DNA of 64,000 bases from NCBI GenBank assembly GCA_016649715.1, contig JAENXC010000014.1, positions 33,813 through 97,812 on the forward strand, written 5' to 3'. Shown piece by piece: positions 1-64,000 of the stretch; the first letter of the stretch is position 1, and every line of letters starts with the position of its first letter. The position numbers were made by a program, and so were the translations under genes. This stretch comes from Flavobacteriaceae bacterium (GTDB taxonomy: Bacteria > Bacteroidota > Bacteroidia > Flavobacteriales > Flavobacteriaceae). Below the pieces are notes generated by a model. The model was not told the origin of the DNA, made no database searches, and was given only the letters and a program-made list of their open reading frames with translations.

Positions 1-682
1 CGCGGTCCTTCAAGTTGTTGATTTCCAAAAGAGCCTGTTTTTCCTCAACTTCAATATTCAGGTTTGAAGAAACAAAATTTATAAGAAAACTGGGGCTTTC
101 AATATTTTTAATAGCAAAAGCCGCTTCCGAAGGAATGTTGGGACTTTGTTTAATTATCTGCAGCGCCATTTCCTTTATGGAATCTATAATTGCCTTGAAT
201 TCATCGCTATTCTTTTCGGGGCGGGCTTCGGCAACCTCACGGATTGTAGCCGTCATATAGGGGCTCGTGGTAATGACTTCAGCAACCTCAAATCGTTTTT
301 TCCCTTGAATGATTACCGTAGTGTTTCCATCGGGCATTTTTAGTACCCTAAGTATTTTGGCTACGGTCCCGATGGTATTTATATCCTCTATGCCGGGTTC
401 CTCTTCATTTTCGTCCTTTTGGGAAACAACGCCTATAACCTTGTTTCCTTTGTTGGTTTCGTTGATGAGTTTAATGGATTTGTCGCGGCCCGCCGTAATA
501 GGAATTACAACGCCCGGAAATAAAACCGTGTTCCGCAAAGGTAAAATAGGGAGTATCTCGGGAAGCTGCTCTTTGTGCATTGCATCTTCGTCTTCGGTGG
601 ACATTAACGGGATGAATTCTGCATCTTCCTGTATATCCTGAAATGACAACTTGTCTAATGATGTAAGTTTGGAATTGGCCAT
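1..682 (-). CDS. lon: Lon (La) ATP-dependent protease, N-terminal part; continues past the window start
   Basis: Not in the ORF track. Manual minus-strand translation from ATG at 682 gives MANSKLTSLDKLSFQDIQEDAEFIPLMSTEDE...LPILPLRNTVLFPGVVIPITAGRDKSIKLI...KMPDGNTTVIIQGKKRF, the Lon N-domain. Confidence 0.93.
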   Translation of the reverse strand, partial: MANSKLTSLDKLSFQDIQEDAEFIPLMSTEDEDAMHKEQLPEILPILPLRNTVLFPGVVIPITAGRDKSIKLINETNKGNKVIGVVSQKDENEEEPGIEDINTIGTVAKILRVLKMPDGNTTVIIQGKKRFEVAEVITTSPYMTATIREVAEARPEKNSDEFKAIIDSIKEMALQIIKQSPNIPSEAAFAIKNIESPSFLINFVSSNLNIEVEEKQALLEINNLKDR

Positions 683-806
683 ATAACTGTTTAGGACATT
701 GTGTCATAACTTGAGTACGCACAATGTTTATTGTTTAAATGTTTCTGTATTTTTTATGAAAGAACGCTGAATATCAAACGTATTGCATTCCCTTTGCTTC
801 TATAAT

Positions 807-821
807 TCAAGAGTTGTGCCA
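807..821 (-). promoter_or_regulatory. Sigma54-like -24/-12 motif upstream of lon
   Basis: Minus strand reads TGGCACAACTCTTGA against consensus TGGCACG-N4-TTGC; about 125 nt upstream of the lon start. Confidence 0.45.
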
Positions 822-901
822 GTTATGTTTTAATTTGTAAGTAACTATGAATTGAATACACAGTTAAAAACTGCATAACATATAGCTCTTCCAAAGAAAC
901 A

Positions 902-939
902 AAAAAGCCGTCATTGGTTTATTCCAAGACGGCTTTTTA
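902..939. terminator. Intrinsic terminator hairpin downstream of the repeat lipoprotein gene
   Basis: AAAAAGCCGTC...GACGGCTTTTT stem with A/T tracts on both sides. Confidence 0.75.
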
Positions 940-956
940 ATGTTCAAATATTTTCT

Positions 957-2351
957 TTAAGGAAGTACTATCAAAAATTCCCCAGCGGTTATTTGATAAA
1001 TCGTTGGGTCTTGTCCTGTAGCGTCCCGCCCCGTAAAGTTAAAAGTACCTTCAATAATTCCTGTGGCGAGGTCATAATTTGTGATTACTAAACTGCCCGG
1101 ATCTGAAACGTAGGTAATGGATGTGCCCACTTTGGGGGTGTAAGTTGCCACAATTTCATTTCCAACCACAATTTCGGTTCCCATTGGGAAAGTTCCCACA
1201 GTAACTGTCAACGGAAAACTCAGCACCATTTTTTCATCACCTTTTGTTGTGGTTATAGTTACCCGTGGATATTGGTTTACCACGTCAGTTTCCACCACAA
1301 TATCATCTGGAGTATAAGCCGTTCCGTCCACATTGGCGCTGAACGCATTGTTTGCTCCAGGAACGCCCACAAAATATGCTGTGAATCTTCCTTCGGTTAC
1401 TTCCACAACGTCCGGTAACTGATTTAAGGGGTCTGTTCCGGTAAAGTTGAAAGTGGCTTTCAGAACTCCTGCTTCAAGGTCAAATTCGGTTATGGTTATA
1501 GTTCCGGGGTCGGAAGTGAGATTTTCTGTCCCATTGCCAGCGTTGTAAACTGCAATCAATTTCGTTCCATCCGAAATGCGAACCATATCAAAAGTACCTT
1601 CGCCCAATGCACGTGGAACGTCAATGCGCATAAGTGCTCCTGCTGCGGTTTTGGCTTCTATTTTAATCATATGCACGTTGCCGACCATTGGTTCCGTAAC
1701 CGCAATACTATCGGCCACAAAATCAACTCCATCTACTTTTGCAAAAAATTCATCATCGGGGTTTCCACCACCGGTGCCGCCGCCAGTGTCGTCAAGGATG
1801 TACACTATTTTGTTAAAGGCGCCTCTTGATATTTCTATATTTTCCAAAACCGGATTGCCATTTATGTCGAAAATAGGGTCTCCGTTTGCGTCCACTTTTA
1901 TGCGCACACCTATAAAACTGAATGTTCCCGAAACGGTTTTTGCGGTTGCATCGAGTTCACTGATTTTCAACTGTCCCGAACCTCCCAAAGCTTGCGCAGA
2001 AATATAGGGGAGCACATTTATTGAACCGTCAAAATAACTTCCGGAGTTTTCATTGGTGCCGCCAGTGGTAAGACTGAAAGTGCCAACTGCAGCATCTGTA
2101 ATGGCAAGAACAATATCCTCGCCGCCAGGCTTTGAACCTTTTATGACCAATTCATTATCAGTAGTAAGTGTTGCAGTGGCTGTAGAGGCTATAAATTCCA
2201 GCCCTTCAATTTGGGCTTTGAATTGCCCCTCATCTGCATCATTTTGTTCTTCTTGGGGAAATTTACCTGTGAGGGGCTCGTTTTCACAGGAAAAAAACTG
2301 GAATACCAGAAATGCCAAAAGCACTCCTTTTATTAAATACATTTTCTTCAT
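957..2351 (-). CDS. Lipoprotein with three internal ~150-aa repeats (DUF6252-like)
   Basis: Likely start MKKMYL at 2351; lipobox FFSC; repeats begin FKAQIEG, FFAKVDG and FSANVDG and each ends in a GTFxFxG-like motif. Confidence 0.75.
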   Translation of the reverse strand: MKKMYLIKGVLLAFLVFQFFSCENEPLTGKFPQEEQNDADEGQFKAQIEGLEFIASTATATLTTDNELVIKGSKPGGEDIVLAITDAAVGTFSLTTGGTNENSGSYFDGSINVLPYISAQALGGSGQLKISELDATAKTVSGTFSFIGVRIKVDANGDPIFDINGNPVLENIEISRGAFNKIVYILDDTGGGTGGGNPDDEFFAKVDGVDFVADSIAVTEPMVGNVHMIKIEAKTAAGALMRIDVPRALGEGTFDMVRISDGTKLIAVYNAGNGTENLTSDPGTITITEFDLEAGVLKATFNFTGTDPLNQLPDVVEVTEGRFTAYFVGVPGANNAFSANVDGTAYTPDDIVVETDVVNQYPRVTITTTKGDEKMVLSFPLTVTVGTFPMGTEIVVGNEIVATYTPKVGTSITYVSDPGSLVITNYDLATGIIEGTFNFTGRDATGQDPTIYQITAGEFLIVLP

Positions 2352-2399
2352 AGAATAAGTAGTTTGGTAGGTAATAATCGCAAACTTAAACAAAAATGT

Positions 2400-3719
2400 T
2401 TAATTGTTTTTATTTCGAGGCACTCTTAACAACAAAAAAACTCCCGTCATAAAAAATATAACCAGAAACAATATGGAGTTACGCATACTTCCGGTTATTT
2501 GGTCTATAAAACCATAAATCAACATCCCGATAACGATTCCTATTTTTTCAGCAACGTCATAAAAGCTGAAATAGGAAGTGGTGTCTTTGGTTTCAGGCAA
2601 AAACTTTGAATAAGTGGAACGCGAAAGCGACTGAATTCCGCCCATAACAAGCCCTACTACTCCAGCAGTAGTATAAAATTGAATAGGCGTTTCTATAAAA
2701 AATGCAACTACACAAATTACAACCCAAATTATATTTATAACAATTAAAACAGGAATGTTTCCATGCTTTTCCGAAGCACGCGATGTTAAAATAGCACCTA
2801 AAACCGCTACTAATTGAATAATTAGAATGCTAACAATCAATCCGAACAGTTTTGCATCACCATCCCCCCAAGCGATTTCCTGTTCGCCAAAATAGGTTGC
2901 CACCAACATAACAGTTTGCACAGCCATACTGTAAACAAAGAATGCTGCCAAATATCTTTTTAGCTGAATGTTTTCGGAAAGGGAATTGTAAACCCCTTTC
3001 AATTCCCGAAAACCGTTCAATACTATTTTGGCACTAACTTTTTTCCCGCTTTTGTTACCCTTCGGAAGAAAATAAAATGAATATTGGCTGAAGAGGATCC
3101 ACCAAACCCCTACGCTTACGAAGGACCAGCGCATAGCTTGCACACTTGCGGCGCCTCCTTCCCCAAAACCGAAAATTTCAGGTTTCATAACCATTCCCAA
3201 ATTGAATAGCAACAAAATAACACTTCCTAAATATCCCAAGGAATATCCGCGGGCACTAACCCTATCCTGCTGTTCGGGAAAAGCAACATCCGGCAAATAC
3301 GAATTGTAGAAGACTAAACTTCCCCAAAAACCAATCAATCCAAAAAAATAAAAAAGAAGACTGATGTGAATATTTTCAAGGCTGAAAAAATAAAGACCCA
3401 TACAGGAAAGCGCACCCAGATAGCAGAAGAATTTCATAAAACTCTTCTTGTTGCCCACATAATCGGCAATGCCCGAAAGCAATGGCGAAATAAATGCCAC
3501 CAACAAAAACGCCGCCGCCGTTGTATAGCTTATCAACGGAGTACTCCTAATATTTCCGCCCAACACAGAAACGGTAGTGATTTCTGCCGATTTAAATAGT
3601 GCCTGATAATAAATAGGAAAAATGGCAGAAGCAATAACAAGGCTGTAAACGGAATTTGCCCAATCATAAAAAGCCCAAGCGTTCAGCAGTTTATTACTTC
3701 CTTTGGGTAAGTTGGGCAT
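2400..3719 (-). CDS. MFS transporter, UMF1/ATG22-like family
   Basis: About 12 hydrophobic segments; AWAFYDWANS, PLLSGIADY and QSLSRSTYSK motifs. Confidence 0.85.
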   Translation of the reverse strand: MPNLPKGSNKLLNAWAFYDWANSVYSLVIASAIFPIYYQALFKSAEITTVSVLGGNIRSTPLISYTTAAAFLLVAFISPLLSGIADYVGNKKSFMKFFCYLGALSCMGLYFFSLENIHISLLFYFFGLIGFWGSLVFYNSYLPDVAFPEQQDRVSARGYSLGYLGSVILLLFNLGMVMKPEIFGFGEGGAASVQAMRWSFVSVGVWWILFSQYSFYFLPKGNKSGKKVSAKIVLNGFRELKGVYNSLSENIQLKRYLAAFFVYSMAVQTVMLVATYFGEQEIAWGDGDAKLFGLIVSILIIQLVAVLGAILTSRASEKHGNIPVLIVINIIWVVICVVAFFIETPIQFYTTAGVVGLVMGGIQSLSRSTYSKFLPETKDTTSYFSFYDVAEKIGIVIGMLIYGFIDQITGSMRNSILFLVIFFMTGVFLLLRVPRNKNN

Positions 3720-3987
3720 AGGTTTGTGCAGTTTTTAGAAGGTACTAATCTAATAAAAAATCCCGCTTGGGGCGGGATTTTGAAAATTATCAGTAAAAAA
3801 ATTTATGATTGTCCGTAAAATTGCTAAATTAATAGATTCGAATTAAGATTAAAGGACATAAGACGTATGACTAAAAAATCAATGTATTTTATAATGAGTG
3901 TATTTGGTCTTACGTCCTATGTCTTACTGTCCTAAGCCCATAATATGTATTTAAACAAATAAGCATTAAAAATTTATGTTCTTGGCT

Positions 3988-4803
3988 TTATCTTATGAAA
4001 TTGGTAACTCCAAACTTTTTCGCCTCAGCTCTTGCTTCGGGCGCCCAAGCTCGTAAATTTTGAATTCGAGTGGTACTGGAAGGGTGAGTGCTCAAAAATT
4101 CTGGCGGTGCGCCTTGCTCCTGTGCCTGCATGCGCTGCCAAAGTTCTGCTGCAACACTGGGATCGTAACCCGCAATAGCCATTAAAATCAATCCAATGTG
4201 GTCTGCCTCGGTCTCGTGGCTTCTGCTAAAAGGGAGCATTACGCCAAGATTGGAGCCCAATCCATAAGCTGCATTAAAAATTTGTGCATTTTTAGAATTG
4301 GCCGTTGCAACTCCCACGCCTACTGCGCCAAGTTGTTGAAGCTGATCTGCACTCATTCGCTGTTGGCCATGATTTGCCAAAGCGTGTGCAACCTCGTGGC
4401 CCATAACGGCGGCGAGACCTGCTTCATCTTTTGTGATTGGCAAAATACCAGTGTACACCACTATTTTTCCTCCAGGCATACACCAAGCGTTTACTTCCTT
4501 GCTGTCCACCAAGTGATATTCCCATTTGTAATCTGATAAATAGCCTGCATAGCCATTTGCATCTAAATAGCGTTTTGAGGCTGCGGCTATTTTTTGCCCC
4601 ACATTGGTTACCATTCTTGCATCGGCAGTGTTGGACACCACTTTGTTTTCAGACAAAAACTGACTGTATTGCTGAAATGCCATGGGCAAAATCTGTGAAT
4701 TGGGTACCAAGGCAAGGGTTTGTTTACCAGTAAATGGATTGGTGCTACAGGCAACAACAATTGCCCCCAATAACAATATTAAAAAGGATTTTTTGAGTTT
4801 CAT
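3988..4803 (-). CDS. M48 family zinc metallopeptidase lipoprotein
   Basis: Lipobox VVAC; NAWCMPGG, HEVAH (HEXXH), FSRSHETEAD and FLSTHP motifs. Confidence 0.92.
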   Translation of the reverse strand: MKLKKSFLILLLGAIVVACSTNPFTGKQTLALVPNSQILPMAFQQYSQFLSENKVVSNTADARMVTNVGQKIAAASKRYLDANGYAGYLSDYKWEYHLVDSKEVNAWCMPGGKIVVYTGILPITKDEAGLAAVMGHEVAHALANHGQQRMSADQLQQLGAVGVGVATANSKNAQIFNAAYGLGSNLGVMLPFSRSHETEADHIGLILMAIAGYDPSVAAELWQRMQAQEQGAPPEFLSTHPSSTTRIQNLRAWAPEARAEAKKFGVTNFIR

Positions 4804-4972
4804 ATTAAGATGGTTTTATTGGAGTTTTAAAATTAGAGATATAAATTTTAGGAAACTATTAAAGTTATTCTAAAGTTTTTTTTAAAAATTGTTCCAAAAA
4901 AAAATCAAACTTTAATGTTTCCTTAATACATAGGATTGTTGGAAGCTACTAAATTTATAGACTTTAAAAAGT

Positions 4973-4987
4973 TGGAACGACTTTTGT
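4973..4987 (+). promoter_or_regulatory. Sigma54-like -24/-12 motif upstream of the lipoprotein-msrB-msrB run
   Basis: TGGAACGACTTTTGT with correct GG/G spacing, 35 nt before the ATG at 5023. Confidence 0.4.
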
Positions 4988-5022
4988 AAACTTCACCTTA
5001 AAATCATTTAAAATATTTAATT

Positions 5023-5535
5023 ATGAAAAACATACTTCTTTTTTTGGCGTTTTCAACAACAATACTTTTCACTTCCTGTCAAGGCGATCCAGGTCCTCCG
5101 GGACAGGATGGCGTCTCTTTCTTGGGAAAGGTTTTTGAAACTACTGTAAATTTCAATAGCGGAAATAATTTCGAAAACTTAATTACTTTCCCTTCAAACG
5201 TTGAAGTTTATGAAAGCGACGTTGTTCTTGTTTATCATTTGGTTGAGACAATTCCTGGTAATGGCGGTTCAATTGACGTATGGGAACAATTGCCACAGAC
5301 CTATTTCCCTCCACAGGGAACCCTATTGTATAGTTTTGACCATACTTTTTTGGATGTAAAAATATTTTTGGATGCCAATTTTGACCTTAATACATTGGGA
5401 AGCGAATTTACAAATAACCAGACTTTCCGAATAGCCGTTGTTCCCGCAGAATTCGCAAAGACAAATCCTTCAATGAAACAAGTGCTTGAAATGATGCAAA
5501 TGGACGGTTCGCAAATTGAAAAGATAGAACTTTAA
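5023..5535 (+). CDS. Hypothetical lipoprotein with a short collagen-like GXY stretch
   Basis: Lipobox FTSC followed by GDPGPPGQDG; no catalytic motif recognised. Confidence 0.75.
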   Translation: MKNILLFLAFSTTILFTSCQGDPGPPGQDGVSFLGKVFETTVNFNSGNNFENLITFPSNVEVYESDVVLVYHLVETIPGNGGSIDVWEQLPQTYFPPQGTLLYSFDHTFLDVKIFLDANFDLNTLGSEFTNNQTFRIAVVPAEFAKTNPSMKQVLEMMQMDGSQIEKIEL

Positions 5536-5539
5536 TGCA

Positions 5540-6025
5540 ATGAAGGTTTTTAGTGCAATTATTGTTTTGAGTGCTTTGTTTTTCAGTTGCAATTCTCCCG
5601 CACAGAAAAACAAAGCAACAAAGCAAGAAACCTTTAAAATAACTAAAACTGATGCGGAATGGAAAGCACAATTATCTGCTTCTGCATATAATGTGCTCAG
5701 AAAGGAAGGAACGGAACGCGCTTTCACCAGTGAATTGAACGACAATCATAAAGCAGGTAAATTCGTCTGCGCTGGCTGCGGGACCCCTGTTTTTGAAAGC
5801 ATACACAAGTTTGATAGCGGCACGGGTTGGCCAAGTTTTGAAAGGGAAATTAAAGGCAATGTTACTTTTTCCACCGATAGAAAATTGGGATACACCCGCA
5901 CCGAGGAACATTGCGCCATTTGCGGCGGACATTTGGGCCACGTTTTTAACGATGGTCCCGAAACCACTGGAAAACGACATTGCATAAATGGTGTGGCACT
6001 AAAATTTATACCTGAATATGAATAA
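5540..6025 (+). CDS. msrB: Peptide-methionine (R)-S-oxide reductase, exported lipoprotein form
   Basis: Lipobox FFSC; CAGC and CAIC zinc pairs; KFDSGTGWPSF; GHLGHVFNDGP; RHCING. Confidence 0.93.
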   Translation: MKVFSAIIVLSALFFSCNSPAQKNKATKQETFKITKTDAEWKAQLSASAYNVLRKEGTERAFTSELNDNHKAGKFVCAGCGTPVFESIHKFDSGTGWPSFEREIKGNVTFSTDRKLGYTRTEEHCAICGGHLGHVFNDGPETTGKRHCINGVALKFIPEYE

Positions 6026-6419
6026 ACCAAATGAATATCCAATAAACAAATCGGAAGCCGAATGGCGCGAGGAATTGGGCGAAAAACGTTACCATATTCT
6101 TCGTGAAAAAGGCACCGAATTTCCCCGAACAGGGGAATACAATCTTACTTTTGAAGAGGGAACCTACGTCTGCGGCGCCTGCCACACCCCGCTTTTTAAA
6201 AGCGACAACAAATTTGAAAGCAGTTGTGGTTGGCCTTCTTTTGACGACTCTATTGAAGGCGCCGTGGAATATGTAAAAGACATATCGCACGGAATGATGC
6301 GAACAGAAATCCTCTGCTCCAACTGTGGCAGCCACTTGGGACACGTTTTTGAAGATGGATCCACTGAAACTGGGCAGCGGTATTGTATAAATTCACTTTC
6401 GTTGGATTTTAAGAAATAA
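6018..6419 (+). CDS. msrB: Peptide-methionine (R)-S-oxide reductase, cytoplasmic form
   Basis: No signal peptide; CGAC and CSNC pairs; KFESSCGWPSF; HLGHVF; RYCINS. Confidence 0.93.
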   Translation: MNKPNEYPINKSEAEWREELGEKRYHILREKGTEFPRTGEYNLTFEEGTYVCGACHTPLFKSDNKFESSCGWPSFDDSIEGAVEYVKDISHGMMRTEILCSNCGSHLGHVFEDGSTETGQRYCINSLSLDFKK

Positions 6420-6592
6420 ATCCCAAAATTCAAGCATTAAATCCCAAACCCGCCTGCCGGACGGGCAGGTAAATCCCAAATCTTAAAAACCAAATTCCAA
6501 TGAGCAATTCTTTGGAATTTGGTTTTTTTTGTTTTTTGAATTTTTACTTTTGAGATTTATTTGGAATTTGGAGTTTGTTATTTGGAATTTTT
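6420..6592. repeat. Inverted array of AAATCCC/AAATTCC-type short repeats carrying a 21-bp palindromic cassette at 6449-6469
   Basis: Left arm has AATCCCAAA/AAATTCCAA units and right arm has TTGGAATTT units; cassette is CCCGCCTGCCGGACGGGCAGG. Confidence 0.7.
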
Positions 6593-6647
6593 CCCTTTGT
6601 ATTTTGTAATTTCGTACCTCCAAAAAATTAAGACTTAAACACAAAAA

Positions 6648-8024
6648 ATGAGCAAATACGACATAATAGTTTTAGGAAGCGGTCCCGGCGGCTATGTTAC
6701 CGCAATCAGGGCTTCACAACTCGGTTTTAAGACCGCCATTGTTGAAAAGGAAAGCCTTGGGGGCGTTTGTTTAAACTGGGGTTGCATCCCTACAAAAGCA
6801 CTTTTAAAGAGCGCGCAGGTTTTTGATTATCTAAAACACGCCGACAGTTACGGACTTATCGTAAAGGATTTCGATAAAGATTTCGGAAAAGTAGTGGAAA
6901 GAAGCCGCAACGTTGCAGATGGAATGAGCAAAGGCGTTCAGTTTTTGATGAAAAAGAATAAAATTGACGTAATCAATGGCTTCGGAAAAATTAAACCCGG
7001 AAAGAAGATTGACGTTGACGGAAAAGAATATTCCGCAGACCATATAATCATTGCCACCGGCGCGCGTTCTCGCGAATTGCCAAACTTAAAGCAAGACGGC
7101 AAAAAGGTGATTGGCTACCGCGAAGCAATGACTTTAAAAACGCAACCCAAAAGTATGATTGTTGTGGGCAGTGGCGCCATTGGCGCTGAGTTTGCACATT
7201 TTTACAATTCTATGGGAACTGATGTTACTATTGTTGAATTTCTCCCAAATCTTGTTCCCTTGGAAGACGAAGACGTTTCAAAACAATTTGAGCGTTCCTT
7301 CAAAAAAGCGGGAATTAAAGTAATGACCAATTCATCCGTAGAAAAATTGGACACTTCCGGAAAACTGGTAAAAGCTACCGTAAAAACTTTCAAAGGCGAA
7401 GAAATATTGGAAGCCGAAATCGTGCTTTCTGCAGTTGGTATTGCTACAAATATTGAAAATATAGGCCTTGAAGAAGTAGGTATTGTAACCGATAAAGGAA
7501 AAGTAATAGTGAATGATTGGTACCAAACCAACATTCCCGGCTATTATGCCATTGGCGATATAACGCCCGGTCCTGCCCTAGCCCACGTTGCTTCGGCTGA
7601 AGGAATTACCTGTGTTGAAAAAATTGCTGGCCTTCACGTTGAACCTATAGACTACGGAAATATTCCCGGCTGTACTTACGCAAGCCCAGAAATTGCAAGC
7701 GTTGGGATGACCGAAAAGCAAGCAAAGGAAGCGGGCTACGAACTTAAAGTTGGTAAATTCCCCTTCTCTGCCAGTGGAAAAGCAAGTGCTTCCGGTGAAA
7801 AGGACGGTTTTGTAAAAGTAATTTTTGATGCAAAATACGGCGAATGGCTGGGCTGCCATATGATTGGCGCCGGCGTAACCGATATGATTGCCGAAGCTGT
7901 TTTGGGACGAAAACTAGAAACCACAGGCTACGAAGTGCTAAAAACAATCCACCCGCACCCAACAATGAGTGAAGCCGTGATGGAAGCCGTTGCCGATGCT
8001 TATGGGGAAGTGATCCACTTATAG
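6648..8024 (+). CDS. lpdA: Dihydrolipoyl dehydrogenase (E3)
   Basis: GSGPGGY FAD-binding motif, GGVCLNWGCIPTK redox disulfide, GSGAIG, and HPHPTMSE C-terminus. Confidence 0.97.
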   Translation: MSKYDIIVLGSGPGGYVTAIRASQLGFKTAIVEKESLGGVCLNWGCIPTKALLKSAQVFDYLKHADSYGLIVKDFDKDFGKVVERSRNVADGMSKGVQFLMKKNKIDVINGFGKIKPGKKIDVDGKEYSADHIIIATGARSRELPNLKQDGKKVIGYREAMTLKTQPKSMIVVGSGAIGAEFAHFYNSMGTDVTIVEFLPNLVPLEDEDVSKQFERSFKKAGIKVMTNSSVEKLDTSGKLVKATVKTFKGEEILEAEIVLSAVGIATNIENIGLEEVGIVTDKGKVIVNDWYQTNIPGYYAIGDITPGPALAHVASAEGITCVEKIAGLHVEPIDYGNIPGCTYASPEIASVGMTEKQAKEAGYELKVGKFPFSASGKASASGEKDGFVKVIFDAKYGEWLGCHMIGAGVTDMIAEAVLGRKLETTGYEVLKTIHPHPTMSEAVMEAVADAYGEVIHL

Positions 8025-8064
8025 ACGTAAGACCGCTTCGCTATAAGACGTAAGACATAAGACT

Positions 8065-8091
8065 AAAAAAGCTCCAACTCGGAGCTTTTTT
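8065..8091. terminator. Bidirectional terminator between lpdA and aroQ
   Basis: AAAAAAGCTCC-AACTC-GGAGCTTTTTT. Confidence 0.85.
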
Positions 8092-8109
8092 TATTTATCA
8101 AAAATGGTT

Positions 8110-8174
8110 CCTTCCCCTTTTTCAGGGGAAGGTGGATTTCAAATCGCTTTTCGCGATTTGAAAGACGGAAGGGG
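8110..8174. repeat. REP-like nested palindrome (CCTTCCCC...GGGGAAGG...GACGGAAGGGG)
   Basis: Outer CCTTCC/GGAAGG arms with inner hairpins CCCCT..AGGGG and TTTCAAATCGC..GCGATTTGAAA; abuts the aroQ stop. Confidence 0.65.
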
Positions 8175-8591
8175 TCATTTCAAAAAACTCTGCAAAGCCA
8201 ACTCATAACTCTGCAGCCCAAATCCAATAATAACTCCCTTTGTATAAGGCGAAATATAGCTTTTGTGCCTAAAATCCTCTCTTGAAAAAGTGTTGGAAAT
8301 ATGAACTTCCACAACGGGCGTGGATATGGCTCTCACCGCGTCTGCAATGCCTACGGAAGTATGGGTATAAGCCGCAGCGTTCAGAATGATGCCATCATAC
8401 CCATAGCCTACTTCCTGAATTTTATCGATTAATTCCCCTTCAATATTCGACTGAAAATAGGAGATTTCCTGGTTTGCGTACTTCTTCTGCAATTTTTCAA
8501 AAAAATCGTTGAAGGTTTCGTTTCCGTAAATGTCGTTTTCGCGCTTACCGAGCAGGTTTAGGTTTGGGCCGTTGATGATGATGATTTTCAT
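8175..8591 (-). CDS. aroQ: Type II 3-dehydroquinate dehydratase
   Basis: True start MKIIIINGPNLNLLGKRE at 8591; QSNIEG, NAAAYTHTS and VEVHISN motifs. Confidence 0.96.
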   Translation of the reverse strand: MKIIIINGPNLNLLGKRENDIYGNETFNDFFEKLQKKYANQEISYFQSNIEGELIDKIQEVGYGYDGIILNAAAYTHTSVGIADAVRAISTPVVEVHISNTFSREDFRHKSYISPYTKGVIIGFGLQSYELALQSFLK

Positions 8592-8658
8592 ATCGTAAAT
8601 ATATAAAATAAAAAAAGCAGGAACATTGCTCCTGCTTTTATAAAGTGAATCAGATGAT

Positions 8659-9306
8659 TTAAAAAGAATATCCTGAAGAAACTTGGAAGACGTTGTTTTT
8701 TCGTTTATATGTAGTTTCATTATAAATAGGTTCATCTCCTCCATCATAATAAAAGATTGAAGTATCATTAATATTAGAAATGCCTTTATTGAATCTCAAA
8801 CTAAAAAACACTCCATTTTTTAAACGATAACTTGCACCAATACCCATGGCAAGTTCGATTGACTTATAGCCGTCCTTTACGTCCATTTTATCTGTTCCAT
8901 CAGAATCTTCATACTTAGATTTGGCCGAAACTAAAACACCTACTTGGGGCCCAAGTTCTACACTAAGCCCTTCTATAATGTAATATTTCGCCATTACGGG
9001 AACGTTGATGTAATCAAGTGATACATGAGAGTTATAATCTTCATCATACCCCAAATAACTATTGTATTTATAACCCTGGGAAGAATATAAAAGCTCGGGC
9101 TGTATGGCAAACTTGCCAACTAGTGGGATTTCAACCAAACCGCCTAGGTGAAAACTTAATCGAGGGTCGAAACCATCAACGTAATCGCCACCAAGGGAAG
9201 CTACGTTAAGGCCGGCTTTAACCCCAAATCTGATTTTGCCTTCTTGGGCGGTTGAGTTTGCATATACAAAAATTGCAAATGCCATAAAAAGTAAAAGTTT
9301 TTTCAT
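8659..9306 (-). CDS. Outer-membrane beta-barrel (porin family, PorT/OMP_b-brl_2-like), copy 3
   Basis: Signal peptide; FGVKAGLN, IQPELLYSSQG and YINVPVM motifs; terminal aromatic GYSF. Confidence 0.85.
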   Translation of the reverse strand: MKKLLLFMAFAIFVYANSTAQEGKIRFGVKAGLNVASLGGDYVDGFDPRLSFHLGGLVEIPLVGKFAIQPELLYSSQGYKYNSYLGYDEDYNSHVSLDYINVPVMAKYYIIEGLSVELGPQVGVLVSAKSKYEDSDGTDKMDVKDGYKSIELAMGIGASYRLKNGVFFSLRFNKGISNINDTSIFYYDGGDEPIYNETTYKRKNNVFQVSSGYSF

Positions 9307-9438
9307 AATTAAATAACTTTAAAGATTAGTGATATAAAAATAATCAAAGGTTTCAGAGTGTGTAAAAAAGATTCACTTTCTACAACAAAAAAGCAGGAAA
9401 ATAATTTCCTGCTTTTGTACAATTTAAACGTTTAAACT

Positions 9439-10077
9439 CTAAAACGAATATCCTGCTGAAATTTGGAAAACGTTGTTTTGGTTTTTATAGCTATACTTGT
9501 AATAATTATCTCCATCGTAATATTCGACATCATCGTCAGAAATATCCATTAAACCTTTGTTAAATCTTAAGCTAAAGAAAACCCCATTATTTAAACGATA
9601 ACTTGCGCCAATGCCTATTGCAACATCTAGAGAATTAAAATCATCTTTTGCATCAACATCGAAAGAACCATCTTCATCATCACCTTTGTACTTTGCATTC
9701 ACAAGAATTCCAATTTGTGGTCCAAGTTCAACGCTTAAGCCTTCTATTATATAATATTTCCCCATAATCGGAACATTTATATAGCCTAGTATCATTTTTT
9801 CTTCATAATCTCCTAAATCAATTCCCATATAACTTCCGTATTTGGCACCTTGGGAAGAGTATAAAAGTTCAGGTTGAATAGCAAATTTTCCAGCCAATGG
9901 AATTTCCACTAAACCACCTACGTGGAAACCAACGAGTGGATCTAATGCACCAACGTTATCACCTCCAATGGAAGCAATGTTTACACCCGCTTTAAAACCA
10001 ATTCTAAATTCGCCTTGGGCGTTTGAGTTTGCAAAAGCAAAAATTGCAACTGCAACAAAAAGTAATAATTTTTTCAT
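9439..10077 (-). CDS. Outer-membrane beta-barrel (porin family), copy 2
   Basis: Same motifs (GFKAGVN, IQPELLYSSQG, YINVPIM, GYSF); close paralogue of 8659-9306. Confidence 0.85.
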   Translation of the reverse strand: MKKLLLFVAVAIFAFANSNAQGEFRIGFKAGVNIASIGGDNVGALDPLVGFHVGGLVEIPLAGKFAIQPELLYSSQGAKYGSYMGIDLGDYEEKMILGYINVPIMGKYYIIEGLSVELGPQIGILVNAKYKGDDEDGSFDVDAKDDFNSLDVAIGIGASYRLNNGVFFSLRFNKGLMDISDDDVEYYDGDNYYKYSYKNQNNVFQISAGYSF

Positions 10078-10204
10078 AATTAAAAGTTTTTAAGATTAGT
10101 GGTTAAAAATAGTAAAAAACATTGGATTAAGCCAAATGAATCTTAAAACAGATAAAAAAAAACCGCCCAGATCAGGCGGTTTTAATAATTGATATTTCAA
10201 GTTT

Positions 10205-10753
10205 TTATAGAAAAGAATAACCCAATGCTACTGAAAACACATTATTCTTACTTTTCGTATATCCCAAAACATCAGTAAAACCAAAGCTATAACGGGTGTC
10301 CAATCTAATTCCAAAAGGGAAATCATATCCTGCGCCAACTACCCCAGAAATAGCACTCTTTTCAGCATCTATTTTGCCAAGGCCTCCGCCATAATTTATC
10401 TGATAAACTTCGTCCTTAACGATAAAGCCGAATTGCGGTCCAACTTGAAGGTTTAGACCTTTTATAAGATATACCTTCAGTACCACAGGAATATTTATAT
10501 AATTTAAATCAAATTTACTTGCATTAAACTCCGCGCCTTGTTGCGAATACAGAACATCTGCCTGAATCCCAATCTTATCGCCAAATTTTATTCCCGCAAA
10601 AACCCCGGCCTGAAAACCAGTCTTGTTGGAAAGATTATCAATATCTGAAATTTGTGAAAAGTTAACCCCAGCTTTCACTCCAAGATCCAGTTTCTGCGAA
10701 AAAGCGGCGGCTCCAATACACATCGCAATAAGTGCTACAATTAATTTTTTCAT
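10205..10753 (-). CDS. Outer-membrane beta-barrel (porin family), copy 1, more divergent
   Basis: GVKAGVN, LYSQQG, YINIPV and GYSFL motifs. Confidence 0.85.
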   Translation of the reverse strand: MKKLIVALIAMCIGAAAFSQKLDLGVKAGVNFSQISDIDNLSNKTGFQAGVFAGIKFGDKIGIQADVLYSQQGAEFNASKFDLNYINIPVVLKVYLIKGLNLQVGPQFGFIVKDEVYQINYGGGLGKIDAEKSAISGVVGAGYDFPFGIRLDTRYSFGFTDVLGYTKSKNNVFSVALGYSFL

Positions 10754-10862
10754 AATAGTAAGTTTTTGAGTTTTCGATTAAACGTAAAGATACCCTTAAT
10801 GTTATAGGGTAAAATACATTTAGTTTTTTGTTAACTATTGTTTTTAGTGGTAATATAGCGGT

Positions 10863-11768
10863 ATGAAGTGGCAAGCAGTTTTAAAGGATTACCAAAACTA
10901 CCTCCGTTTGGAGCGTGGGCTTTCGGAAAATTCCATCATCAACTATTCATTGGACGTAAAAAAATTGATGCGATGGCTCGAAACCAATGGGATGGACATT
11001 TCGCCAATTTCAATTTCGGAAGAAACGCTGCAACAATTTATTTATGAAATTGCCAAAAAAGTGAATCCTCGTTCCCAAAGTCGCCTCATCTCTGGGCTGA
11101 AAGGTTTTTTCAATTATCTGATTTTTGAAGATTACCGAAAAACAAATCCGCTGGAACTCATTGAGTCCCCAAAACTGGGAAGAAAACTGCCAGACACACT
11201 TGCCGTGGAAGAAATTGACGCAATGATTGGCGCCATAGACCTAGGTTCAAAACAAGGCGAACGCAACCGTGCCATCCTCGAAACCCTTTACGGTTGCGGC
11301 CTGCGCGTTTCGGAACTTACAAACCTTAAAATTTCCGATCTTTTTTTTGAAGAAGGTTTTATAAAAGTAACGGGCAAAGGCGATAAACAGCGCTTGGTTC
11401 CCATTGGACCCACTACTGAAAAATACATCAATATTTATAGGAAGGAAATCCGCGTGCACCAAGAAATCCATCCGCTGGCAAAAGACACCGTTTTCCTAAA
11501 CCAACACGGAAAACCACTTACTCGCGCAATGATATTTACTATCGTAAAACGTTTGGCTGTAAAAGCAGGTATTCGCAAAACCATCAGTCCGCACACCTTT
11601 CGCCATTCCTTCGCCACCCATCTTTTGGAAAACGGCGCCGATCTTCGCGCCATCCAGCAAATGCTCGGCCACGAAAGCATTACTACTACCGAAATATACA
11701 CACATATAGACCGAAGACATTTAACGGAAGTTATTAATAAGTATCATCCAAGAAAGGAAGCCCCCTAA
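10863..11768 (+). CDS. xerD: Chromosomal site-specific tyrosine recombinase XerD
   Basis: N-terminal SAM-like domain; LYGCGLRVSEL, GKGDKQR, HTFRHSFATH and LGH...TTEIY catalytic motifs; housekeeping context next to aroQ and rny. Confidence 0.88.
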   Translation: MKWQAVLKDYQNYLRLERGLSENSIINYSLDVKKLMRWLETNGMDISPISISEETLQQFIYEIAKKVNPRSQSRLISGLKGFFNYLIFEDYRKTNPLELIESPKLGRKLPDTLAVEEIDAMIGAIDLGSKQGERNRAILETLYGCGLRVSELTNLKISDLFFEEGFIKVTGKGDKQRLVPIGPTTEKYINIYRKEIRVHQEIHPLAKDTVFLNQHGKPLTRAMIFTIVKRLAVKAGIRKTISPHTFRHSFATHLLENGADLRAIQQMLGHESITTTEIYTHIDRRHLTEVINKYHPRKEAP

Positions 11769-11879
11769 CCCCCAAGCCCCCGAAGGGGGAACTTCTACTA
11801 TTGCGAAAAAACAAAAAGCTCCTAAAGGAGCTTTTTTATTGGGTTTGAGTAAGAGTTCCCCCTTCGGGGGCTAGGGGGA
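11761..11879. repeat. Inverted pair of CCCCCTAACCCCC..GAAGGGGGAAC REP-like elements enclosing a bidirectional terminator (11814-11836)
   Basis: Left arm 11761-11792 and right arm GTTCCCCCTTCGGGGGCTAGGGGGA at 11855-11879; terminator AAAAGCTCC-TAAA-GGAGCTTTT lies between them. Confidence 0.75.
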
Positions 11880-11881
11880 CT

Positions 11882-13444
11882 TTACTTCGCTATGTTAACC
11901 GCTCTCGTTTCACGTATTACGGTAACCTTCACCTGTCCCGGGTAGGTCATATCGGTTTGTATTTTTTGCGAAATTTCAAACGAAAGTTGTGCTGCTTTTT
12001 CATCGCTCACTTTATCGCTTTCCACCATTACCCGAAGCTCTCGCCCTGCTTGAATTGCGTAGGCTTTGTTCACGCCGCCAAACCCGAAAGCAATATCTTC
12101 CAAATCCTTCAAACGCTTAATATAGCTATCCAACACTTGACGTCTTGCTCCAGGTCTTGCACCGCTGATGGCATCACAAACCTGTACGATTGGAGACAAT
12201 AATCCGGTCATTTCAATTTCGTCGTGGTGAGCGCCGATAGCGTTGCAGACTTCTGGTTTTTCACCGTATTTCTCGGCCCATTGCATTCCTAAAAGTGCGT
12301 GTGGCAGTTCGGTTTCCATTTCTGGAACCTTTCCAATATCGTGAAGCAATCCAGCGCGTTTTGCGAGTTTGGCGTTCAAACCGAGTTCGGCAGCCATAAC
12401 GCCACAGAGTCTTGCAACTTCGCGGGAGTGATGTAAAAGGTTTTGACCGTAAGAGGAACGGTATTTCATACGCCCCACTGCCTTTATCAATTCAGGGTGC
12501 AAGCCGTGGATTCCCAGTTCGATGATGGTTCTTTTACCCACTTCAATTATTTCTTCTTCTATCTGTTTGGTGGTTTTTTGAACCACTTCTTCAATTCGTG
12601 CTGGGTGGATTCGTCCGTCGGTAACCAATTTGTGCAATGACAAACGCGCAATTTCCCTTCTAACGGAATCAAAACAGGAAAGTATGATAGCTTCGGGCGT
12701 GTCATCAACAATAATCTCAACGCCGGTTGCGGCTTCAATAGCGCGGATGTTTCGCCCTTCACGGCCAATGATTCGTCCCTTTACATCGTCACTTTCAAGG
12801 TTGAAAACGGAAACGCAGTTTTCCACAGCTTCCTCTGTCCCGATGCGTTGAATGGTGTTGATTATTATCTTTTTGGCTTCCTGCTGCGCGGTCATCTTGG
12901 CTTCTTCCATAGAAGTCTGCACAAAGGCCATTGCTTGGGTTTTTGCTTCGTCTTTAAGGCTTTCCATCAACTGGTTCTTAGCATCTTCAGCAGAAAGGCT
13001 GCTTATAACCTCCAGTTGTTCCACTTGGTTGCGGTGCATTCTCTCTACTTCGCTTTGCTTTTTTTCCAGAACCAAAATCCGTTCGTCAAAATCCGTTTGT
13101 TTGGACTCAAGTTCAGAATTCAATTTTTTCGATTTTGCCAGTTCGCTGGACACTTGCGATTCTTTGTCGCGAGTTCTTTTTTCAGTTTCAGAAATCTTTC
13201 TGTCGCGGCTCAATATTACTTTTTCGTGCTCTGTTTTCAATTCCAAAAACTTCTCTTTTGCCTGAAGTATTTTATCTTTTTTTATTGTTTCTGCTTCCGA
13301 TTTTGCCTCTTTCAGTACAGCCGATGCGCTCTTTTTTGCTCTTAATATAAGCTGGGAGGCGTTGTTGCGCTCCAAGATTTTCGCAATAAAGAACCCAATC
13401 GCTACTCCGATGATGGCACAAATTACTATAGTTATAATTTCCAT
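11882..13444 (-). CDS. rny: Ribonuclease Y
   Basis: N-terminal TM anchor, coiled coil, KH domain ([12 protein letters not shown]), HD domain (LLHDIGK) and YAIQAGRE. Confidence 0.97.
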
Positions 13445-13472
13445 TTTTAGTTGAGTTATATGTATAAAAAAA

Positions 13473-13635
13473 GCCTACATCAATATATTTATTTTGAATA
13501 AACTCCTTAAAATGAATGTTTAGGGCTAACAAGCTGGTCAAGTATCCGCTCTAAGACGGCGCGCTTTTACAACTTCAACTCACCCTTTTTAAAGAATTCC
13601 TGTTGAGTTTACCAAAAATGAATATTAATGTAGGC
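13473..13635 (-). ncRNA. ssrS: 6S RNA (Flavobacterial type) between zapA and rny
   Basis: Ends pair (GCCTACATCAATAT at 13473 with AATATTAATGTAGGC at 13621-13635), forming a long rod followed by a U-tract on the minus strand. Position downstream of zapA is the known 6S synteny. Confidence 0.72.
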
Positions 13636-13661
13636 AGTAACCTTATTTAATTTAAAGAACG

Positions 13662-13952
13662 TTATGATAGCTGCTCCTGCAGCAAACGGTCCAAAGCCAT
13701 TAGCTTTGTTTCTGTTTCCTGCGTGTCGCTGGAGTTATCAATTTGTTTTTGCTCTACCTGGGCGGCAAACTGGAGGGCACACATGGCCAAAACATCCTGT
13801 TTGTCGCGGACGGCATAACTTTGCTCGAACTTTTTAATCATTTCTTCTATCTTTTTGCTCGCCAACCGCAATCCTTCTTCCTGCGAAGGGTTGATGGTCA
13901 AGGGATAAACCCTGTCTGCAATTGATATTTTTATTTTTAATGGTTCGGCCAT
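13662..13952 (-). CDS. zapA: Cell division protein ZapA
   Basis: Start MAEPLKIKISIADRVYPL at 13952; YAVRDKQDVLAMCALQFA motif. Confidence 0.92.
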   Translation of the reverse strand: MAEPLKIKISIADRVYPLTINPSQEEGLRLASKKIEEMIKKFEQSYAVRDKQDVLAMCALQFAAQVEQKQIDNSSDTQETETKLMALDRLLQEQLS

Positions 13953-13963
13953 TGTTATATTTT

Positions 13964-14254
13964 TTATTCGGAAAGTTGTGCAATGCAATGATCTATTTCC
14001 CGAACTAGAGCGTTTATCTTAAGTTTAGTTTCTCGTTTATGCTGGTCGCTGCCGAGCATTGAATTTGCCAGTTTTAATGAGTTGCATTTTTCGGTCCAAA
14101 CTTCAATTTCTTTTTCAAATTGTTGCTGTTTCGACTTTAAAAATGTGAGTTCTTCCTCCAATTCCGCATTGGCTTTTTTTAATTTTTCGTGCTTGTTAAG
14201 CAGTTTGCCAATTCTATTTTCAAGAGAATCAACTATTTCAGTAAGATTACTCAT
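13964..14254 (-). CDS. Coiled-coil protein upstream of zapA (ZapB-like)
   Basis: 96-aa heptad-rich protein ending INALVREIDHCIAQLSE; cotranscribed position with zapA. Confidence 0.75.
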   Translation of the reverse strand: MSNLTEIVDSLENRIGKLLNKHEKLKKANAELEEELTFLKSKQQQFEKEIEVWTEKCNSLKLANSMLGSDQHKRETKLKINALVREIDHCIAQLSE

Positions 14255-14281
14255 TAAAATCTGTGTTCAATACTTCTATCA

Positions 14282-14289
14282 CAAAGTTA
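14282..14289 (-). promoter_or_regulatory. Bacteroidota -7 promoter element for the zapB-like/zapA operon
   Basis: Minus strand TAACTTTG matches TAnnTTTG. Confidence 0.65.
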
Positions 14290-14405
14290 GCATACCATCC
14301 CTAATAAGCAAGGGGTTTTCCATTATTTTTTGTATTATTGGGGAATAGATACAATAAATCATTTCCCCACCCCTTTTAATTATAGCGTATTCTTATTTTT
14401 ACACT

Positions 14406-16097
14406 ATGAAGAATTTTTTATCAATGCTCCTGCTTTTCGGTGGGCTTGCATACGGCCAAAGCGACGTTCCTTCAGATTATTTTTCCAATCCGCTGGACAT
14501 CAATATGCTGCTTGCAGGCAATTTTGGCGAATTGCGAGCCAACCATTTTCACAGTGGTCTGGACATTAAAACGGACCAACGGGAAGGCCTTCCAGTTTAC
14601 GCCCCAGCTGATGGTTATGTAAGCCGAATTCAAGTGCAGCATTATGGCTACGGGAAAGCGCTTTACATTCTTCACCCTAACGGATACACCACTGTTTACG
14701 GACACTTGCGAAGCTATGCCGGCGATATTGAAAAGTATGTGAAAGATACTCAATACAAAAAAGAGACTTTTGAAGTAGAGCTTTTTCCAGACAAAGCGCT
14801 TTTGCCAGTAAAAAAAGGTGATATAATAGCCTACACGGGCAATACGGGCGGCAGCGGCGGCCCGCACCTGCATTTTGAATTCCGTGATTCTTCACAACGG
14901 CCCATGAACCCGCTTCTCTTTGGAATTAAAATCCCAGATTCAAAAACCCCTATTGTCAGTGCTATTTTTGCATATCCCGCGGGTGAGGACGCCCAAGTGA
15001 ACCAAAGCCAAAACCGCACAAAACTGAGGTTGATAAAACAAAAGGGCGGCAATTACAAAACAGAAAACATAACCGCTTTTGGTAAAATTGGCTTCGGAAT
15101 AACCACTTACGACCAGCAGGATGGGGCTTCAAACAAAAACGGAACCTATAAAATTGGCACCCGCTTCAACGGCACTGAAAAATTTGAAGTGCTGTTCAAT
15201 AAATTCTCTTTTTCGGAATCGCGCTACCTTAACCGTTACACGGACTACAATTACTACGAAACCAATAAAAGTATGGTCCAAAAACTTTTTCGGGAATCAA
15301 ACAATCCGTTGAGTATTATTACAAAAGAAGATGACAATGGATATATAGCAGTTCAAGACAGCTTGAATTCAATATACACCATAGAAGTTGACGATTATAA
15401 CGGAAACCGCATGTTGGTTTCCATCCCGATTGAAGGCAAAAAGTTGGAAATTCTAGATTCTGTAAAAGTGGAAAAAACAGACGATTATATCTATGCAGAC
15501 CACGCTACCTCAATAACCAAGGGCAAATTCAGCATTTACATTCCCGCAAATAGTTTATACGAGGACACCTATTTGGATATTAAAGACGAAGGCGACATTT
15601 TAAAGTTTCACGAAGATGTAATCCCCATACACAGCAATATCTCAATCACTGTGGATGTTTCCAACTACAATGAAGCGGACCGGGACAAACTATATATAGG
15701 AAGACTAAACTACAAAGGCCTGCCCTATTACAATTCCACCACACTAAACGGCGACAAATTAACCGCGAAAATCAGAACCTTTGGCAGCTATACCGTTGCT
15801 TCAGACACTACTGCACCTACCGTAAAACCCGTAAATTTTGCAGAAGGGAAATGGATAAGCAACCAAAATTTCCTTCAAGTAAAAATAAGTGACGATTTGA
15901 GCGGCATCAGCTCGTACAGGGGGACCATCAACGGAAAATTCATTTTGATGGAATATGATTACAAAAAGAACGTTCTTACATATAATTTCAATGATAACGT
16001 AAATTTGGATTCCGAAAACAATTTCAAACTTATAGTAATAGATAATGTGGGAAATAGTGCTACATTTGAAGCAAAATTTTTCAGAAAACAACCCTAA
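14406..16097 (+). CDS. M23 family metallopeptidase (exported)
   Basis: Signal peptide; HFHSGLD (HxxxD) and GPHLHFE (HxH) zinc motifs. Confidence 0.9.
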   Translation: MKNFLSMLLLFGGLAYGQSDVPSDYFSNPLDINMLLAGNFGELRANHFHSGLDIKTDQREGLPVYAPADGYVSRIQVQHYGYGKALYILHPNGYTTVYGHLRSYAGDIEKYVKDTQYKKETFEVELFPDKALLPVKKGDIIAYTGNTGGSGGPHLHFEFRDSSQRPMNPLLFGIKIPDSKTPIVSAIFAYPAGEDAQVNQSQNRTKLRLIKQKGGNYKTENITAFGKIGFGITTYDQQDGASNKNGTYKIGTRFNGTEKFEVLFNKFSFSESRYLNRYTDYNYYETNKSMVQKLFRESNNPLSIITKEDDNGYIAVQDSLNSIYTIEVDDYNGNRMLVSIPIEGKKLEILDSVKVEKTDDYIYADHATSITKGKFSIYIPANSLYEDTYLDIKDEGDILKFHEDVIPIHSNISITVDVSNYNEADRDKLYIGRLNYKGLPYYNSTTLNGDKLTAKIRTFGSYTVASDTTAPTVKPVNFAEGKWISNQNFLQVKISDDLSGISSYRGTINGKFILMEYDYKKNVLTYNFNDNVNLDSENNFKLIVIDNVGNSATFEAKFFRKQP

Positions 16098-16100
16098 CCC

Positions 16101-18566
16101 TTGCTTTTGAAAACAATCAAACTACCGCTAACTCTCCTTTTCTTTTGCTTCGCAACCATTGTGTTTGCGCAAAAAGCCGTGATAAAAGGAATTATTCTTG
16201 ACGAAAATAACTTACCGGTTTCTGGTGCTAACATAACGTTTAAGGACACGGGAACCATTTCAGATTTAAATGGCTTCTATCTGTTGGAAATCCCTTCAAA
16301 TGAAAACGTTATCATTTCGTTTTCACACCTTAGCCATAAAAAAATCCAGCTCACCGTAAATCTTTCCCCCAACGAAGATTATGAACTGAACCCGGTGATG
16401 AACACCAGCATTGAGCAAATTAGTGAGGTGGTGATTTCGGGTCGCGAAAACAAGCGCGTGGAAGGTGTTACAACCATTTCGCCCGAAGTGATCCGCAAAA
16501 TGGTGGGCGCCAACGCAGGGGTTGAAAACCTTTTGAAATCCCTCCCCGGCGTGAACGGCAATGACGAATTGAGCACGCAATATGCCGTGCGCGGTGGAAA
16601 TTATGATGAAAACCTGGTTTATGTAAACGAAATTGAAGTGTATCGCCCTTTCCTTATCAGAAGTGGGCAACAGGAAGGTTTAAGCTTCGTAAACAGTGAC
16701 CTAACGAGCAATGTGGAATTTTCTGCTGGAGGTTTTCAAGCGAAATACGGCGACAAACTTTCATCCGTTTTAGACATTACCTACCGCAAACCCGTTGATT
16801 TTGGGGCTTCAATAGATGCGAGCTTTTTAGGGGCAAGTGGCTCTGTGGAAGGCATTTCAAAAAACGGAAGGCTTTCTGGAATTATGGGAATCCGCTACCG
16901 CGACAACAGTCTTTTCGTAAAGGCAAAACAGACCGAAACCAACTACCATCCTAAGTTTGCGGATGCACAGACTTATTTAACCTATAAAATCACAAACAAC
17001 TTTGAACTTAGCTTTTTGGGAAATGTTTCGCTCAACGAATACAATTACAGACCCCTAACGAGACAAACGAATTTCGGAACCATCACGGAACCAATCGCGC
17101 TGCTTGTGTTTTACGAAGGCCGCGAGGAAGACAAATACAACACCTACTTTGGCGCATTTAAATCTACTTGGGTGGTTTCGGAAAATTACACCGCAAAATT
17201 TATCGCTTCCCTTTACCAAACCACCGAGCAGGAATATTTTGACATCCTTGCCGAATACCGTTTGGGCGAAGTGAATACTGAAATAGGCAGCGAAGATCTG
17301 GGAACAGTGGAATACACCCGTGGCATCGGAGGCCAGTTGACCCACGCCCGAAATGATTTGGATGCTTTAATCCTGAATGTAGAGCACAAAGGAAATCTTT
17401 CGCTAAAAGAAAACAAGATAGAATACGGCTTTAAATACACCCGCGAAGATATTCGCGACCGGGTGCAGGAATACGAAATTATTGACTCGGCTGGATTTTC
17501 AATAAATCCGCCCATCTTTCCGCCGAACAACCAACCTTACGACCCAGACGCTACACCCATTGTGCCTTACACAAGTGTCCGTGCGCTAAACGATACCCAG
17601 ATTGACCGAATTTCAGGTTATGCACAATGGAGCAGAAAAACAAGTCTCGGAAACGGCGAACTCTGGTTGAACGCTGGTGTTCGTGCACATAATTGGACGG
17701 TTAGCGGAAAAAACATTACAAGCACTACACAAACAGTTTTCAGCCCGCGGTTTCAAGTTGCCTTAAAACCTGATTGGAAAAGGGATATGCTTTTCCGCCT
17801 TTCGGGCGGGGTGTACCAACAACCTCCTTTTTATAGGGAATTGCGCGATTCTTCGGGGACGGTTCGTCCGGGCGTGAAGGCGCAAAAATCAATACACATT
17901 GTCTTTGGAAACGATTACAGTTTCAAAATGTGGGACCGTGCGTTTAGATTGAATACTGAATTGTATTACAAACATTTAACCGATGTAAATCCATATACTT
18001 TGGAGAACGTCCGCATTCGTTACCGTGCCACCAACAACGCAGTTGCTTATGCTTACGGCCTCGATTTGCGTTTGGCGGGGGAATTTGTTCCCGGTACCGA
18101 AAGTTGGTTGAGCTTTGGCTATTTGAAAACCGAGGAAAACATTGACGATCGCGGCTACATCTTCCGCCCTACGGATCAGCGTTTGAAGTTTGGAATGTTG
18201 TTCCAGGATTACGTGAAGGTGATCCCTTCGCTTAAAATGTATTTGAATTTAACTTACAACACAGGACTTCCCGGAGGTTCGCCGAGTTACGCTGACCCGT
18301 ATAGATATCAAACCCGTTTGCGCGATTACAAACGCGCCGATCTTGGCGTGAGCTATGTAATTGTGGATGATACCAAATTAAGGGATAGCGGTTGGTTGAA
18401 GCCTTTCAAGGAATTGTCAATCGGAGCGGAAATCTTCAACATTTTTGATGTGCAGAACTCTATCACCAATACTTTTGTGAGAGATGTTTACACTAAAGTT
18501 CAGTATTCTATCCCGAATTACTTGTCGCCACGGGTTTTCAACCTTAGGCTTACTGCGAAGTTTTAG
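16101..18566 (+). CDS. TonB-dependent receptor with carboxypeptidase-regulatory-like N-domain
   Basis: IKGIILDENNLPVSGANI N-domain; plug motif VRGGNYDENLVYVN...GGFQAKYGDKLSSVLDI; C-terminal F. Confidence 0.88.
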   Translation: MLLKTIKLPLTLLFFCFATIVFAQKAVIKGIILDENNLPVSGANITFKDTGTISDLNGFYLLEIPSNENVIISFSHLSHKKIQLTVNLSPNEDYELNPVMNTSIEQISEVVISGRENKRVEGVTTISPEVIRKMVGANAGVENLLKSLPGVNGNDELSTQYAVRGGNYDENLVYVNEIEVYRPFLIRSGQQEGLSFVNSDLTSNVEFSAGGFQAKYGDKLSSVLDITYRKPVDFGASIDASFLGASGSVEGISKNGRLSGIMGIRYRDNSLFVKAKQTETNYHPKFADAQTYLTYKITNNFELSFLGNVSLNEYNYRPLTRQTNFGTITEPIALLVFYEGREEDKYNTYFGAFKSTWVVSENYTAKFIASLYQTTEQEYFDILAEYRLGEVNTEIGSEDLGTVEYTRGIGGQLTHARNDLDALILNVEHKGNLSLKENKIEYGFKYTREDIRDRVQEYEIIDSAGFSINPPIFPPNNQPYDPDATPIVPYTSVRALNDTQIDRISGYAQWSRKTSLGNGELWLNAGVRAHNWTVSGKNITSTTQTVFSPRFQVALKPDWKRDMLFRLSGGVYQQPPFYRELRDSSGTVRPGVKAQKSIHIVFGNDYSFKMWDRAFRLNTELYYKHLTDVNPYTLENVRIRYRATNNAVAYAYGLDLRLAGEFVPGTESWLSFGYLKTEENIDDRGYIFRPTDQRLKFGMLFQDYVKVIPSLKMYLNLTYNTGLPGGSPSYADPYRYQTRLRDYKRADLGVSYVIVDDTKLRDSGWLKPFKELSIGAEIFNIFDVQNSITNTFVRDVYTKVQYSIPNYLSPRVFNLRLTAKF

Positions 18567-18581
18567 GGATTAAAAGATTAC

Positions 18582-18632
<51 letters not shown>

Positions 18633-18655
18633 ATTAACCCTAAAATATTAAAATC

Positions 18656-19312
18656 ATGAAAACAATGAAATTTACAATCGCATTATTTGCTGCAACCTTA
18701 CTATTTACTTCTTGTAAAGATGAAAAAAAGGAGCAAGCTAAAAAAAACGTAGAAGCTTTTACAACATATGTAGATTCTATTTCCAAATTAGATATGGCGG
18801 AAGCAAAATCAAATTGGACAAATATTGAAAATGACTACGTTACCCACAAAAAAACTGTCGATGAAAATTCAAATGAATTTGCTGAAGATCAAGATTTGAA
18901 AAAAGATGTAGATAATGCTTCGGTAAAATTTGAAGAGTATAAAGCTCAGTTAGCTGAAAAAGAACAGCAAGAAATGAATACCAAAAATGACTTTAGAATA
19001 TCACTTTTAGGAAAAGACTTTATAAACGATGATATGAAGTTTGAATGGATAAACAAGGACAATATCCTAAGTGTTTACCAAAATTTCGTTGATACGGTTG
19101 AAGCTAATAAAGACAATTATTCAAGAGAAGATTGGGATGAAATTAAATTGTTATATGAAGCAATTGATACTAGAAAAAACACCGTTGAAAAGGAAGGCCT
19201 TACTACTAAAGACAACCTTGCAATCGCTGGTTTAAAATTAAAATTTGCACCAATGTATGAGTTGAATAGAATGGGAGCAAAATCTGAAGAAAACGCTGAC
19301 GCAAAAAATTAA
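18656..19312 (+). CDS. Helical lipoprotein (DUF6565-like)
   Basis: Lipobox FTSC; charged helical body; SREDWDEIKLLYEAIDTRKNTVE motif recalled from Flavobacterial DUF6565 proteins. Confidence 0.75.
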   Translation: MKTMKFTIALFAATLLFTSCKDEKKEQAKKNVEAFTTYVDSISKLDMAEAKSNWTNIENDYVTHKKTVDENSNEFAEDQDLKKDVDNASVKFEEYKAQLAEKEQQEMNTKNDFRISLLGKDFINDDMKFEWINKDNILSVYQNFVDTVEANKDNYSREDWDEIKLLYEAIDTRKNTVEKEGLTTKDNLAIAGLKLKFAPMYELNRMGAKSEENADAKN

Positions 19313-19422
19313 ATCTTTATAATCAACAGCCGAAGCTGCTTTTTCAAAAGTTAGCTGTGCAGTAAGTGTGCAAGTAACTTTAAAACATAGTTTAGGCTTT
19401 GATTCTGTGCAATAAATGAATC

Positions 19423-19457
19423 AAAGGATAGGATTTGAAACCCTATCCTTTTTTTTG
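19423..19457 (+). terminator. Intrinsic terminator
   Basis: AAAGGATAGG...CCTATCCTTT followed by a T-tract. Confidence 0.8.
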
Positions 19458-19618
19458 TTTAATGCATCCCTTTATTGGCCCCCTTGAAAATGAAATATAT
19501 TAAGGGTGAGTAGCATTCGGTTAGTGGTTATCAATTTATTTTTATGTTGTTGGGCAACATTTTTGAGCCGTAATTTTACACATCCGTAAAAGTAAAATGC
19601 ACACGGTTTTCTAACTCA

Positions 19619-20773
19619 TTAAATCCCTAAAGTAACAAACTCCCTCAAAACATCCACCACATAATCCACTTCCTTTTTTGTGTTGAAACTTGAGAACGAA
19701 AAACGAATAGAGGGTTTGCTTAAATCCTCATCGCTAAGAATTTCGTTTAAAACGTGCGAACCTCCTTCTGCCCCACTTTGGCAGGCGCTTCCTTTGGAAC
19801 AGGCTATTCCTTTTAAATCCAATTGGAACAGAAGCAACATCGCCTTTTCTGCCGAAATGGGCAAGCAAACGTTCAACAGCGTATAAGTGCTATGCTCGTT
19901 GTCTTCACAACCCCCATTGAATTTCACACCTGGAAAATTCGCCGATAGCTGTTCCATAAAATAATCTTTCAGCTCGGTGATATATTTTCGCTCTTCCTCG
20001 AGGTTTTGATAGGAAATCTTTAGTGCTTCGGCCATTCCGGCTATGGCATAAACCGCTTCCGTTCCCGCGCGCAGACCGCGTTCCTGTTCCCCTCCGTGTA
20101 TCAAGGCCCGCAGCCCTGAATTTTTCCGTATAAATGCAAAGCCCGCCCCTTTGGGCCCGTGAAACTTATGGGCTGCCGCAGTGGCAAAATCAATCGGGAT
20201 TACCTTAAAATCCAGTTCAAAATGCCCCATGGATTGTACGGTATCACTGTGAAAAAGCGCTTTGTGTTCCTTGCAGAGAAGCGCGACCTTTTCTAAATCC
20301 AAAAGGTTTCCCACTTCGTTGTTCACGTGCATCAAGCTGACCAATGTTTTTTTGGAAGTGTCTGCCAATAGGCTTTCCAAGTGTTCGAAATCCACATGGC
20401 CACATTTCTTTAAATTCACGAAATCTACCTGAACTTTGTATTCCTTTTGAAGCCATTCCAAAGTGTGCAACACGGCGTGATGCTCTATGCGACTGGAAAT
20501 AAATCGGGTTACGCCAAGATCGCGCACCGCGCTTTTAAGGATTAAATTATCCGCCTCAGAACCGCCGGAAGTAAAGATAATTTCGCTTGCGGAAACATTT
20601 AAAAGCTTCGCTATTTCCTTTCGGGCATTCTCAAGCAATGATTTTGATGACCTTCCGTAAGAATGTGTGGATGAAGGATTTCCGTATTCAGTTTTTAAAA
20701 CTTCTGTAATGCGCTGGATTACTTCATCCCTCAGTTGCGTAGTAGCCGCACTGTCAAAATATACTTTTTTCAT
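19619..20773 (-). CDS. Cysteine desulfurase (IscS/NifS-like class V aminotransferase)
   Basis: YFDSAATT, GNPSSTH, FTSGGSEA, AAHKFHGPKG (PLP lysine) and SKGSAC (catalytic Cys); -7 element TATTTTTG at 20794-20801 on the minus strand. Confidence 0.93.
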   Translation of the reverse strand: MKKVYFDSAATTQLRDEVIQRITEVLKTEYGNPSSTHSYGRSSKSLLENARKEIAKLLNVSASEIIFTSGGSEADNLILKSAVRDLGVTRFISSRIEHHAVLHTLEWLQKEYKVQVDFVNLKKCGHVDFEHLESLLADTSKKTLVSLMHVNNEVGNLLDLEKVALLCKEHKALFHSDTVQSMGHFELDFKVIPIDFATAAAHKFHGPKGAGFAFIRKNSGLRALIHGGEQERGLRAGTEAVYAIAGMAEALKISYQNLEEERKYITELKDYFMEQLSANFPGVKFNGGCEDNEHSTYTLLNVCLPISAEKAMLLLFQLDLKGIACSKGSACQSGAEGGSHVLNEILSDEDLSKPSIRFSFSSFNTKKEVDYVVDVLREFVTLGI

Positions 20774-20870
20774 TCGCCATAAATTTCAGTTCGCAAAAAT
20801 ACGTATTAAAACAGTTTTGACTGCTTTTGGGTTAAAAAGAAATGCGTTACTTTGTAAGTGTGAAAAAATA

Positions 20871-21047
20871 GCCACGAATTCACGAATTGAAAATGTTTAT
20901 GTGGGCGTGATGGAGCCACGAATTCACGAATAAAAAAGTATAATCATTCGTGAATTCGTGGCAAAACTTCCACAACAACCCAAAAACATTAGTGAATTCG
21001 TGGCAAAAAACATCCACAACAACCAAAAACATTCGTGAATTCGTGGC
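20871..21047. repeat. Cluster of five 17-bp GCCACGAATTCACGAAT REP-like units (two forward, three reverse)
   Basis: Units at 20871, 20915 (forward) and 20946, 20988, 21031 (reverse); the last three lie in 42-43-bp tandem repeats. Confidence 0.9.
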
Positions 21048-21061
21048 AAAACCTTAAAAAT

Positions 21062-21949
21062 ATGAATCGATTTCTTGCTATTCTCCTCTTCTCCCTCCTC
21101 CTTCAAAGCTGCAATGATGGCGATATTATTATAACCACCTTCAATTTTGACAAGGCCGACCTTAAAACCTGCGGCAGTGTGGGCAATTATGTTTTTTACA
21201 AAGTGAACCCACAAGCCCAGGAAAGTCTTTCATTGAAGTTGAGCTTTGCAGACAGTCTTTATAAAATTGCGGAGACCAAAGTTTTCACTTTGGATGGCAC
21301 CACAAATTTTGTAAACTACCGCAATTATGACGGCGCGCTGGGCAGCGGCTACTTTTGCAGCAGCATTCCGCCCACTACGCCCATCGTAACGGTAGATTAT
21401 ATTGGGGCTTCAGGAACAGCAAATGTTACCACAATCTTTGTTTTCGACGATAACGACGGCGTTCCCTTCGAATTTGAAAAGGAAGGCGATACCGATGGCG
21501 ACGGCATACCCGATTATTACGACGACGATGACGACGGCGACAACGTGCCCACTGCCCTGGAATTGGACACCAAAAACGAGGATGGCGACAACAATCCTCT
21601 AACGCAACCGCTGGATACGGATGGCGACGGCATTCCCGACTATCTGGATGCGGACGATGATGGCGACCTGGTTATAACCCGCTATGAGGACAAAAACATG
21701 AACTTAGACCCCACCGACGATAAAACAGACCCAACCGTTGGCCCGGACTACTTGAATCCAGCAATAGCTGATACGTATGAGGTGAACCTTTACCGCCAGC
21801 ACAAATACAACCTTAAAAAAAGTGTGCAGATAACCCTGAAAAATTTGGTGCTTACCAACGGCGAAGAAAAAATAACCATAGAAACCCTGGATATGGGCAC
21901 TATTGAAAATATAGAAACTGTACCTAAAACCAAGACCCCCACTTTGTGA
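21062..21949 (+). CDS. Lipoprotein with Asp-rich thrombospondin type-3-like calcium-binding repeats
   Basis: Start MNRFLAIL at 21062; lipobox LQSC; DTDGDGIPDYYDDDDDGD and DTDGDGIPDYLDADDDGD. Confidence 0.8.
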   Translation: MNRFLAILLFSLLLQSCNDGDIIITTFNFDKADLKTCGSVGNYVFYKVNPQAQESLSLKLSFADSLYKIAETKVFTLDGTTNFVNYRNYDGALGSGYFCSSIPPTTPIVTVDYIGASGTANVTTIFVFDDNDGVPFEFEKEGDTDGDGIPDYYDDDDDGDNVPTALELDTKNEDGDNNPLTQPLDTDGDGIPDYLDADDDGDLVITRYEDKNMNLDPTDDKTDPTVGPDYLNPAIADTYEVNLYRQHKYNLKKSVQITLKNLVLTNGEEKITIETLDMGTIENIETVPKTKTPTL

Positions 21950-22039
21950 ATTGGGGATTCGTTAATTCGGGATTCGAGGATACTACCTACTACCCTTCTA
22001 AAAACTCCCCACTAAAAACTACCCACTACCCACTAAAAA

Positions 22040-22588
22040 CTACCGACTAACATTCTGAAAAATATAAACCTCCGTAGCCCCACGCCCGTACTTTTGGTAG
22101 TCGGCATCGTAAAACTTCACGTTTTCATAGCGGTTAAAAAGGTATTCCAGTTCCGTTCGCAGCACGCCCTCGCCAACGCCGTGGATGAAAACCACTTTCT
22201 GTATTCGTTTTGAAATGGCAAACTCCAGTTGCCTTTTCGCCGTGTCCAATTGAATGGTGAGCATTTCGTAATTGTCCAGCCCACGGGTTTTTGGCAGCAG
22301 TTGGTTGATGTGTAAATCTACCACCATAGGCGGCAAACTGCGCTCCTTTGGATTTATGCGTACGGTTTTTCCCGGTTTTTTGTTTTGTTTTTCTGAAATA
22401 ATGGAAGAAACATCCATCTGCGCCAGTTCTTTTTTTGAAACGGAACCATCCATAACGATGAGTTCGTTTTTTGTAAAATCCAACTCAAAACCATCGGGGG
22501 TCATAATGGTTATGGCATTGCCCTTCACGGCAGTAACCACGCCTGATATGGCATCATCCAATACCAAAACCTTATCGCCTTTTTTCAT
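22040..22588 (-). CDS. Smr/MutS2 C-terminal domain protein
   Basis: N-terminal KOW-like GDKVLVLDD; VDLHI...VVFIHGVGEGVLR...GATEV Smr motifs. Confidence 0.88.
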   Translation of the reverse strand: MKKGDKVLVLDDAISGVVTAVKGNAITIMTPDGFELDFTKNELIVMDGSVSKKELAQMDVSSIISEKQNKKPGKTVRINPKERSLPPMVVDLHINQLLPKTRGLDNYEMLTIQLDTAKRQLEFAISKRIQKVVFIHGVGEGVLRTELEYLFNRYENVKFYDADYQKYGRGATEVYIFQNVSR

Positions 22589-22780
22589 AGAAAACCTGTA
22601 TTTTATATTTATTTTGAAGAGTTGCTTCTGCCTTCAATATTAATCGTGTTAACCCGCTCAAAACGAATTTTTTACGTATTTTGCACCAAACAATGCTATA
22701 TATTGAATATTATTTATAAATTTAACCCGTCAAAAAAGTCTTACTGCCCCACATTAAGGCTTTTTATAAACCGTAAAAAT

Positions 22781-24733
22781 ATGAAAAACCTACTACTTTT
22801 CTCTATCATGCTTTTTACAGCTTCTGCCTCCTTTGCGCAGTTAACCGTGAAACCAAACGGTGCAGCGGACTCCTATGTTTATGTGAAGGATCAGATTCTC
22901 TATGTAAATAACGATGTAAATTTAACCAAGAATCCAAATTCCACGGTTGAAGCAAGTATCTATCTGCGCGATAATGGCCAGTTGATACAAGGAGGAACAA
23001 CTTCAACTAATGATGGTGATGGCTTTCTTTCTGTACAGCAAAATACTCCCGTTACCAACGCTTGGGCTTATTATTATTGGTGTTCACCTGTTGGAAATCC
23101 AGTTCCCGTAGGTGGTGGACCCGCCTATGGAATGGGTAACACAAATTTTGGGCTTGCATCCATTTATGAGGACACAAATACCCTTGCTGGTACAGGAACA
23201 GAAGCATTACAGAGCCTAAACGTAAGTACTAAGGAAGGCTATACTGACCCACGTCTTACTATTTCAAGAAGATGGATGTACATTCATGAAATACCAAGCG
23301 ATGAAGCTGAAGCCAATTATCATCGGATAAATGCAAGCAATGGCGCACCAGCAGGTTTTGGGTTTACGATGAAAGGAGTTAGTAAGGGACCTTTATCTCT
23401 TATTGCTAAATCCAGCCATGATCAACTTTATGAATTTAGGGGAAGACCAAACAATGGTGATTTTTCAATACCTGTTTTAGGACCCGTAGAATCCGTTGCA
23501 CAAATGACCCTTACTGGAAATCCTTATCCTTCCGCCTTAGATTTGAATAAAATTTTCTACGAAGCGGGAAATGGTGCATTAAGTCAAATTTATTTTTATG
23601 ACGAAGACAGGTCAAAATATACTCATAATTACAGTGGCAAACCTTTTGGCTATGGTGTTTGGATTCCAGTTTTGCCAGATAATACTCCCAATGATCCAAC
23701 TGATTTTATAGGAGCATATACCGCTGCAACATTTTATATTTGGAATGCATCTGGAAATCATGGAGGTACTGGGCCAGCTGGAACAAATGCTAATGACAAA
23801 CGCTACGCTCCAGTTGGGCAAGGTTTTATGTTTGTGGGTAATGCTGGCGGAAACGTAGCCATCAAAAACTCCCACCGTGTTTTTATTAAAGAAGGAACTG
23901 CAAACCATTCTGTTTTCCAAAGACCAGAAAACAACGAAAACGAAGATGCCGTTACCGAAAACACAGTCAACGGACCAACCACTGCGGTAATAACAACTGC
24001 AGATAATCGAATTCCACAAATGCGTTTATATGTGGTTTTTGACGATGCCCTTACCCGAGATATGCTATTGATTTTTTCTGACCAAGCAACAGATGGTTAT
24101 GATCGCGGAATGGATGGTCTAAGCCCAATGGGAATGGCAGCTGATGCGTATTTCCCTATAGGTGATGACAACAATCGGCTTCCGTATGTTATCAATTCAG
24201 TTAACTACCAACTTGAAAAACAAATACCCTTTGCCTTCAAACTGAATAAGGCAACGAACATTAAAGTTCTTGTAAAAGAAGAAGTTAAAAAACCCTACGA
24301 ACGCGCTTACCTTTTTGATAGCCAAGAAAACACTTATCAAAACTTATCGCTTTCGGGCGCCAAACCAACCAGCATCAATTTGCCAGCCGGCACTTATAAC
24401 AATAGGTTCTTTATCGTTTTCAAAAATCCAAACGTGAAGAGAGACATCCCAGAAAGCGAACTGCAGGCTGAGGCCCTTGTTCGTGGAAACATAGATTTCT
24501 TTCAAAACAATCCCGACCATCAGTTGGAAGTAAGGAATCCGGAAGGCTACACGCTTAAATCGGCTGCGGTTTATGATATGGCCGGTAAATTGGTAATTTC
24601 AGAATCCAATTTAGGCGATGACAACAAATACACCTTCTACACCGGAAACCTGAGCGATGGGGTTTACTTGGTAAAACTCATCACTTCCGATGAAATTTCG
24701 GTAGATTATAAAGTGGTTGTCCACAATCAATAA
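22781..24733 (+). CDS. Secreted T9SS cargo protein of unknown function
   Basis: Start MKNLLLFS at 22781; signal peptide; YWCSPVG, GNPYPSALD and PVGQGF motifs; type A CTD (YDMAGKLV...LSDGVYLVKL). Confidence 0.85.
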   Translation: MKNLLLFSIMLFTASASFAQLTVKPNGAADSYVYVKDQILYVNNDVNLTKNPNSTVEASIYLRDNGQLIQGGTTSTNDGDGFLSVQQNTPVTNAWAYYYWCSPVGNPVPVGGGPAYGMGNTNFGLASIYEDTNTLAGTGTEALQSLNVSTKEGYTDPRLTISRRWMYIHEIPSDEAEANYHRINASNGAPAGFGFTMKGVSKGPLSLIAKSSHDQLYEFRGRPNNGDFSIPVLGPVESVAQMTLTGNPYPSALDLNKIFYEAGNGALSQIYFYDEDRSKYTHNYSGKPFGYGVWIPVLPDNTPNDPTDFIGAYTAATFYIWNASGNHGGTGPAGTNANDKRYAPVGQGFMFVGNAGGNVAIKNSHRVFIKEGTANHSVFQRPENNENEDAVTENTVNGPTTAVITTADNRIPQMRLYVVFDDALTRDMLLIFSDQATDGYDRGMDGLSPMGMAADAYFPIGDDNNRLPYVINSVNYQLEKQIPFAFKLNKATNIKVLVKEEVKKPYERAYLFDSQENTYQNLSLSGAKPTSINLPAGTYNNRFFIVFKNPNVKRDIPESELQAEALVRGNIDFFQNNPDHQLEVRNPEGYTLKSAAVYDMAGKLVISESNLGDDNKYTFYTGNLSDGVYLVKLITSDEISVDYKVVVHNQ

Positions 24734-24821
24734 GAGAAAGATCCCTCTCCATCGAGGATTTTTAATTTTCCCATAATTAAAAAAACGGCTCCGAAAATAT
24801 CGGGGCCGTTTTGATTTTAGT

Positions 24822-24910
24822 CTCAGCGAAACTCTGTGGCTCTCTGCGCTTTCTCTGCGTAACAGCTATAACACAGAGTTTCACAGAGAAAGCGCAGTGT
24901 TTCACAGAGA
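24822..24910. repeat. Inverted CTCTGCG/CTCTGTG versus CACAGAG/CGCAG REP-like array
   Basis: CTCTGTGGCTCTCTGCGCTTTCTCTGCGT faces ACACAGAGTTTCACAGAGAAAGCGCAGTGTTTCACAGAG, next to terminator 24781-24812. Confidence 0.7.
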
Positions 24911-24925
24911 AAAAATAACTAAATA

Positions 24926-26170
24926 TTATTTTTCAAACTCCTTCAAAGTTTTAATAATAATTGAAACGCAATCCAGCAACTGTTCCTCGTTCATCACCAA
25001 AGGCGGCGCAAAACGGATGATATTTCCGTGGGTAGGTTTTGCCAACAAGCCGTTGTCGCGAAGCCTTAGGCAGATGTTCCAAGCCGTGTCACTGTCCTCG
25101 GAATCGTTGATAACAATGGCGTTGAGCAATCCTTTTCCGCGGACAAGTTTCGCAATGCTGCTGGTTTCTATAAATTTGTTCAGTTCACTTCGGAATAGTT
25201 TTCCAAGTCTTTCCGCGTTTTCGGCAAGTTTTTCGTCACGCACTACGCTGAGCGCCGCAATAGCAACCGCAGCGGCAACAGGATTTCCGCCAAAAGTGGA
25301 ACCGTGGGTTCCGGGCTCGATGACGCCCATAATAGCATCATCCGCCAAAACTGCGGAAACAGGATATGCGCCGCCGCTCATCGCTTTCCCAAGAATCAAA
25401 AGATCGGGTTTTACGTTTTCGTGGTCGCAGGCCAAAAGTTTTCCGGTTCGGGCAATTCCTGTTTGTACTTCATCGGCTATAAAAAGCACGTTGTGTTTTT
25501 CGCACAATGCCTTTGCCTTGCTCAAATAGCCTTCGGTAGGAACATAAACCCCAGCTTCCCCTTGAATGGGTTCAACTAAGAACCCGGCAATATTTTTATT
25601 GCTTTCCAAATGCTGTTGAAGCTGTTCAATATTGTCGTATTCAATTTTTATAAACCCTTTGGTGTACGGCCCAAAATGCTTCCGCGCCACAGGGTCGTTG
25701 CTGAAGGAAATAATAGTCGTGGTCCTTCCGTGGAAATTGTTTAGACAAACCACAATTTCGGCTTCGTTTTCGTCAATTCCTTTCTTTTCATAGGCCCATT
25801 TACGGCAGATTTTCAAAGCCGTTTCCACTGCTTCGGCACCCGTATTCATAGGCAGTAACTTGTCGAATTTGAAAAACTCACAAGCAAATTTTTCATACTT
25901 CCCGAGCATATCGTTGTAAAAAGCACGCGAAGTTAGCGCAAGTGTTTTCGCCTGTTCGGTCATTGCCTCAACAATTTTTGGGTGGCAGTGCCCTTGGTTT
26001 ACTGCGGAATAGGCCGAAAGAAAATCGTAGTATTTTTTGCCGTCCACATCCCAAACATAAACGCCCTCTCCCCTGTTCAAAACCACGGGAAGTGGATGAT
26101 AGTTGTGGGCTCCGTATTTGTTTTCTAAATCGATCGCTTTTTGTGAAGCTGTTTGCTCTAAAACTGACAT
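24926..26170 (-). CDS. rocD: Ornithine-oxo-acid transaminase
   Basis: [51 protein letters not shown] and LGKAMSGG. Confidence 0.96.
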
Positions 26171-26451
26171 AAGATTGTAATTTTTTGAAGTAAATAAATT
26201 AAGGATTCCTAGCTTCCAAATGTTCAGAAAATGAAGTAGCGGAGCGGAACCCTCCTTAGAACCCGCAAATTAATGAATATTCCTATCATAATAAAGCAAA
26301 TTTGTATAGGTTTAACTGTGCAAAAAAATAAAATAAAATCTTTAAAATAGTAGAGAAAAGGTTTCGAAAATATTATATATTGAAGACTTCATTAAATTCA
26401 GCAATAAGATAGATCTACTGTGAAGTTTTATTATCAGAAGTGTAATACTCT

Positions 26452-27167
26452 ATGAAAAATTACCCACATATTTTTAACGATACCGGAATTGGTACGTGGA
26501 AATACAATGTGCAAACCGGAGAAATAATATGCAATGAGAACTGGGCTAATATGTTAGGATATAAACTTTCAGAATTAGAACCCATGACCTCCAAAAAATG
26601 GGCAGATTTATTCCATCCAAGATTTTTAGACAAATCGGACCTTCTTCTAAAAGAACACTTTGAAGGTAAAACCGATTTTTATCAATGTGAAATCCAGCTA
26701 AAACACAGGCAAGGCCATTGGGTATGGATTTTGGCCAAAGGAAGGCTTGAAACTAGAACCCCCGATGGGCAACCCCTGCTAATGGTCGGCACCAACCAAG
26801 ATATTACCGAAAAGAAGAATTTAATTGATACAACTGAGGATAAAAACAAGAGGTTGATAGACTTTGCATACATTGTTTCACATAATTTAAGGTCGCATAC
26901 AGGAAACATAATTATGCTCATAGATATTATGGCTACAGAAATGCCGGCATTTGCCGAAAATGAAATCTATAAAAACCTGAAATTAGCTTCTGAAAACTTA
27001 AACGACACCGTTCAGCGTTTAAATGACGCTGTAATAATAGACTCAAAGCTAAATGAAATATAATCCCTTAACTGTACAATTACGTGGAAAAGGCAATAGC
27101 AAGCGTAAAAGCCTTGGCAGAAAACCCAGACTGTTCCACACAACACTGTAAACTGTATTTTAACTAA
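26452..27167 (+). pseudogene. Degraded PAS-domain sensor histidine kinase
   Basis: PAS_3 domain and H-box (FAYIVSHNLRSH) are intact to a stop at 27061. Kinase-like sequence continues in another frame (LYNYVEKAIASVKALAEN). No HATPase N/G boxes before the regulator gene. Confidence 0.78.
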
Positions 27168-27173
27168 TCCTCT

Positions 27174-27575
27174 ATGAAAAAAATTGACCTTGCCTGTATT
27201 ATAGACGACGATCCAATTTTCGTTTTTGGCACAAAAAAGATTTTACAAACCGCGCATTTTAGTGAAGATATTATCGTTTACAATAATGGTGCAGAAGCTT
27301 TAAACAATCTTAAAACCATTATTTCAAAAGGTGAAAAACTTCCAGATGTAATCCTCTTGGACATTAACATGCCCATTATGGACGGGTGGCAGTTCCTGGA
27401 ATCTTTTTCAAAAATCAAAACCGTGAAAAAAATACATATCTATATTGTAAGCTCGTCCCAAGATCCGGAAGATATAGAACGCGCCAAAAACCATAAAGCA
27501 GTAGATAGCTATGTAATTAAACCCGTAGCTCTCAATGAAATTATACGAATCGCTGAAGAAATAAGGGCAGAGTAA
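27174..27575 (+). CDS. Single-domain response regulator (CheY-like)
   Basis: IIDDD, LLDINMPIMDG (phospho-Asp), SSS and IKP motifs. Confidence 0.92.
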   Translation: MKKIDLACIIDDDPIFVFGTKKILQTAHFSEDIIVYNNGAEALNNLKTIISKGEKLPDVILLDINMPIMDGWQFLESFSKIKTVKKIHIYIVSSSQDPEDIERAKNHKAVDSYVIKPVALNEIIRIAEEIRAE

Positions 27576-27640
27576 AATAATTGCGAAATCTAAATATAAT
27601 ATCCCCCCTCCTTTTTTAAAAACAAGCTATTTTTGCGCCT

Positions 27641-29050
27641 ATGGCAAGAAAAAACAACAGAGTGATTTTAGAAAACCTCGAAGTGATTGATGCAGGCGCA
27701 AAAGGCAAGGCCGTTGCCAAAGCTCCAGACGGAAGGGTTGTTTTTATAGACAATGCCGTGCCGGGCGATGTGGTTACGGTGCAAACTTTCAAAAAGAAAA
27801 AAGCTTTTTACGAAGCCTCGGTCCTTTCCGTTTCAAAATATTCCGAAAAAAGAGTGGAACCCGTTTGTCCGCATTTTGGTACTTGCGGTGGTTGCAAATG
27901 GCAGAATTTGGGTTATGAACACCAACTTTTTTACAAACAAAAAGAAGTTGAACAAAATTTGAAGCGCATCGGTAAAGTTGAATTGCCAGAGTTTCAGCCT
28001 ATTTTGGGTTCCAAAAAGCAATATTTCTACCGCAACAAAATGGAGTTTTCCTTTAGCGACAACAAATGGCTGACGCTGGAACAGATTAAAAGCGAAGAGG
28101 TAATAGAAAATAAAAATGCCTTGGGTTTCCACATTCCGGGAATGTGGGACAAGATTTTGGATTTGGAAATATGTTACCTGCAAGCCGACCCCAGCAACGC
28201 CATCCGCGATTTTATTAAGGCGAAAGCAGGGGAATTGAACCTGTCATTCTTCAACACAAGAAACCAGGAAGGATTTTTACGAACGTTGATGCTCCGCACT
28301 TCTTCAACGGGTGAAACAATGGTTTTGGTTCAGTTTTTTCAAGAAGACGAAGAAAATAGAAAATTATTGATGAATGCCATTGCTGAAGAATTTCCGAAAA
28401 TCACTTCCCTTTTATATGTAATCAATTCCAAAGGAAACGATACACTCTACGATCAGGAAATTGAACTTTTCTACGGAAGAGACCATATTTTTGAGGAAAT
28501 GGAAGGTTTGAAGTTTAAGATAAACGCCAAATCATTTTACCAAACCAACAGCGAACAAGCCTATGAACTTTACAAAATAACCCGCGATTTTGCAAGCTTG
28601 AATGGCGATGAACTGGTTTATGATCTTTATACGGGAACAGGAACCATCGCACAATTCGTTGCAAAAAACGCGAAAAAGGTGATTGGCATTGAATCAGTGC
28701 CGGATGCAATTGAGGCCGCGAAACAAAACGCAAAATTGAATGCTATTGAAAACGTGGAATTCTACGTGGGCGATATGAAAAAGATTTTTAATGAGGAATT
28801 TATAAAAGCCCACGGAAAACCGGACGTTGTTATCACAGACCCACCGCGCGACGGCATGCACGCCGATGTTGTTGCACAGCTATTAAATTTGGGCGCAGCA
28901 AAAATTGTGTATGTAAGTTGCAACAGCGCAACGCAGGCACGCGATTTGGCGCTTTTGGATTCAAAATACAAAGTGACGAAAGTGCAACCCGTAGATATGT
29001 TTCCACAGACGCACCACGTGGAAAATGTTGTACTTTTGGAGAAACGATGA
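27641..29050 (+). CDS. rlmD: 23S rRNA (uracil-1939-C5)-methyltransferase
   Basis: TRAM domain, CPHFGTCGGC Fe-S motif, FYQTN, DLYTGTG, DPPRDG and YVSCN; -7 element TATTTTTG at 27628-27635. Confidence 0.95.
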   Translation: MARKNNRVILENLEVIDAGAKGKAVAKAPDGRVVFIDNAVPGDVVTVQTFKKKKAFYEASVLSVSKYSEKRVEPVCPHFGTCGGCKWQNLGYEHQLFYKQKEVEQNLKRIGKVELPEFQPILGSKKQYFYRNKMEFSFSDNKWLTLEQIKSEEVIENKNALGFHIPGMWDKILDLEICYLQADPSNAIRDFIKAKAGELNLSFFNTRNQEGFLRTLMLRTSSTGETMVLVQFFQEDEENRKLLMNAIAEEFPKITSLLYVINSKGNDTLYDQEIELFYGRDHIFEEMEGLKFKINAKSFYQTNSEQAYELYKITRDFASLNGDELVYDLYTGTGTIAQFVAKNAKKVIGIESVPDAIEAAKQNAKLNAIENVEFYVGDMKKIFNEEFIKAHGKPDVVITDPPRDGMHADVVAQLLNLGAAKIVYVSCNSATQARDLALLDSKYKVTKVQPVDMFPQTHHVENVVLLEKR

Positions 29051-29362
29051 TATTTTTAAAAATGGACTTAGGACGAAAGGACTTAAGACGTAGGACAATT
29101 TTGATTTCATAATAATATTTATTGATTATCCGCAATTAGCCAGAAATCTAAGCCCATGTTGATTTTGTCATTCCGACGCAGGAGGAATCTCATTAAGTTT
29201 CAACATATTGTTGAATTTGATTCACATATTCCTAAATACCAATTAGGCCATTATGATTGAATACGGACATTCAAATAATATTATTACATTTTTTTAGTAT
29301 TATACATGTCCGCCGTAGGATGATCCAATGTCAAAAAGACTTAAGTCAGTTAAAATCAAATT

Positions 29363-29866
29363 ATGTTTAAAAGAATAATTCTACTCATCCTCATAATCTT
29401 CGCCTTTAAAGGTTGCACTAAAGATGACATCTGCCCAGGCGGTACTGCCACTACCCCAAATTTGGTAATTACCTTCAATGATATCGCGAACCCATTAATC
29501 CGTAAAAAAGTAGAGGTTTTGACTGTTCTGACAGACAACATAGATTCTGTGGCAGTTATGAAACTGGTAAGTACCGATTCTATTATTGTTCCGCTCAACA
29601 CAAATGCCGATACAACAAAATATCTATTTATTCGAAGCTTTATTTCCGAAGCTGGAACTGTTGATAGTATTAATATAGATAAATTAAAATTTGTTTACAG
29701 CCGAAAAAACGGTTACGTAAACCGTGCTTGTGGTTTTAAAACCGAATTTGATAATCTAAAGGCAAATCTGGAAAATGAAGGAACCAAAAACTGGATTGAA
29801 CAAGTGAATATTAAAAGAGAAACCGTAAATGATGAAAATAGCGCCCACCTTACTGTGCTGCATTAG
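29363..29866 (+). CDS. Lipoprotein (DUF6452-like)
   Basis: Lipobox FKGC, CTKDDIC and YVNRACGFK; family recalled from conserved adjacency to rlmD in Flavobacteria. Confidence 0.7.
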   Translation: MFKRIILLILIIFAFKGCTKDDICPGGTATTPNLVITFNDIANPLIRKKVEVLTVLTDNIDSVAVMKLVSTDSIIVPLNTNADTTKYLFIRSFISEAGTVDSINIDKLKFVYSRKNGYVNRACGFKTEFDNLKANLENEGTKNWIEQVNIKRETVNDENSAHLTVLH

Positions 29867-30545
29867 TCTTTTTTGCGGCACGCAAACAATGGTGGCGCAG
29901 GATAAGAATGAAACAACCACCGACACCATTCCGAAAATTGAAAAATACGGATTGCGCGTTGGGGTAGATTTGGCAAAACCTTTCCGGACCTTGATTGAAG
30001 ACGGTTATTCGGGTTTTGAAGTTACTGGCGATTTCCGTGTTACCAAAAAGTTTTACGCCGCCGTAGAACTGGGCAACGAAAAGAAAGATTGGGTGGAACC
30101 CTATATTTCTTCCAAAACCAGCGGCAGCTACGCCAAAATAGGTTTTGATTACAACGCCTATGAAAATTGGTTGGGAATGGAAAACGCAATTACAATGGGG
30201 CTTCGCTATGGTTTTTCAACATTCAAACAGGAACTTGTGAGTTACAGGATTTATACTGACAATCCCGCTTTTCCCACTCAAACAATTTATGAACCGCAAG
30301 AATTCAGCGGATTAACGGCACATTGGGTCGAACTGATAATTGGCGTGAAAACTGAAATACTGAACAATCTTTACCTTTCTATAAACGTCCAACTAAAACG
30401 AAAAATCACAGAGGACGAACCCGCAAATTTCGCAAATCTATATATCCCGGGCTTCAACAGGACTTATGATTACAGCAAGTTTGGAGTGGGTTATGGATAT
30501 TCCGTTTCGTATCTAATCCCAATTTTTAAGAAACAAAGCCCTTAG
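29829..30545 (+). CDS. Outer-membrane beta-barrel protein (DUF6048-like)
   Basis: Signal peptide; YGLRVGVDLAK, alternating beta pattern and YIPGFN. Confidence 0.7.
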   Translation: MMKIAPTLLCCISLFCGTQTMVAQDKNETTTDTIPKIEKYGLRVGVDLAKPFRTLIEDGYSGFEVTGDFRVTKKFYAAVELGNEKKDWVEPYISSKTSGSYAKIGFDYNAYENWLGMENAITMGLRYGFSTFKQELVSYRIYTDNPAFPTQTIYEPQEFSGLTAHWVELIIGVKTEILNNLYLSINVQLKRKITEDEPANFANLYIPGFNRTYDYSKFGVGYGYSVSYLIPIFKKQSP

Positions 30546-30683
30546 GAAATTGAAGTTGTTGTTGAAGTTGAAGATGAAGATGAAAAGTCCCCTAACCCCC
30601 ATGGGGGAATCAACGCCTGCCCCCTGTATGAGGAATCTCGAATTAACAAATTAACGAATCCCTAATCCCTAATCCCTAAAAAA

Positions 30684-31025
30684 ATGATAACATTATACCA
30701 CAACCCGCGCTGCAGTAAATCACGCCAAGCCTTGAACCTTCTGGAAGCAGAAGGGGAAACCATAGAAATTGTGAATTATCTTGAAAATCCGCCATCGCAC
30801 CAAATACTGAAACAGGTGATTGAACTGCTCGGAATTAAACCAATAGAATTGGTCCGAACCCAAGAAGCTGAATGGAAAGAAAATTTTAAAGGCAAAAAAC
30901 TTTCCGACACTGAAATTATTGAAGCAATGATAAAATACCCCAAACTCATCGAGCGTCCCATCGCCATAAAAGGCACACATGCCGTAATTGGTAGACCTCC
31001 GGAAAAAGTGCTGGATATTTTATAG
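30684..31025 (+). CDS. arsC: Arsenate reductase (glutaredoxin-dependent ArsC family)
   Basis: YHNPRCSKSR active site and LIERPI...IGRP; no ars operon nearby, so the substrate is uncertain. Confidence 0.85.
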   Translation: MITLYHNPRCSKSRQALNLLEAEGETIEIVNYLENPPSHQILKQVIELLGIKPIELVRTQEAEWKENFKGKKLSDTEIIEAMIKYPKLIERPIAIKGTHAVIGRPPEKVLDIL

Positions 31026-31049
31026 GCTTCGAATTTTAAAGATTAACAG

Positions 31050-31069
31050 ATTCCCTCCTTCACGGGAAT
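31050..31069. repeat. ATTCCC-N8-GGGAAT palindrome with the same geometry as Neisseria dRS3
   Basis: ATTCCC TCCTTCAC GGGAAT downstream of arsC. Confidence 0.55.
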
Positions 31070-31143
31070 AGTTTTAACAGAAAATTAGCAATCCTTAATT
31101 AAACCACGGCTATTTTCGCAAGTCAAATGAGTTAAAAAAATTA

Positions 31144-33639
31144 ATGAAATATACCCTCTCCCTTCTGTTATTGTTCGCCACAACTATTATCTTCGCGCAA
31201 CACCCTGAAAAAAAACAAATTACCGTAAAAGGAACCATCCTTGAAGATGGCACCAACTATCCGTTGGAATACTCCACGGTTTCTTTCATAAATGCACAAG
31301 GAAAGACCATCACAGGTGGGATAACCGACACGGAAGGTAATTACAGCATAGAAGTACCCACGGGCGTTTATACCGTTAAATATGAGTTTATTTCCTATAA
31401 AGCCAAGCAACTCGCCAACCAAAACCTCACAAAAAACACCACCCTTCCCACGGTAAAATTGGCCTTGGATGCCGCCAACTTGGACGAAGTAGTTGTGCGT
31501 GCCGAAACCACCGAGGTACAAATTAGACTGGACAAAAAAATATACAACATAGGCAAAGACCTTACCGCTGGCGGGGCCACGGTGAGCGATGCCCTCAACA
31601 ACGTACCCTCCGTAACGGTAGATGTGGACGGCACCATTGCCCTCCGCGGAAATGAAAACGTAAAAATTCTGATCAACGGGAAACCGTCGGCCATTGCCGG
31701 TTTTGGTTCCACCGATGCCTTGCGCCAACTTCCTGCGGAAGCCATTGAGCGAGTGGAAGTGATTACTTCCCCTTCCGCCCGCTATGACGCCGAAGGAACC
31801 GCCGGAATCCTGAACATCATCCTTAAAAAGGAAAAAACGCTCGGTTTAAACGGTTCAATCAGCACCAGCATTGGTGTACCGCTGAACAGTAGCGCTTCGG
31901 GAAATATAAACCTACGTACGGATAAATTCAATATTTTCAATACAACGGGTGTTTATTACCGCAATGGCCCCGGAAAAGCTTATTTCGACAACCGATATTT
32001 TCCACGAACTGTTATAGACACTACAACTGGCGGAACTACAACCGTTCTACCCCAATTTGACCAAGTTATTGAAAATAGGAAATACGGCCGAATGGGAAAA
32101 GGTTTCAATACAAATTTGGGGATTGAGTATTTTTTGAGCGATAAATCCTCGGTAACTGCTAGCGGTTTCTACAGAAAAGGTGACGGCGATGACCAAACCA
32201 CAAACAATACGACAAATTACAACAATGGAATTGTAGCAGAACAAAGCGTCCGCAAAGAGAATCAAATTGAGGATGATACAAATTATCAGTTTTCATTAAA
32301 CTATGTAAACAATTTCAGCGACAAAGGCCATAAGCTTACCGCCGATTTTCAGTATGACCGCGGCGAGGATTCTGAACGATCGCTAATAACCGAAGAGCAG
32401 AACTTGCCCAATTTTGAAATCCTTCCAGCCGAGGATATTCTTAAAAAAGTAAGCCAAACCGAATATCTGGCTCAAGCCGATTATGTTTTGCCAATAGGCG
32501 AAAACGCCCAGTTTGAAGCCGGTTACCGCGGTAATTTTCAGGAAACAAAAACAGATTATGCCTTGTTTGAGGAAACAGGAACTACTGGCATTTTTGTTCG
32601 GAATGACGATCTTTCAAACGTTTTTACTTATGACCAAAACGTAAACGCCATCTATTCGCAATACGGAAATAAATTCGGAAAGTTTTCATTCCTTTTGGGG
32701 CTTCGCCTTGAAAATACGCAACTCAAAGGAAAGGTCGATGCCGAAAATATTCCGCAGAACATTCCTTTCGACCTAAATTTTGACAAAGACTACACAGGTC
32801 TTTTTCCCACCGTTAATTTGACTTATGAATTGAAGGAAAACGAAAACATAACGCTTGGCTACAACCGCCGTATCAACCGTCCTCGGCATTGGTACATCAA
32901 TCCTTTCCCTTCCCGATCCAGCGAGGCGAATGTTTACCAAGGAAACCCCGATTTGGATCCAGCTTATGCAAGCGCTTTTGACCTAGGTTATTTAAAACGT
33001 TGGAAAAAACTTACGCTGACAACTTCACTTTATTATCAACACGAAACCGATGCCTTTGAGCGCGTTCAGGAGGAAACTGGCGAAGTAACCAGTAACGGTA
33101 TCCCCATTATCAGAACACTGCCCATCAATCTCTCAACCAATGATCGCTACGGTTTTGAATTGGGCTTGCTTTACAATCCGTACAAATGGCTCACACTAAA
33201 CGGAAGTTTTAACTATTTCCAATTTAAGACCGAAGGTTTTTATAATGAAAAAGATTACGGCGCAGAGAACACGAGCTATTTTGGGCGTTTCAGCAGTAAA
33301 GTGAAACTTCCCGCAAAAATTGATTGGCAAACCAACGCATTTTACCGAGGACCTTCTAACAGTGCGCAAACCGAAACCGATGGAATCCTTTCCGTAGATA
33401 TGGCGATGAGCAAAGATATAATCAACGACAATGCAACTTTGGCTTTAAACGTGAGCGATCTTTTCAACACTCGAAAAAGAAACAGTTTTACTAGCACCGA
33501 AACTTTTACCAGTGAAAGTGAGTTCCAATGGAGGCAGCGGCAAGTAACGCTTACATTTACCTATCGTTTCAATCAGAAAAAACAACGGCAACGTCCCAAA
33601 GGAATGGGTGGCGATGACGAAGGTGGGTTTGAGGGATAA
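31144..33639 (+). CDS. TonB-dependent receptor / outer-membrane beta-barrel family protein
   Basis: CarboxypepD_reg-like N-domain; plug motifs LNNVPSVTVD and ITSPSARYDAEGTAGILNIILKK; GNPDLDP. Confidence 0.88.
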   Translation: MKYTLSLLLLFATTIIFAQHPEKKQITVKGTILEDGTNYPLEYSTVSFINAQGKTITGGITDTEGNYSIEVPTGVYTVKYEFISYKAKQLANQNLTKNTTLPTVKLALDAANLDEVVVRAETTEVQIRLDKKIYNIGKDLTAGGATVSDALNNVPSVTVDVDGTIALRGNENVKILINGKPSAIAGFGSTDALRQLPAEAIERVEVITSPSARYDAEGTAGILNIILKKEKTLGLNGSISTSIGVPLNSSASGNINLRTDKFNIFNTTGVYYRNGPGKAYFDNRYFPRTVIDTTTGGTTTVLPQFDQVIENRKYGRMGKGFNTNLGIEYFLSDKSSVTASGFYRKGDGDDQTTNNTTNYNNGIVAEQSVRKENQIEDDTNYQFSLNYVNNFSDKGHKLTADFQYDRGEDSERSLITEEQNLPNFEILPAEDILKKVSQTEYLAQADYVLPIGENAQFEAGYRGNFQETKTDYALFEETGTTGIFVRNDDLSNVFTYDQNVNAIYSQYGNKFGKFSFLLGLRLENTQLKGKVDAENIPQNIPFDLNFDKDYTGLFPTVNLTYELKENENITLGYNRRINRPRHWYINPFPSRSSEANVYQGNPDLDPAYASAFDLGYLKRWKKLTLTTSLYYQHETDAFERVQEETGEVTSNGIPIIRTLPINLSTNDRYGFELGLLYNPYKWLTLNGSFNYFQFKTEGFYNEKDYGAENTSYFGRFSSKVKLPAKIDWQTNAFYRGPSNSAQTETDGILSVDMAMSKDIINDNATLALNVSDLFNTRKRNSFTSTETFTSESEFQWRQRQVTLTFTYRFNQKKQRQRPKGMGGDDEGGFEG

Positions 33640-33698
33640 GCTCCCTAACCCGCGGCGGCGGGGTACTCTTGCTCAAATATACACCTGTTTTTAAAGCA

Positions 33699-33730
33699 AA
33701 AAAAGGGAACCAAATTGGTTCCCTTTTCTT
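33699..33730. terminator. Bidirectional terminator
   Basis: AAAAAAGGGAACC-AAATT-GGTTCCCTTTTCTT. Confidence 0.8.
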
Positions 33731-33750
33731 ATAAGGTATATATTGAAAAA

Positions 33751-33921
33751 TTATTTCAATTTTTTGCTTTTCTTTTCCTCACGTTTCATTTTCCAGCTTT
33801 CGTAAAGCGAGCCACCAATCCAATAAGGAAGGATACCCACCAAAAAGAACATCAGCCAAAACCCGATGGTCACTACGACCATAATCGCGATAAATCCTAA
33901 GTATTGTTCAAAAGTAAACAT
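33751..33921 (-). CDS. 56-aa small membrane protein missed by the ORF track
   Basis: Manual translation MFTFEQYLGFIAIMVVVTIGFWLMFFLVGILPYWIGGSLYESWKMKREEKKSKKLK: one long hydrophobic segment and a basic tail, ending just before the terminator. Confidence 0.72.
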   Translation of the reverse strand: MFTFEQYLGFIAIMVVVTIGFWLMFFLVGILPYWIGGSLYESWKMKREEKKSKKLK

Positions 33922-34022
33922 GATGTGGCTTTTTAAAATGATGGTTCAAAGATAAAAGGTTTTTTTGATAAACGACAACAAAACGCTCCGATTTATTCAC
34001 AACAAATTAACAGCCGTGCGGG

Positions 34023-34053
34023 TTGAACAACTTTTGGCTTTTCCGTACCTTTG
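34023..34053 (+). promoter_or_regulatory. Bacteroidota housekeeping promoter for fumC
   Basis: TTG (34023-25), a 20-nt spacer, then TACCTTTG (34046-53). Confidence 0.7.
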
Positions 34054-34060
34054 CATCGTG

Positions 34061-34342
34061 CACCGAAGCTTTAGCGAAGGGGCATCACTCGAACTCCGAA
34101 GCTCTTTGTGCATCGTAGCTTTAGCGTAGTTGCATAGCGAAGGGGTTCAAATAGTTAAAAATAAACCACATTGGATTGAAGTGCAATATATTTTTAAAAC
34201 AGACTGAAAGCCTGCCTTGCCGGCAGGCAGGTCTGTTAAATTCGTAAAAATAAAAACACTACCAGCTGTGGAAATATTTTCAACAGAAGAATAGATTAGT
34301 GATAACCTGCCTGCCGACAGGCAGGTTCGTGCTATTCGTGGC
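34061..34342. repeat. Repeat-filled fumC leader
   Basis: GAAGCTTTAGCGAAG-type palindromes at 34061-34144; CCTGC..GCAGG cassettes at 34211-34231 and 34306-34325; TTCGTG..ATTCGTGGC unit at 34326-34342. Confidence 0.75.
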
Positions 34343-34403
34343 AGAAATATATAACACGTAAAACGAAATGTAACAATTTTTAAGACCAATAAATCCATTC
34401 ACA

Positions 34404-35789
34404 ATGCAATACAGAATAGAAAAAGACACCATGGGCGAGGTAAAAGTACCTGCCGATAAACTTTGGGGCGCACAAACAGAGCGTTCTTTTGAAAATTTTA
34501 AAATCGGCCCAAAAGCTTCGATGCCGTTGGAAATAATTTACGGTTTTGCTTACCTAAAAAAAGCGGCGGCCTACACCAATTGTGAGCTCGGTGTTCTTTC
34601 CGAAGAAAAAAGGGATTTGATTGCAAAAGTGTGCGATGAAATTTTAGACGGAAAACACGACGACCAGTTTCCACTCGTAATCTGGCAGACCGGAAGCGGC
34701 ACCCAAAGCAATATGAACGTCAATGAAGTGATTGCGAACCGCGCCCACCAACTCGCTGGAAAAACCATTGGGGAAGGCGAAAAAACGCTACAACCGAATG
34801 ACGATGTTAACAAATCACAATCCTCTAATGATACTTTCCCAACGGGAATGCACATTGCCGCCTATAAAAAACTGATTGAAACCACCCTTCCCGGCCTTGA
34901 GCAACTTCAGAAAACACTTTCAAAAAAAGCTGAGGAATTTAAAAGTGTGGTGAAAATAGGCCGTACCCACTTTATGGATGCCACTCCCCTAACCCTTGGG
35001 CAGGAATTCAGTGGTTATGCCGCACAACTGCAGCACGGAATCAAAGCGCTGAAAAATACACTTCCACATTTAGCAGAGCTCGCTCTGGGCGGAACTGCCG
35101 TAGGGACTGGTTTGAACACCCCAAAAGGCTACGACGTAAAAGTTGCTGGTTACATTGCCAAATTTACCGACTTACCTTTTGTAACCGCAAAGAATAAATT
35201 TGAAGCCCTTGCCGCACACGACGCATTTGTTGAAAGTCATGGCGCATTAAAACAACTGGCTGTTTCATTGAACAAAATAGCAAACGATGTGAGAATGTTG
35301 GCCAGCGGCCCCCGAAGCGGCATTGGCGAAATAAACATTCCCGCAAACGAGCCTGGCTCCTCCATTATGCCCGGAAAAGTGAACCCAACACAGTGCGAGG
35401 CCTTAACAATGGTAAGCGCACAGGTAATTGGTAACGATATGGCAATAACCGTGGGTGGAATGCAGGGCCAGTTTGAACTGAACGTTTTTAAACCAGTTAT
35501 GGCCGCTAATTTCCTTCAATCTGCACAATTGATTGGCGATGCCTGTGTTTCTTTCGATATTCACTGCGCACAGGGAATTGAACCCAATTACGAAGTGATC
35601 AAAAAACAATTGAACAACAGTTTGATGCTCGTTACCGCTTTGAACCCAAAAATAGGTTATTACAAAGCCGCTGAAATAGCAAATACCGCACATAAAAATG
35701 GAACTACCCTAAAAGTAGAGGCCGTGAATCTTGGTTATGTAACCGCCGAAGAATTTGATGAGTGGGTAAAGCCGGAAGATATGGTTTAA
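34404..35789 (+). CDS. fumC: Class II fumarate hydratase
   Basis: [18 protein letters not shown] and [15 protein letters not shown] signature. Confidence 0.98.
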
Positions 35790-35827
35790 TAGACGGTAGT
35801 CAATAGACTTTAGACTGTAGTTTTTAG

Positions 35828-35873
35828 ACCACGAATTCACGAATACTTATATAAGTATTCGTGAATTCGTGGT
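35828..35873. repeat. Perfect 46-bp palindrome of two GCCACGAATTCACGAAT-family units
   Basis: ACCACGAATTCACGAATACTTAT followed by ATAAGTATTCGTGAATTCGTGGT, between convergent fumC and ccsA. Confidence 0.92.
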
Positions 35874-35880
35874 TTTATAT

Positions 35881-38800
35881 TTATGCTTTTGATTTCTTCT
35901 TCTTCCCATAAAACTTCTTATGCCTAAAATACGCCACAACACTTAAAATTATTGCAAACAGCGTTATCCACCAAACAAAAGTCGGCGTGGCTGGCGCATC
36001 GCCACTGGCGTAGGAATGTAGTCCACTTAGGTAGAAATTTACCCCAAAATAGGTCATCATAATGGAAGCATAGGCGAAAAGCGCAAAGACATTAAACGTC
36101 CAACGTCCGCGCAAGCCGGGGACCAATCTGGCATGGATTACAAAAGCGTAAACCATAATACTTATCAACGCCCAAGTTTCCTTTGGGTCCCAACCCCAGT
36201 AACGGCCCCAACTCTCGTTGGCCCATTGGCCGCCCAAAAAGTTTCCAATTGTCAGCAACACCAAACCAACGGTCAGCGCCATTTCGGTAACAACGGTCAG
36301 CTCGCTGATGTTGATTTCCATATTTTTATAATTGCCCTTTGTTGTAAAAATCATAAGGAAAAGAGACGTCATCGCCAAAATCATTCCCAGGGTAAACGGC
36401 CCGTAGCTCATTACAATTACTGCCACGTGTATCATCAACCAATAGCTGTCCAAAACAGGTTGCAAGTTTGCTATTGAAGGATCCAGCCAGTTTTGGTGCG
36501 CAACCCAAAGGATTATCGCCCCAGCAAAGGCAGTGGATGCCACGGTTAAATCACTCTTTCTCCCGAAAGCCAATCCGAAGAAGATCGTTGCCCAACCCAC
36601 ATAAACTACAGATTCATAAGCATCACTCCACGGTGCGTGGCCGCTCACATACCAACGCAGGGCTAGGCCGAGCGTCAACAAAGCGAAGAAAATCCACATC
36701 AATATTTTGGAACCTTTTATCAATACTCTCAGTATTTTTCGATCCTTAAAAAGTTGGGCAATTATAAATACCAACATCAGAATACCGAATACTGCAAAAT
36801 ATTTGTAAAGCCGGTTGAAAATATCCGCTTCATTATAGATGGTTTCCGCTCGCAATTTGTTTTCAGAAGGCATTACTTCGGCTCCATATTTTTTCTGAAA
36901 ATTGGTAATGCTTTCCAAAAATTCATTGGCTTGGGTATAATCGCCTGTTTCGCGTGCTTTTTTCAGACTATCAAAGTAGAGCGGAAGTATATTTCGGGCA
37001 TACAATGAATCCATTCCCTTTAAATTCGCTTCGCCCAGCTCTGGGTATGAAACCCACTTGTTGCCTTCATCGCCCGGAATTGGAAATATTTTCAGAATAC
37101 TTCCGCTTAAGGCGGCATTCAGCAATGAAAAATTTTCGTGTGCCTTAATAAAATCTTTTTGAAACTGGTTCGGATTTGAGGTGCGGGTGGCAGCTTCCAA
37201 ATAGGGCTCCAATTTATAGTTTCCCTTCGAATCAAAAAGATCCAACAGTGCAATATCTTTTTGTCCCTCTGGCAAACCGGCCACGTGGCGAATACTGTCA
37301 TTGCCGCGTTTTAGGGCAATCAGCGGCACTTCCACCCAAAGTCTTGGAAATTCCGTCATCGAGATAAAAACCTGATTGGCGTCTAAACCTTCATAACTGC
37401 CGCTGCGGCTTATTTTCCGTAACAATTCACTCGCAAAAGTGTTTATAGGCTTCATCCGCCCATTGTCCTGAATTATCAAATGGCCAAATTTTGCGGCGTG
37501 TTCCTTGCTTACGGCATTTGCTTTTATGAGCGAATCTATTTGTTGTTTTGGAACTGTAGTGTGGGCAGGCTCTTTCGCAACTTGCGCCATTCCCGAAAGG
37601 GAAACGAACAATGCCAGTAACATCGTCATCCTAGCTTTCTTTTTCTTGATACGGTTGAGAATTTTTTCTAGATTTTTAAAACGGCTTCCGTTAAAGAATA
37701 GAATTCCCATCAACCCAATATACAACAGAAAATAGCCGATGTAGGTAATCCAAGTTCCCCACCAGTCGTGGTTTACGGACAGGATTGTTCCGCCCTCATC
37801 AGGGTCAAAACCCGATTGGAAAAAACGATACCCGTTATGGTCCAGCACGTTGTTCATAAAAATGTCGGCATCAAAATGGGTTTTGTCGGCGTCAATGACC
37901 GTCACTTTACTTTTGAAAGAAGAATAGCCTTTCTCAGTACCCGGATATTTTGTGGCAATAAATTTATTCAACGTAATGCTGAAAGGCAAATCGACACTTT
38001 CGGAACCGTATCCCATATATACTTTCAATCCCGCAATATCGGTTTCGGTGGGGCTGATAGCCGTACCTTTTCCGCCTAAAAGTTCCACGGTTTTGGTTTC
38101 ATCTTTCGAGGAAACTTCCAAAATAAGCGCATCTTGGTTTGAAGGTTCGCCTGCTCCCGCTTTTACTACGCCAAATTTTCCTTTGGTAATGGGTTCTGGA
38201 ACTACAAATGAAATTCCAGCCATTCTGTAAAGCGATCGCAAGTTAAAAGGCTGCAAACTATCTGCCACTACTTCGCCCTGCATCTGGTCTGCCATTCTCA
38301 TAAAATTTCCTTCAAATGGACTGGAAATAGTGTAGTTTCCCTCTTCGGAATACGTAATATTTATTGCGCCTTCAGTGGGTTTGTTTATGGCGAAAAGAAT
38401 GTTGTGAATGTCTGAAACCTCCCCCACTTTCACCCAATGGTCGTGGCGTTCGCCGTCTCCCGATTCTACTATTTTAAGATATTCTTCCCCATTTTCAGAT
38501 TTTGTCAATCCTTCAATTGCGCCGCTGATATAGTCTTTAAATTTAATGGTTACGGGTTGGTCGTTGTAATCGGTATTGATTGTGAAGTTGTTGTTCAGTT
38601 TTTCTGAAAGCCTGAGTTTTTTCGGCTTCAATTTTCTGCGTTGTGCCACGCCATCAATCATATAATCGCCATCTATAAAAACATCCAAATAAGTTTGGTC
38701 TGAAAGTATGGAATTTTCTGTTTGCCCTTCGCGAATGTGCATCACCCCTTCAAAACCAATATAACGGGTAACGAAAGCGCCAAAAATTACCAAAATGAAA

Positions 38801-39063
38801 GCCAAATGTAGTGTCAGCGAGGCCCACATTTTTCGCTTGTGTAGATTGTACCTAAAAATATTCCCGATGAAGTTGATTACAAACAGCAACATAATTGCCT
38901 CGAACCACCAAGCGTTGTAGATAAGCTCTCTGGTATAAGGGGTTGGCGGACTTTGTGAATCTGAGTCCAAAAAGGTTCCAGCTGCCATTGCGGCGGCAAA
39001 AACAAGAAATAAAACGGCTGTTAAACGGGTGGAGAAAAGAACGGAAGCTATCTTTTTAAGCAT
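35881..39063 (-). CDS. ccsA: Fused System II cytochrome c biogenesis protein (ResB-like plus CcsA/ResC)
   Basis: Start MLKKIASV at 39063 after a -7 element TAAATTTG (39081-88); WANESWGRYWGWDPKETW WWD domain, conserved His and NFYLSGLHSYA. Confidence 0.92.
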   Translation of the reverse strand: MLKKIASVLFSTRLTAVLFLVFAAAMAAGTFLDSDSQSPPTPYTRELIYNAWWFEAIMLLFVINFIGNIFRYNLHKRKMWASLTLHLAFILVIFGAFVTRYIGFEGVMHIREGQTENSILSDQTYLDVFIDGDYMIDGVAQRRKLKPKKLRLSEKLNNNFTINTDYNDQPVTIKFKDYISGAIEGLTKSENGEEYLKIVESGDGERHDHWVKVGEVSDIHNILFAINKPTEGAINITYSEEGNYTISSPFEGNFMRMADQMQGEVVADSLQPFNLRSLYRMAGISFVVPEPITKGKFGVVKAGAGEPSNQDALILEVSSKDETKTVELLGGKGTAISPTETDIAGLKVYMGYGSESVDLPFSITLNKFIATKYPGTEKGYSSFKSKVTVIDADKTHFDADIFMNNVLDHNGYRFFQSGFDPDEGGTILSVNHDWWGTWITYIGYFLLYIGLMGILFFNGSRFKNLEKILNRIKKKKARMTMLLALFVSLSGMAQVAKEPAHTTVPKQQIDSLIKANAVSKEHAAKFGHLIIQDNGRMKPINTFASELLRKISRSGSYEGLDANQVFISMTEFPRLWVEVPLIALKRGNDSIRHVAGLPEGQKDIALLDLFDSKGNYKLEPYLEAATRTSNPNQFQKDFIKAHENFSLLNAALSGSILKIFPIPGDEGNKWVSYPELGEANLKGMDSLYARNILPLYFDSLKKARETGDYTQANEFLESITNFQKKYGAEVMPSENKLRAETIYNEADIFNRLYKYFAVFGILMLVFIIAQLFKDRKILRVLIKGSKILMWIFFALLTLGLALRWYVSGHAPWSDAYESVVYVGWATIFFGLAFGRKSDLTVASTAFAGAIILWVAHQNWLDPSIANLQPVLDSYWLMIHVAVIVMSYGPFTLGMILAMTSLFLMIFTTKGNYKNMEINISELTVVTEMALTVGLVLLTIGNFLGGQWANESWGRYWGWDPKETWALISIMVYAFVIHARLVPGLRGRWTFNVFALFAYASIMMTYFGVNFYLSGLHSYASGDAPATPTFVWWITLFAIILSVVAYFRHKKFYGKKKKSKA

Positions 39064-39245
39064 TACGGTAAATTTTGGAGCAAATTTATACAATTGCACC
39101 CATTTAAGCTACAAAAAACACATAGGACTTGATAACGTAAGACATAAGGTTATTTTCAAAACAACAAATTGGAGCTTAAGCAATTTATTCATCTTACGTC
39201 CTATGTCTTTCTGCCTTAAGCCTTTTAAAAGAAGGATTACTGGCC

Positions 39246-39644
39246 TTATTCAACCCTTTCCTTCCGGGCATTGAAAATATTCAAGTGAATGAAAGTGCCC
39301 ATATTCCGGGCGCGGTTTATCGCTATCTGTGCGGTTTCTCCTTCAAAAAGTTCGTTGACGGTCTCAAACCAAAGATTGATCCACGTTCCAAAGTGGAGCT
39401 CGTTGATGGTGCTGCCACATTTTTTATCCACTTCAACGTGGGCGTGCAATGGGTTTCCGAAGTATTTGCGTTTGTAGAGAAGATTGGTTTCCCAAAAATC
39501 GGTAAGCAGTTCAAGATGGGTTTTCCAATCCGTTATAATCCTGTTGAAAATAGGCCCGAGAAGTTCGTCTTTCCTCACTTTTGAATAGAACGTATTTACA
39601 AGCAAAGAAATATCCTCGCGGGATTCTATATTCTTTTTTGCCAT
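39246..39644 (-). CDS. Group III truncated hemoglobin
   Basis: Start MAKKNIESRED at 39644; LVNTFYSKVRKDELLGPIF, HLELLTDFW, NPLHAH, HFGTW and ARNM. Confidence 0.88.
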   Translation of the reverse strand: MAKKNIESREDISLLVNTFYSKVRKDELLGPIFNRIITDWKTHLELLTDFWETNLLYKRKYFGNPLHAHVEVDKKCGSTINELHFGTWINLWFETVNELFEGETAQIAINRARNMGTFIHLNIFNARKERVE

Positions 39645-39649
39645 TTTTT

Positions 39650-39937
39650 TTATAGCAAAGTTATTAAAATCAACAATATATTCACTGCCAAACTTACAGC
39701 AAGCAACCAAAATGCAAATTTCCTGTCGGATCCTGCCAACAAAGCCGCGTTGTAGCCCATACAAAGTGAAACACAAAGTGTCAATTCAATTCCTGAAATC
39801 AAGGAGGTGCCTTGGGCCAAAACAGTCATAGCCGCAACAGATCCAATACAACTGTTCAAAATAATGGTCAGCGGAATGTACATATAATAATCGCGTTCAA
39901 ACTCTTGCTGCAATGATTTTATGGATAGAGCCTTCAT
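39650..39937 (-). CDS. 95-aa membrane protein cotranscribed with the globin
   Basis: Three hydrophobic segments; stop is 5 nt upstream of the globin start; SCIGSVA and LCMGYNA. Confidence 0.7.
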   Translation of the reverse strand: MKALSIKSLQQEFERDYYMYIPLTIILNSCIGSVAAMTVLAQGTSLISGIELTLCVSLCMGYNAALLAGSDRKFAFWLLAVSLAVNILLILITLL

Positions 39938-39995
39938 AATATAATAGTGTTTAGCTTTTAAAGGTGTAAATTTACCACCCTAAACTGACCTTATT

Positions 39996-40013
39996 TTATG
40001 AGGCAAATCATAA
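39996..40013. promoter_or_regulatory. CRP/FNR-type palindromic operator in the divergent promoter
   Basis: TTATGA-GGCAAA-TCATAA has the N6 spacing of the CRP site TGTGA-N6-TCACA. Confidence 0.6.
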
Positions 40014-40017
40014 AGCG

Positions 40018-40605
40018 ATGATTCCAGAGAATTTGTTGTTGGATTACGGTGCAACTCTTGAAAACATTAATGCTTCCGAAATTATTCTTTCTGAAAAAAA
40101 ACGTGCGGATTTCTATTTTCAGATTAAAACTGGGGAAGTTAAAATGTACAATCTAAATGAGAGCGGAAAGGAATTTGTACAGGGAATTTTTTACGACGGC
40201 GAAAGTTTTGGCGAACCACCACTGTTTGCAGATTTTAAATACCCCGCTTCTGCTTCGGCTGTAAAAACCACGGAACTCTACAAGTTGTCAAAAGCTAAAC
40301 TGATTGAACTGCTGACCCATAATCCAGAAATAAATTTAAAATTCACCCGAGCCTTGGCGAAACGGCTTTATTACAAAGCCACGATTTTAAAGGAAATCTC
40401 CGTACATCCTCCTGAACATAGAATTCTTGCATTAATTGATTTTCTGAAGAATAAATACGGTTCCGAAGAACTTTTCCAAGTGGAACTCACGCGGCAGCAA
40501 ATTGCAGATTTAACAGGGCAACGCGTGGAAACCGTAATCCGTGCCATAAAACAATTGGAACAGGACGGGGAAATAAAACTTATTAAGCACAAGGTATTTC
40601 GATGA
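40018..40605 (+). CDS. Crp/Fnr family transcriptional regulator
   Basis: cNMP-binding fold (GEVKM, GESFGEPPL, YPASA) and HTH (LTRQQIADLTGQRVETVIR); no FNR Cys cluster. Confidence 0.92.
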   Translation: MIPENLLLDYGATLENINASEIILSEKKRADFYFQIKTGEVKMYNLNESGKEFVQGIFYDGESFGEPPLFADFKYPASASAVKTTELYKLSKAKLIELLTHNPEINLKFTRALAKRLYYKATILKEISVHPPEHRILALIDFLKNKYGSEELFQVELTRQQIADLTGQRVETVIRAIKQLEQDGEIKLIKHKVFR

Positions 40606-40726
40606 AAAAAAAGAGCAAAGAGAAAAGAGAAAAGAGCAGAGAGAAAGTGAAAGTAAAAATTTAGAACTGTAAGTTCTTTATTCTTTTCTCTTTATTCTCT
40701 ATTCTAAAAAACGCTAACTTCGCACT

Positions 40727-41476
40727 ATGATAAATGTGGTTTTTTTAGGTTTCGGAAATGTGAACAGCCATTTGTTTGATGCTTTATATAAGCGAAAAGA
40801 AGTTGCTGTAAAACAGGTGTTTAATAGAAATTATATTAAACTAATCTCTCCGTACGAAAACATTCCTTTTACAGATGATGTTTCAAAAATTGAAGATGCC
40901 GATGTTTACATTATCGGGATTCCAGATGATGCCATTTCCGCATTTTCCGAAAGCATGCCATTTCAAAATAGATTGGTAGTTCACACTTCGGGAGGAGTGG
41001 CGATGGATGCGCTTTCGAACAAAAACAGAGGTGGTATTTTTTATCCGTTGCAAACCTTTTCGAAACAGCGCAAAGTGGATTTTAAAAATATTCCTATTTG
41101 TATTGAAGCCGAAAATTCTAAAGATTTGAAATTGCTGCGAAGTTTGGGTGAAACCATTTCAGGAAATGTGGTTGAAATTTCTTCGGAAAAAAGAGCAAAG
41201 CTGCATCTGGCGGCCGTTTTTGTTAACAATTTTGTGAATCATTTATACCAAATTGGCAGTGAAATTTTAGATAAAGAAAGCCTGCCTTTTGATTTGCTAA
41301 AACCCTTAATTTTGGAAACCGCTTCCAAAATTGAAACCCTTTCCCCCAATGAAGCACAGACCGGTCCCGCCAAACGGAACGATATAAAAACAATTGAAAA
41401 ACATTTACATTTGTTGGACGACAGTGAATATGTGAAGTTTTATGAACTTTTTACTGAGGCATTGAAAAAAGTGTAA
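40727..41476 (+). CDS. Rossmann-fold plus DUF2520 protein
   Basis: GFGNV, HTSG, FYPLQTFS, LHLAAVFVNNF and QTGPAKRND. Confidence 0.87.
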   Translation: MINVVFLGFGNVNSHLFDALYKRKEVAVKQVFNRNYIKLISPYENIPFTDDVSKIEDADVYIIGIPDDAISAFSESMPFQNRLVVHTSGGVAMDALSNKNRGGIFYPLQTFSKQRKVDFKNIPICIEAENSKDLKLLRSLGETISGNVVEISSEKRAKLHLAAVFVNNFVNHLYQIGSEILDKESLPFDLLKPLILETASKIETLSPNEAQTGPAKRNDIKTIEKHLHLLDDSEYVKFYELFTEALKKV

Positions 41477-41479
41477 ACC

Positions 41480-41545
41480 GCCACGAATTCACGAATAAAA
41501 TATATTTTGATTCGTGTACCTGTCCGCCGGAGGAGGATTCGTGGC
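41480..41545. repeat. REP pair whose right arm is split by a cassette
   Basis: GCCACGAATTCACGAAT...ATTCGTGTA[CCTGTCCGCCGGAGGAGGA]TTCGTGGC. Confidence 0.8.
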
Positions 41546-41559
41546 AAAAAAGCATAAAT

Positions 41560-42087
41560 ATGAGCTATAAAGAATACTTAAAACACATAAACACCTTTGT
41601 TTTTGATATTGACGGGGTGCTAACGGACGGCACTATACAAGTAAACACCGAAGGCGAAATGTTCCGAACCATGAATATAAGGGATGGCTATGGCCTTAAA
41701 ACCGCCGTGGAGCAAGGATTTAAAGTGTGTGTTATTTCGGGCGGAACGAATGAAGGCGTTCGGGTTCGCCTTGAAAATCTGGGGATAAAGGACATCTTTT
41801 TGGGTGCACACCACAAAACCAAAATCTTGGAAGATTATTTAAAAACCCATAATGTTAAACGTGAAAATGTGCTCTATATGGGCGATGATTTGCCCGATTT
41901 TGAAATTATGCAGGAAGTGGGTCTTCCCACCTGTCCGCAGGATGCCGTGCAGGAAATTAAAGCCATTTCAAAATACGTTTCCCACAAAAAAGGTGGCAAA
42001 GGCTGCGTGCGCGATGTGATTGAACAAGTGCTGAAAGTGCAGGGAAAGTGGATGGTTACTAATGGTGTTAGCGCGAAGTATGATTAG
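41560..42087 (+). CDS. kdsC: KdsC/YrbI family HAD phosphatase (Kdo-8-phosphate phosphatase-like)
   Basis: DIDGVLTDG, ISGG, GDDLPD and GGKGCVRD. Confidence 0.85.
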   Translation: MSYKEYLKHINTFVFDIDGVLTDGTIQVNTEGEMFRTMNIRDGYGLKTAVEQGFKVCVISGGTNEGVRVRLENLGIKDIFLGAHHKTKILEDYLKTHNVKRENVLYMGDDLPDFEIMQEVGLPTCPQDAVQEIKAISKYVSHKKGGKGCVRDVIEQVLKVQGKWMVTNGVSAKYD

Positions 42088-42105
42088 AAATGAAATCGAA
42101 ACTTT

Positions 42106-42210
42106 GCCCCAACCCTAAAGGGAGCTTCATTCGCCTCTTTAAAGATTGGAATTGAATACAAAACTTAAAATCTTAAGAAAACTTTCTCCTCCCCTTTAGG
42201 GGTCGGGGGT
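42106..42210. repeat. Inverted CCCCAACCCTAAAGGG / CCCCTTTAGGGGTCGGGG REP-like pair
   Basis: Arms at 42106-42125 and 42189-42210; related to the elements at 11761, 30589 and inside the MITE at 59446. Confidence 0.65.
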
Positions 42211-42222
42211 AAATCCAAAACC

Positions 42223-43146
42223 TTGAACTATTTAAACCTTTTTCGCTATCAAAATCTGCTCTTCCTTGCTTTGGTGCAGATTTTTATTAAATATGGCCTT
42301 TTCCATCCGTTTGGAATTGATGTTACCTTAAACACTTTTAGCTTCGCTTTGCTCGTTATTGCTACCTTGTGTATTGCCGCTGCTGGAAATATCATCAACG
42401 ATATTTACGATGTTGAAATTGACAAAATCAACAAACCCAACAAAGTTTTGGTTGGCAGAAAAATTTCGGAGCGAAACGCGAATTGGCTCTATATAGCTCT
42501 AAATGTCATTGGCGTTGCGATTGGCTTCTACCTTTCAAACAGCATCGGAAAACCAAGTTTCGCAGCGCTTTTCATTGTTTTTTCGGCATTGCTTTATTTA
42601 TATGCTTCCTATTTAAAAGGAATGCTATTGGTGGGGAACCTTTTGGTTTCTGCTTTGGTGGCGATGAGTTTGATTACAGTCGCGCTTTTTGATTTGCTCC
42701 CTGCAACCTCAGTGGAAAATCAGGCTTCGCAATCGGCAGTTTTCAAAATTGTTTTGTATTATTCGCTGTTTGCTTTCTCAATAAATTTTATTCGTGAAAT
42801 TGTAAAGGACCTACAGGACATCAATGGCGATAAAAAAGGCGGAATGAACACGCTGGCAATTGCACTGGGACGAAAAAGATCTGTGATTATTGTCTTTATT
42901 TTGGGCGTCTTTACGGTTTTGGGCGTAGTGTTTTATATGTATGAACATTTGTACAACCAGCAAATTTTAATGCTGTATTTTCTTTTCGCCATAGTCGCGC
43001 CGTTGCTTTATTTCTGCATAAAATCTTGGGGCGCCAAAACAGAGAAGGAATTTGCGTTTCTGTCAAATCTTTTAAAAATTATAATGTTTTTGGGAATCTG
43101 TTCCATTCCGCTGTTTCAATTCACAATTTTGAATTTTTCACTATGA
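42223..43146 (+). CDS. UbiA-family prenyltransferase (DGGGP synthase-like)
   Basis: TTG start; GNIINDIYDVEIDKINKP and REIVKDLQDINGD Asp-rich motifs; multiple TM helices. Confidence 0.85.
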   Translation: MNYLNLFRYQNLLFLALVQIFIKYGLFHPFGIDVTLNTFSFALLVIATLCIAAAGNIINDIYDVEIDKINKPNKVLVGRKISERNANWLYIALNVIGVAIGFYLSNSIGKPSFAALFIVFSALLYLYASYLKGMLLVGNLLVSALVAMSLITVALFDLLPATSVENQASQSAVFKIVLYYSLFAFSINFIREIVKDLQDINGDKKGGMNTLAIALGRKRSVIIVFILGVFTVLGVVFYMYEHLYNQQILMLYFLFAIVAPLLYFCIKSWGAKTEKEFAFLSNLLKIIMFLGICSIPLFQFTILNFSL

Positions 43147-43151
43147 GAACA

Positions 43152-43297
43152 GTCGAAGAATGTCACCCTGAGCAGCCTGTCCTGAGCGGAGTCGAAGGGC
43201 AGTCGAAGAATGTCACCCTGAGCGCAGTCGAAGGGTTGAACCTTGAATATTGAATATTGAATATTGAATATTGAATATTGAATATTGAATATTGAAT
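43152..43297. repeat. Duplicated and self-nested GTCACCCTGAGCGCAGTCGAAGGG elements followed by (TTGAATA)7
   Basis: Two AGTCGAAGAATGTCACCCTGAGC units, the first interrupted by AGCCTGTCCTGAGCGGAGTCGAAGGGC; heptamer run at 43243-43297. Confidence 0.88.
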
Positions 43298-43303
43298 TTA
43301 TAT

Positions 43304-43891
43304 ATGCTAAAAGAAAAACTAAAAAATCACAACATCATCCTCGCTTCCGGTTCGCCGAGAAGACAGGCTTTCTTTAAGGAACTGGATTTGGATTTTACAA
43401 TTCAGATTAAAGAAGTTGAAGAGCTTTATTCTTCAAATTTAAAACACTCAGAGATAACGGATTACCTATCGCAACTGAAAGCATCGGTTTTTGTAGATTT
43501 GAAACAAAATGACATCCTTATTACGAGTGACACAATTGTATGGAAAGATGAAAAAGCAATCGGAAAACCGAAAGATTTTGAAGAAGCCAAACAAATGTTG
43601 CGCGATTTGAGCGGGAAAATGCACGAAGTGATCACTTCGGTCTGTTTTACTTCAAAGGAATTTCAGAAAACCGTAAACGACGTTACCAAAGTTTGGTTCA
43701 AAACCCTTTCCGAAGAGGAAATAGATTATTATTTAAAAACCTACAAACCCTTTGACAAAGCGGGAAGCTACGGTATTCAGGAATGGATAGGCTACATTGG
43801 CATCGAAAAGATTGAAGGGTGCTATTTTAATGTAATGGGGCTTCCCACGCGGCTTGTTTATAAAATGTTAACCGAGATTGCCGAGCGTTGA
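43304..43891 (+). CDS. maf: Maf family nucleotide pyrophosphatase
   Basis: Start MLKEKL at 43304; ILASGSPRR, TSDTIV, KPKD, DKAGSYGIQ and NVMGLP. Confidence 0.93.
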   Translation: MLKEKLKNHNIILASGSPRRQAFFKELDLDFTIQIKEVEELYSSNLKHSEITDYLSQLKASVFVDLKQNDILITSDTIVWKDEKAIGKPKDFEEAKQMLRDLSGKMHEVITSVCFTSKEFQKTVNDVTKVWFKTLSEEEIDYYLKTYKPFDKAGSYGIQEWIGYIGIEKIEGCYFNVMGLPTRLVYKMLTEIAER

Positions 43892-43926
43892 ATTTTTGGT
43901 ATGTTTGCACCAAATCCTTCAATAAA

Positions 43927-44862
43927 ATGAACCTTTTAAAACTGCTTCCTTTTCTCGCTTTTTTGGTTGTTTTCAACAGTTGCAATTCTTCCGAAGAAAA
44001 AAAGGGCACGCCGACCCTTCCGAAGAAAAAAGTAACAGTGAAAACTGCGGAACCGCGAAATCTTTCAGAGGAATTTAAAGACTATTGGTATGCTGGAAAA
44101 GCTGAAATAACCTCCTATCAGCTTATACAGGAACGCTACGGCGAACTCCGCGAGGGCACGGCCGTAAACATTTTCGTGTCCGAGGATTTTCTGCCGGATG
44201 CGCAAGTAAAGGCGAATAATTCTTCTGAAAACAACATTTCAGTTTTGAAATTGAACCAAATGAAGAATTTCAGTACCGGTATTTATCCGTATTCCATAAT
44301 GACGAGTACTTTCATCCCAATTTCCAACACGGGCCACGCGCTGAAAGTGAGCAACAGCGTGCAGGAATGGTGTGGACAGGTTTATATGCAGCTCAACAAC
44401 CGCGCTGATTTTGAAATAGAGAGCCACTCCTATTTTGAGGGCGAAGCGGATCAAAATCTCACTTTGCCAAAAACTTGGCTGGAAAACGAACTTTGGAACC
44501 TAATCCGCATCAACCCCGAAGAACTGCCCACAGGCGACTTGATGGTTATCCCTTCGTTTGAGTATCTGCGGCTTCGGCACAAAGAAATAAAGCAGCACAA
44601 CGCTTTTGCCAGTTTGAAACAGGGCGATTCCATTACCATTTACACTTTAAATTATCCAGATTTACAGCGGCAGTTGATGCTTTATTTCCACAGCACTTTT
44701 CCCTATGAAATTGAGAAATGGGAAGAAGTGAACGCCGCCGACCAAAATGATACGTTAAAACTAAAAACCACCGCCTTAAAACTCAAAAGAATACGGACCG
44801 ATTACTGGAACAAAAACCGAAATGAGTTTGCCTACCTTCGGGATTCATTGGGCCTGAAATGA
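43927..44862 (+). CDS. Conserved hypothetical lipoprotein
   Basis: Start MNLLKLL at 43927; lipobox FNSC; YWYAGKAEITSY and SVQEWCGQ; no Maf motifs. Confidence 0.75.
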   Translation: MNLLKLLPFLAFLVVFNSCNSSEEKKGTPTLPKKKVTVKTAEPRNLSEEFKDYWYAGKAEITSYQLIQERYGELREGTAVNIFVSEDFLPDAQVKANNSSENNISVLKLNQMKNFSTGIYPYSIMTSTFIPISNTGHALKVSNSVQEWCGQVYMQLNNRADFEIESHSYFEGEADQNLTLPKTWLENELWNLIRINPEELPTGDLMVIPSFEYLRLRHKEIKQHNAFASLKQGDSITIYTLNYPDLQRQLMLYFHSTFPYEIEKWEEVNAADQNDTLKLKTTALKLKRIRTDYWNKNRNEFAYLRDSLGLK

Positions 44863-44869
44863 AATTGCT

Positions 44870-45433
44870 ATGATAAACCTAAAAGAATATTACCCAGAAC
44901 TCATTGAATCCGGAATACTACTCTTGGTTGTGCTACTGTTGCGGTTTATCCTAAAAAGAACCGTCCGCAACTTCGCCAAAAAAATTGAACGGCTGGAGCA
45001 CCGTACCGGTTTGATTATGAAACACGTAGATTTTGCGATCTTCTTTATATTAGTCTTTGGCTTTATATTGATTTGGGGTGTTGACTTTAGGAATGTGGGT
45101 GTTGTAATGTCCTCAGTTTTTGCGGTTATCGGGATTGCATTTTTTGCGCAATGGTCCATTCTCAGCAACGTCACCAGCGGCGTGATTATGTTTTTCACCT
45201 TTCCCTATAAAATTGGCGATTACATAAAAATCCACGATAAAGAAATGCCCTGCGAAGGTATTATTGAAGACATCAAAACGTTTCACATCATCCTTCACAC
45301 CACCACCAACGAAATCATAACCTATCCCAATAGTATGATGCTCCAGAAAGGTGTGAGCATTATTAAACCCGAGGAGTTTTATGAGCAGCAAAACGAACTC
45401 GATAAAAATAAGGAAGAATTGCCCCACGATTAA
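44870..45433 (+). CDS. Small-conductance mechanosensitive channel family protein
   Basis: Three TM segments; LSNVTSG...PYKIGDYI and TYPNS MscS beta-domain motifs. Confidence 0.87.
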   Translation: MINLKEYYPELIESGILLLVVLLLRFILKRTVRNFAKKIERLEHRTGLIMKHVDFAIFFILVFGFILIWGVDFRNVGVVMSSVFAVIGIAFFAQWSILSNVTSGVIMFFTFPYKIGDYIKIHDKEMPCEGIIEDIKTFHIILHTTTNEIITYPNSMMLQKGVSIIKPEEFYEQQNELDKNKEELPHD

Positions 45434-45486
45434 TTTTCACAAATAGGTATCTTTGATGGGTTTCGTACAATTCAGATATATATTTT

Positions 45487-48018
45487 ATGCAAAGAACATC
45501 TTTTTCACGACTTCTATTTTTATTTTTCGCAATAGCAGCTACCGCTCAAACCCCTAAAAAACTTACCACTTCCGAAATATATCACGATCTCCAAAAACTT
45601 AATTTTGTGGGTTCTGCACTCTATATTGCGGCTCATCCCGATGATGAAAATACACGCCTGATTTCCTATTTGGTAAATGACGTGCAAGCAAACACTGCCT
45701 ATCTTTCCATCACCCGTGGCGATGGCGGACAAAATTTGGTTGGCCCCGAATTGCGTGAACTGCTCGGAGTTATCCGCACGCAGGAGCTTTTGGCAGCGCG
45801 AAGAACCGATGGCGCCCAACAATTTTTTACACGTGCCAATGATTTTGGCTACAGCAAAAACCCCGATGAAACTTTTGAGTTTTGGAACCGAAACGATGTT
45901 TTGAGCGATGTTGTGCAGACCATCCGAAAATTCAAACCGGATATTGTAATAAACCGTTTTGACCATCGCAGCCCAGGTAGCACCCATGGCCACCACACGG
46001 CTTCGGCAATGTTGAGCGTAGAGGCTTTTGATTTGGTTGACAATCCTTCAAAATTTCCAAGATCTGCGGAAACTTATGGCGTTTGGAAACCGCAGCGACT
46101 GTTTTTCAATACTTCGTGGTGGTTCTACGGAAGCAAGGAAAAGTTTGATAAAGCCGATAAATCGAAACTCGTTTCGGTGGAAACCGGAAACTTTTTTCCT
46201 TCCCTCGGACTTTCCAATGGCGAAATCGCATCGCTCAGCCGAAGTATGCACAAATCGCAGGGGTTTGGAAGCACGGGCTCGCGCGGGGCGGAAACCGAAT
46301 ATTTGGAATTATTGGAAGGCTCAAAACCTTCCGACAATAATTTATTCGAAGGAATAAACACCAATTGGTCGCGACTTGAGGGGGGAAAGGAAATTGGTGC
46401 TATCTTAAATCCCTTGGAAGAAAATTTCAACTTTAAAAATCCTTCAGAAATGCTTCCGCAGTTGTTGAAAGTGTATCCAATGGTTTCAAATTTGAAAGAT
46501 GCGCATTGGCGAAACATAAAACTGGAACAACTGAAACAGCTCATTTTGGATTGCGGCGGAATCTTCATTGAAGCCGCTTCCGAAGAAAATTCGGTAAACC
46601 CGAACGAAAATTTCAAAGTAAATATTGAAGCCATCAACCGTGGAAAAGAAGCTATTGTTCTAAAATCGGTTAAAAATTCCGAAGCCGTGCCTGCCGGCTT
46701 GCCCGCCGGGGAGGGCAGGCAGGGTAAAATTCTTTGGAATGAATCCGCAACACTTCCCTTTAATGAAGATAAAAAACTGGAAATAACAGTTAATTCGGGA
46801 ACTCACGATCCAAAATATTCTTCGCCTTATTGGCTGAACGATAAAGGAACCGTCGGAATGTACGTTGCCCCCGAAGCGTTGATTGGTCTGCCTGAAACCC
46901 CGCCGCTGGAGCAATTGGTTTTCGAGCTTCAATTTGGAAACACAACAATTCCATTTACAAAAAACATAATTTATAAATTCAACGATCCCGTGAAAGGGGA
47001 AGTCTATCGCCCGTTGGAAGTATTGCCCGAAGTCACCGCTTCCATCCCTGAAAAGGTCTTGATTTTCGCCAGCAACGCCCCTGAAAATGTTTCTGTAATC
47101 GTTCGTGCTGGGAAAGACAATATTTCTGGAAATGTGAGCTTGCAGCATCCCGAGGGTTGGAAAGTTGAGCCTGCACAGCAATCATTTCAGCTAAACAGAA
47201 ATGGCGAATCAAAGACATTCAGTTTCAAAGTAACCCCGCCGAACAGTCAAAGTGAGGGCTATTTAAAACCATTGGTAAATGTGGAGGGCCAAACTTTTGA
47301 TAAGGAATTGATAACTATCAATTACGAACACATTCCGTATCAAAGCGTGTTGTTACCCTCGGAAGCGAAAGTTGCGAAGATTGATATTCAGAAAAAAGGT
47401 CAAAACATAGGCTACATCAACGGTGCGGGCGATGCCATTCCTGAAAGTTTGATACAGATTGGCTATTCCGTAAGCACGATCGACCCTTTGACTATTTCAG
47501 AAAAAAACCTTCAGAATTTTGATGCAATCGTTGTCGGAATTCGTGCGTATAACACCGTTCCCGAATTGGCTTTTGTGCAACCAATTTTGAATAAATACGT
47601 TGAAAACGGCGGAACGATGATAGTTCAATACAACACCAGCCAGGCTTTGGTTACTGAAAATCTCGCCCCTTATTCACTAAAACTCTCGCACGACCGAGTA
47701 ACCGATGAGTTTTCGGAGGTAAAAATGCTCGCCCCGGAAAATCCATTATTGAACACGCCCAATAAAATAACCCAAAAAGATTTTGAAGGCTGGGTACAAG
47801 AACGCGGACTCTATTTTCCGAACGAGTGGGCGAAGGAATTCACGCCAATCCTCGGAATGCACGACAAAAGCGAAGCCCAAACAAAAGGTTCGTTGCTCGT
47901 ATCTAAATACGGAAAAGGGTATTATATTTATACAGGCTTGAGCTTTTTCCGCGAACTTCCCGCTGGCGTTCCCGGAGCTTATAGATTGTTTGCGAATATG
48001 CTTTCTGTGGGGAAATAA
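45487..48018 (+). CDS. Exported PIG-L/LmbE family deacetylase with Ig-like (NEW3-like) and C-terminal GATase-like domains
   Basis: Signal peptide; AHPDDEN, TRGDGGQN, DFGYSK and HGHH; -7 element TATCTTTG at 45448-55; contains a 13-aa palindromic insert. Confidence 0.9.
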   Translation: MQRTSFSRLLFLFFAIAATAQTPKKLTTSEIYHDLQKLNFVGSALYIAAHPDDENTRLISYLVNDVQANTAYLSITRGDGGQNLVGPELRELLGVIRTQELLAARRTDGAQQFFTRANDFGYSKNPDETFEFWNRNDVLSDVVQTIRKFKPDIVINRFDHRSPGSTHGHHTASAMLSVEAFDLVDNPSKFPRSAETYGVWKPQRLFFNTSWWFYGSKEKFDKADKSKLVSVETGNFFPSLGLSNGEIASLSRSMHKSQGFGSTGSRGAETEYLELLEGSKPSDNNLFEGINTNWSRLEGGKEIGAILNPLEENFNFKNPSEMLPQLLKVYPMVSNLKDAHWRNIKLEQLKQLILDCGGIFIEAASEENSVNPNENFKVNIEAINRGKEAIVLKSVKNSEAVPAGLPAGEGRQGKILWNESATLPFNEDKKLEITVNSGTHDPKYSSPYWLNDKGTVGMYVAPEALIGLPETPPLEQLVFELQFGNTTIPFTKNIIYKFNDPVKGEVYRPLEVLPEVTASIPEKVLIFASNAPENVSVIVRAGKDNISGNVSLQHPEGWKVEPAQQSFQLNRNGESKTFSFKVTPPNSQSEGYLKPLVNVEGQTFDKELITINYEHIPYQSVLLPSEAKVAKIDIQKKGQNIGYINGAGDAIPESLIQIGYSVSTIDPLTISEKNLQNFDAIVVGIRAYNTVPELAFVQPILNKYVENGGTMIVQYNTSQALVTENLAPYSLKLSHDRVTDEFSEVKMLAPENPLLNTPNKITQKDFEGWVQERGLYFPNEWAKEFTPILGMHDKSEAQTKGSLLVSKYGKGYYIYTGLSFFRELPAGVPGAYRLFANMLSVGK
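46684..46722. repeat. 39-bp nested palindromic cassette inserted in frame in the PIG-L gene
   Basis: GCCGTGCCTGCCGGCTTGCCCGCCGGGGAGGGCAGGCAG encodes AVPAGLPAGEGRQ; very GC-rich within AT-rich flanks. Confidence 0.8.
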
Positions 48019-48069
48019 GTTGTTAAAAGGAAGGGATTTTCGTATTTTTAAAAATTAAATATAAGGATT

Positions 48070-48291
48070 ATGGAAACATTGAGCGTCAAAATTTTAAATC
48101 CGGAAGCAAAAAGGCTTTTAAAGGAAATGGTCGATAAGGATTTGATTGAAATTGAGGATTCTAAAAAGGAATTCTTAGAACTTCTGAATCGATTGCAAAG
48201 TAATTCCAAAAACGCTCCTACACTCGAAGAAATCACGAAGGAAGTGGAAATAGTGAGAAAAGCGAGATATGAGCAAGAAAATAATCGTTGA
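48070..48291 (+). CDS. Putative antitoxin (73 aa)
   Basis: Overlaps the PIN gene by 23 nt; C-terminal PTLEEITKEVEIVRKARY helix; typical type II antitoxin size. Confidence 0.65.
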   Translation: METLSVKILNPEAKRLLKEMVDKDLIEIEDSKKEFLELLNRLQSNSKNAPTLEEITKEVEIVRKARYEQENNR

Positions 48292-48682
48292 TACCAACTT
48301 ATGGATAAGTTTTTTAATAACCAAAAAGTATCAAACTTTTAAAAAGCCTATCATTTCCAATAATATAACCATACTTTTTTCTTCCCAATCCATAACGGAA
48401 TTTTGGGATGTTTCTCGTAGACCACATTTCGAAAAATTATTTCCATTAGAAGAGGTAAATATTTTGTTTGCGGTTTTTAAAGTATTCGGTATCCAAATAA
48501 AACCAACTTCTAATTTAAAAATTTGCCGTGACGAAAAAGACAACTTTCTTCTTAATTTAGCCATTGACGGCAAAGCCGATTATTTAATTACTGGAGACAA
48601 AGATTTACTGATACTCAAAAAAGTTGGGAATACTAAAATTCTTACCTATTCAGAATTTACTGGAGAAATGAACCAAAAATAA
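48269..48682 (+). CDS. PIN-domain putative toxin (PIN_3/TIGR00305-like)
   Basis: IIVDTNLWIS, CRDEKDNFLLNLA and YLITGDKDLL acidic PIN motifs. Confidence 0.88.
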   Translation: MSKKIIVDTNLWISFLITKKYQTFKKPIISNNITILFSSQSITEFWDVSRRPHFEKLFPLEEVNILFAVFKVFGIQIKPTSNLKICRDEKDNFLLNLAIDGKADYLITGDKDLLILKKVGNTKILTYSEFTGEMNQK

Positions 48683-48796
48683 ATGATGGACAACCAATCC
48701 CAAAAATTCACCTGGAAATGGAGCTACACCATAGTTCTCCTGCTCAATGCTGCTTATATCTATCTGTTTTATTTACTAATGCAAAACTTCACATAA
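48683..48796 (+). CDS. 37-aa single-TM protein translationally coupled to the sodium symporter; missed by the ORF track
   Basis: MMDNQSQKFTWKWSYTIVLLLNAAYIYLFYLLMQNFT; its TAA (48794-96) directly abuts the symporter ATG at 48797. Confidence 0.75.
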   Translation: MMDNQSQKFTWKWSYTIVLLLNAAYIYLFYLLMQNFT

Positions 48797-50497
48797 ATGC
48801 AGCAGATTGACTGGATTGTTTTAATCGGGACCCTTCTTTTCATCGTTCTTTACGGCACCTGGAAATCGCGCCGACAAAAAAACGTGGAAGATTATTTAAA
48901 AGGTGGCAATACTGCGCATTGGTGGACAATTGGGATAAGTGTTATGGCTACCCAAGCCAGTGCCATTACCTTTCTTTCCACGCCAGGTCAGGCCTTTCAC
49001 GACGGGATGGGCTTTGTGCAGTTCTATTTCGGATTGCCAATTGCAATGGTGATAATCTGCTTGGTTTTCATCCCCATTTATCACAAACTGAAAGTTTTCA
49101 CCGCTTACGAATATCTCGAAACCCGTTTCGACAAAAAAACACGCACCCTCACCGCAATCCTCTTTTTAATACAGCGCGGACTTGCCTGCGGCATCACCAT
49201 TTTTGCGCCCTCCATTATCCTTTCGGCTGTATTGGGTTGGAACTTGATTTATTTGAATATCATTATCGGGGTGCTCGTAATCATCTACACCGTGAGCGGC
49301 GGTACCAAGGCCGTAAGCGTTACCCAAAAACAACAAATGGCAGTTATTTTCTTCGGAATGTTGATTGCCTTTTTATTGATTTTAAATTATTTACCGCTGG
49401 ATATTATCTTCTCCAAAGCCCTCGAAATTGCTGGCGCGAACGGCAAAATGGACATACTCGATTTTTCGTTCAATTTTGATAACCGCTACACTTTTTGGAG
49501 CGGCATTATTGGCGGAAGCTTTTTGGCCCTCTCCTACTTCGGCACTGACCAAAGCCAAGTGCAGCGCTACCTTTCGGGCAGAAGTGTGAAGCAAAGCCAA
49601 ATGGGTTTAATAATGAACGGTTTGCTAAAAGTGCCTATGCAGTTTTTTATATTATTGGTGGGAATTATGGTTTTCGTTTTTTACCAATTTAACGCTTCTC
49701 CACTACACTTTAACCCTTCCGCAGTAAAAGATGTTAAGAAATCTGAATACGCCGGTGAATACAAGGCTTTGGAAGTGAAAAAAGAAGCCATTGACAAAGA
49801 ACTCGCAGCGACTCAGATAAGTTATTCAAAAGCGGAAAATGATTTAGAAAAACAAAACTATGTTCAGGAGATAAAGGAATTGAACACTTCCGAAAATAAA
49901 TTGCGGGAACAATCGGTTTCACTAATCAAAAAAGCCAATCCGAATGCCGAAACCAACGATAAAGATTACGTTTTTATACATTTCATTTTAACCAATCTTC
50001 CGCGCGGGTTGATCGGTTTGCTGCTGGCCGTAATTTTAAGCGCGGCCATGTCCTCCACCGCTTCGGAACTCAACGCTTTGGGCAGCACAACAACTATTGA
50101 CCTTTACAAAAGGAACGTGCCCGGAAAACGCGAAAAACATTATGTGGCGGCTTCTCGGGGTTTTACCCTGCTATGGGGCATCATTGCAATAGTCGTGGCC
50201 TGTTCGGCACATTTGTTCGACAACCTTATTCAACTCGTAAACATCATCGGTTCTATTTTCTACGGAAATGTTTTGGGTATTTTCCTGCTTGCTTTCTTTA
50301 TAAAATATGTGCGCAGCAAAGCAGTTTTTATTGCGGCCTTGATTACCCAACTTATTATAATCTACGTTTGGTATATTGACCTAATGCCCTATTTATGGCT
50401 GAATTTGGTGGGTTGTGCCTTGGTTATGGGAATTGCGGTTTTGCTTCAGATTTTACTGCCGAAGAATAATCGGGAAATTATAGTTTTGAAAGAATAA
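48797..50497 (+). CDS. Sodium:solute symporter family transporter
   Basis: SVMATQASAITF, YEYLETRF, GTDQSQVQRY and AAMSSTASELN SSS motifs. Confidence 0.93.
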   Translation: MQQIDWIVLIGTLLFIVLYGTWKSRRQKNVEDYLKGGNTAHWWTIGISVMATQASAITFLSTPGQAFHDGMGFVQFYFGLPIAMVIICLVFIPIYHKLKVFTAYEYLETRFDKKTRTLTAILFLIQRGLACGITIFAPSIILSAVLGWNLIYLNIIIGVLVIIYTVSGGTKAVSVTQKQQMAVIFFGMLIAFLLILNYLPLDIIFSKALEIAGANGKMDILDFSFNFDNRYTFWSGIIGGSFLALSYFGTDQSQVQRYLSGRSVKQSQMGLIMNGLLKVPMQFFILLVGIMVFVFYQFNASPLHFNPSAVKDVKKSEYAGEYKALEVKKEAIDKELAATQISYSKAENDLEKQNYVQEIKELNTSENKLREQSVSLIKKANPNAETNDKDYVFIHFILTNLPRGLIGLLLAVILSAAMSSTASELNALGSTTTIDLYKRNVPGKREKHYVAASRGFTLLWGIIAIVVACSAHLFDNLIQLVNIIGSIFYGNVLGIFLLAFFIKYVRSKAVFIAALITQLIIIYVWYIDLMPYLWLNLVGCALVMGIAVLLQILLPKNNREIIVLKE

Positions 50498-50591
50498 ATA
50501 GCTTGTCAGTTCGAGCGCAGTCGAGAACCGTCAACAGGTCTCAACTTTAGTTTATCCCGAGTTCAGTTAAAAAAACACGACCATAAGTATA

Positions 50592-50629
50592 ATTCGTGAA
50601 CCTGCCCGTCCGGCAGGCGGGTTCGTTGC
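50592..50629. repeat. REP unit split at GAA|TTC by a 21-bp cassette
   Basis: ATTCGTGAA[CCTGCCCGTCCGGCAGGCGGG]TTCGTTGC; the cassette is the exact reverse complement of 6449-6469. Confidence 0.85.
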
Positions 50630-50634
50630 TAAAA

Positions 50635-51678
50635 TTATTTTCTAAAAACCAATTTAGAAATCCTATTGTTTCCCGAAGCAAAAGCAACGCTGTCATTCAC
50701 AAATTCAATAGCGAAAAACCCTTCTTTTGAAAGCTCTTTCCAATTCTTTCCACCGTCGCTACTAAATGAAATACCTGGTGAGCCTACGGCCACAATGCCC
50801 TGCCCCTCCGTTCCCGGAATGTATTTTACGGAGGAACGATACCCCGGTTCTTTGCCATTGGCAATCAGTTTCCACGTTTTTCCTCCGTTCTTGGTTATCG
50901 CTTTATTTCCTTCGTTAAATGATTTGTCCTCCCAATTTCCACCAAATATAATTCCGTTGTCTGCATCTAAAAAATCAATACTGTAAATTCCCGTCATTGC
51001 TTTCCCCTGAATTATTGGGGTGTCAAAAATCTCCCATGTTTCCCCTTTGTCGGCAGTGTGCATAACCCGCGATTTCTTTCCGCCAGTTGCTACCCAAGCG
51101 TTATCACCAAAAATAGCGATGTTGCTATTGCTTGCTGCAAAGGCAGCTTCTCCCCTTTCTGCTTTTGGAAGGTTTTCACACGACAATTTTTTCCATGTAT
51201 TTCCGCCATCGCGGGTAATGATTACGGACATACAGTTTTCAATGGGGTCGCCAATGGCAATACCTTCGTTTTCGTTCCAAAATTTCATGGAATCGTAAAA
51301 AACATTTTCGCCCTTTTCGTTGTAAACCTCTTCAATATTGGTAGCTTCGCTTCCGTTGAACCCAATTTTATAAAGCACCGCGGGATTGGCGATGCTCAAT
51401 ACAAAAACAGCTTCCTTCGTAGCCGCAAGGGATCGGAAATGAAGCAACGAATCGCCGTATTTAATAATCGCAAGTTTCGGGGTGTCGCCATCAATCAAAC
51501 CCACTTTTCCTTTGTCGGCCGCAAACCAAACTCTGTTTTCGTCCAAAGGCTGAATGGCGCGAATGCTCAGACTATCTATAAAAACAGGGGTGATTTTTAC
51601 GGAATTGAATTCAATTTCAGTTTTCTTTTCACAGGAAATGAAGGTTAAAACGGCAAGCAGGATAAAGACGAATCGCAT
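50635..51678 (-). CDS. BNR/Asp-box beta-propeller lipoprotein (YCF48-like)
   Basis: Lipobox FISC; Asp-box repeats TRDGGNTW, TADKGETW, TKNGGKTW and SSDGGKNW. Confidence 0.85.
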   Translation of the reverse strand: MRFVFILLAVLTFISCEKKTEIEFNSVKITPVFIDSLSIRAIQPLDENRVWFAADKGKVGLIDGDTPKLAIIKYGDSLLHFRSLAATKEAVFVLSIANPAVLYKIGFNGSEATNIEEVYNEKGENVFYDSMKFWNENEGIAIGDPIENCMSVIITRDGGNTWKKLSCENLPKAERGEAAFAASNSNIAIFGDNAWVATGGKKSRVMHTADKGETWEIFDTPIIQGKAMTGIYSIDFLDADNGIIFGGNWEDKSFNEGNKAITKNGGKTWKLIANGKEPGYRSSVKYIPGTEGQGIVAVGSPGISFSSDGGKNWKELSKEGFFAIEFVNDSVAFASGNNRISKLVFRK

Positions 51679-51861
51679 TTTTTAAATTTTTGCCAAAAGT
51701 AAGGATTCTAAAATTCCAAATAACAAATTCCTCCCGAAGTCTCGGGACCAAATTTTATTTCTGAATTTATTTTTTTGATTTCGATTTCAGTTTCGATTTC
51801 AGTTTCAAAGAGATACCTTTGCTACCGCAAAAGTTTTCAAACATCAAATACTTTAAAATTA

Positions 51862-51897
51862 GCCACGAACCTGCCTGCCGGCAGGCAGGTTCGTGGC
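51862..51897. repeat. Perfect 36-bp palindrome of REP half-arms around a cassette
   Basis: GCCACGAA[CCTGCCTGCCGGCAGGCAGG]TTCGTGGC in the leader of the RsmB-family gene, after a -7 element TACCTTTG (51814-21). Confidence 0.88.
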
Positions 51898-51912
51898 AAA
51901 AAAACGCAGAAA

Positions 51913-53133
51913 ATGAAATTACACCGAAACCTCGTATTCGCCACCATAGATTCCCTCCACTTGATTTTCAACGAAAACAAGCAGGCGGACAAAGTGTTGA
52001 AAAACACCCTGAAACGCGACAAACGTTGGGGCGCACGCGACAGGGGCTTTATTGCCGAAACCACTTATGACATTGTTCGTTGGAAGCGATTGTATGCCGA
52101 AATTGCCGAAGTGCGCGAACCCTTTGACCGTCCAAACCTTTTTAGAATGTTTACCGTTTGGGCAACACTGAACGGAATTGCAATCCCCGAATGGAAACAA
52201 TTCGAAGACACTCCAACTCGACGTATTAAAGGAAAATTCGACGAACTTTCAAAAATCAGGAAGATGCGCGAATCCATTCCAGATTGGTTGGATGATTTGG
52301 GCCATAAAGAACTTGGGAAAAAGTGGGATAAGGAAATTGCTGCCTTAAACCAACAAGCCGATGTGGTTCTGCGCGTAAATACTTTAAAAACCACCGTTGA
52401 AAAACTTCAAAATGAACTGGCAGATTTAGAGATTGAAACCGAAACCTTAAAAGGCTATCCCTATGCTTTAAAGTTGAAAGAGCGCGCAAATGTTTTCACC
52501 ACCGATGCTTTTAAAAATGGTTTGTTTGAAGTGCAGGATGCTTCTTCGCAAAGAGTCGCTGAAATTCTCGACGCAAAACCGGGCGAACGCATTATTGATG
52601 CCTGCGCCGGAGCGGGAGGAAAAAGCCTTCACATTGCAACAATGATGGAGAACAAAGGCCAATTGATTGCGATGGACATATATGAAAGCAAGCTGAACGA
52701 ATTGAAACGCCGCGCCCGAAGGAACGATATTTTCAACATCGAGACCCGTGTGATAGATTCGACGAAAGTGATAAAAAAACTGATTGAAAAAGCAGACAAA
52801 GTCTTGATTGATGCGCCTTGCTCAGGCTTGGGCGTTTTAAGAAGAAATCCGGACGCCAAATGGAAACTACAACCCGAATTTTTGGATAACATCCGCGCTA
52901 CTCAAAAGGAATTGCTGGACAGCTATTCCCGAATGGTGAGGCCGGGCGGACAGTTGGTTTACGCAACCTGCTCTATCCTTCCTTCCGAAAACGAACTGCA
53001 AGTAAAAGATTTCTTGGGTCGTGAAGCTGGAAAGGATTTCACACTTGTAAGTGAAGAAAAAATAATGCCCAGCAAAAGCGGTTTTGATGGTTTTTATATT
53101 TCCCTACTTGAAAAAAAGAATTTAAAAAAGTAA
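51913..53133 (+). CDS. RsmB/NOP2 family RNA m5C methyltransferase
   Basis: Start MKLHRNLV at 51913; VQDASSQ, DACAGAGGKS, DAPCSGLG and YATCS. Confidence 0.92.
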   Translation: MKLHRNLVFATIDSLHLIFNENKQADKVLKNTLKRDKRWGARDRGFIAETTYDIVRWKRLYAEIAEVREPFDRPNLFRMFTVWATLNGIAIPEWKQFEDTPTRRIKGKFDELSKIRKMRESIPDWLDDLGHKELGKKWDKEIAALNQQADVVLRVNTLKTTVEKLQNELADLEIETETLKGYPYALKLKERANVFTTDAFKNGLFEVQDASSQRVAEILDAKPGERIIDACAGAGGKSLHIATMMENKGQLIAMDIYESKLNELKRRARRNDIFNIETRVIDSTKVIKKLIEKADKVLIDAPCSGLGVLRRNPDAKWKLQPEFLDNIRATQKELLDSYSRMVRPGGQLVYATCSILPSENELQVKDFLGREAGKDFTLVSEEKIMPSKSGFDGFYISLLEKKNLKK

Positions 53134-53260
53134 CCGTTTCCAATAACAGTAGATCATTTCATTCTTTATAATGGAATTCATTTATTGGAACCCATTTCTT
53201 CGGAAAAAGATTTGCGAAAAAAAATGTGGTTCAATAGTTTTTCAGAATACTCCAGAATAG

Positions 53261-53289
53261 AAAAGAGCGGGTAAACACCCGCTCTTTTT
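53261..53289. terminator. Bidirectional terminator
   Basis: AAAAGAGCGGGT-AAAC-ACCCGCTCTTTTT. Confidence 0.85.
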
Positions 53290-53314
53290 GTTTTAACTAT
53301 TTCAACTAAAGAAT

Positions 53315-56236
53315 TTATTCAACAATAATCCTTCCCGTTTTGAAAGCCTTGGTTTCTTTTCCACCCACTCTCACAATATAAACGCCGCTTGCCACTTCAC
53401 TCATATCGAGTCTCGCTTTAAATGAATCGCCCATTTTGTTCAGCATTTTCACTTTAAGTTGTTGGCCCAACATATTGTAAACGGCTAAATAAGCGGTGCC
53501 ATCAAATGCTGTTGTCAGTGTTACTTCGAATTGTTTGTTGCCTTCGGTTGTAATAATTAAACTACCATTTCTGATGGAAAAATCATTTACACCGAGGGTG
53601 CCTATATTTGCTGTGTAGTCTTCTGTTTCACCGAAACTGGTTTCTTCACAAGCATCTGCTGGAACAGGTCCGTTCCAGTTGGTTTTGGCACGCATACGGT
53701 GTGGGCCTATTGCAGCTCCTGCCGGAACCACCAAATCCATAGTTACGGTATAAATTCCTGAGCCTTGTCCAGAAGCAATTTCTACGTTATTGACTACTAC
53801 TTCATTTGCAGTAAAAGTAGAATCGTCGTTATAATCTATCCAAACTTTAACAAACTGATCGCCGTAATTAGTGGTTACTGTAAGATCGTTCGTACTGCCA
53901 GGTGCTAAATTTGCTATTAGGTTCGTAAAATCACCATAGCCTTCACAACCGGATGAATTGTTGATTTCCGCAACGGAAAAAAGACGGAAACCATCTCCAT
54001 AAGAGCAATCGCTTGTAGGTTGGCAAAGTACATGTTCGATTACCTCCGTTACTGCATCATTGGCCGCATTGGAATCTCCTGTCAAAGAAGTTGAAACAGT
54101 AACATTATAGGTTCCCAATACAGAAAAATCTGCCTTTTGGGTGAAACTATAATTCATTTCTTGCTCTGAGCCTATTGGACCTGCAAAGGTTTCAACTACG
54201 GGCGTGCCACCATTAATTACATATTGTACGTTAAAATTTGATTGCGTAGTAGCCCCGAAGTTTTTAATTTTTGCGGTAATGGTTTCATTATTACCTAAGC
54301 CAGGTCCAGAAATTGGTGCGGTAATATCAGTTGCTCCCACATCATTCGCTATAAGATTCGTTATATCTTTCGTGTATGGATCGTTTGCGGGGAACTCATC
54401 CCCAGCTAAATTTGTTCTTACTTCAATGGAATAGGTTTGACCAGAAGTAGATAAATCTACAGTTTGTGTAAATGTGTAAGTTGCAGTTGTTCCAGCTGCA
54501 ATTGTACCAGCAAATGTTTCAGAAGCCATTAAATTACCATCCACCCTAAGTTGCAAAGGAATGTTGCTCTGTGGCGCTGTACCAAAGTTTCTTATGCTTA
54601 CCTCCACGGTTTCGGCATTTGTCAAAATTCCATTTACGGGTTGTATAAGCGCGTTTATACCAACATCTTTTGCAAATCCGCCCGAAAGTGTGAAAGCCGC
54701 AATCTGGGTTCTCCAGTTGTTGTTTGAGGAAAAATATTCAGCAGCAAACCAAAACGTAAAATTATCGGGATCCATTGTTAAATGTGTGTAATCCCCAAAC
54801 CGATTGGTATAAGTTTGCACTCCAGCCCCGGGAATTATTTCGGTTTCTGCAACGGTCATTTGTCCCAAAGGGTCACCGTTTAATCTTCCCGTATATCTTA
54901 TTGATGCTTTAAGTGTGCTACTGGCAACGTTAAACGCCAAACCAATATTTCCAGCGGCATCCATGCCTGCGCTACCCATAAAACGGCTGTGTCCGTCAGC
55001 TGGTGCATAGGTTCCTTCTTGATATATAGACCACGGGTTGGAAGCGTCATTTCGCAATTCAATCCAGTGAATACCTGAAGTGTCGTTATTGTCAACATCT
55101 GTGTTGAACGTAATCACCCAACTGTTATGGCCCGCAAAACTGCGGTAGTTGGCGGCATAGGAAATTACGCCTCCAATCATATCAATTTTTTGACTGGTTC
55201 CAGGTTGTTGTACATCACCAGTTCCAAATGGTGCAAACACCGAGTTAAAAGGATCTGTAGGTATCTCTAAAGGTGCTGAAATGGTAGAATTTCCCGTATT
55301 TGTCCAGTCTAAATTTATTTCCCAAACTTTCAAATGGTCAAAACTCACTCCGGACCAACCGTCATCCTGAAGATAGGTTACATAGCCAGGAACATTTGCT
55401 GGAAAGTTGGTTCCTAAAAGATTTGCAGGTTCTGGGCTCAAAACGGTGTTTGTGTTTTGTGTGCTTCCGGGAAGTGGAAATCCAACAATTTTAGGGCTTG
55501 CACCACCTGCAAGCATTACATCTCTTTCCACTGCATATACTTTATTGGCAGTCCCAATATTTGCAGTTAAATAATATGCATCATGCCAAACACTGTAATG
55601 GGGATAATCAGGAAAACTCCCGAAAGTGTATTGATATACATTATAAGCTCCCGTTGGGTCGTTGGTAACTGAAACACCAATTGCCAATGAATTGTTCCCC
55701 GAACCAAATTCACTCACAAACCAACGGTCTGCAAGTTGGTCGTACATTATAATTGGATCTCCTGAATTTGAACCAATTCCCAAGAAAGTCCCCAAAGCAA
55801 CGGGGCCAACAAGCAAAGTTCCTGTTTTACTGAAAATTTTCACAATGGAGTTTACCGAATGTACATAATGATTTGGACCTGCTGCCCCTGTTGGATCTGG
55901 TGGAACATATCCAGATTCCGATGAGGAAGCACCGATAAAGTTCTGTTCAATGACGCGGGTTTGAATTTTTCCAAAATCTCTTTGTACGTTTTGGTCAATG
56001 CCGATGGGCAACGCGTTTGCATTTACCTGCGGATTGTAGCGTGATCTATTGGTGACCACCTTGATTTCTTTAGTACTCTGATCGTATTCTTCTTCTTGAA
56101 TCGCAAAATCACGTAAAGGAATGGTTTTTCCAATAAAGGTTCCAACAATAACCTCATCTGGCGGAAAGCTTTGTTGGGCGAAAACGCCAATCCCAAAAAG
56201 CAGAGAGGCTGCAAATAGTAGTTTTTTAAGTTTCAT
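53315..56236 (-). CDS. T9SS cargo protein, paralogue A: uncharacterised head, two CARDB/Ig-like domains, GEVED domain, CTD
   Basis: Start MKLKKLL at 56236; PPDPTGAAGPNHYV head; two NDVG-initiated Ig repeats; KVWIDYN...HRMR...GETEDY (GEVED); YNMLGQ...SGVYIV CTD. Confidence 0.88.
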   Translation of the reverse strand: MKLKKLLFAASLLFGIGVFAQQSFPPDEVIVGTFIGKTIPLRDFAIQEEEYDQSTKEIKVVTNRSRYNPQVNANALPIGIDQNVQRDFGKIQTRVIEQNFIGASSSESGYVPPDPTGAAGPNHYVHSVNSIVKIFSKTGTLLVGPVALGTFLGIGSNSGDPIIMYDQLADRWFVSEFGSGNNSLAIGVSVTNDPTGAYNVYQYTFGSFPDYPHYSVWHDAYYLTANIGTANKVYAVERDVMLAGGASPKIVGFPLPGSTQNTNTVLSPEPANLLGTNFPANVPGYVTYLQDDGWSGVSFDHLKVWEINLDWTNTGNSTISAPLEIPTDPFNSVFAPFGTGDVQQPGTSQKIDMIGGVISYAANYRSFAGHNSWVITFNTDVDNNDTSGIHWIELRNDASNPWSIYQEGTYAPADGHSRFMGSAGMDAAGNIGLAFNVASSTLKASIRYTGRLNGDPLGQMTVAETEIIPGAGVQTYTNRFGDYTHLTMDPDNFTFWFAAEYFSSNNNWRTQIAAFTLSGGFAKDVGINALIQPVNGILTNAETVEVSIRNFGTAPQSNIPLQLRVDGNLMASETFAGTIAAGTTATYTFTQTVDLSTSGQTYSIEVRTNLAGDEFPANDPYTKDITNLIANDVGATDITAPISGPGLGNNETITAKIKNFGATTQSNFNVQYVINGGTPVVETFAGPIGSEQEMNYSFTQKADFSVLGTYNVTVSTSLTGDSNAANDAVTEVIEHVLCQPTSDCSYGDGFRLFSVAEINNSSGCEGYGDFTNLIANLAPGSTNDLTVTTNYGDQFVKVWIDYNDDSTFTANEVVVNNVEIASGQGSGIYTVTMDLVVPAGAAIGPHRMRAKTNWNGPVPADACEETSFGETEDYTANIGTLGVNDFSIRNGSLIITTEGNKQFEVTLTTAFDGTAYLAVYNMLGQQLKVKMLNKMGDSFKARLDMSEVASGVYIVRVGGKETKAFKTGRIIVE

Positions 56237-56412
56237 GGTTTGTTTTTTAAATTTAAGGAGACGAAAGATACTCATATATTTTAAATCATTTAAACTGTTA
56301 TCCAATATTTTAAATTCAAATAAGTATTTTTAATACCGTTCAATCCCTTTAACATAAAAAAGCCGCCCCAAATTGATTTTGGGACGGCTTCTTGTTAAGA
56401 ATTATAAAAAAA

Positions 56413-59331
56413 TTATTTCACTATCAATCTTGCAGTTTTAACAGCCTTTGTGTCCTGCCCTCCGGCTTTAATAATGTAAACGCCGCTTGCCGCAAAAGAC
56501 ATGTCTAATGATAAATGATAGGCACCATCCACTTTTCCGATGGGTTTGATGCCCAATTCCTGACCGAGCATATTATAAACAGAAATATAACCCATACCTT
56601 CATAATCTGAAACCAAGGATATTTCAAAGTGTTTGTTGTCTGTACTGGTTATTAACAATTCGCCATTCCTGATAGACATATCATCAATTCCCAAGGTACC
56701 AATGTTGGCGGTGTAATCTTCTGTTTCGCCAAATTGTGTTACCTCGCAGGCATCTGCTGGAACGGGTCCGTTCCAATTGGTTTTGCCTCGCATACGATGT
56801 GGCCCAATTGCGGCTCCTGCTGGAACCACCAAATCCATAGTTACGGTATAGGTTCCTGAGCCTTGGCCAGAGGCAATTTCTACGTTATCAACCACTACTT
56901 CATTTGCGGTAAAGGTAGAATTATCGTTATAATCTATCCAAACTTTCACGAATTGGTCGCCGTAATTTGTAGTAACAGTAAGCTGGTTGGTACTATCCGG
57001 TGCTAAATTGGCAATTAGATTCGTAAAATCACCGTATCCTTCGCAACCGGAAGGATTGTTTATTTCTGCAACGGCAAATAGTCGGAATCCATCCCCATAG
57101 GAACAGTCCATAACTGGTTGGCAAAGTACATTTTCTATCAGTTCGGTAACTGAATCATTAGACGCATTTGCATCACCCGCCAAGGAAGTTGAAACGGTAA
57201 CGCTATAGATTCCCAAAGCAGAAAAATCTGCCTTTTGGGTAAAACTATAGGCCATTTCTGCTTCTGGAGCAATGGGTCCTACTATGGTTTCAACAACGGG
57301 GGTTCCGCCGTCAATAACATATTGCACGCTAAAATTGGATTGTGGAGCAGCTCCAAAGTTTTTGATAGTTGCAGTAATGGTTTCATTATTCCCCAAGCCA
57401 GGTCCCGAAACAGGGGCAGTTATTGCAATGGCACCCACATCATTGGACAAAAGATTTGTAACTTGTTTATTGTAGGGATCATTTGCAAGAAATTCATCAC
57501 CCGCTAAATTGGTTTTTACTTCAATATCATACGTTTGTCCAGATGTTGATAAATCTACGGTCTGTGTAAAAGTGTAGTTTGAAGCAGCTCCCGCAGCTAT
57601 AGTTCCTGCAAAAGTTTCCGAGGCTTTTAAAATTCCATCAACGCGCAGTTCCAAAGGAATTCCCGATTGTGGATCAGTTCCGAAATTACGGATGCTTACT
57701 TCAACCGTTTCAGCGTTGGTCAAAAGACCGTTGCTGGGTTGAATTATGTTGTTTATACCCACATCCTTGGCAAAACCGCCCGAAATTCTATACGAAGCTA
57801 TCTGTGTTCTCCAAGCATTGTTTGACGAGAAGAAATCTGCTGTGTGCCAAAATGTAAAATTGTCAGGATCCATAGTGGTATGGCCGTAATCCCCATATCT
57901 ATAGGTGTTGTTGCGCACCCCTACTCCGTTGACAATCGTGGTTTCCGCTACGGTCATGGTTCCCAATGGGTCACCGTCAAAACGCCCCGTATAACGAACA
58001 CCTACGGGCAAGGTGGAACTTCCAATACTGTAGGCAAGCCCAATATTTCCTGCGGCATCCATTGCGGAACTGCTCATAAATCGGCTGTGCCCATCTGCAG
58101 GTGCATAAGTACCTTCTTGATAGATCGTCCAAGGGTTGGAACTGTCGTTTCTTAATTCTATCCATCGAATACCGCCAGTGTCGTTGGCATCAATAAAAGT
58201 ATTGAAGGTTATAAGCCAAGAATTGTGATCTGCAAAACTTCTATAGTTTGCTCCAAAAGAAATAATACCGCCGTGTCCAGCTAGTTTTTGATTGGTTCCG
58301 GGTTGTTCCACTGCTCCTTGTCCGAATATTTCACCTGCGTCAAAAGGATCAGTCGGTACTACAAGTGGAGCGGAAATAGTAGAGTTTGCAGGGGTTGTCC
58401 AATCCATATGCATTTCCCAAATCTTTAAATGGTCACTTGAAACCCCACTCCAAGCATCATCCTGCAAATAGGTGACATATCCAGGAGTGTTGGGCGGAAT
58501 GACAGTTCCCAAAAGATTGGCAGCTTCGGGGCTCTTTACTTGGTTTGGGTTCACCACAATTCCAGGCAGTGTGAATATTACAATTGCAGGACTGGGTCCT
58601 CCATTGAGTATTTCGTCGCGATCCAAGGCAAATGCGCGGGTAGTTTGTCCGTCTAGGTTCACGGTGCCGTAATAAGCATCTGGCCATACGGCATAATGTG
58701 GATAATCCGGAAAACCGTTAAAAGCGTATTGGTACACATTATAGGCTCCAGTTGGATCGCTGGTGGCTGACACTCCTATTGCTAAGGAATTTCCGCCGCT
58801 GATATTTCCAAATTCACTAACAAGCCATCGGTCTGCCAATTGGTCGTACATCACAATGGGGTCGCCACTGTTGCCGCCAAAACCGAGAAAGGTTCCCAGT
58901 GAAACTGGCCCGACCAATAAAGTTCCTGTTTTAGAAAAAATCTTTACCAGTGAATTTACGGAGTGAACGTAATGGTTTGGTCCAACTGCCCCTGTGGGAT
59001 CTGGAGGATAATACCCAGATTCTGAAGAGGAGGCTCCAATAAAGTTTTGCTCTATGGGCCTTGTTGCAATCTGTCCGAGTGTTTTTTGCAGATTGTCGAT
59101 GACGGTCGGTGGAACCTCGTTGATTTCAATTTGTGTGGTAGATTCGTTTGGTACTACCCTCATCGTTTTGGGGTCTAAATTAAGGTTTTCCGGCATGGTT
59201 GGAAAATCGCGTAAAGGCATCGTCTGTCCAACAAACGTACCTACTATAATCTGCTCTGGCGGAAATTGCTGCTGCGCGAAAATCCCCAAGCTAAAAAATA
59301 AAGCTAATGTTACTAGTAATTTGTTTTGCAT
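56413..59331 (-). CDS. T9SS cargo protein, paralogue B (mosaic of A and C)
   Basis: Same architecture; head and CTD match paralogue C, while the Ig-GEVED stalk matches paralogue A. Confidence 0.9.
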   Translation of the reverse strand: MQNKLLVTLALFFSLGIFAQQQFPPEQIIVGTFVGQTMPLRDFPTMPENLNLDPKTMRVVPNESTTQIEINEVPPTVIDNLQKTLGQIATRPIEQNFIGASSSESGYYPPDPTGAVGPNHYVHSVNSLVKIFSKTGTLLVGPVSLGTFLGFGGNSGDPIVMYDQLADRWLVSEFGNISGGNSLAIGVSATSDPTGAYNVYQYAFNGFPDYPHYAVWPDAYYGTVNLDGQTTRAFALDRDEILNGGPSPAIVIFTLPGIVVNPNQVKSPEAANLLGTVIPPNTPGYVTYLQDDAWSGVSSDHLKIWEMHMDWTTPANSTISAPLVVPTDPFDAGEIFGQGAVEQPGTNQKLAGHGGIISFGANYRSFADHNSWLITFNTFIDANDTGGIRWIELRNDSSNPWTIYQEGTYAPADGHSRFMSSSAMDAAGNIGLAYSIGSSTLPVGVRYTGRFDGDPLGTMTVAETTIVNGVGVRNNTYRYGDYGHTTMDPDNFTFWHTADFFSSNNAWRTQIASYRISGGFAKDVGINNIIQPSNGLLTNAETVEVSIRNFGTDPQSGIPLELRVDGILKASETFAGTIAAGAASNYTFTQTVDLSTSGQTYDIEVKTNLAGDEFLANDPYNKQVTNLLSNDVGAIAITAPVSGPGLGNNETITATIKNFGAAPQSNFSVQYVIDGGTPVVETIVGPIAPEAEMAYSFTQKADFSALGIYSVTVSTSLAGDANASNDSVTELIENVLCQPVMDCSYGDGFRLFAVAEINNPSGCEGYGDFTNLIANLAPDSTNQLTVTTNYGDQFVKVWIDYNDNSTFTANEVVVDNVEIASGQGSGTYTVTMDLVVPAGAAIGPHRMRGKTNWNGPVPADACEVTQFGETEDYTANIGTLGIDDMSIRNGELLITSTDNKHFEISLVSDYEGMGYISVYNMLGQELGIKPIGKVDGAYHLSLDMSFAASGVYIIKAGGQDTKAVKTARLIVK

Positions 59332-59445
59332 TTTGGTTTGATTTTAATTATAAAAGCGAAAGGTAATAATATATTTTAAATCATTTTAAATGTGATTCAA
59401 TATTTTGAATACACAGTAGTATTTTCAAAATCGTTTAATCCATTA

Positions 59446-59617
59446 GGTACTGTTGTAGAATAATGTGGGATTTTGATTTCAACCCATTTTTACCCTGACC
59501 CTAAAGGGAAATAGGTTGAAATCATCATTTCATCCTTTAGGAATGAGGTAAAAAAATGATGATTTCAGATTTCATTTTATATATTGATAAATTCCCATAT
59601 TATTCTACAACACTACC
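59446..59617. mobile_element. 172-bp MITE with 25-bp terminal inverted repeats and an 8-bp target-site duplication
   Basis: Left TIR GGTACTGTTGTAGAATAATGTGGGA versus reverse complement of right TIR GGTAGTGTTGTAGAATAATATGGGA (23/25 match); ATCCATTA at 59438-45 and 59618-25; absent from the paralogous spacer 56306-56412. Confidence 0.88.
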
Positions 59618-59685
59618 ATCCATTACAAAAAAAAACCGCCCCAAATTGATTTTGGGACGGCTTCTTGTTATGGATAGCGAAAGGA

Positions 59686-62604
59686 TTATTTCACTATCAA
59701 TCTTGCAGTTTTAATGACCTTAGTGTCTTGCCCTCCGGCCTTAATAATGTAAACGCCGCTTGCCGCAAATGACATATCCAGCGTTAAATGATATGCGCCA
59801 TCCACTTTTCCGATGGGTTTGATGCCCAATTCCTGACCCAATACATTAAAGACTGAAATATAGCCCATTCCGTCATAATCTGAAACCAAGGATATTTCAA
59901 AGTGTTTGTTGTCTGTACTTGTTATCACCAATTCCCCATTTCTGATAGACATATCGTCAATTCCCAAGGTACCGATGTTGGCGGTATAATCTTCTGTTTC
60001 GCCAAAAGGAGTTGTTTGACAAGCATCTTGTGGCACAGTGCCATTCCAATTTGTTTTGGCTCGCATGCGGTGTTCCCCAGCTGTGGCGTTTGAAGGAACT
60101 ACTAAGTCTAAAATGGAAGTGTAAGTTCCGGCACCTTGACCTGGATAAAGTTGAACACTTTCCAATACAACTTCATCTGTTGTAAAAACAGAATCGTCGT
60201 TAAAATCTATCCAAACTTTTAGGTATTGACCTCCGTAATTTGTGCCGAAAGTTAATTGATTGGTGCTGCCAGGCTCTAAATTTGCAATCAAGTTTGTAAA
60301 ATCACCATAGCCTTCACAACCCGAAACATTATTTATTTCTGCAACTGCAAATAATCTAATCCCATGACCAAGACTACAATTCATAGCCGGTTCACAAATA
60401 GTATTTTCAATTTCTCTTGTAACAGCATTGTTGGCTGGTTTTGCATCTCCAGACAAAGAAGTTGAAACCGTAACATTGTAAACTTTCATAATAGACAAGT
60501 CCGCAGTTTGTGCAAAGGAAAAGTTCACCTCTTCTTCGGAAGCAATAGTTCCCGTAAATGTTTCAACAACTGGTGTTCCTCCGTCAATAACATATTGTAC
60601 ATTAAAATTTGATTGTGGTGAAGCTCCAAAGTTTCTAATTGTTGCTGTAATAGTTTCGCTATTTCCCAATCCTGGACCGGTAACTGGCGATGTAATTTCA
60701 GTTGCCCCCACATCATTTGCAAGAAGATGGGTAACTACTTTGCTTATTGGATCATTCGCCGGAAATTCATCTCCAGACAAACGTGTTCTTGCTTCAATAA
60801 CATAGCTTTGTCCTGGTGTTGACAAATTTACGGTCTGTGTAAAAGTATAGGTTGAAACAGCACCCGGAGCTATAGTTCCTGCAAATGTTTCCGAAGCCAC
60901 CAAATTGCCATCAACACGCAATTCCAAAGGAATATTTGATTTTGCAGCTAATCCGTAATTTCTAACTCTAACTTCAACGGTCTCAGCATTCGTCAAGATG
61001 CCATTTTCAGGTTGAACAATTGTACTCACCCCTAAATCTGAAGTAAATCCACCAAAAATTCTATAAGAAGCTATTTGGGTTCTCCAAGCATTATTAGATG
61101 AAAAGAAATCTGCCGTGTGCCAAAAAGTGAGGTCGTTAGGATCCATAGTTGTATGTCCGTAGTCACCGTATCTATAGGTGCTAGTTCGCACTCCTACTCC
61201 ATTTTTAATAGTAGTTTCAGCTACAGTCATAGTTCCCAAAGGATCTCCGTTATAGCGACCTGTATATCGAATTCCAACTGGCAAAGTAGAACTTCCAATA
61301 CTATAGGCAAGCCCAATATTTCCATAAATATCCATTGCGGAACTGCTCATAAATCGGCTGTGACCGTCCGCAGGCGCATAAGTACCTTCTTGATAGACCG
61401 TCCAAGGGTTGGTGCTATCGTTTCTCAATTCAATCCATCTTATTCCGCCTGTTTCATTCGCGTCAATAAAAGTATTGAAAGTTATAAGCCAAGAGTTGTG
61501 ATCTGCAAAACTTCTATAATTTGCAGCAAATGAAATTATCCCTCCATGCCCAGCGAGCTTCTGATTGGTTCCGGGTTGCTTTATTGCTCCTTGTCCAAAT
61601 ATTTCACCTGCATCAAAAGGATCAGTCGGAACTATAAGTGGAGCGGAAATAGTAGAGTTTGCTGGTGTTGTCCAATCCATATCAATTTCCCAAATCTTTA
61701 AATGGTCACTTGAAACCCCGTTCCAAGCATCATCCTGCAAATAGGTAATATATCCCGGTGTGTTCGGTGCAATGGTAGTTCCCAAAAGATTGGCTGCCTC
61801 GGGACTCTTTACTTGGTTAGGATTCACTATAATCCCGGGAAGTGAAAATATTACTATCGCAGGATTAGGACCCCCATTTAGTAATACATCGCGATCCATC
61901 GCAAATGCACGGGTTGTAGCACCCCCTAAATTTACTGTTCCATAATAGGCGTCTGGCCATACAGCGTAATGTGGATAGTCCGGAAAACCGCTAAATGCAA
62001 ATTGGTACACATTATAGGCACCTGTTGGATCGCTGGTAGCCGATACACCAATTGCTAAAGAGTTTCCGCCATTAATATTTCCAAATTCACTTACAATCCA
62101 TCGGTCTGCCAATCGGTCGTACAACACAATGGGGTCGCCACTGTTGCCGCCAAAACCGAGAAAGGTCCCCAGTGAAACTGGCCCTACCAATAAAGTTCCA
62201 GTTTTAGAAAAAATCTTTACCAATGAATTTACCGAGTGAAGGTAATGGTTTGGGCCAACCGCTCCCGTTGGATCCGGTGGATAATATCCAGACTCTGAAG
62301 AAGAGGCTCCAATAAAGTTCTGTTCAATTGACCTTGTAGCAATTTGGCCAAATGTTGTTTGAAGATTGTCAATGACCGTTGGTGGAACCTCATTGATCTC
62401 AATTTGTGTGGTAGATTCGTTTGGCACTACCGTCAATTTTTTTGGATCTAAATTAAGATTGTCTGGCATAGTTGGAAAATCGCGTAAAGGCATCGTCTGC
62501 CTAACAAGCGTTCCTACTATTATTTGCTCTGGCGGAAATTTCTGCTGTGCAAAAATCCCCAAGCTTGAAAATAAAGCTAATGTTAAAAGTAATCTGTTTC
62601 GCAT
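59686..62604 (-). CDS. T9SS cargo protein, paralogue C
   Basis: Same architecture as A and B; 972 aa. Confidence 0.9.
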   Translation of the reverse strand: MRNRLLLTLALFSSLGIFAQQKFPPEQIIVGTLVRQTMPLRDFPTMPDNLNLDPKKLTVVPNESTTQIEINEVPPTVIDNLQTTFGQIATRSIEQNFIGASSSESGYYPPDPTGAVGPNHYLHSVNSLVKIFSKTGTLLVGPVSLGTFLGFGGNSGDPIVLYDRLADRWIVSEFGNINGGNSLAIGVSATSDPTGAYNVYQFAFSGFPDYPHYAVWPDAYYGTVNLGGATTRAFAMDRDVLLNGGPNPAIVIFSLPGIIVNPNQVKSPEAANLLGTTIAPNTPGYITYLQDDAWNGVSSDHLKIWEIDMDWTTPANSTISAPLIVPTDPFDAGEIFGQGAIKQPGTNQKLAGHGGIISFAANYRSFADHNSWLITFNTFIDANETGGIRWIELRNDSTNPWTVYQEGTYAPADGHSRFMSSSAMDIYGNIGLAYSIGSSTLPVGIRYTGRYNGDPLGTMTVAETTIKNGVGVRTSTYRYGDYGHTTMDPNDLTFWHTADFFSSNNAWRTQIASYRIFGGFTSDLGVSTIVQPENGILTNAETVEVRVRNYGLAAKSNIPLELRVDGNLVASETFAGTIAPGAVSTYTFTQTVNLSTPGQSYVIEARTRLSGDEFPANDPISKVVTHLLANDVGATEITSPVTGPGLGNSETITATIRNFGASPQSNFNVQYVIDGGTPVVETFTGTIASEEEVNFSFAQTADLSIMKVYNVTVSTSLSGDAKPANNAVTREIENTICEPAMNCSLGHGIRLFAVAEINNVSGCEGYGDFTNLIANLEPGSTNQLTFGTNYGGQYLKVWIDFNDDSVFTTDEVVLESVQLYPGQGAGTYTSILDLVVPSNATAGEHRMRAKTNWNGTVPQDACQTTPFGETEDYTANIGTLGIDDMSIRNGELVITSTDNKHFEISLVSDYDGMGYISVFNVLGQELGIKPIGKVDGAYHLTLDMSFAASGVYIIKAGGQDTKVIKTARLIVK

Positions 62605-62809
62605 TTCGGTTCGATTTAAAATTTTAAAAGGCGAAAGGTAAAGGTTTGGGTTTGATTATTCTAAATTATAAACCAGAAATTTTCCAAACCTTAAAATCTG
62701 CCTGTTTTGATGGATTAAAATATCCTCAAATTTGGTTACCTTTGCACCTTCCTTCACCGAAGCCTTGGCAAAGGTGAAACTTTTGAAAATAAACAAACAC
62801 TTTATAAGG

Positions 62810-64000
62810 ATGATTCACTTTTTTGGAAACCTTGAAAACACCGTTTTCGCAGTCCAAACCCACGGTAATATTTCTGAAGAAAACACTAAAAAGTTAGAGT
62901 GGCTTTTCGGCAACCAACCGCAAATAAACCAATCTGCCCTGTCCACAAATACGGCAGATTTTTTTGTTGGGCCCCGCGCCGCAATGGTTACCCCTTGGAG
63001 CACCAATGCCGTGGAAATTACCCAGAATATGGGTATTGCCGAAATCATTCGTATCGAGGAGTTTCACAACAGCACTGTTGAAAAAGGAACTTTTGACCCT
63101 ATGCTTTCTCAAAAATTCCCCAAATTGGATCAACTTATTTTTGATGTCCATATTCTGCCGGAACCTATACTGCAAATCGAAAATATTTCAGAATACAACC
63201 GCAAAGAGGGCTTGTCCCTTAATTCGGAAGAAGTTGAATATCTGGAAGACCTTTCCAAAAAACTGGGAAGAAAACTTACCGACAGTGAAGTGTTTGGTTT
63301 CAGCCAAGTGAACAGCGAACATTGCCGCCACAAGATTTTCAATGGCACTTTTGAAATTGACGGCCATGAAATGCCCACTTCCCTCTCTTCAAACTCATCA
63401 AAAAAACTTCCGAAATAAATCCGAATTCCATTGTTTCGGCATATAAGGACAATGTGGCTTTCGTCAAAGGTCCCAAAGTAAAACAATGGGCTCCAAAAAG
63501 TGGCGACAAGCCCGATTGGTACGAAGAAAAAGAATTTGAAAGCGTTATTTCCATAAAAGCCGAAACCCATAACTTCCCTACAACCGTTGAACCTTTTAAC
63601 GGCGCCGCAACCGGTAGTGGCGGAGAAATCCGCGACCGCTTGGCTGGCGGAAAAGGTTCCTTGCCTTTGGCGGGAACAGCGGTTTATATGACTTCCTATT
63701 CCCGTTTAGACGAAAACCGTCCTTGGGAAAAAGGTATGAATGAACGCGATTGGCTCTACCAAACTCCCTTAGATATATTGATAAAAGCCAGCAATGGTGC
63801 TTCGGACTTTGGCAACAAATTTGGCCAACCCTTGATTGCAGGTTCGGTTTTTACATTTGAACACCAAGAACACTCAAGAAAGTTAGGTTATGACAAAGTA
63901 ATAATGCTTGCCGGAGGAATTGGCTTCGGAAAAGCCAGCCAAGCCATTAAAGGAAAGCCACAAGAAGGCGATAAGATTGTCGTTCTCGGTGGTGAAAACT
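62810..64000 (+). pseudogene. purL: Phosphoribosylformylglycinamidine synthase (large PurL) with a 2-bp frameshift near 63386; runs off the window end
   Basis: Start MIHFFGN at 62810; SQVNSEHCRHKIFNG in the first frame; FKLIKKTS...KAETHNFPTTVEPFNGAATGSGGEIRD continues open in a shifted frame. Genuine lesion or assembly error cannot be told from the sequence. Confidence 0.85.

What the first reader, a model, noticed from the sequence alone, without database searches (positions are those of the whole stretch)
6449..51889. A ~20-bp palindromic mini-cassette that inserts into other repeats, into itself and into genes
Seen: a GC-rich CCTGC(N)GCAGG palindrome, or its relative CCTGTCCGCCGGAGGAGG, occurs at 6449-6469, 34211-34231, 34306-34325, 41519-41537, 46684-46722, 50601-50621 and 51870-51889, with a partial copy near 29306. 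The 6449 and 50601 copies are exact reverse complements. Most copies split a different host repeat at a fixed point: ATTCGTGAA|TTCGT (50601), GCCACGAA|TTCGTGGC (51870), GATAA|TTCGTG (34306), ATTCGTGTA|TTCGTGGC (41519) and AAATCCCAAA|TAAATCCC (6449). No clear target duplication is visible. Inference: this is a second-order, non-autonomous element mobilised in trans that targets stem-loop DNA, a parasite of REP-like repeats. No mobilising enzyme is encoded in this window.
Basis: partly seen in the sequence, partly recalled or inferred. Interest (0 to 1): 0.75.

Follow-up and report, generated by a model that had tools for sequence, protein, structure and literature searches.

The report
Tiny GC-rich palindrome insertion element
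A 16-21 bp GC-rich palindrome has been inserted cleanly into repeats, spacers and one gene of this Aequorivita genome; the same 20-mer occurs across many uncultured bacteria and phage contigs, often beside small GIY-YIG nuclease genes lodged in tRNA genes, and I found no paper that contains the sequence.

Summary
The motif occurs 6 times, against 0.085 expected.

The copies are real insertions. A related strain lacks exactly the 19 nt at 41519. The 39 nt at 46684 add 13 in-frame residues that every Aequorivita ortholog lacks. Eighty other Flavobacteriaceae loci (1.66 Mb) hold none.

Different cassette variants sit at the same point, GTGAA|TTCGTGGC, of one host repeat, with no target duplication. 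The window encodes no transposase.

The canonical CCTGCCTGCCGGCAGGCAGG is found in more than 120 metagenome contigs and 39 viral contigs. Composition-matched palindromes gave 0-2 viral hits. Most sites are non-coding, but some are read through in frame in AtpA, SecA, PheS and CopA.

The most frequent neighbouring gene is an ~85-aa SLX1-like GIY-YIG nuclease (UPF0213) inserted in tRNA genes. The displaced tRNA half carries the cassette in its D-arm. Those copies are 20/20 identical, although the nuclease genes share only 56-85% nucleotide identity.

Best reading: a non-autonomous mini-palindrome, carried between genomes by these nuclease elements and probably inserted at nuclease-made breaks. 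The insertion chemistry is inferred, not shown. Stem-loop targeting is only weakly supported outside this genome.

The parts
51870..51889 (.). Canonical 20-bp perfect palindrome CCTGCCTGCCGGCAGGCAGG. It sits at the exact centre of the 16-bp host palindrome GCCACGAA|TTCGTGGC, in the spacer upstream of rsmB (5' UTR if the TACCTTTG motif is its -7 box).
   Evidence: I5: 22-nt arms, 95% complementary; the DNA hairpin 51859-51900 folds at -21.8 kcal/mol; relatives go from the TACCTTTG motif almost straight to the ATG, with neither host repeat nor cassette. Reading TACCTTTG as a Bacteroidetes -7 promoter box is from my own knowledge, not a test.
50601..50621 (+). 21-mer subfamily copy CCTGCCCGTCCGGCAGGCGGG, between ATTCGTGAA and TTCGTTGC, in the spacer between the convergent SSF transporter and BNR-repeat genes.
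   Evidence: contigs of the same metagenomes show the same 21-mer in another GCCACGA..ATTCGTGAA| hairpin elsewhere; absent from relatives.
6449..6469 (-). The same 21-mer in the opposite orientation, 30 nt after the msrB stop, between two AAATCCCAAA direct repeats.
   Evidence: 0 mismatches to the reverse complement of 50601-50621.
34211..34231 (.). Family-1 copy with one extra T (CCTGCCTTGCCGGCAGGCAGG). It lies at the 3' edge of the loop of a small hairpin AACAGAC..GTCTGTT upstream of the fumarase gene.
   Evidence: fold at -13.0 kcal/mol with the outer stem retained.
34306..34325 (.). Family-1 copy with one substitution (CCTGCCTGCCGACAGGCAGG), between GTGATAA and TTCGTGCTATTCGTGGC.
41519..41537 (+). 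Family-2 cassette (core GTCCGCCGGAGGAGGA) inside the right arm of a host hairpin GCCACGAATTCACGAAT..ATTCGTG[ ]TTCGTGGC. Its presence varies between strains.
   Evidence: a contig of run X5 lacks 17+2 nt here, which restores ATTCGTGAATTCGTGGC; relatives of this family occur in L104, L112 and L253; other Aequorivita species lack the whole repeat.
46684..46722 (+). 39-nt in-frame insertion (AVPAGLPAGEGRQ) in the 843-aa PIG-L-family gene. It consists of an outer family-1 cassette split at its centre by 18 nt (GGCTTGCCCGCCGGGGAG).
   Evidence: absent from every Aequorivita ortholog, which reads NSE-GK.; a 45-nt stretch covering it recurs, with 1 mismatch, in a contig of an unrelated wastewater run.
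29308..29323 (+). Degenerate family-2 relic GTCCGCCGTAGGATGA in the spacer upstream of the DUF6452 gene.
   Evidence: 2 mismatches to the 41519 core.
20915..20962 (.). Empty host hairpin GCCACGAATTCACGAAT(14 nt)ATTCGTGAATTCGTGGC. It serves as the reference for the unoccupied target GAA|TTC.
   Evidence: (I9: 17-nt arms, 100% complementary).
35828..35873 (.). Second empty host hairpin, ACCACGAATTCACGAATACTTATATAAGTATTCGTGAATTCGTGGT.
   Evidence: I1: 27-nt arms, 100% complementary.

Best explanation
The cassettes are members of a family of ultra-small (16-21 bp), GC-rich, perfect or near-perfect palindromes. They behave as non-autonomous insertion elements. This Aequorivita lineage was invaded recently, and copies were inserted precisely, with no target duplication and no loss of target bases.

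In the window they sit in transcribed spacers, preferentially at the GAA|TTC point of a resident hairpin repeat. One copy sits in a gene, in a length divisible by three. The sequence has no stop codon in any of the six frames, so selection tolerates in-frame copies.

The element is shared across phyla. Its likely vehicle and helper is a small free-standing SLX1-like GIY-YIG nuclease gene (UPF0213 family) that lodges in tRNA genes. That element displaces a 5' tRNA half and carries the cassette in the D-arm of that orphan half, usually at A21|G22.

Proposed mechanism (inferred):
1. The structure-specific nuclease nicks or breaks DNA at hairpin or cruciform junctions and palindrome centres.
2. 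A cassette copy is placed in the break, either as an excised hairpin or duplex, or by short templated synthesis.
3. Ligation follows, with no duplication.
4. Once inserted, the GC hairpin is transcribed and may also act like a REP-type RNA hairpin.

Shown: the insertions are real, vary between strains and are lineage-specific; there is no target duplication; the distribution is broad; the cassette is physically linked to the GIY-YIG elements and perfectly conserved there.

Inferred: the nuclease dependence, the source of the inserted DNA, and the chemistry.
For: Insertions are real:
- Empty site in a related strain.
- 13-aa insertion absent from all orthologs.
- Syntenic relatives lack the cassettes.
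- 0 copies in 1.66 Mb from 80 Flavobacteriaceae loci, against 3 strict family-1 copies plus 5 variants in this 64 kb.

More than chance:
- 6 matches against 0.085 expected in the window.
- 39 viral contigs hold the 20-mer, against 0, 0, 0 and 2 for same-composition control palindromes.
- More than 120 metagenome contigs, mostly AT-rich.

Selection footprint:
- Sites lie mostly outside long reading frames: 29-38% inside, against 73-86% for random positions.
- 18 of 102 sites are read through by long frames, 14 of them as LPAGRQ, in AtpA, SecA, PheS and CopA.

GIY-YIG link:
- It is the most recurrent neighbouring protein, in 10 loci.
- Six loci show orphan tRNA half + cassette(s) in the D-arm + GIY-YIG + intact tRNA.
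- Elements retrieved by protein homology, not by cassette, show the same layout in lineages whose source names are Daviesbacteria and Nitrospirae, in several unnamed metagenome contigs, in an uncultured Dokdonia, and in the isolate Muricauda sp. SCSIO 64092.
- The cassette is 20/20 identical in 9 copies, while the GIY ORFs are 56-85% identical at the nucleotide level.
- The nuclease family is UPF0213. Its closest characterised relative is SLX1, at E = 4e-9, against 0.008 for I-TevI.

Target features:
- Several nested copies are split at or near the cassette centre (window 46684, L085; also L167, L186, L217, L254). Off-centre splits could not be scored because that scan was confounded.
- Stem/loop junctions are enriched 2.7-fold.
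- The target dinucleotide TA is never used, 0 of 101.

Same metagenomes: the runs that hold the window also hold GGCCCCGTAGTTCAACGGATA[20-mer]GAATA, which looks like an orphan tRNA-Arg.
Against: - No GIY-YIG gene is in the window, and I could not show that this Aequorivita genome has one.
- The contig is not assigned to an organism.
- The link could run the other way. Orphan tRNA halves beside GIY genes may simply be neutral, hairpin-bearing DNA where cassettes survive. Alternatively the GIY element may keep the cassette for its own purposes (a 5' UTR hairpin, blocking deletion between the direct repeats, or destroying a cleavage site).
- GIY genes that split an integrase gene or a 23S-IVP gene have no cassette beside them.
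- GIY-YIG nucleases hydrolyse DNA and do not form covalent intermediates, so they cannot join DNA by themselves.
- Hairpin-loop targeting is not significant in the broad sample.
- The tRNA-Asn elements are related to each other, so their cassettes may be inherited rather than independent.
- No perfect copy is present in 72,556 plasmids of cultured bacteria.
Confidence: 0.5

Rival explanations
1. No dedicated enzyme is involved. The cassettes spread by replication or repair template switching. A stalled nascent strand copies a GC hairpin elsewhere and returns, giving clean copy-paste of hairpin units at stall sites. GIY elements and phages merely carry seed copies between genomes.
For: - Several unrelated GC-palindrome families coexist and nest within each other.
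- There is no target duplication and no strong target consensus.
- Flanks that allow 1 nt of junction ambiguity (GG/CC) are enriched 2.8-fold.
- Insertion points coincide with other hairpins or palindrome centres in this genome.
Against: - It does not explain why one exact 20-mer dominates across phyla.
- It does not explain why the cassette stays 20/20 identical next to GIY genes that have diverged by 15-44%.
- It does not explain the strong concentration in the D-arm beside GIY genes.
- Close relatives with similar hairpin repeats would be expected to show some copies, yet none is seen in 1.66 Mb.
Confidence: 0.2
2. The cassettes are REP-type elements mobilised by a RAYT or IS200/IS605-type HUH tyrosine transposase encoded elsewhere in the genome.
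For: - The size (about 20 nt), the GC-rich hairpin, the mostly extragenic location and the absence of target duplication all fit REPs.
- REPs inside genes are known (PMC3733652).
Against: - There is no unpaired GTAG or CGTC tag at either end, and no REPIN or BIME pairing (definition from PMC3733652).
- No transposase-like family appeared among the 15 largest recurrent ORF clusters near roughly 160 cassette loci, only some of which were annotated; the largest was GIY-YIG.
- No such gene is in the window.
- There is no fixed 4-5-nt target.
Confidence: 0.12
3. Insertion is RNA-mediated, as proposed for yeast mitochondrial GC clusters. Transcribed hairpins are ligated or reverse-transcribed into other transcripts or DNA.
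For: - All window copies lie in regions that are likely transcribed.
- The orphan tRNA half with the cassette would form the 5' leader of the GIY mRNA.
- The idea has a precedent in PMC4478555.
Against: - No reverse transcriptase was seen among the recurrent neighbours or in the window.
- A perfect palindrome gives no strand information.
- Nothing in the data requires an RNA step.
Confidence: 0.05
4. The cassettes are not mobile. They would be functional hairpins (terminators, operators) that arose in place, or an assembly or library artefact.
For: - The 20-mer is known only from metagenome or MAG assemblies and a few isolate genomes.
- Logan contigs break at the palindromes.
Against: - There are precise presence/absence differences of exactly the cassette.
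- Degenerate and nested copies exist.
- In-frame survival in essential genes shows a frame bias.
- A nested, diverged cassette is present in the complete isolate genome CP095413.1.
- The hits come from collections with different sources (JGI, ENA, NCBI, Logan).
- No T-run follows the hairpins, so they are not intrinsic terminators.
Confidence: 0.02

Closest known systems
REP / REPIN elements mobilised by RAYT (TnpA-REP)
   Same: Both are short (20-40 nt) GC-rich hairpins. Both are mostly extragenic and transcribed, non-autonomous, lack a target duplication and are occasionally found inside genes.
   Different: The cassette has no GTAG or CGTC tag, forms no inverted doublets, and no RAYT was found nearby. 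It is a perfect palindrome with no asymmetric head. The same 20-mer is shared across phyla, and it is linked to a GIY-YIG nuclease rather than a tyrosine HUH enzyme.
Yeast and fungal mitochondrial GC clusters (e.g. GC42)
   Same: Both are GC-rich hairpins scattered in AT-rich DNA. Both vary between strains, merge or nest with each other, and occasionally sit in genes. For both, mobilisation by homing endonucleases has been proposed (PMC4478555).
   Different: GC clusters are 30-60 bp, carry an AG target duplication and are confined to organelles. The cassette here is 16-21 bp, has no duplication and occurs in bacterial chromosomes and phage contigs.
Rickettsia palindromic elements (RPE)
   Same: Both are palindromic repeats that insert in frame into protein-coding genes and are tolerated as extra peptide segments.
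   Different: From my own knowledge, RPEs are about 100-150 bp and largely confined to Rickettsia and close relatives, with no known helper enzyme. The cassette adds only 6-13 residues and is spread over many phyla.
Free-standing GIY-YIG homing endonuclease genes in tRNA clusters (phage T4/T6 SegB)
   Same: A GIY-YIG gene sits between or inside tRNA genes and is linked to breaks and recombination in tRNA DNA (PMC13096335).
   Different: The genes here are about 85 aa and consist of the catalytic domain only. They belong to UPF0213 and are closer to SLX1 than to I-TevI. They duplicate the 5' tRNA half, and they carry a conserved 20-bp palindrome in the orphan D-arm. None of these features is described for Seg enzymes.

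Membership tests
REP (GTAG/CGTC-tagged repetitive extragenic palindromes) | 20-40 nt imperfect palindrome forming a GC-rich stem-loop | tested here: met
   the 20-mer folds as an 8-bp stem with a CCGG loop at -8.0 kcal/mol (DNA parameters).
REP (GTAG/CGTC-tagged repetitive extragenic palindromes) | Unpaired GTAG or CGTC tag at one end (PMC3733652) | tested here: not met
   the copies begin with CCTGCC and end with GGCAGG. The flanks show no conserved tetranucleotide.
REP (GTAG/CGTC-tagged repetitive extragenic palindromes) | Associated RAYT (Y1 HUH transposase) gene flanked by the repeats | tested here: inconclusive
   None is in the window and none appears among the largest recurrent ORF clusters near about 160 loci. 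The whole genome was not available.
MITE (miniature inverted-repeat transposable element) | Terminal inverted repeats plus a target-site duplication of fixed length | tested here: not met
   The whole element amounts to two 10-bp inverted halves, and no duplication is seen at any of 157 sites. The empty sites are exact.
Yeast mitochondrial GC clusters | GC-rich hairpin in AT-rich DNA with an AG target duplication, in an organelle genome | tested here: not met
   The hairpin in an AT-rich context is met. The AG duplication and the organelle host are not.
Intrinsic (Rho-independent) terminators | GC-rich hairpin followed directly by a T-run, at the 3' end of a gene | tested here: not met
   No T-run follows the cassettes. 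Copies lie upstream of genes (51870, 34306), within operon spacers (41519) and inside a gene (46684).
GIY-YIG nuclease superfamily (for the associated gene, outside the window) | GIY-YIG catalytic domain above the Pfam gathering score | tested here: met
   PF01541 at 57-67 bits against a cut-off of 22.6. PDB relatives are UPF0213 (1zg2, 1ywl) and SLX1.
Homing endonuclease gene (for the associated gene) | Demonstrated site-specific cleavage of the allele lacking the gene, and presence/absence at the same target in related genomes | not testable with these tools
   Only the architecture is seen (gene between an orphan and an intact tRNA copy, tandem reinsertion in L250 and L134). Cleavage was not assayed.

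The most novel reading that the evidence does not exclude
The 20-bp palindrome is the cargo and substrate of a previously unrecognised mobility system. A minimal SLX1-like GIY-YIG nuclease, with a catalytic domain only and no DNA-binding domain, recognises DNA shape (cruciforms, hairpin junctions, tRNA-gene arms). It cuts there, and a hairpin-forming 20-mer is excised and re-ligated into such cuts. That would make the smallest known transposable unit, moving by structure-specific nuclease plus host ligase rather than by a transposase. The nuclease gene itself would home into tRNA genes and ferry the cassette between phyla.
Probability: 0.25. Interest if true: 0.9.

Novelty: new variant of a known kind. 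Interest (0 to 1): 0.78.

Why it matters
If the link holds, this would be a widespread class of mobile DNA of about 20 bp, below the size at which repeat finders and annotators look. It rewrites spacers, 5' UTRs and even essential proteins (AtpA, SecA, PheS) in many uncultured lineages.

It offers a bacterial counterpart to the long-unexplained mitochondrial GC clusters.

It has practical uses: a strain-level marker in metagenomes, and an explanation for contig breaks at these palindromes.

It also suggests how homing elements that regenerate their tRNA target deal with the leftover half-gene.

Tried and rejected
- Rfam scan of the window: only 6S-Flavo RNA, nothing at the cassettes.
- The hypothesis that flanks extend the cassette hairpin: complementarity of immediate flanks is at chance.
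- Perfect-stem and MFE tests for hairpin-loop targeting: weak. Only the junction class reaches p = 0.015.
- Search for a target consensus: there is none beyond avoidance of T at -1 and A at +1, no TA targets, and an excess of GG/CC.
- tRNA genes interrupted by the cassette: removing the cassette does not restore a tRNA. These are orphan fragments beside intact genes.
- Plasmids of cultured bacteria: no perfect copy, only chance partial matches in GC-rich replicons.
- Literature: no paper holds the 20-mer, its halves or LPAGRQ in this sense, and nothing was found on UPF0213/COG2827 elements in tRNA genes.
- Strain comparison at 34211/34306, 46684, 50601 and 51870: contigs of the related strain end or diverge there, so only 41519 could be scored.
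L184 was used instead.
- The split-cassette scan by position was confounded by intact copies and gave only a qualitative list of centre-nested examples.
- L146, with four exact copies, is an ordinary chromosomal region (FtsK, RecA, EF-P) and holds no candidate enzyme.

Full report
**1. What is in the window**

The window is 40.7% G+C and comes from an Aequorivita species (Flavobacteriaceae). Its 843-aa PIG-L-family protein is 74-86% identical to proteins of Aequorivita genomes, and 23 kb around it are syntenic with them at about 70-84% nucleotide identity. Four permafrost metagenome runs hold the sequence almost word for word.

The copies at 6449 and 50601 are exact reverse complements.

A loose family pattern (CC[TC]GCC, 4-12 nt, GGC[AG]GG) occurs six times, against 0.085 expected (maximum 1) in 200 Markov simulations. 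The tool's stricter fixed-spacing pattern was not significant by itself.

The copies fall into two families:
- Family 1 is CCTGCCTGCCGGCAGGCAGG and its one-off variants, plus a 21-mer subfamily CCTGCCCGTCCGGCAGGCGGG that is present twice.
- Family 2 has the core TCCGCC-GGA-GGCGGA and is represented by 41519 and the relic at 29308.

**2. They are insertions**

- A contig from a related strain in run X5 lacks 17+2 nt at 41517-41536. This restores the canonical host sequence ATTCGTGAATTCGTGGC. I estimate that strain at roughly 93% identity from its 0.14 word share.
- The 39 nt at 46684-46722 add AVPAGLPAGEGRQ to a loop that reads NSE-GK in every Aequorivita ortholog.
- At 41519, 50601 and 51870 the other species have short spacers with neither host repeat nor cassette.
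- None of the syntenic loci holds a cassette.
- Eighty Flavobacteriaceae loci totalling 1.66 Mb hold no family-1 copy within two edits, against three in this 64 kb.
- GC-rich palindromes in AT-rich context are rare in the relatives: 3 in 237 kb, and none of this family.
- Contigs of the same metagenomes show further copies elsewhere, again as GAA[cassette]TTCGTGGCAAAA and in another GCCACGA..ATTCGTGAA hairpin.

**3. Where they sit in the window**

Four copies (34306, 41519, 50601, 51870) lie at the same point of one resident repeat, between ..GTGAA and TTCGTGG. Empty copies of that repeat are at 20915-20962 and 35828-35873. Three different cassette variants occupy that point, so these are independent hits on a preferred site and not co-propagation of a composite repeat.

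The other copies sit as follows:
- 51870 lies at the exact centre of a 16-bp palindrome. With it, it forms a hairpin of -21.8 kcal/mol between a TACCTTTG motif and the rsmB start. I read that motif as a Bacteroidetes -7 promoter box from my own knowledge.
- 6449 lies between two AAATCCCAAA repeats.
- 34211 lies at the edge of a small hairpin loop.

No target duplication is seen. The window's genes are housekeeping genes. The only nucleic-acid enzymes are XerD, RNase Y, an Smr-domain protein and a PIN toxin. There is no transposase, RAYT or GIY-YIG gene.

**4. The same 20-mer is widespread**

Most of them are AT-rich (G+C 0.29-0.50) and they come from many habitats.
- It also hit 39 viral contigs. 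Four palindromes of the same composition gave 0, 0, 0 and 2 viral hits.
- Among about 100 independent low-GC sites, the positions are mostly non-coding: 29-38% lie in long stop-free frames, against 73-86% for random positions.
- 18 of 102 sites are read through by long frames, 14 of them in the frame LPAGRQ. These include recognisable AtpA, SecA, PheS and P-type ATPase genes.
- The 20-mer has no stop codon in any frame. In-frame survivors need 18, 21 or 39 nt, which fits the excess of G|G (C|C) flanks and the 21-nt variants.
- There is no target duplication and no target consensus. T at -1 and A at +1 are depleted, and TA targets are absent, 0 of 101.
- Predicted hairpin loops are not enriched as targets. 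Stem/loop junctions are mildly enriched.
- Several nested copies are split at or near the centre of an older copy, clearly so in the window and L085, and also in L167, L186, L217 and L254.
- No perfect copy exists in 72,556 plasmids of cultured bacteria.
- No Rfam family matches, and no paper in the library holds the sequence.

**5. The link to small GIY-YIG nuclease genes**

I clustered all ORFs of the cassette-bearing loci. The most recurrent family is an 80-90-aa protein with a GIY-YIG domain. It belongs to UPF0213. Its closest characterised relative is the structure-specific nuclease SLX1 rather than I-TevI.

In six loci the layout is the same:
- an orphan 5' half of a tRNA, with one or two cassettes inside its D-arm;
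- 15-50 nt of spacer;
- the GIY-YIG ORF;
- an intact tRNA whose 5' half repeats the orphan but has no cassette.

Removing the cassette does not recreate a tRNA, so these are leftover halves. Orphan 3' pieces with cassettes in the T-arm also occur.

I then retrieved GIY-YIG homologues by protein sequence, without reference to the cassette.
- Every tRNA-linked example had a GC-rich palindromic insert in the orphan arm.
- The exact 20-mer lies at GGTA|GAGC of tRNA-Asn in L249, L250 (tandem), L251, L253 and the Nitrospirae MAG L261.
- A different GC-rich insert lies at the same point in L252.
- Composite inserts occur in the tRNA-His elements L242-L247, whose protein is named after a Daviesbacteria genome.
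- The family is very large, with at least 7,870 homologues, and includes Flavobacteriaceae.
- An uncultured Dokdonia has the exact 20-mer at GGATA|GAAT of an orphan tRNA-Arg, plus a solo variant 2.6 kb away.
- The isolate Muricauda sp. SCSIO 64092 has a 58-nt nested composite at GGTTA|GAGT of an orphan tRNA-Met.
- GIY genes that split an integrase gene or a 23S-IVP gene have no cassette beside them.
- The GIY ORFs are only 56-85% identical at the nucleotide level, yet nine cassette copies beside them are 20/20 identical. The sequence is therefore either under constraint or renewed from active copies.
- The permafrost runs that hold the window also hold GGCCCCGTAGTTCAACGGATA[20-mer]GAATA. I could not assign that contig to the Aequorivita genome.

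**6. Interpretation**

Shown:
- a family of 16-21-bp GC-rich palindromes that are inserted precisely;
- presence that varies between strains and is lineage-specific;
- tolerance in frame inside genes;
- sharing across phyla and with phage contigs;
- tight physical linkage to tRNA-lodged SLX1-like GIY-YIG genes.

Inferred:
- The GIY-YIG elements carry the cassette between genomes.
- Their nuclease, which has no DNA-binding domain and is related to a junction- and stem-loop-cutting enzyme (established knowledge for SLX1), makes the breaks or nicks where cassettes go in.
- This would explain the preference for palindrome centres, stem/loop junctions and the D-arm of the orphan half.
- The source of the inserted DNA (an excised hairpin or duplex, or short templated synthesis) and the joining step are unknown.

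The cassette may also serve the GIY element itself in three ways:
- it could destroy a cleavage site in the orphan;
- it could interrupt the 33-nt direct repeat that would otherwise delete the gene;
- it could form a 5' leader hairpin for the GIY mRNA.

These roles are not mutually exclusive with mobility.

**7. Comparison with known systems**

- The cassettes work like REPs, but they fail the defining GTAG/CGTC tag, and no RAYT was seen (PMC3733652).
- They lack the target duplication of MITEs.
- They resemble yeast mitochondrial GC clusters in context, nesting and the suspected role of homing endonucleases, but they are shorter, lack the AG duplication and are bacterial (PMC4478555).
- Like Rickettsia palindromic elements, they survive in frame inside genes, but they are roughly five to ten times smaller.
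- The associated gene recalls phage SegB in tRNA clusters (PMC13096335), but it is a minimal UPF0213 protein with a different architecture.

**8. Verdict**

Its core inference, a non-autonomous second-order insertion element mobilised in trans, is supported. The stem-loop targeting claim holds locally but only weakly in general. The GIY-YIG association is a new and testable lead to the mobilising activity.

Noticed in passing
window intergenic regions, e.g. 3820-3960, 8025-8174, 11769-11881, 21950-22039, 24820-24910, 29051-29200, 30546-30683, 39100-39245, 40606-40726, 43147-43291: Nearly every spacer carries short 'word' repeats or hairpins of other families. Examples are TAAGAC/TAGGAC words, CACAGAG/GCGCAG words, GTCACCCTGAGCGxAGTCGAAGGG hairpins, GTCATTCCGACGCAGGAGGAATC, CCCCCGAAGGGGG pairs bracketing a terminator, and CCCTAATCCC runs. 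In metagenome hits the 20-mer often sits in the loop of GTCAYYCTGAGC..GAAGRRTGAC-type hairpins (L082, L100, L142, L167, L177, L180).
   Followed up: partly
window 13500-13608 (-): 6S-Flavo RNA (RF01685, 97 bits), the only Rfam match in the window.
   Followed up: no
window 48019-48682: A PIN_3-domain (VapC-like) ORF at 48269-48682. Upstream of it is a 250-nt stretch that appears to read as a small ORF and could be its antitoxin, so this is a possible toxin-antitoxin pair. It is absent as such from the list of ORFs of at least 100 aa.
   Followed up: no
window 18590-18630 and 43240-43291: Microsatellites: (AATA)n between two genes, and (TTGAATA)n next to two GTCACCCTGAGC hairpins.
   Followed up: no
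window 8659-10753 (-) and 53315-62604 (-): Three tandem TDE1717-family outer-membrane beta-barrel genes, and three tandem ORFs of about 970-996 aa (two of exactly 972 aa) that cross-match at about 70% nucleotide identity. These are local gene families.
   Followed up: no
L257 9835-10497 (Cecembia lonarensis) and L258 9129-10500 (Bacteroidetes MAG): The same small GIY-YIG gene family also splits protein genes. One case is a 23S_rRNA_IVP four-helix-bundle gene. The other is a tyrosine-recombinase gene, split just before the coding sequence for the conserved FATHLL motif. This is homing-like behaviour outside tRNA genes.
   Followed up: partly
L237 3916-4105 (viral contig): Tandem array of a 21-nt cassette-like unit CATGCCTACCGGCAGGCAGGC, repeated head to tail at least ten times.
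   Followed up: no
L248 1352-1500 and L264 downstream of the GIY gene: In tRNA-Asp-linked GIY elements the T-arm of the orphan piece is replaced by a different 19-nt GC palindrome (TCCCGTTCGGAGAACGGGA). The 'plug' can therefore be another sequence family.
   Followed up: partly
window 33643-33668: Another isolated GC-rich palindromic island (CCCTAACCCGCGGCGGCGGGGTACTC) lies right after the stop of the TonB-dependent receptor gene. It may belong to a further cassette family.
   Followed up: no
runs X1-X4 laid on window 40000-54000: Logan contigs of the source metagenomes end at the cassettes (for example at 46710, 50621 and 51891). These palindromes therefore fragment short-read assemblies.
   Followed up: no

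Follow-up and report, generated by a model that had tools for sequence, protein, structure and literature searches.

An in-frame insertion in a PIG-L-family deacetylase gene of Aequorivita, probably a copy of a dispersed GC-rich hairpin mini-repeat

Palindromic repeats that add peptide segments to proteins while leaving the reading frame open are already known, namely the Rickettsia palindromic elements (RPEs) and intragenic REPs, but these are lineage-bound and longer than the element described here. RPEs, reportedly described by Ogata and co-workers in 2000, are said to form a dispersed palindromic family inserted in frame and usually surface-exposed; the classic RPE-1 measures roughly 100-150 bp and is confined to Rickettsia. 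Known IS200/IS605 elements possess separate left and right subterminal hairpins and extend over at least about 100 nt, while the small hairpin-loop inversions of non-coding chloroplast DNA present the segment between short inverted arms in both orientations. REPs are imperfect palindromes of 20-40 nt, mostly intergenic, with a short 5' tag and a 3' tail, some units being located inside ORFs where they encode extra residues (Di Nocera et al., 2013, PMC3733652). Intragenic in-frame copies have been documented for both REPs and RPEs, and the CGTC REPs, which have no dedicated transposase, are found in the Bacteroidetes/Chlorobi group (PMC3733652). Finally, the GC clusters of yeast mitochondria (GC42) are GC-rich hairpins in AT-rich DNA which exhibit presence/absence polymorphism as well as 'merger and shuffling' (Wu and Hao, 2015, PMC4478555).

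The locus considered here belongs to a permafrost Aequorivita population (Flavobacteriaceae) and lies in a 64-kb stretch of DNA, analysed as a whole and referred to below as the window. The host gene and its insertion are the following:

45487..48018, + strand: host gene, PIG-L/LmbE-family deacetylase of 843 aa with beta-sandwich middle domains; intact ORF, collinear with 830-aa orthologues
46684..46722, + strand: 39-nt insertion encoding AVPAGLPAGEGRQ; equally placeable at 46685-46723

In this protein, whose PF02585 (PIG-L) domain covers aa 45-180, the 39 nt (GCCGTGCCTGCCGGCTTGCCCGCCGGGGAGGGCAGGCAG) add the 13 residues AVPAGLPAGEGRQ between ...KNSE and GKILWNE. The initial annotation had proposed an in-frame insertion of 13 aa and anticipated a gap of this size in an alignment with other Flavobacteriaceae deacetylases. 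Indeed, a MAFFT alignment places a 13-residue gap exactly at this site in the orthologues of all 80 Flavobacteriaceae species, and the insertion proves to be real, with the segment present in 0/80 orthologous loci and 0/120 best protein matches. Nearly all of these 120 homologues, the best out of 5.8 billion proteins, measure 829-831 aa, and the segment is also missing from the six longer homologues (834-839 aa) that were aligned. In the A. soesokkakensis orthologue (86% identity), which has no insert, the flanking SE and GKILWN are identical. At the DNA level, the insert is bordered by TCCGAA and GG(T/A)AAAATT, the host codons resume right after it and its placement is ambiguous by 1 nt (G); comparison of these flanks with the orthologous loci revealed no target duplication. 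Sequence comparison thus confirms 46684-46722 as a clean in-frame insertion, lineage-specific among about 200 orthologues and homologues.

The insert is the longest GC-rich island of the window (36-44% GC) and is free of stop codons in all six frames. Its arm motif CCTGCCGGCAGGCAG has 13 matches in the window at up to 3 mismatches, versus 0.57 expected, and there are six further GC-rich palindromic cassettes; 6/7 window copies are intergenic:

50601..50621, + strand: family member CCTGCCCGTCCGGCAGGCGGG, 21 nt, between ATTCGTGAA and TTCGTTGC; intergenic
6449..6469, - strand: copy of the 21-nt variant CCTGCCCGTCCGGCAGGCGGG in reverse orientation; intergenic
51862..51897, no strand assigned: perfect 36-nt hairpin GCCACGAA-CCTGCCTGCCGGCAGGCAGG-TTCGTGGC (-21.8 kcal/mol, z -8.9)
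34211..34231, no strand assigned: family member CCTGCCTTGCCGGCAGGCAGG, within hairpin CAGAC...GTCTG; intergenic
34306..34325, no strand assigned: family member CCTGCCTGCCGACAGGCAGG; intergenic
41519..41536, no strand assigned: GC-rich cassette CCTGTCCGCCGGAGGAGG within a CACGAAT/ATTCGTG hairpin, cited in the initial annotation and weakly related to the insert; intergenic

In the 36-nt hairpin, the canonical 20-nt palindrome (51870-51889) is nested in a CACGAA/TTCGTG repeat. The family has 6 matches in the 64-kb window, whereas 664 kb of DNA from 80 other Flavobacteriaceae contain 1; its enrichment in this Aequorivita is a lineage-specific expansion. Among the genes of the window, there is neither a transposase or HUH protein nor a RAYT (Y1 HUH transposase) gene. 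Rfam has no family for the element, literature searches with the strings PAGRQ and CCTGCCGGCAGG retrieved no relevant paper, and the sequence is not in the supplements of PMC3733652. A simple terminator scan added nothing specific.

Regarding folding, family members have stems of 6-10 bp and loops of 0-4 nt and, like REPs, are imperfect palindromes of 20-40 nt with stem-loop potential. In the insert, the palindrome is only partial (arms CCTGCC/GGCAGG); in a 71-nt context it reaches -16.9 kcal/mol (z -2.0). Taken by themselves, the 39 nt give folds no better than those of shuffled sequences (z -0.7) and have no significant structure, an observation that runs against the hairpin-repeat reading. 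The idea that the uninserted host site could itself form a hairpin exposing the target in its loop was rejected, since the fold of orthologue L001 is no better than that of shuffles (z -0.3).

The 39 nt can be divided into a base element and an inner segment:

46677..46683, + strand: pre-existing host sequence TTCCGAA, directly 5' of the insert; candidate target or microhomology
46684..46695, + strand: left half of the 21-nt base element, GCCGTGCCTGCC (tag GCCGTG and arm CCTGCC), same as the left half of 30 uninterrupted copies
46696..46713, + strand: 18-nt inner segment GGCTTGCCCGCCGGGGAG, located at the centre of dyad symmetry of the base element, with at most 2 nt of ambiguity in its placement; inverted in a second genomic copy
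46714..46722, + strand: right half of the base element, GGCAGGCAG (arm GGCAGG and tail CAG), as compared with uninterrupted copies

The insert had been parsed in the initial annotation as a cassette within a cassette, and this parse is supported by the existence of the outer cassette without the inner 18 nt, as the exact 25-nt GAA GCCGTGCCTGCC GGCAGGCAG G, in 30 metagenomic loci, GAAGCCGTNCCTGCC and GGCAGGCAGG being joined there without spacer. It also fits another copy of the same metagenome in which the inner 18 nt have the opposite orientation. In contrast, the suggestion that the inner part resembles the cassette at 41519 did not hold, as the match is 11/18 (p about 0.18), that is, at chance level; the inner 18 nt are nearer to the 50601/6449 variant (13/18, p about 0.02). 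The 21-nt base unit, GCCGTGCCTGCC followed by GGCAGGCAG, equals the widespread 20-nt palindrome CCTGCCTGCCGGCAGGCAGG with one extra G.

At least 3 copies of the composite occur in the source metagenome, making it a multi-copy palindromic repeat, probably within one genome. A 43-nt unitig (46681-46723) has a depth about 2.4x that of its flanks in run X2; a second locus has the same 43 nt exactly within unrelated flanks, while the third (locus B) has 32 nt in common with one mismatch, the same outer parts (TTCTGAA GCCGTA ... CAGG) and the inner 18 nt inverted. Both other copies, known from 30-nt flanks only, are inferred from open frames and similar contig depth to lie within genes and in the same genome. 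A chimeric protein query made of their translated flanks gave no match at E up to 10, in a protein collection from which those runs are evidently absent. TTCNGAA directly precedes both of them, making the TTCCGAA of the host gene a candidate target or microhomology. With at least three copies, the composite circulates as a unit, and nesting is therefore not an event that took place in the PIG-L gene. The 26-nt composite core had 0 matches in the metagenome scan, and the 39-nt composite is so far private to this Aequorivita lineage. Between the PIG-L copy and locus B the inner 18 nt are inverted, which recalls the chloroplast loop inversions; those are nevertheless in-place flips and not dispersed repeats. 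A local origin, either by in-place slippage or duplication or as an ancestral segment lost elsewhere, could be invoked for a site located in an indel-prone loop, natural indels of 3-7 aa being present a few residues upstream in other orthologues. It is however most improbable, considering the near-identical copies with unrelated flanks, the exact match of the outer 21 nt to 30 other loci and the 80 orthologous loci all lacking the segment.

The base unit is read in frame as E-AVPAGRQ in 15 distinct genes (SOD, FtsH, MetRS, RecF and others). The SOD, FtsH, MetRS and RecF genes, together with that of ribosomal protein S17, in which the unit also occurs, belong to candidate-phyla bacteria. Compared with solved structures, AVPAGRQ corresponds to exact 7-aa gaps in SOD and FtsH and to a 6-residue gap in MetRS. 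One protein (P0138) carries the insert and its 94-97% identical relatives (P0139-P0142) do not; at the DNA level, the filled allele GAAGAA[21 nt]GGTTTT and the empty allele GAAGAA-GGTTTT differ by exactly 21 nt and reveal no target duplication. The insertion point is GAA^GG at three independent empty sites, the element being placed 3' of GAA with junction overlaps of 1-3 nt. Such overlaps would also fit microhomology-mediated copying. The comparison with RPEs made in the initial annotation is sound as far as the process is concerned, as the same element is in frame in many other proteins.

These in-gene copies also bear on an assembly or sequencing artefact, be it a mis-join caused by the repeat or a stray oligonucleotide. 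De Bruijn graphs branch at the insert, which is a repeat, the PIG-L-gene contigs do split inside it in the Logan assemblies of all four metagenome runs, and any stop-free 21- or 39-mer would seem 'in frame'. An exact look-up of the window protein in the assembly index gave no record, the Logan contigs being interrupted at this point. Nevertheless, both gene-insert junctions are present in independent Logan contigs from these four separate runs, and the insert of the window is therefore not an assembly artefact. Moreover, the gene resumes at the very next codon, and related inserts occupy fixed sites in independent assemblies (the insert-bearing SOD is on 14 contigs from several sources) and have diverged along with their hosts (homologues of 86-87% identity read EAVPTGRQ and EGLPAGRQ). 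An artefact is thus exceedingly unlikely.

A sister 21-mer, CCTGCCCGTCCGGCAGGCGGG, also lies in frame, as PARPAGG, in a Patescibacteria protease, whereas a homologue with 93% identity lacks it. In a Bacillota MAG, 26 exact copies with complete flanks are dispersed over 68 kb of prophage-like contigs, including copies inside tail sheath, tape measure and head protease genes. There, A is at position -1 in 15/26 copies and a pyrimidine at +1 in 26/26. Flank preference depends on the variant: the AVPAGRQ unit follows GAA^, whereas the sister, which is found in all six frames, follows (G)TTA^ and has a pyrimidine at +1. Another variant, with the tag GCCGTA instead of GCCGTG, is present in locus B and in L129. 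Altogether, the same family sequence is found in Bacteroidota, Patescibacteria and Bacillota. Several other candidates were set aside. The long ORFs that span the canonical 20-mer in high-GC viral contigs are Arg/Pro-rich, seem spurious and were left out of the coding copies. ORFs antisense to the AVPAGRQ element are either spurious or have their real start downstream of it. In L101, two palindromes are surrounded by inverted repeats of 70 nt, but these bracket no recognisable transposase. The GAA-anchored pattern gave 0 matches in the viral scan, and among 100 small ORFs of the related loci a crude screen for HUH/Tyr motifs returned only SOD, a false positive.

How does this element compare with described repeats? 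As for RPEs, it is a genome-dispersed palindromic family with in-frame copies in genes that stay intact. It differs by its size (21 nt, 39 nt here, versus 100-150 bp), by being GC-rich in an AT-rich genome, by having no sequence relation to RPEs and by its occurrence in three phyla, with Aequorivita as host here, versus Rickettsia only. With REPs, it shares a palindrome of 20-40 nt, the short 5' tag, the 3' tail and the existence of intragenic units; REP families, however, are normally lineage-specific, whereas this element is identical across phyla. Its copies in the window are mostly intergenic, and in its other hosts many are intragenic. Its terminal tetranucleotide is CGTG or CGTA, not CGTC/GTAG, and the absence of the GTAG/CGTC tag of described REP superfamilies speaks against assigning it to them. 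Like the GC clusters, it consists of GC-rich hairpins in AT-rich DNA with presence/absence alleles and composites (21+18 nt here), but GC clusters have an AG (or TAG) target duplication and reside in mitochondria, while here no duplication is seen and the copies are in bacteria and prophages; an AG or other fixed-length duplication was rejected as it does not fit the filled and empty sequences. MITEs, with terminal inverted repeats, fixed-length target duplication and about 70-300 bp, are likewise distinct from these 21-39 nt units.

Concerning the protein, the AlphaFold2 model places the insert region in an all-beta domain, flanked by strands 390-397 and 415-417, with residues 401-411 at pLDDT below 50 and residues 401-410 at pLDDT 36. 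The predicted position in a loop is thus upheld, the insert being a low-confidence loop between two beta strands. Transglutaminases carry beta-sandwich and beta-barrel domains, and they come first among the Foldseek matches of the model, which also include PIG-L-type deacetylases. The 'protein innovation' put forward for the insert found no backing: there is no sign of functional gain, and the segment is lineage-specific and predicted to be disordered. An adaptive insertion, in which the 13 residues would be kept for a new property of the deacetylase (linker, protease site or binding loop), could draw on the intact ORF, on the surface loop and on the fact that 15/15 in-gene copies from the GAA-anchored scan read AVPAGRQ while only 38-41% of coding GAAGG sites have that strand and frame. 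This frame bias can nonetheless come from purifying selection against the Cys- and Arg-rich alternative frames, the proteins that carry the same element are functionally unrelated, the sister variant is not tied to one frame, and the segment is restricted to a single lineage among about 200 orthologues and disordered in the model. We consider an adaptive role very unlikely and regard the insert as a selfish or neutral passenger. The copy would persist because its length is a multiple of three, because it is stop-free in six frames and because it lies in an indel-tolerant loop far from the catalytic PIG-L domain.

Repeat status and base element are established, as are the filled and empty alleles. 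It is highly probable that the insert is one copy of a dispersed GC-rich hairpin mini-repeat, REP/RPE-like, inserted after this Aequorivita lineage split from its sequenced relatives. In the proposed scenario, the copy seen here has 18 further nt at the dyad centre of the 21-nt base unit, and this 39-nt composite spreads as a unit; after the split, a copy would have been inserted into the coding sequence, precisely 3' of GAA (here TTCCGAA^GG) and with no target-site duplication, and translated as a flexible 13-residue loop.

As to the way in which the repeat spreads, no dedicated enzyme would be needed if, while DNA is replicated or a break repaired, the nascent strand switched to another palindrome copy and back by way of 1-8 nt of microhomology (TTCCGAAG ... 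G), leaving a templated 39-nt patch. The junction overlaps of just 1-3 nt with no fixed-length duplication, the TTCNGAA before all three composite copies, already there as TTCCGAA in the host site, and the inversion of the inner 18 nt between copies, a typical product of switching in hairpins, are all in line with template switching. It remains unlikely in our view, given that the end points are the same in all 15 independent genes and from one of the three phyla to the next, that copies of the simple 21-mer have only GAA and G in common in their flanks, too little homology for repeated identical events, and that flank preferences vary by variant. Given mobility, the hairpin-repeat reading may instead involve a single-stranded hairpin moved in trans by a sequence-specific HUH (RAYT or IS200/IS605-like) nuclease/ligase, a tentative proposal that we hold at somewhat under even chances and that would explain why the ends are defined, why the flanks are specific to each variant and why no duplication is seen. 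The likeness with IS200/IS605, PATEs and REP/RAYT concerns the presumed working manner only (dependence on a hairpin, insertion 3' of a short motif, no target duplication, variant-specific targets); here a single hairpin of 21 nt is involved. Against the reading as a mobile hairpin, elements of 21-39 nt are far shorter than any shown to be moved by a Y1 transposase, and neither the genes of the window nor the crude screen of related loci offered a transposase or HUH candidate.

More broadly, though this is doubtful, the family could represent an as yet undescribed cross-phylum class of ultra-small (20-21 nt), site-specific mobile hairpins which are 'coding-proof' (multiple of three, stop-free in six frames) and colonise conserved housekeeping genes, prophage structural genes, tRNA variable arms and other repeats. 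A strand-specific enzyme with a broad host range, possibly carried by phages, would then spread them between Bacteroidota, Patescibacteria and Bacillota. If true, it would be the smallest autonomous-looking unit of DNA mobility known; the 21-nt core may rank among the smallest mobile DNA elements observed so far. In practical terms, such repeats break short-read assemblies and create lineage-specific indels that may mislead alignments and annotation. With an identical 21-nt unit across unrelated phyla and filled and empty alleles at 94-97% identity, this family is a tractable system to address element size, the enzyme and the crossing of phyla, and it opens the question of the share that micro-insertions have in the variation of protein loop length.

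The window is DNA of an Aequorivita species (Flavobacteriaceae). Its genes share ~86-87% protein identity and their order with those of Aequorivita soesokkakensis and A. sublithincola, and it is within one of them, a deacetylase gene, that the insert lies.

45487..48018, + strand: deacetylase ORF, 843 aa, PIG-L/LmbE domain N-terminal
46684-46722, + strand: 39-nt insert, GCCGTGCCTGCCGGCTTGCCCGCCGGGGAGGGCAGGCAG, encoding AVPAGLPAGEGRQ

The insertion proposed in the initial annotation stands, since protein alignment places a 13-residue gap at the exact insert site in the orthologues of 80 out of 80 species, the nearest ones having flanks (SE and GKILWN) identical to those of the window protein. 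Nearly all of the 120 best homologues among 5.8 billion database proteins are 829-831 aa long, and in the few longer ones small indels occur upstream of the site, at a distance of two to six residues; the stretch is thus indel-tolerant. In the DNA, the insert lies between TCCGAA and GG(T/A)AAAATT, its placement being ambiguous by one base, and comparison with orthologues revealed no target duplication at these junctions. No other GC-rich island of the window (36-44% GC) is as long as the insert, which makes only a moderate hairpin: its arms, CCTGCC and GGCAGG, pair in context (-16.9 kcal/mol, z -2.0), and the 39 nt folded alone do no better than shuffles. The AlphaFold2 model (mean pLDDT 77.7) bears out the predicted loop placement: residues 400-412 form a loop modelled with low confidence (401-411 have pLDDT below 50), which separates strands 390-397 and 415-417 in an all-beta domain that follows the catalytic domain. 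Among the Foldseek matches to the whole model, transglutaminases, which bear beta-sandwich and beta-barrel domains, come first, and PIG-L-type deacetylases are also present.

In four permafrost-metagenome runs (X1-X4), the gene was found at ~100% identity, and the Logan contigs assembled from them end or begin within the insert in all four. A 43-nt unitig (46681-46723) reaches ~2.4x flank depth in run X2, and its sequence recurs in other contigs of similar depth with different flanks. One locus, A/C, is identical over 43 nt (...GGATTC TTCnGAA, the 39 nt, then G AAATAATC...); another, B, has 32 nt in common with the insert, with one mismatch, and reads on the other strand TTCTGAA GCCGTA CCTGCC, the inner 18 nt inverted, GGCAGG CAGG. 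Together with the deacetylase copy, these loci bring the composite (a 21-nt base unit with an inner 18 nt at its dyad centre) to at least three copies. TTCNGAA directly precedes all three, and the site already reads TTCCGAA or TTCAGAA in orthologues that lack the insert. Among the contigs of these runs, which can hide rare variants, no uninserted allele was found. The insert is a repeat copy and not a local event. In run X1, contigs of the deacetylase gene (window 46300-47100) have a depth of 20-23 versus 35-39 for those of the other two copies, which may point to a mixture of strains at the locus in one sample; in X2-X4 the two sets of contigs have almost the same depth.

The "cassette within a cassette" described initially proved real, the outer cassette occurring uninterrupted elsewhere. 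Scanning JGI metagenomes with GAAGCCGTNCCTGCC-N(0-30)-GGCAGGCAGG, a pattern that anchors hits on GAA, returned 30 loci, all with a spacer of zero; the resulting 21-nt unit, GCCGTGCCTGCC joined to GGCAGGCAG, is a 20-nt palindrome extended by one G. Fifteen distinct genes carry it within a long sense-strand ORF, where it is read as E-AVPAGRQ, the hosts including Mn/Fe superoxide dismutase (SOD), FtsH, MetRS, MiaA, RecF, ribosomal protein S17, an Hsp20-like protein and 4Fe-4S proteins. Against solved structures, SOD (from a Candidatus Chisholmbacteria MAG, Patescibacteria) and FtsH show exact seven-residue gaps, preceded by Glu in the solved homologue too, and MetRS a six-residue gap at the insert site, with Asp-Asp in the homologue for Glu in the query. 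For a 623-aa protein that carries the insert, cluster mates at 94-97% identity lack exactly its seven residues, and the filled (GAAGAA, 21 nt, GGTTTT) and empty (GAAGAA directly followed by GGTTTT) sites show a precise insertion without duplication. EAVPTGRQ and EGLPAGRQ, found in host homologues, are older copies that drifted along with their hosts. A 372-aa Cys-rich (4Fe-4S-like) ORF (locus L123, around 3064) contains, in frame, a 24-nt form, GCCTGCCTGCCGGCAGGCAGGGCA (ACLPAGRA); its 454-kb contig also bears two AVPAGRQ insertions (L123, L145).

All 15 in-gene AVPAGRQ copies are on the sense strand in frame 0, versus 38-41% of coding-DNA GAAGG sites. As the search was anchored on GAA and a sister variant shows no frame bias, we attribute this bias mainly to selection against Cys-/Arg-rich alternative frames and not to a frame-aware mechanism. 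This sister 21-mer, CCTGCCCGTCCGGCAGGCGGG, occurs in the window at 50601 and, in reverse orientation, at 6449. In an S1 protease with nearest named homologues in Candidatus Collierbacteria, it is read as PARPAGG; the peptide is missing from a 93%-identical homologue and all more distant ones (GTTATG, 21 nt, CCAAGC versus GTTATG directly followed by CCAAAT). The sister 21-mer thereby ties the intergenic copies of the window to coding insertions elsewhere. A Collierbacteria-like protease homologue (P0154; L149, around 1495-1520) has an 8-residue insert, PAGTATPT, at the exact site of PARPAGG in L116, which may be a separate and older event at an insertion hotspot. One Bacillota MAG (IMG 2820306284) carries, in 68 kb of its prophage-like contigs, 26 exact copies of CCTGCCCGTCCGGCAGGCGGG with complete flanks, up to four of them within one tape-measure gene and others in the genes for tail sheath, head protease and minor head protein, in both orientations and every reading frame. 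Their flanks are biased, with A at -1 in 15 of the 26 copies and a pyrimidine at +1 in every one. Prophage-like loci L155-L161, L168 and L169 (2991-6167, - strand) are saturated with it, L169 having 10 matches in 14 kb, four within one tape-measure gene. The 20-nt palindrome, CCTGCCTGCCGGCAGGCAGG, was also found on 35 stretches of viral contigs (38-68% GC), in one case as the long variable arm of a tRNA-Met gene (L105, 2239-2330; viral contig, 64% GC); L082 and L112 have tRNA-like flanks around CCTGCCTGCCGGCAGGCAGG, where ARAGORN calls no tRNA.

Repeats and other features of the window
6449, 34211, 34306, 50601, 51870: GC-rich palindromes of type CCTGCCTGCCGGCAGGCAGG, all intergenic
41519: weaker relative of these palindromes, intergenic
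20870-21050, 35830-35873, 41480-41545: second repeat family, heptamer-based hairpins GCCACGAATTCACGAAT ... ATTCGTGAATTCGTGGC(AAAA), intergenic
50509-50528: motif GTTCGAGCGCAGTCGAGAAC, downstream of the symporter gene
5540..6025 and 6018..6419 (region 5540-6419): two adjacent, slightly overlapping SelR/MsrB genes
13500-13608, - strand: 6S-Flavo RNA (RF01685, 97 bits), just downstream of the RNase Y gene
about 48069-48272: small ORF, METLSVKILNPEAKRLL..., before the PIN-domain gene
48269..48682: PIN-domain gene (PF13470), within the segment 48028-48701
53315-62604, - strand: three tandem paralogous genes, about 970-1000 aa, CARDB and GEVED domains

The GC palindrome motif occurs six times in the 64-kb window versus once in 664 kb of the same 8.5-kb neighbourhoods from 80 other Flavobacteriaceae, and the family has thus expanded in this Aequorivita lineage. 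The likeness of the insert to the 41519 cassette, initially suggested, is at chance level. Several palindromes lie at the centre of a second repeat, (GCC)ACGAA...TTCGTGGC, and TTCGTGGC is over-represented in the window (11 observed, 1.9 expected). GC palindromes are often nested after GAA in the heptamer-based hairpins, and Subsaximicrobium (L030, around 5580) has a similar ...TTCGTGGCAAAAAAA element. GTTCGAGCGCAGTCGAGAAC recurs, inverted, in the orthologous intergenic region of a related MAG (L002, around 7270) and is probably yet another short interspersed repeat. Direct repeats of AAATCCCAAA follow the SelR/MsrB pair and flank the palindrome at 6449. The ~670-bp segment 48028-48701 has no counterpart in the Aequorivita relatives compared and resembles a toxin-antitoxin module inserted between the genes for the deacetylase and the sodium:solute symporter. 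The first CARDB/GEVED paralogue scores 26.7 bits for a type IX secretion sorting tail, just below the Pfam cut-off of 27.

The insert is a repeated insertion without target duplication, and it sits in a loop; the ends of the element are defined and identical at many independent sites, and each variant has its own short flank preferences. Its sequence is free of stops in all six frames and its length is a multiple of three. It would be a selfish hairpin element moved in trans. Given mobility, a single-strand HUH-type reaction (RAYT or IS200/IS605-like) is tentatively favoured, because insertion by this class takes place 3' of a short motif and leaves no duplication, the target being set by the element. 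No gene of this type is present in the window and, to our knowledge, 21 nt is well below any proven HUH-type substrate. The main rival, microhomology-guided template switching, would account for the inner 18 nt lying either way round with respect to the asymmetric outer parts among the composite copies, but it leaves the identical element ends unexplained, and we consider it rather unlikely.

In the way it works, the element resembles Rickettsia palindromic elements (RPEs) and intragenic REPs (PMC3733652), as well as the GC clusters of yeast mitochondria, where units likewise merge to form composites (PMC4478555). However, it is neither 100-150 bp long nor from Rickettsia, as defines RPEs; in contrast to REPs, it carries neither a GTAG nor a CGTC tag, and no RAYT turned up among the window genes; it lacks the AG duplication of yeast GC clusters and the defining terminal-repeat/duplication architecture. 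Its peptide and DNA string appear in no relevant paper of the searchable literature. Of the repeat-derived protein innovation initially advanced, the RPE-like mode of action is retained, but there is no evidence of functional innovation; this and the 41519 likeness aside, the original observation and its main interpretation hold. The larger result is that the insert derives from a 21-nt element, apparently undescribed, which three phyla share.
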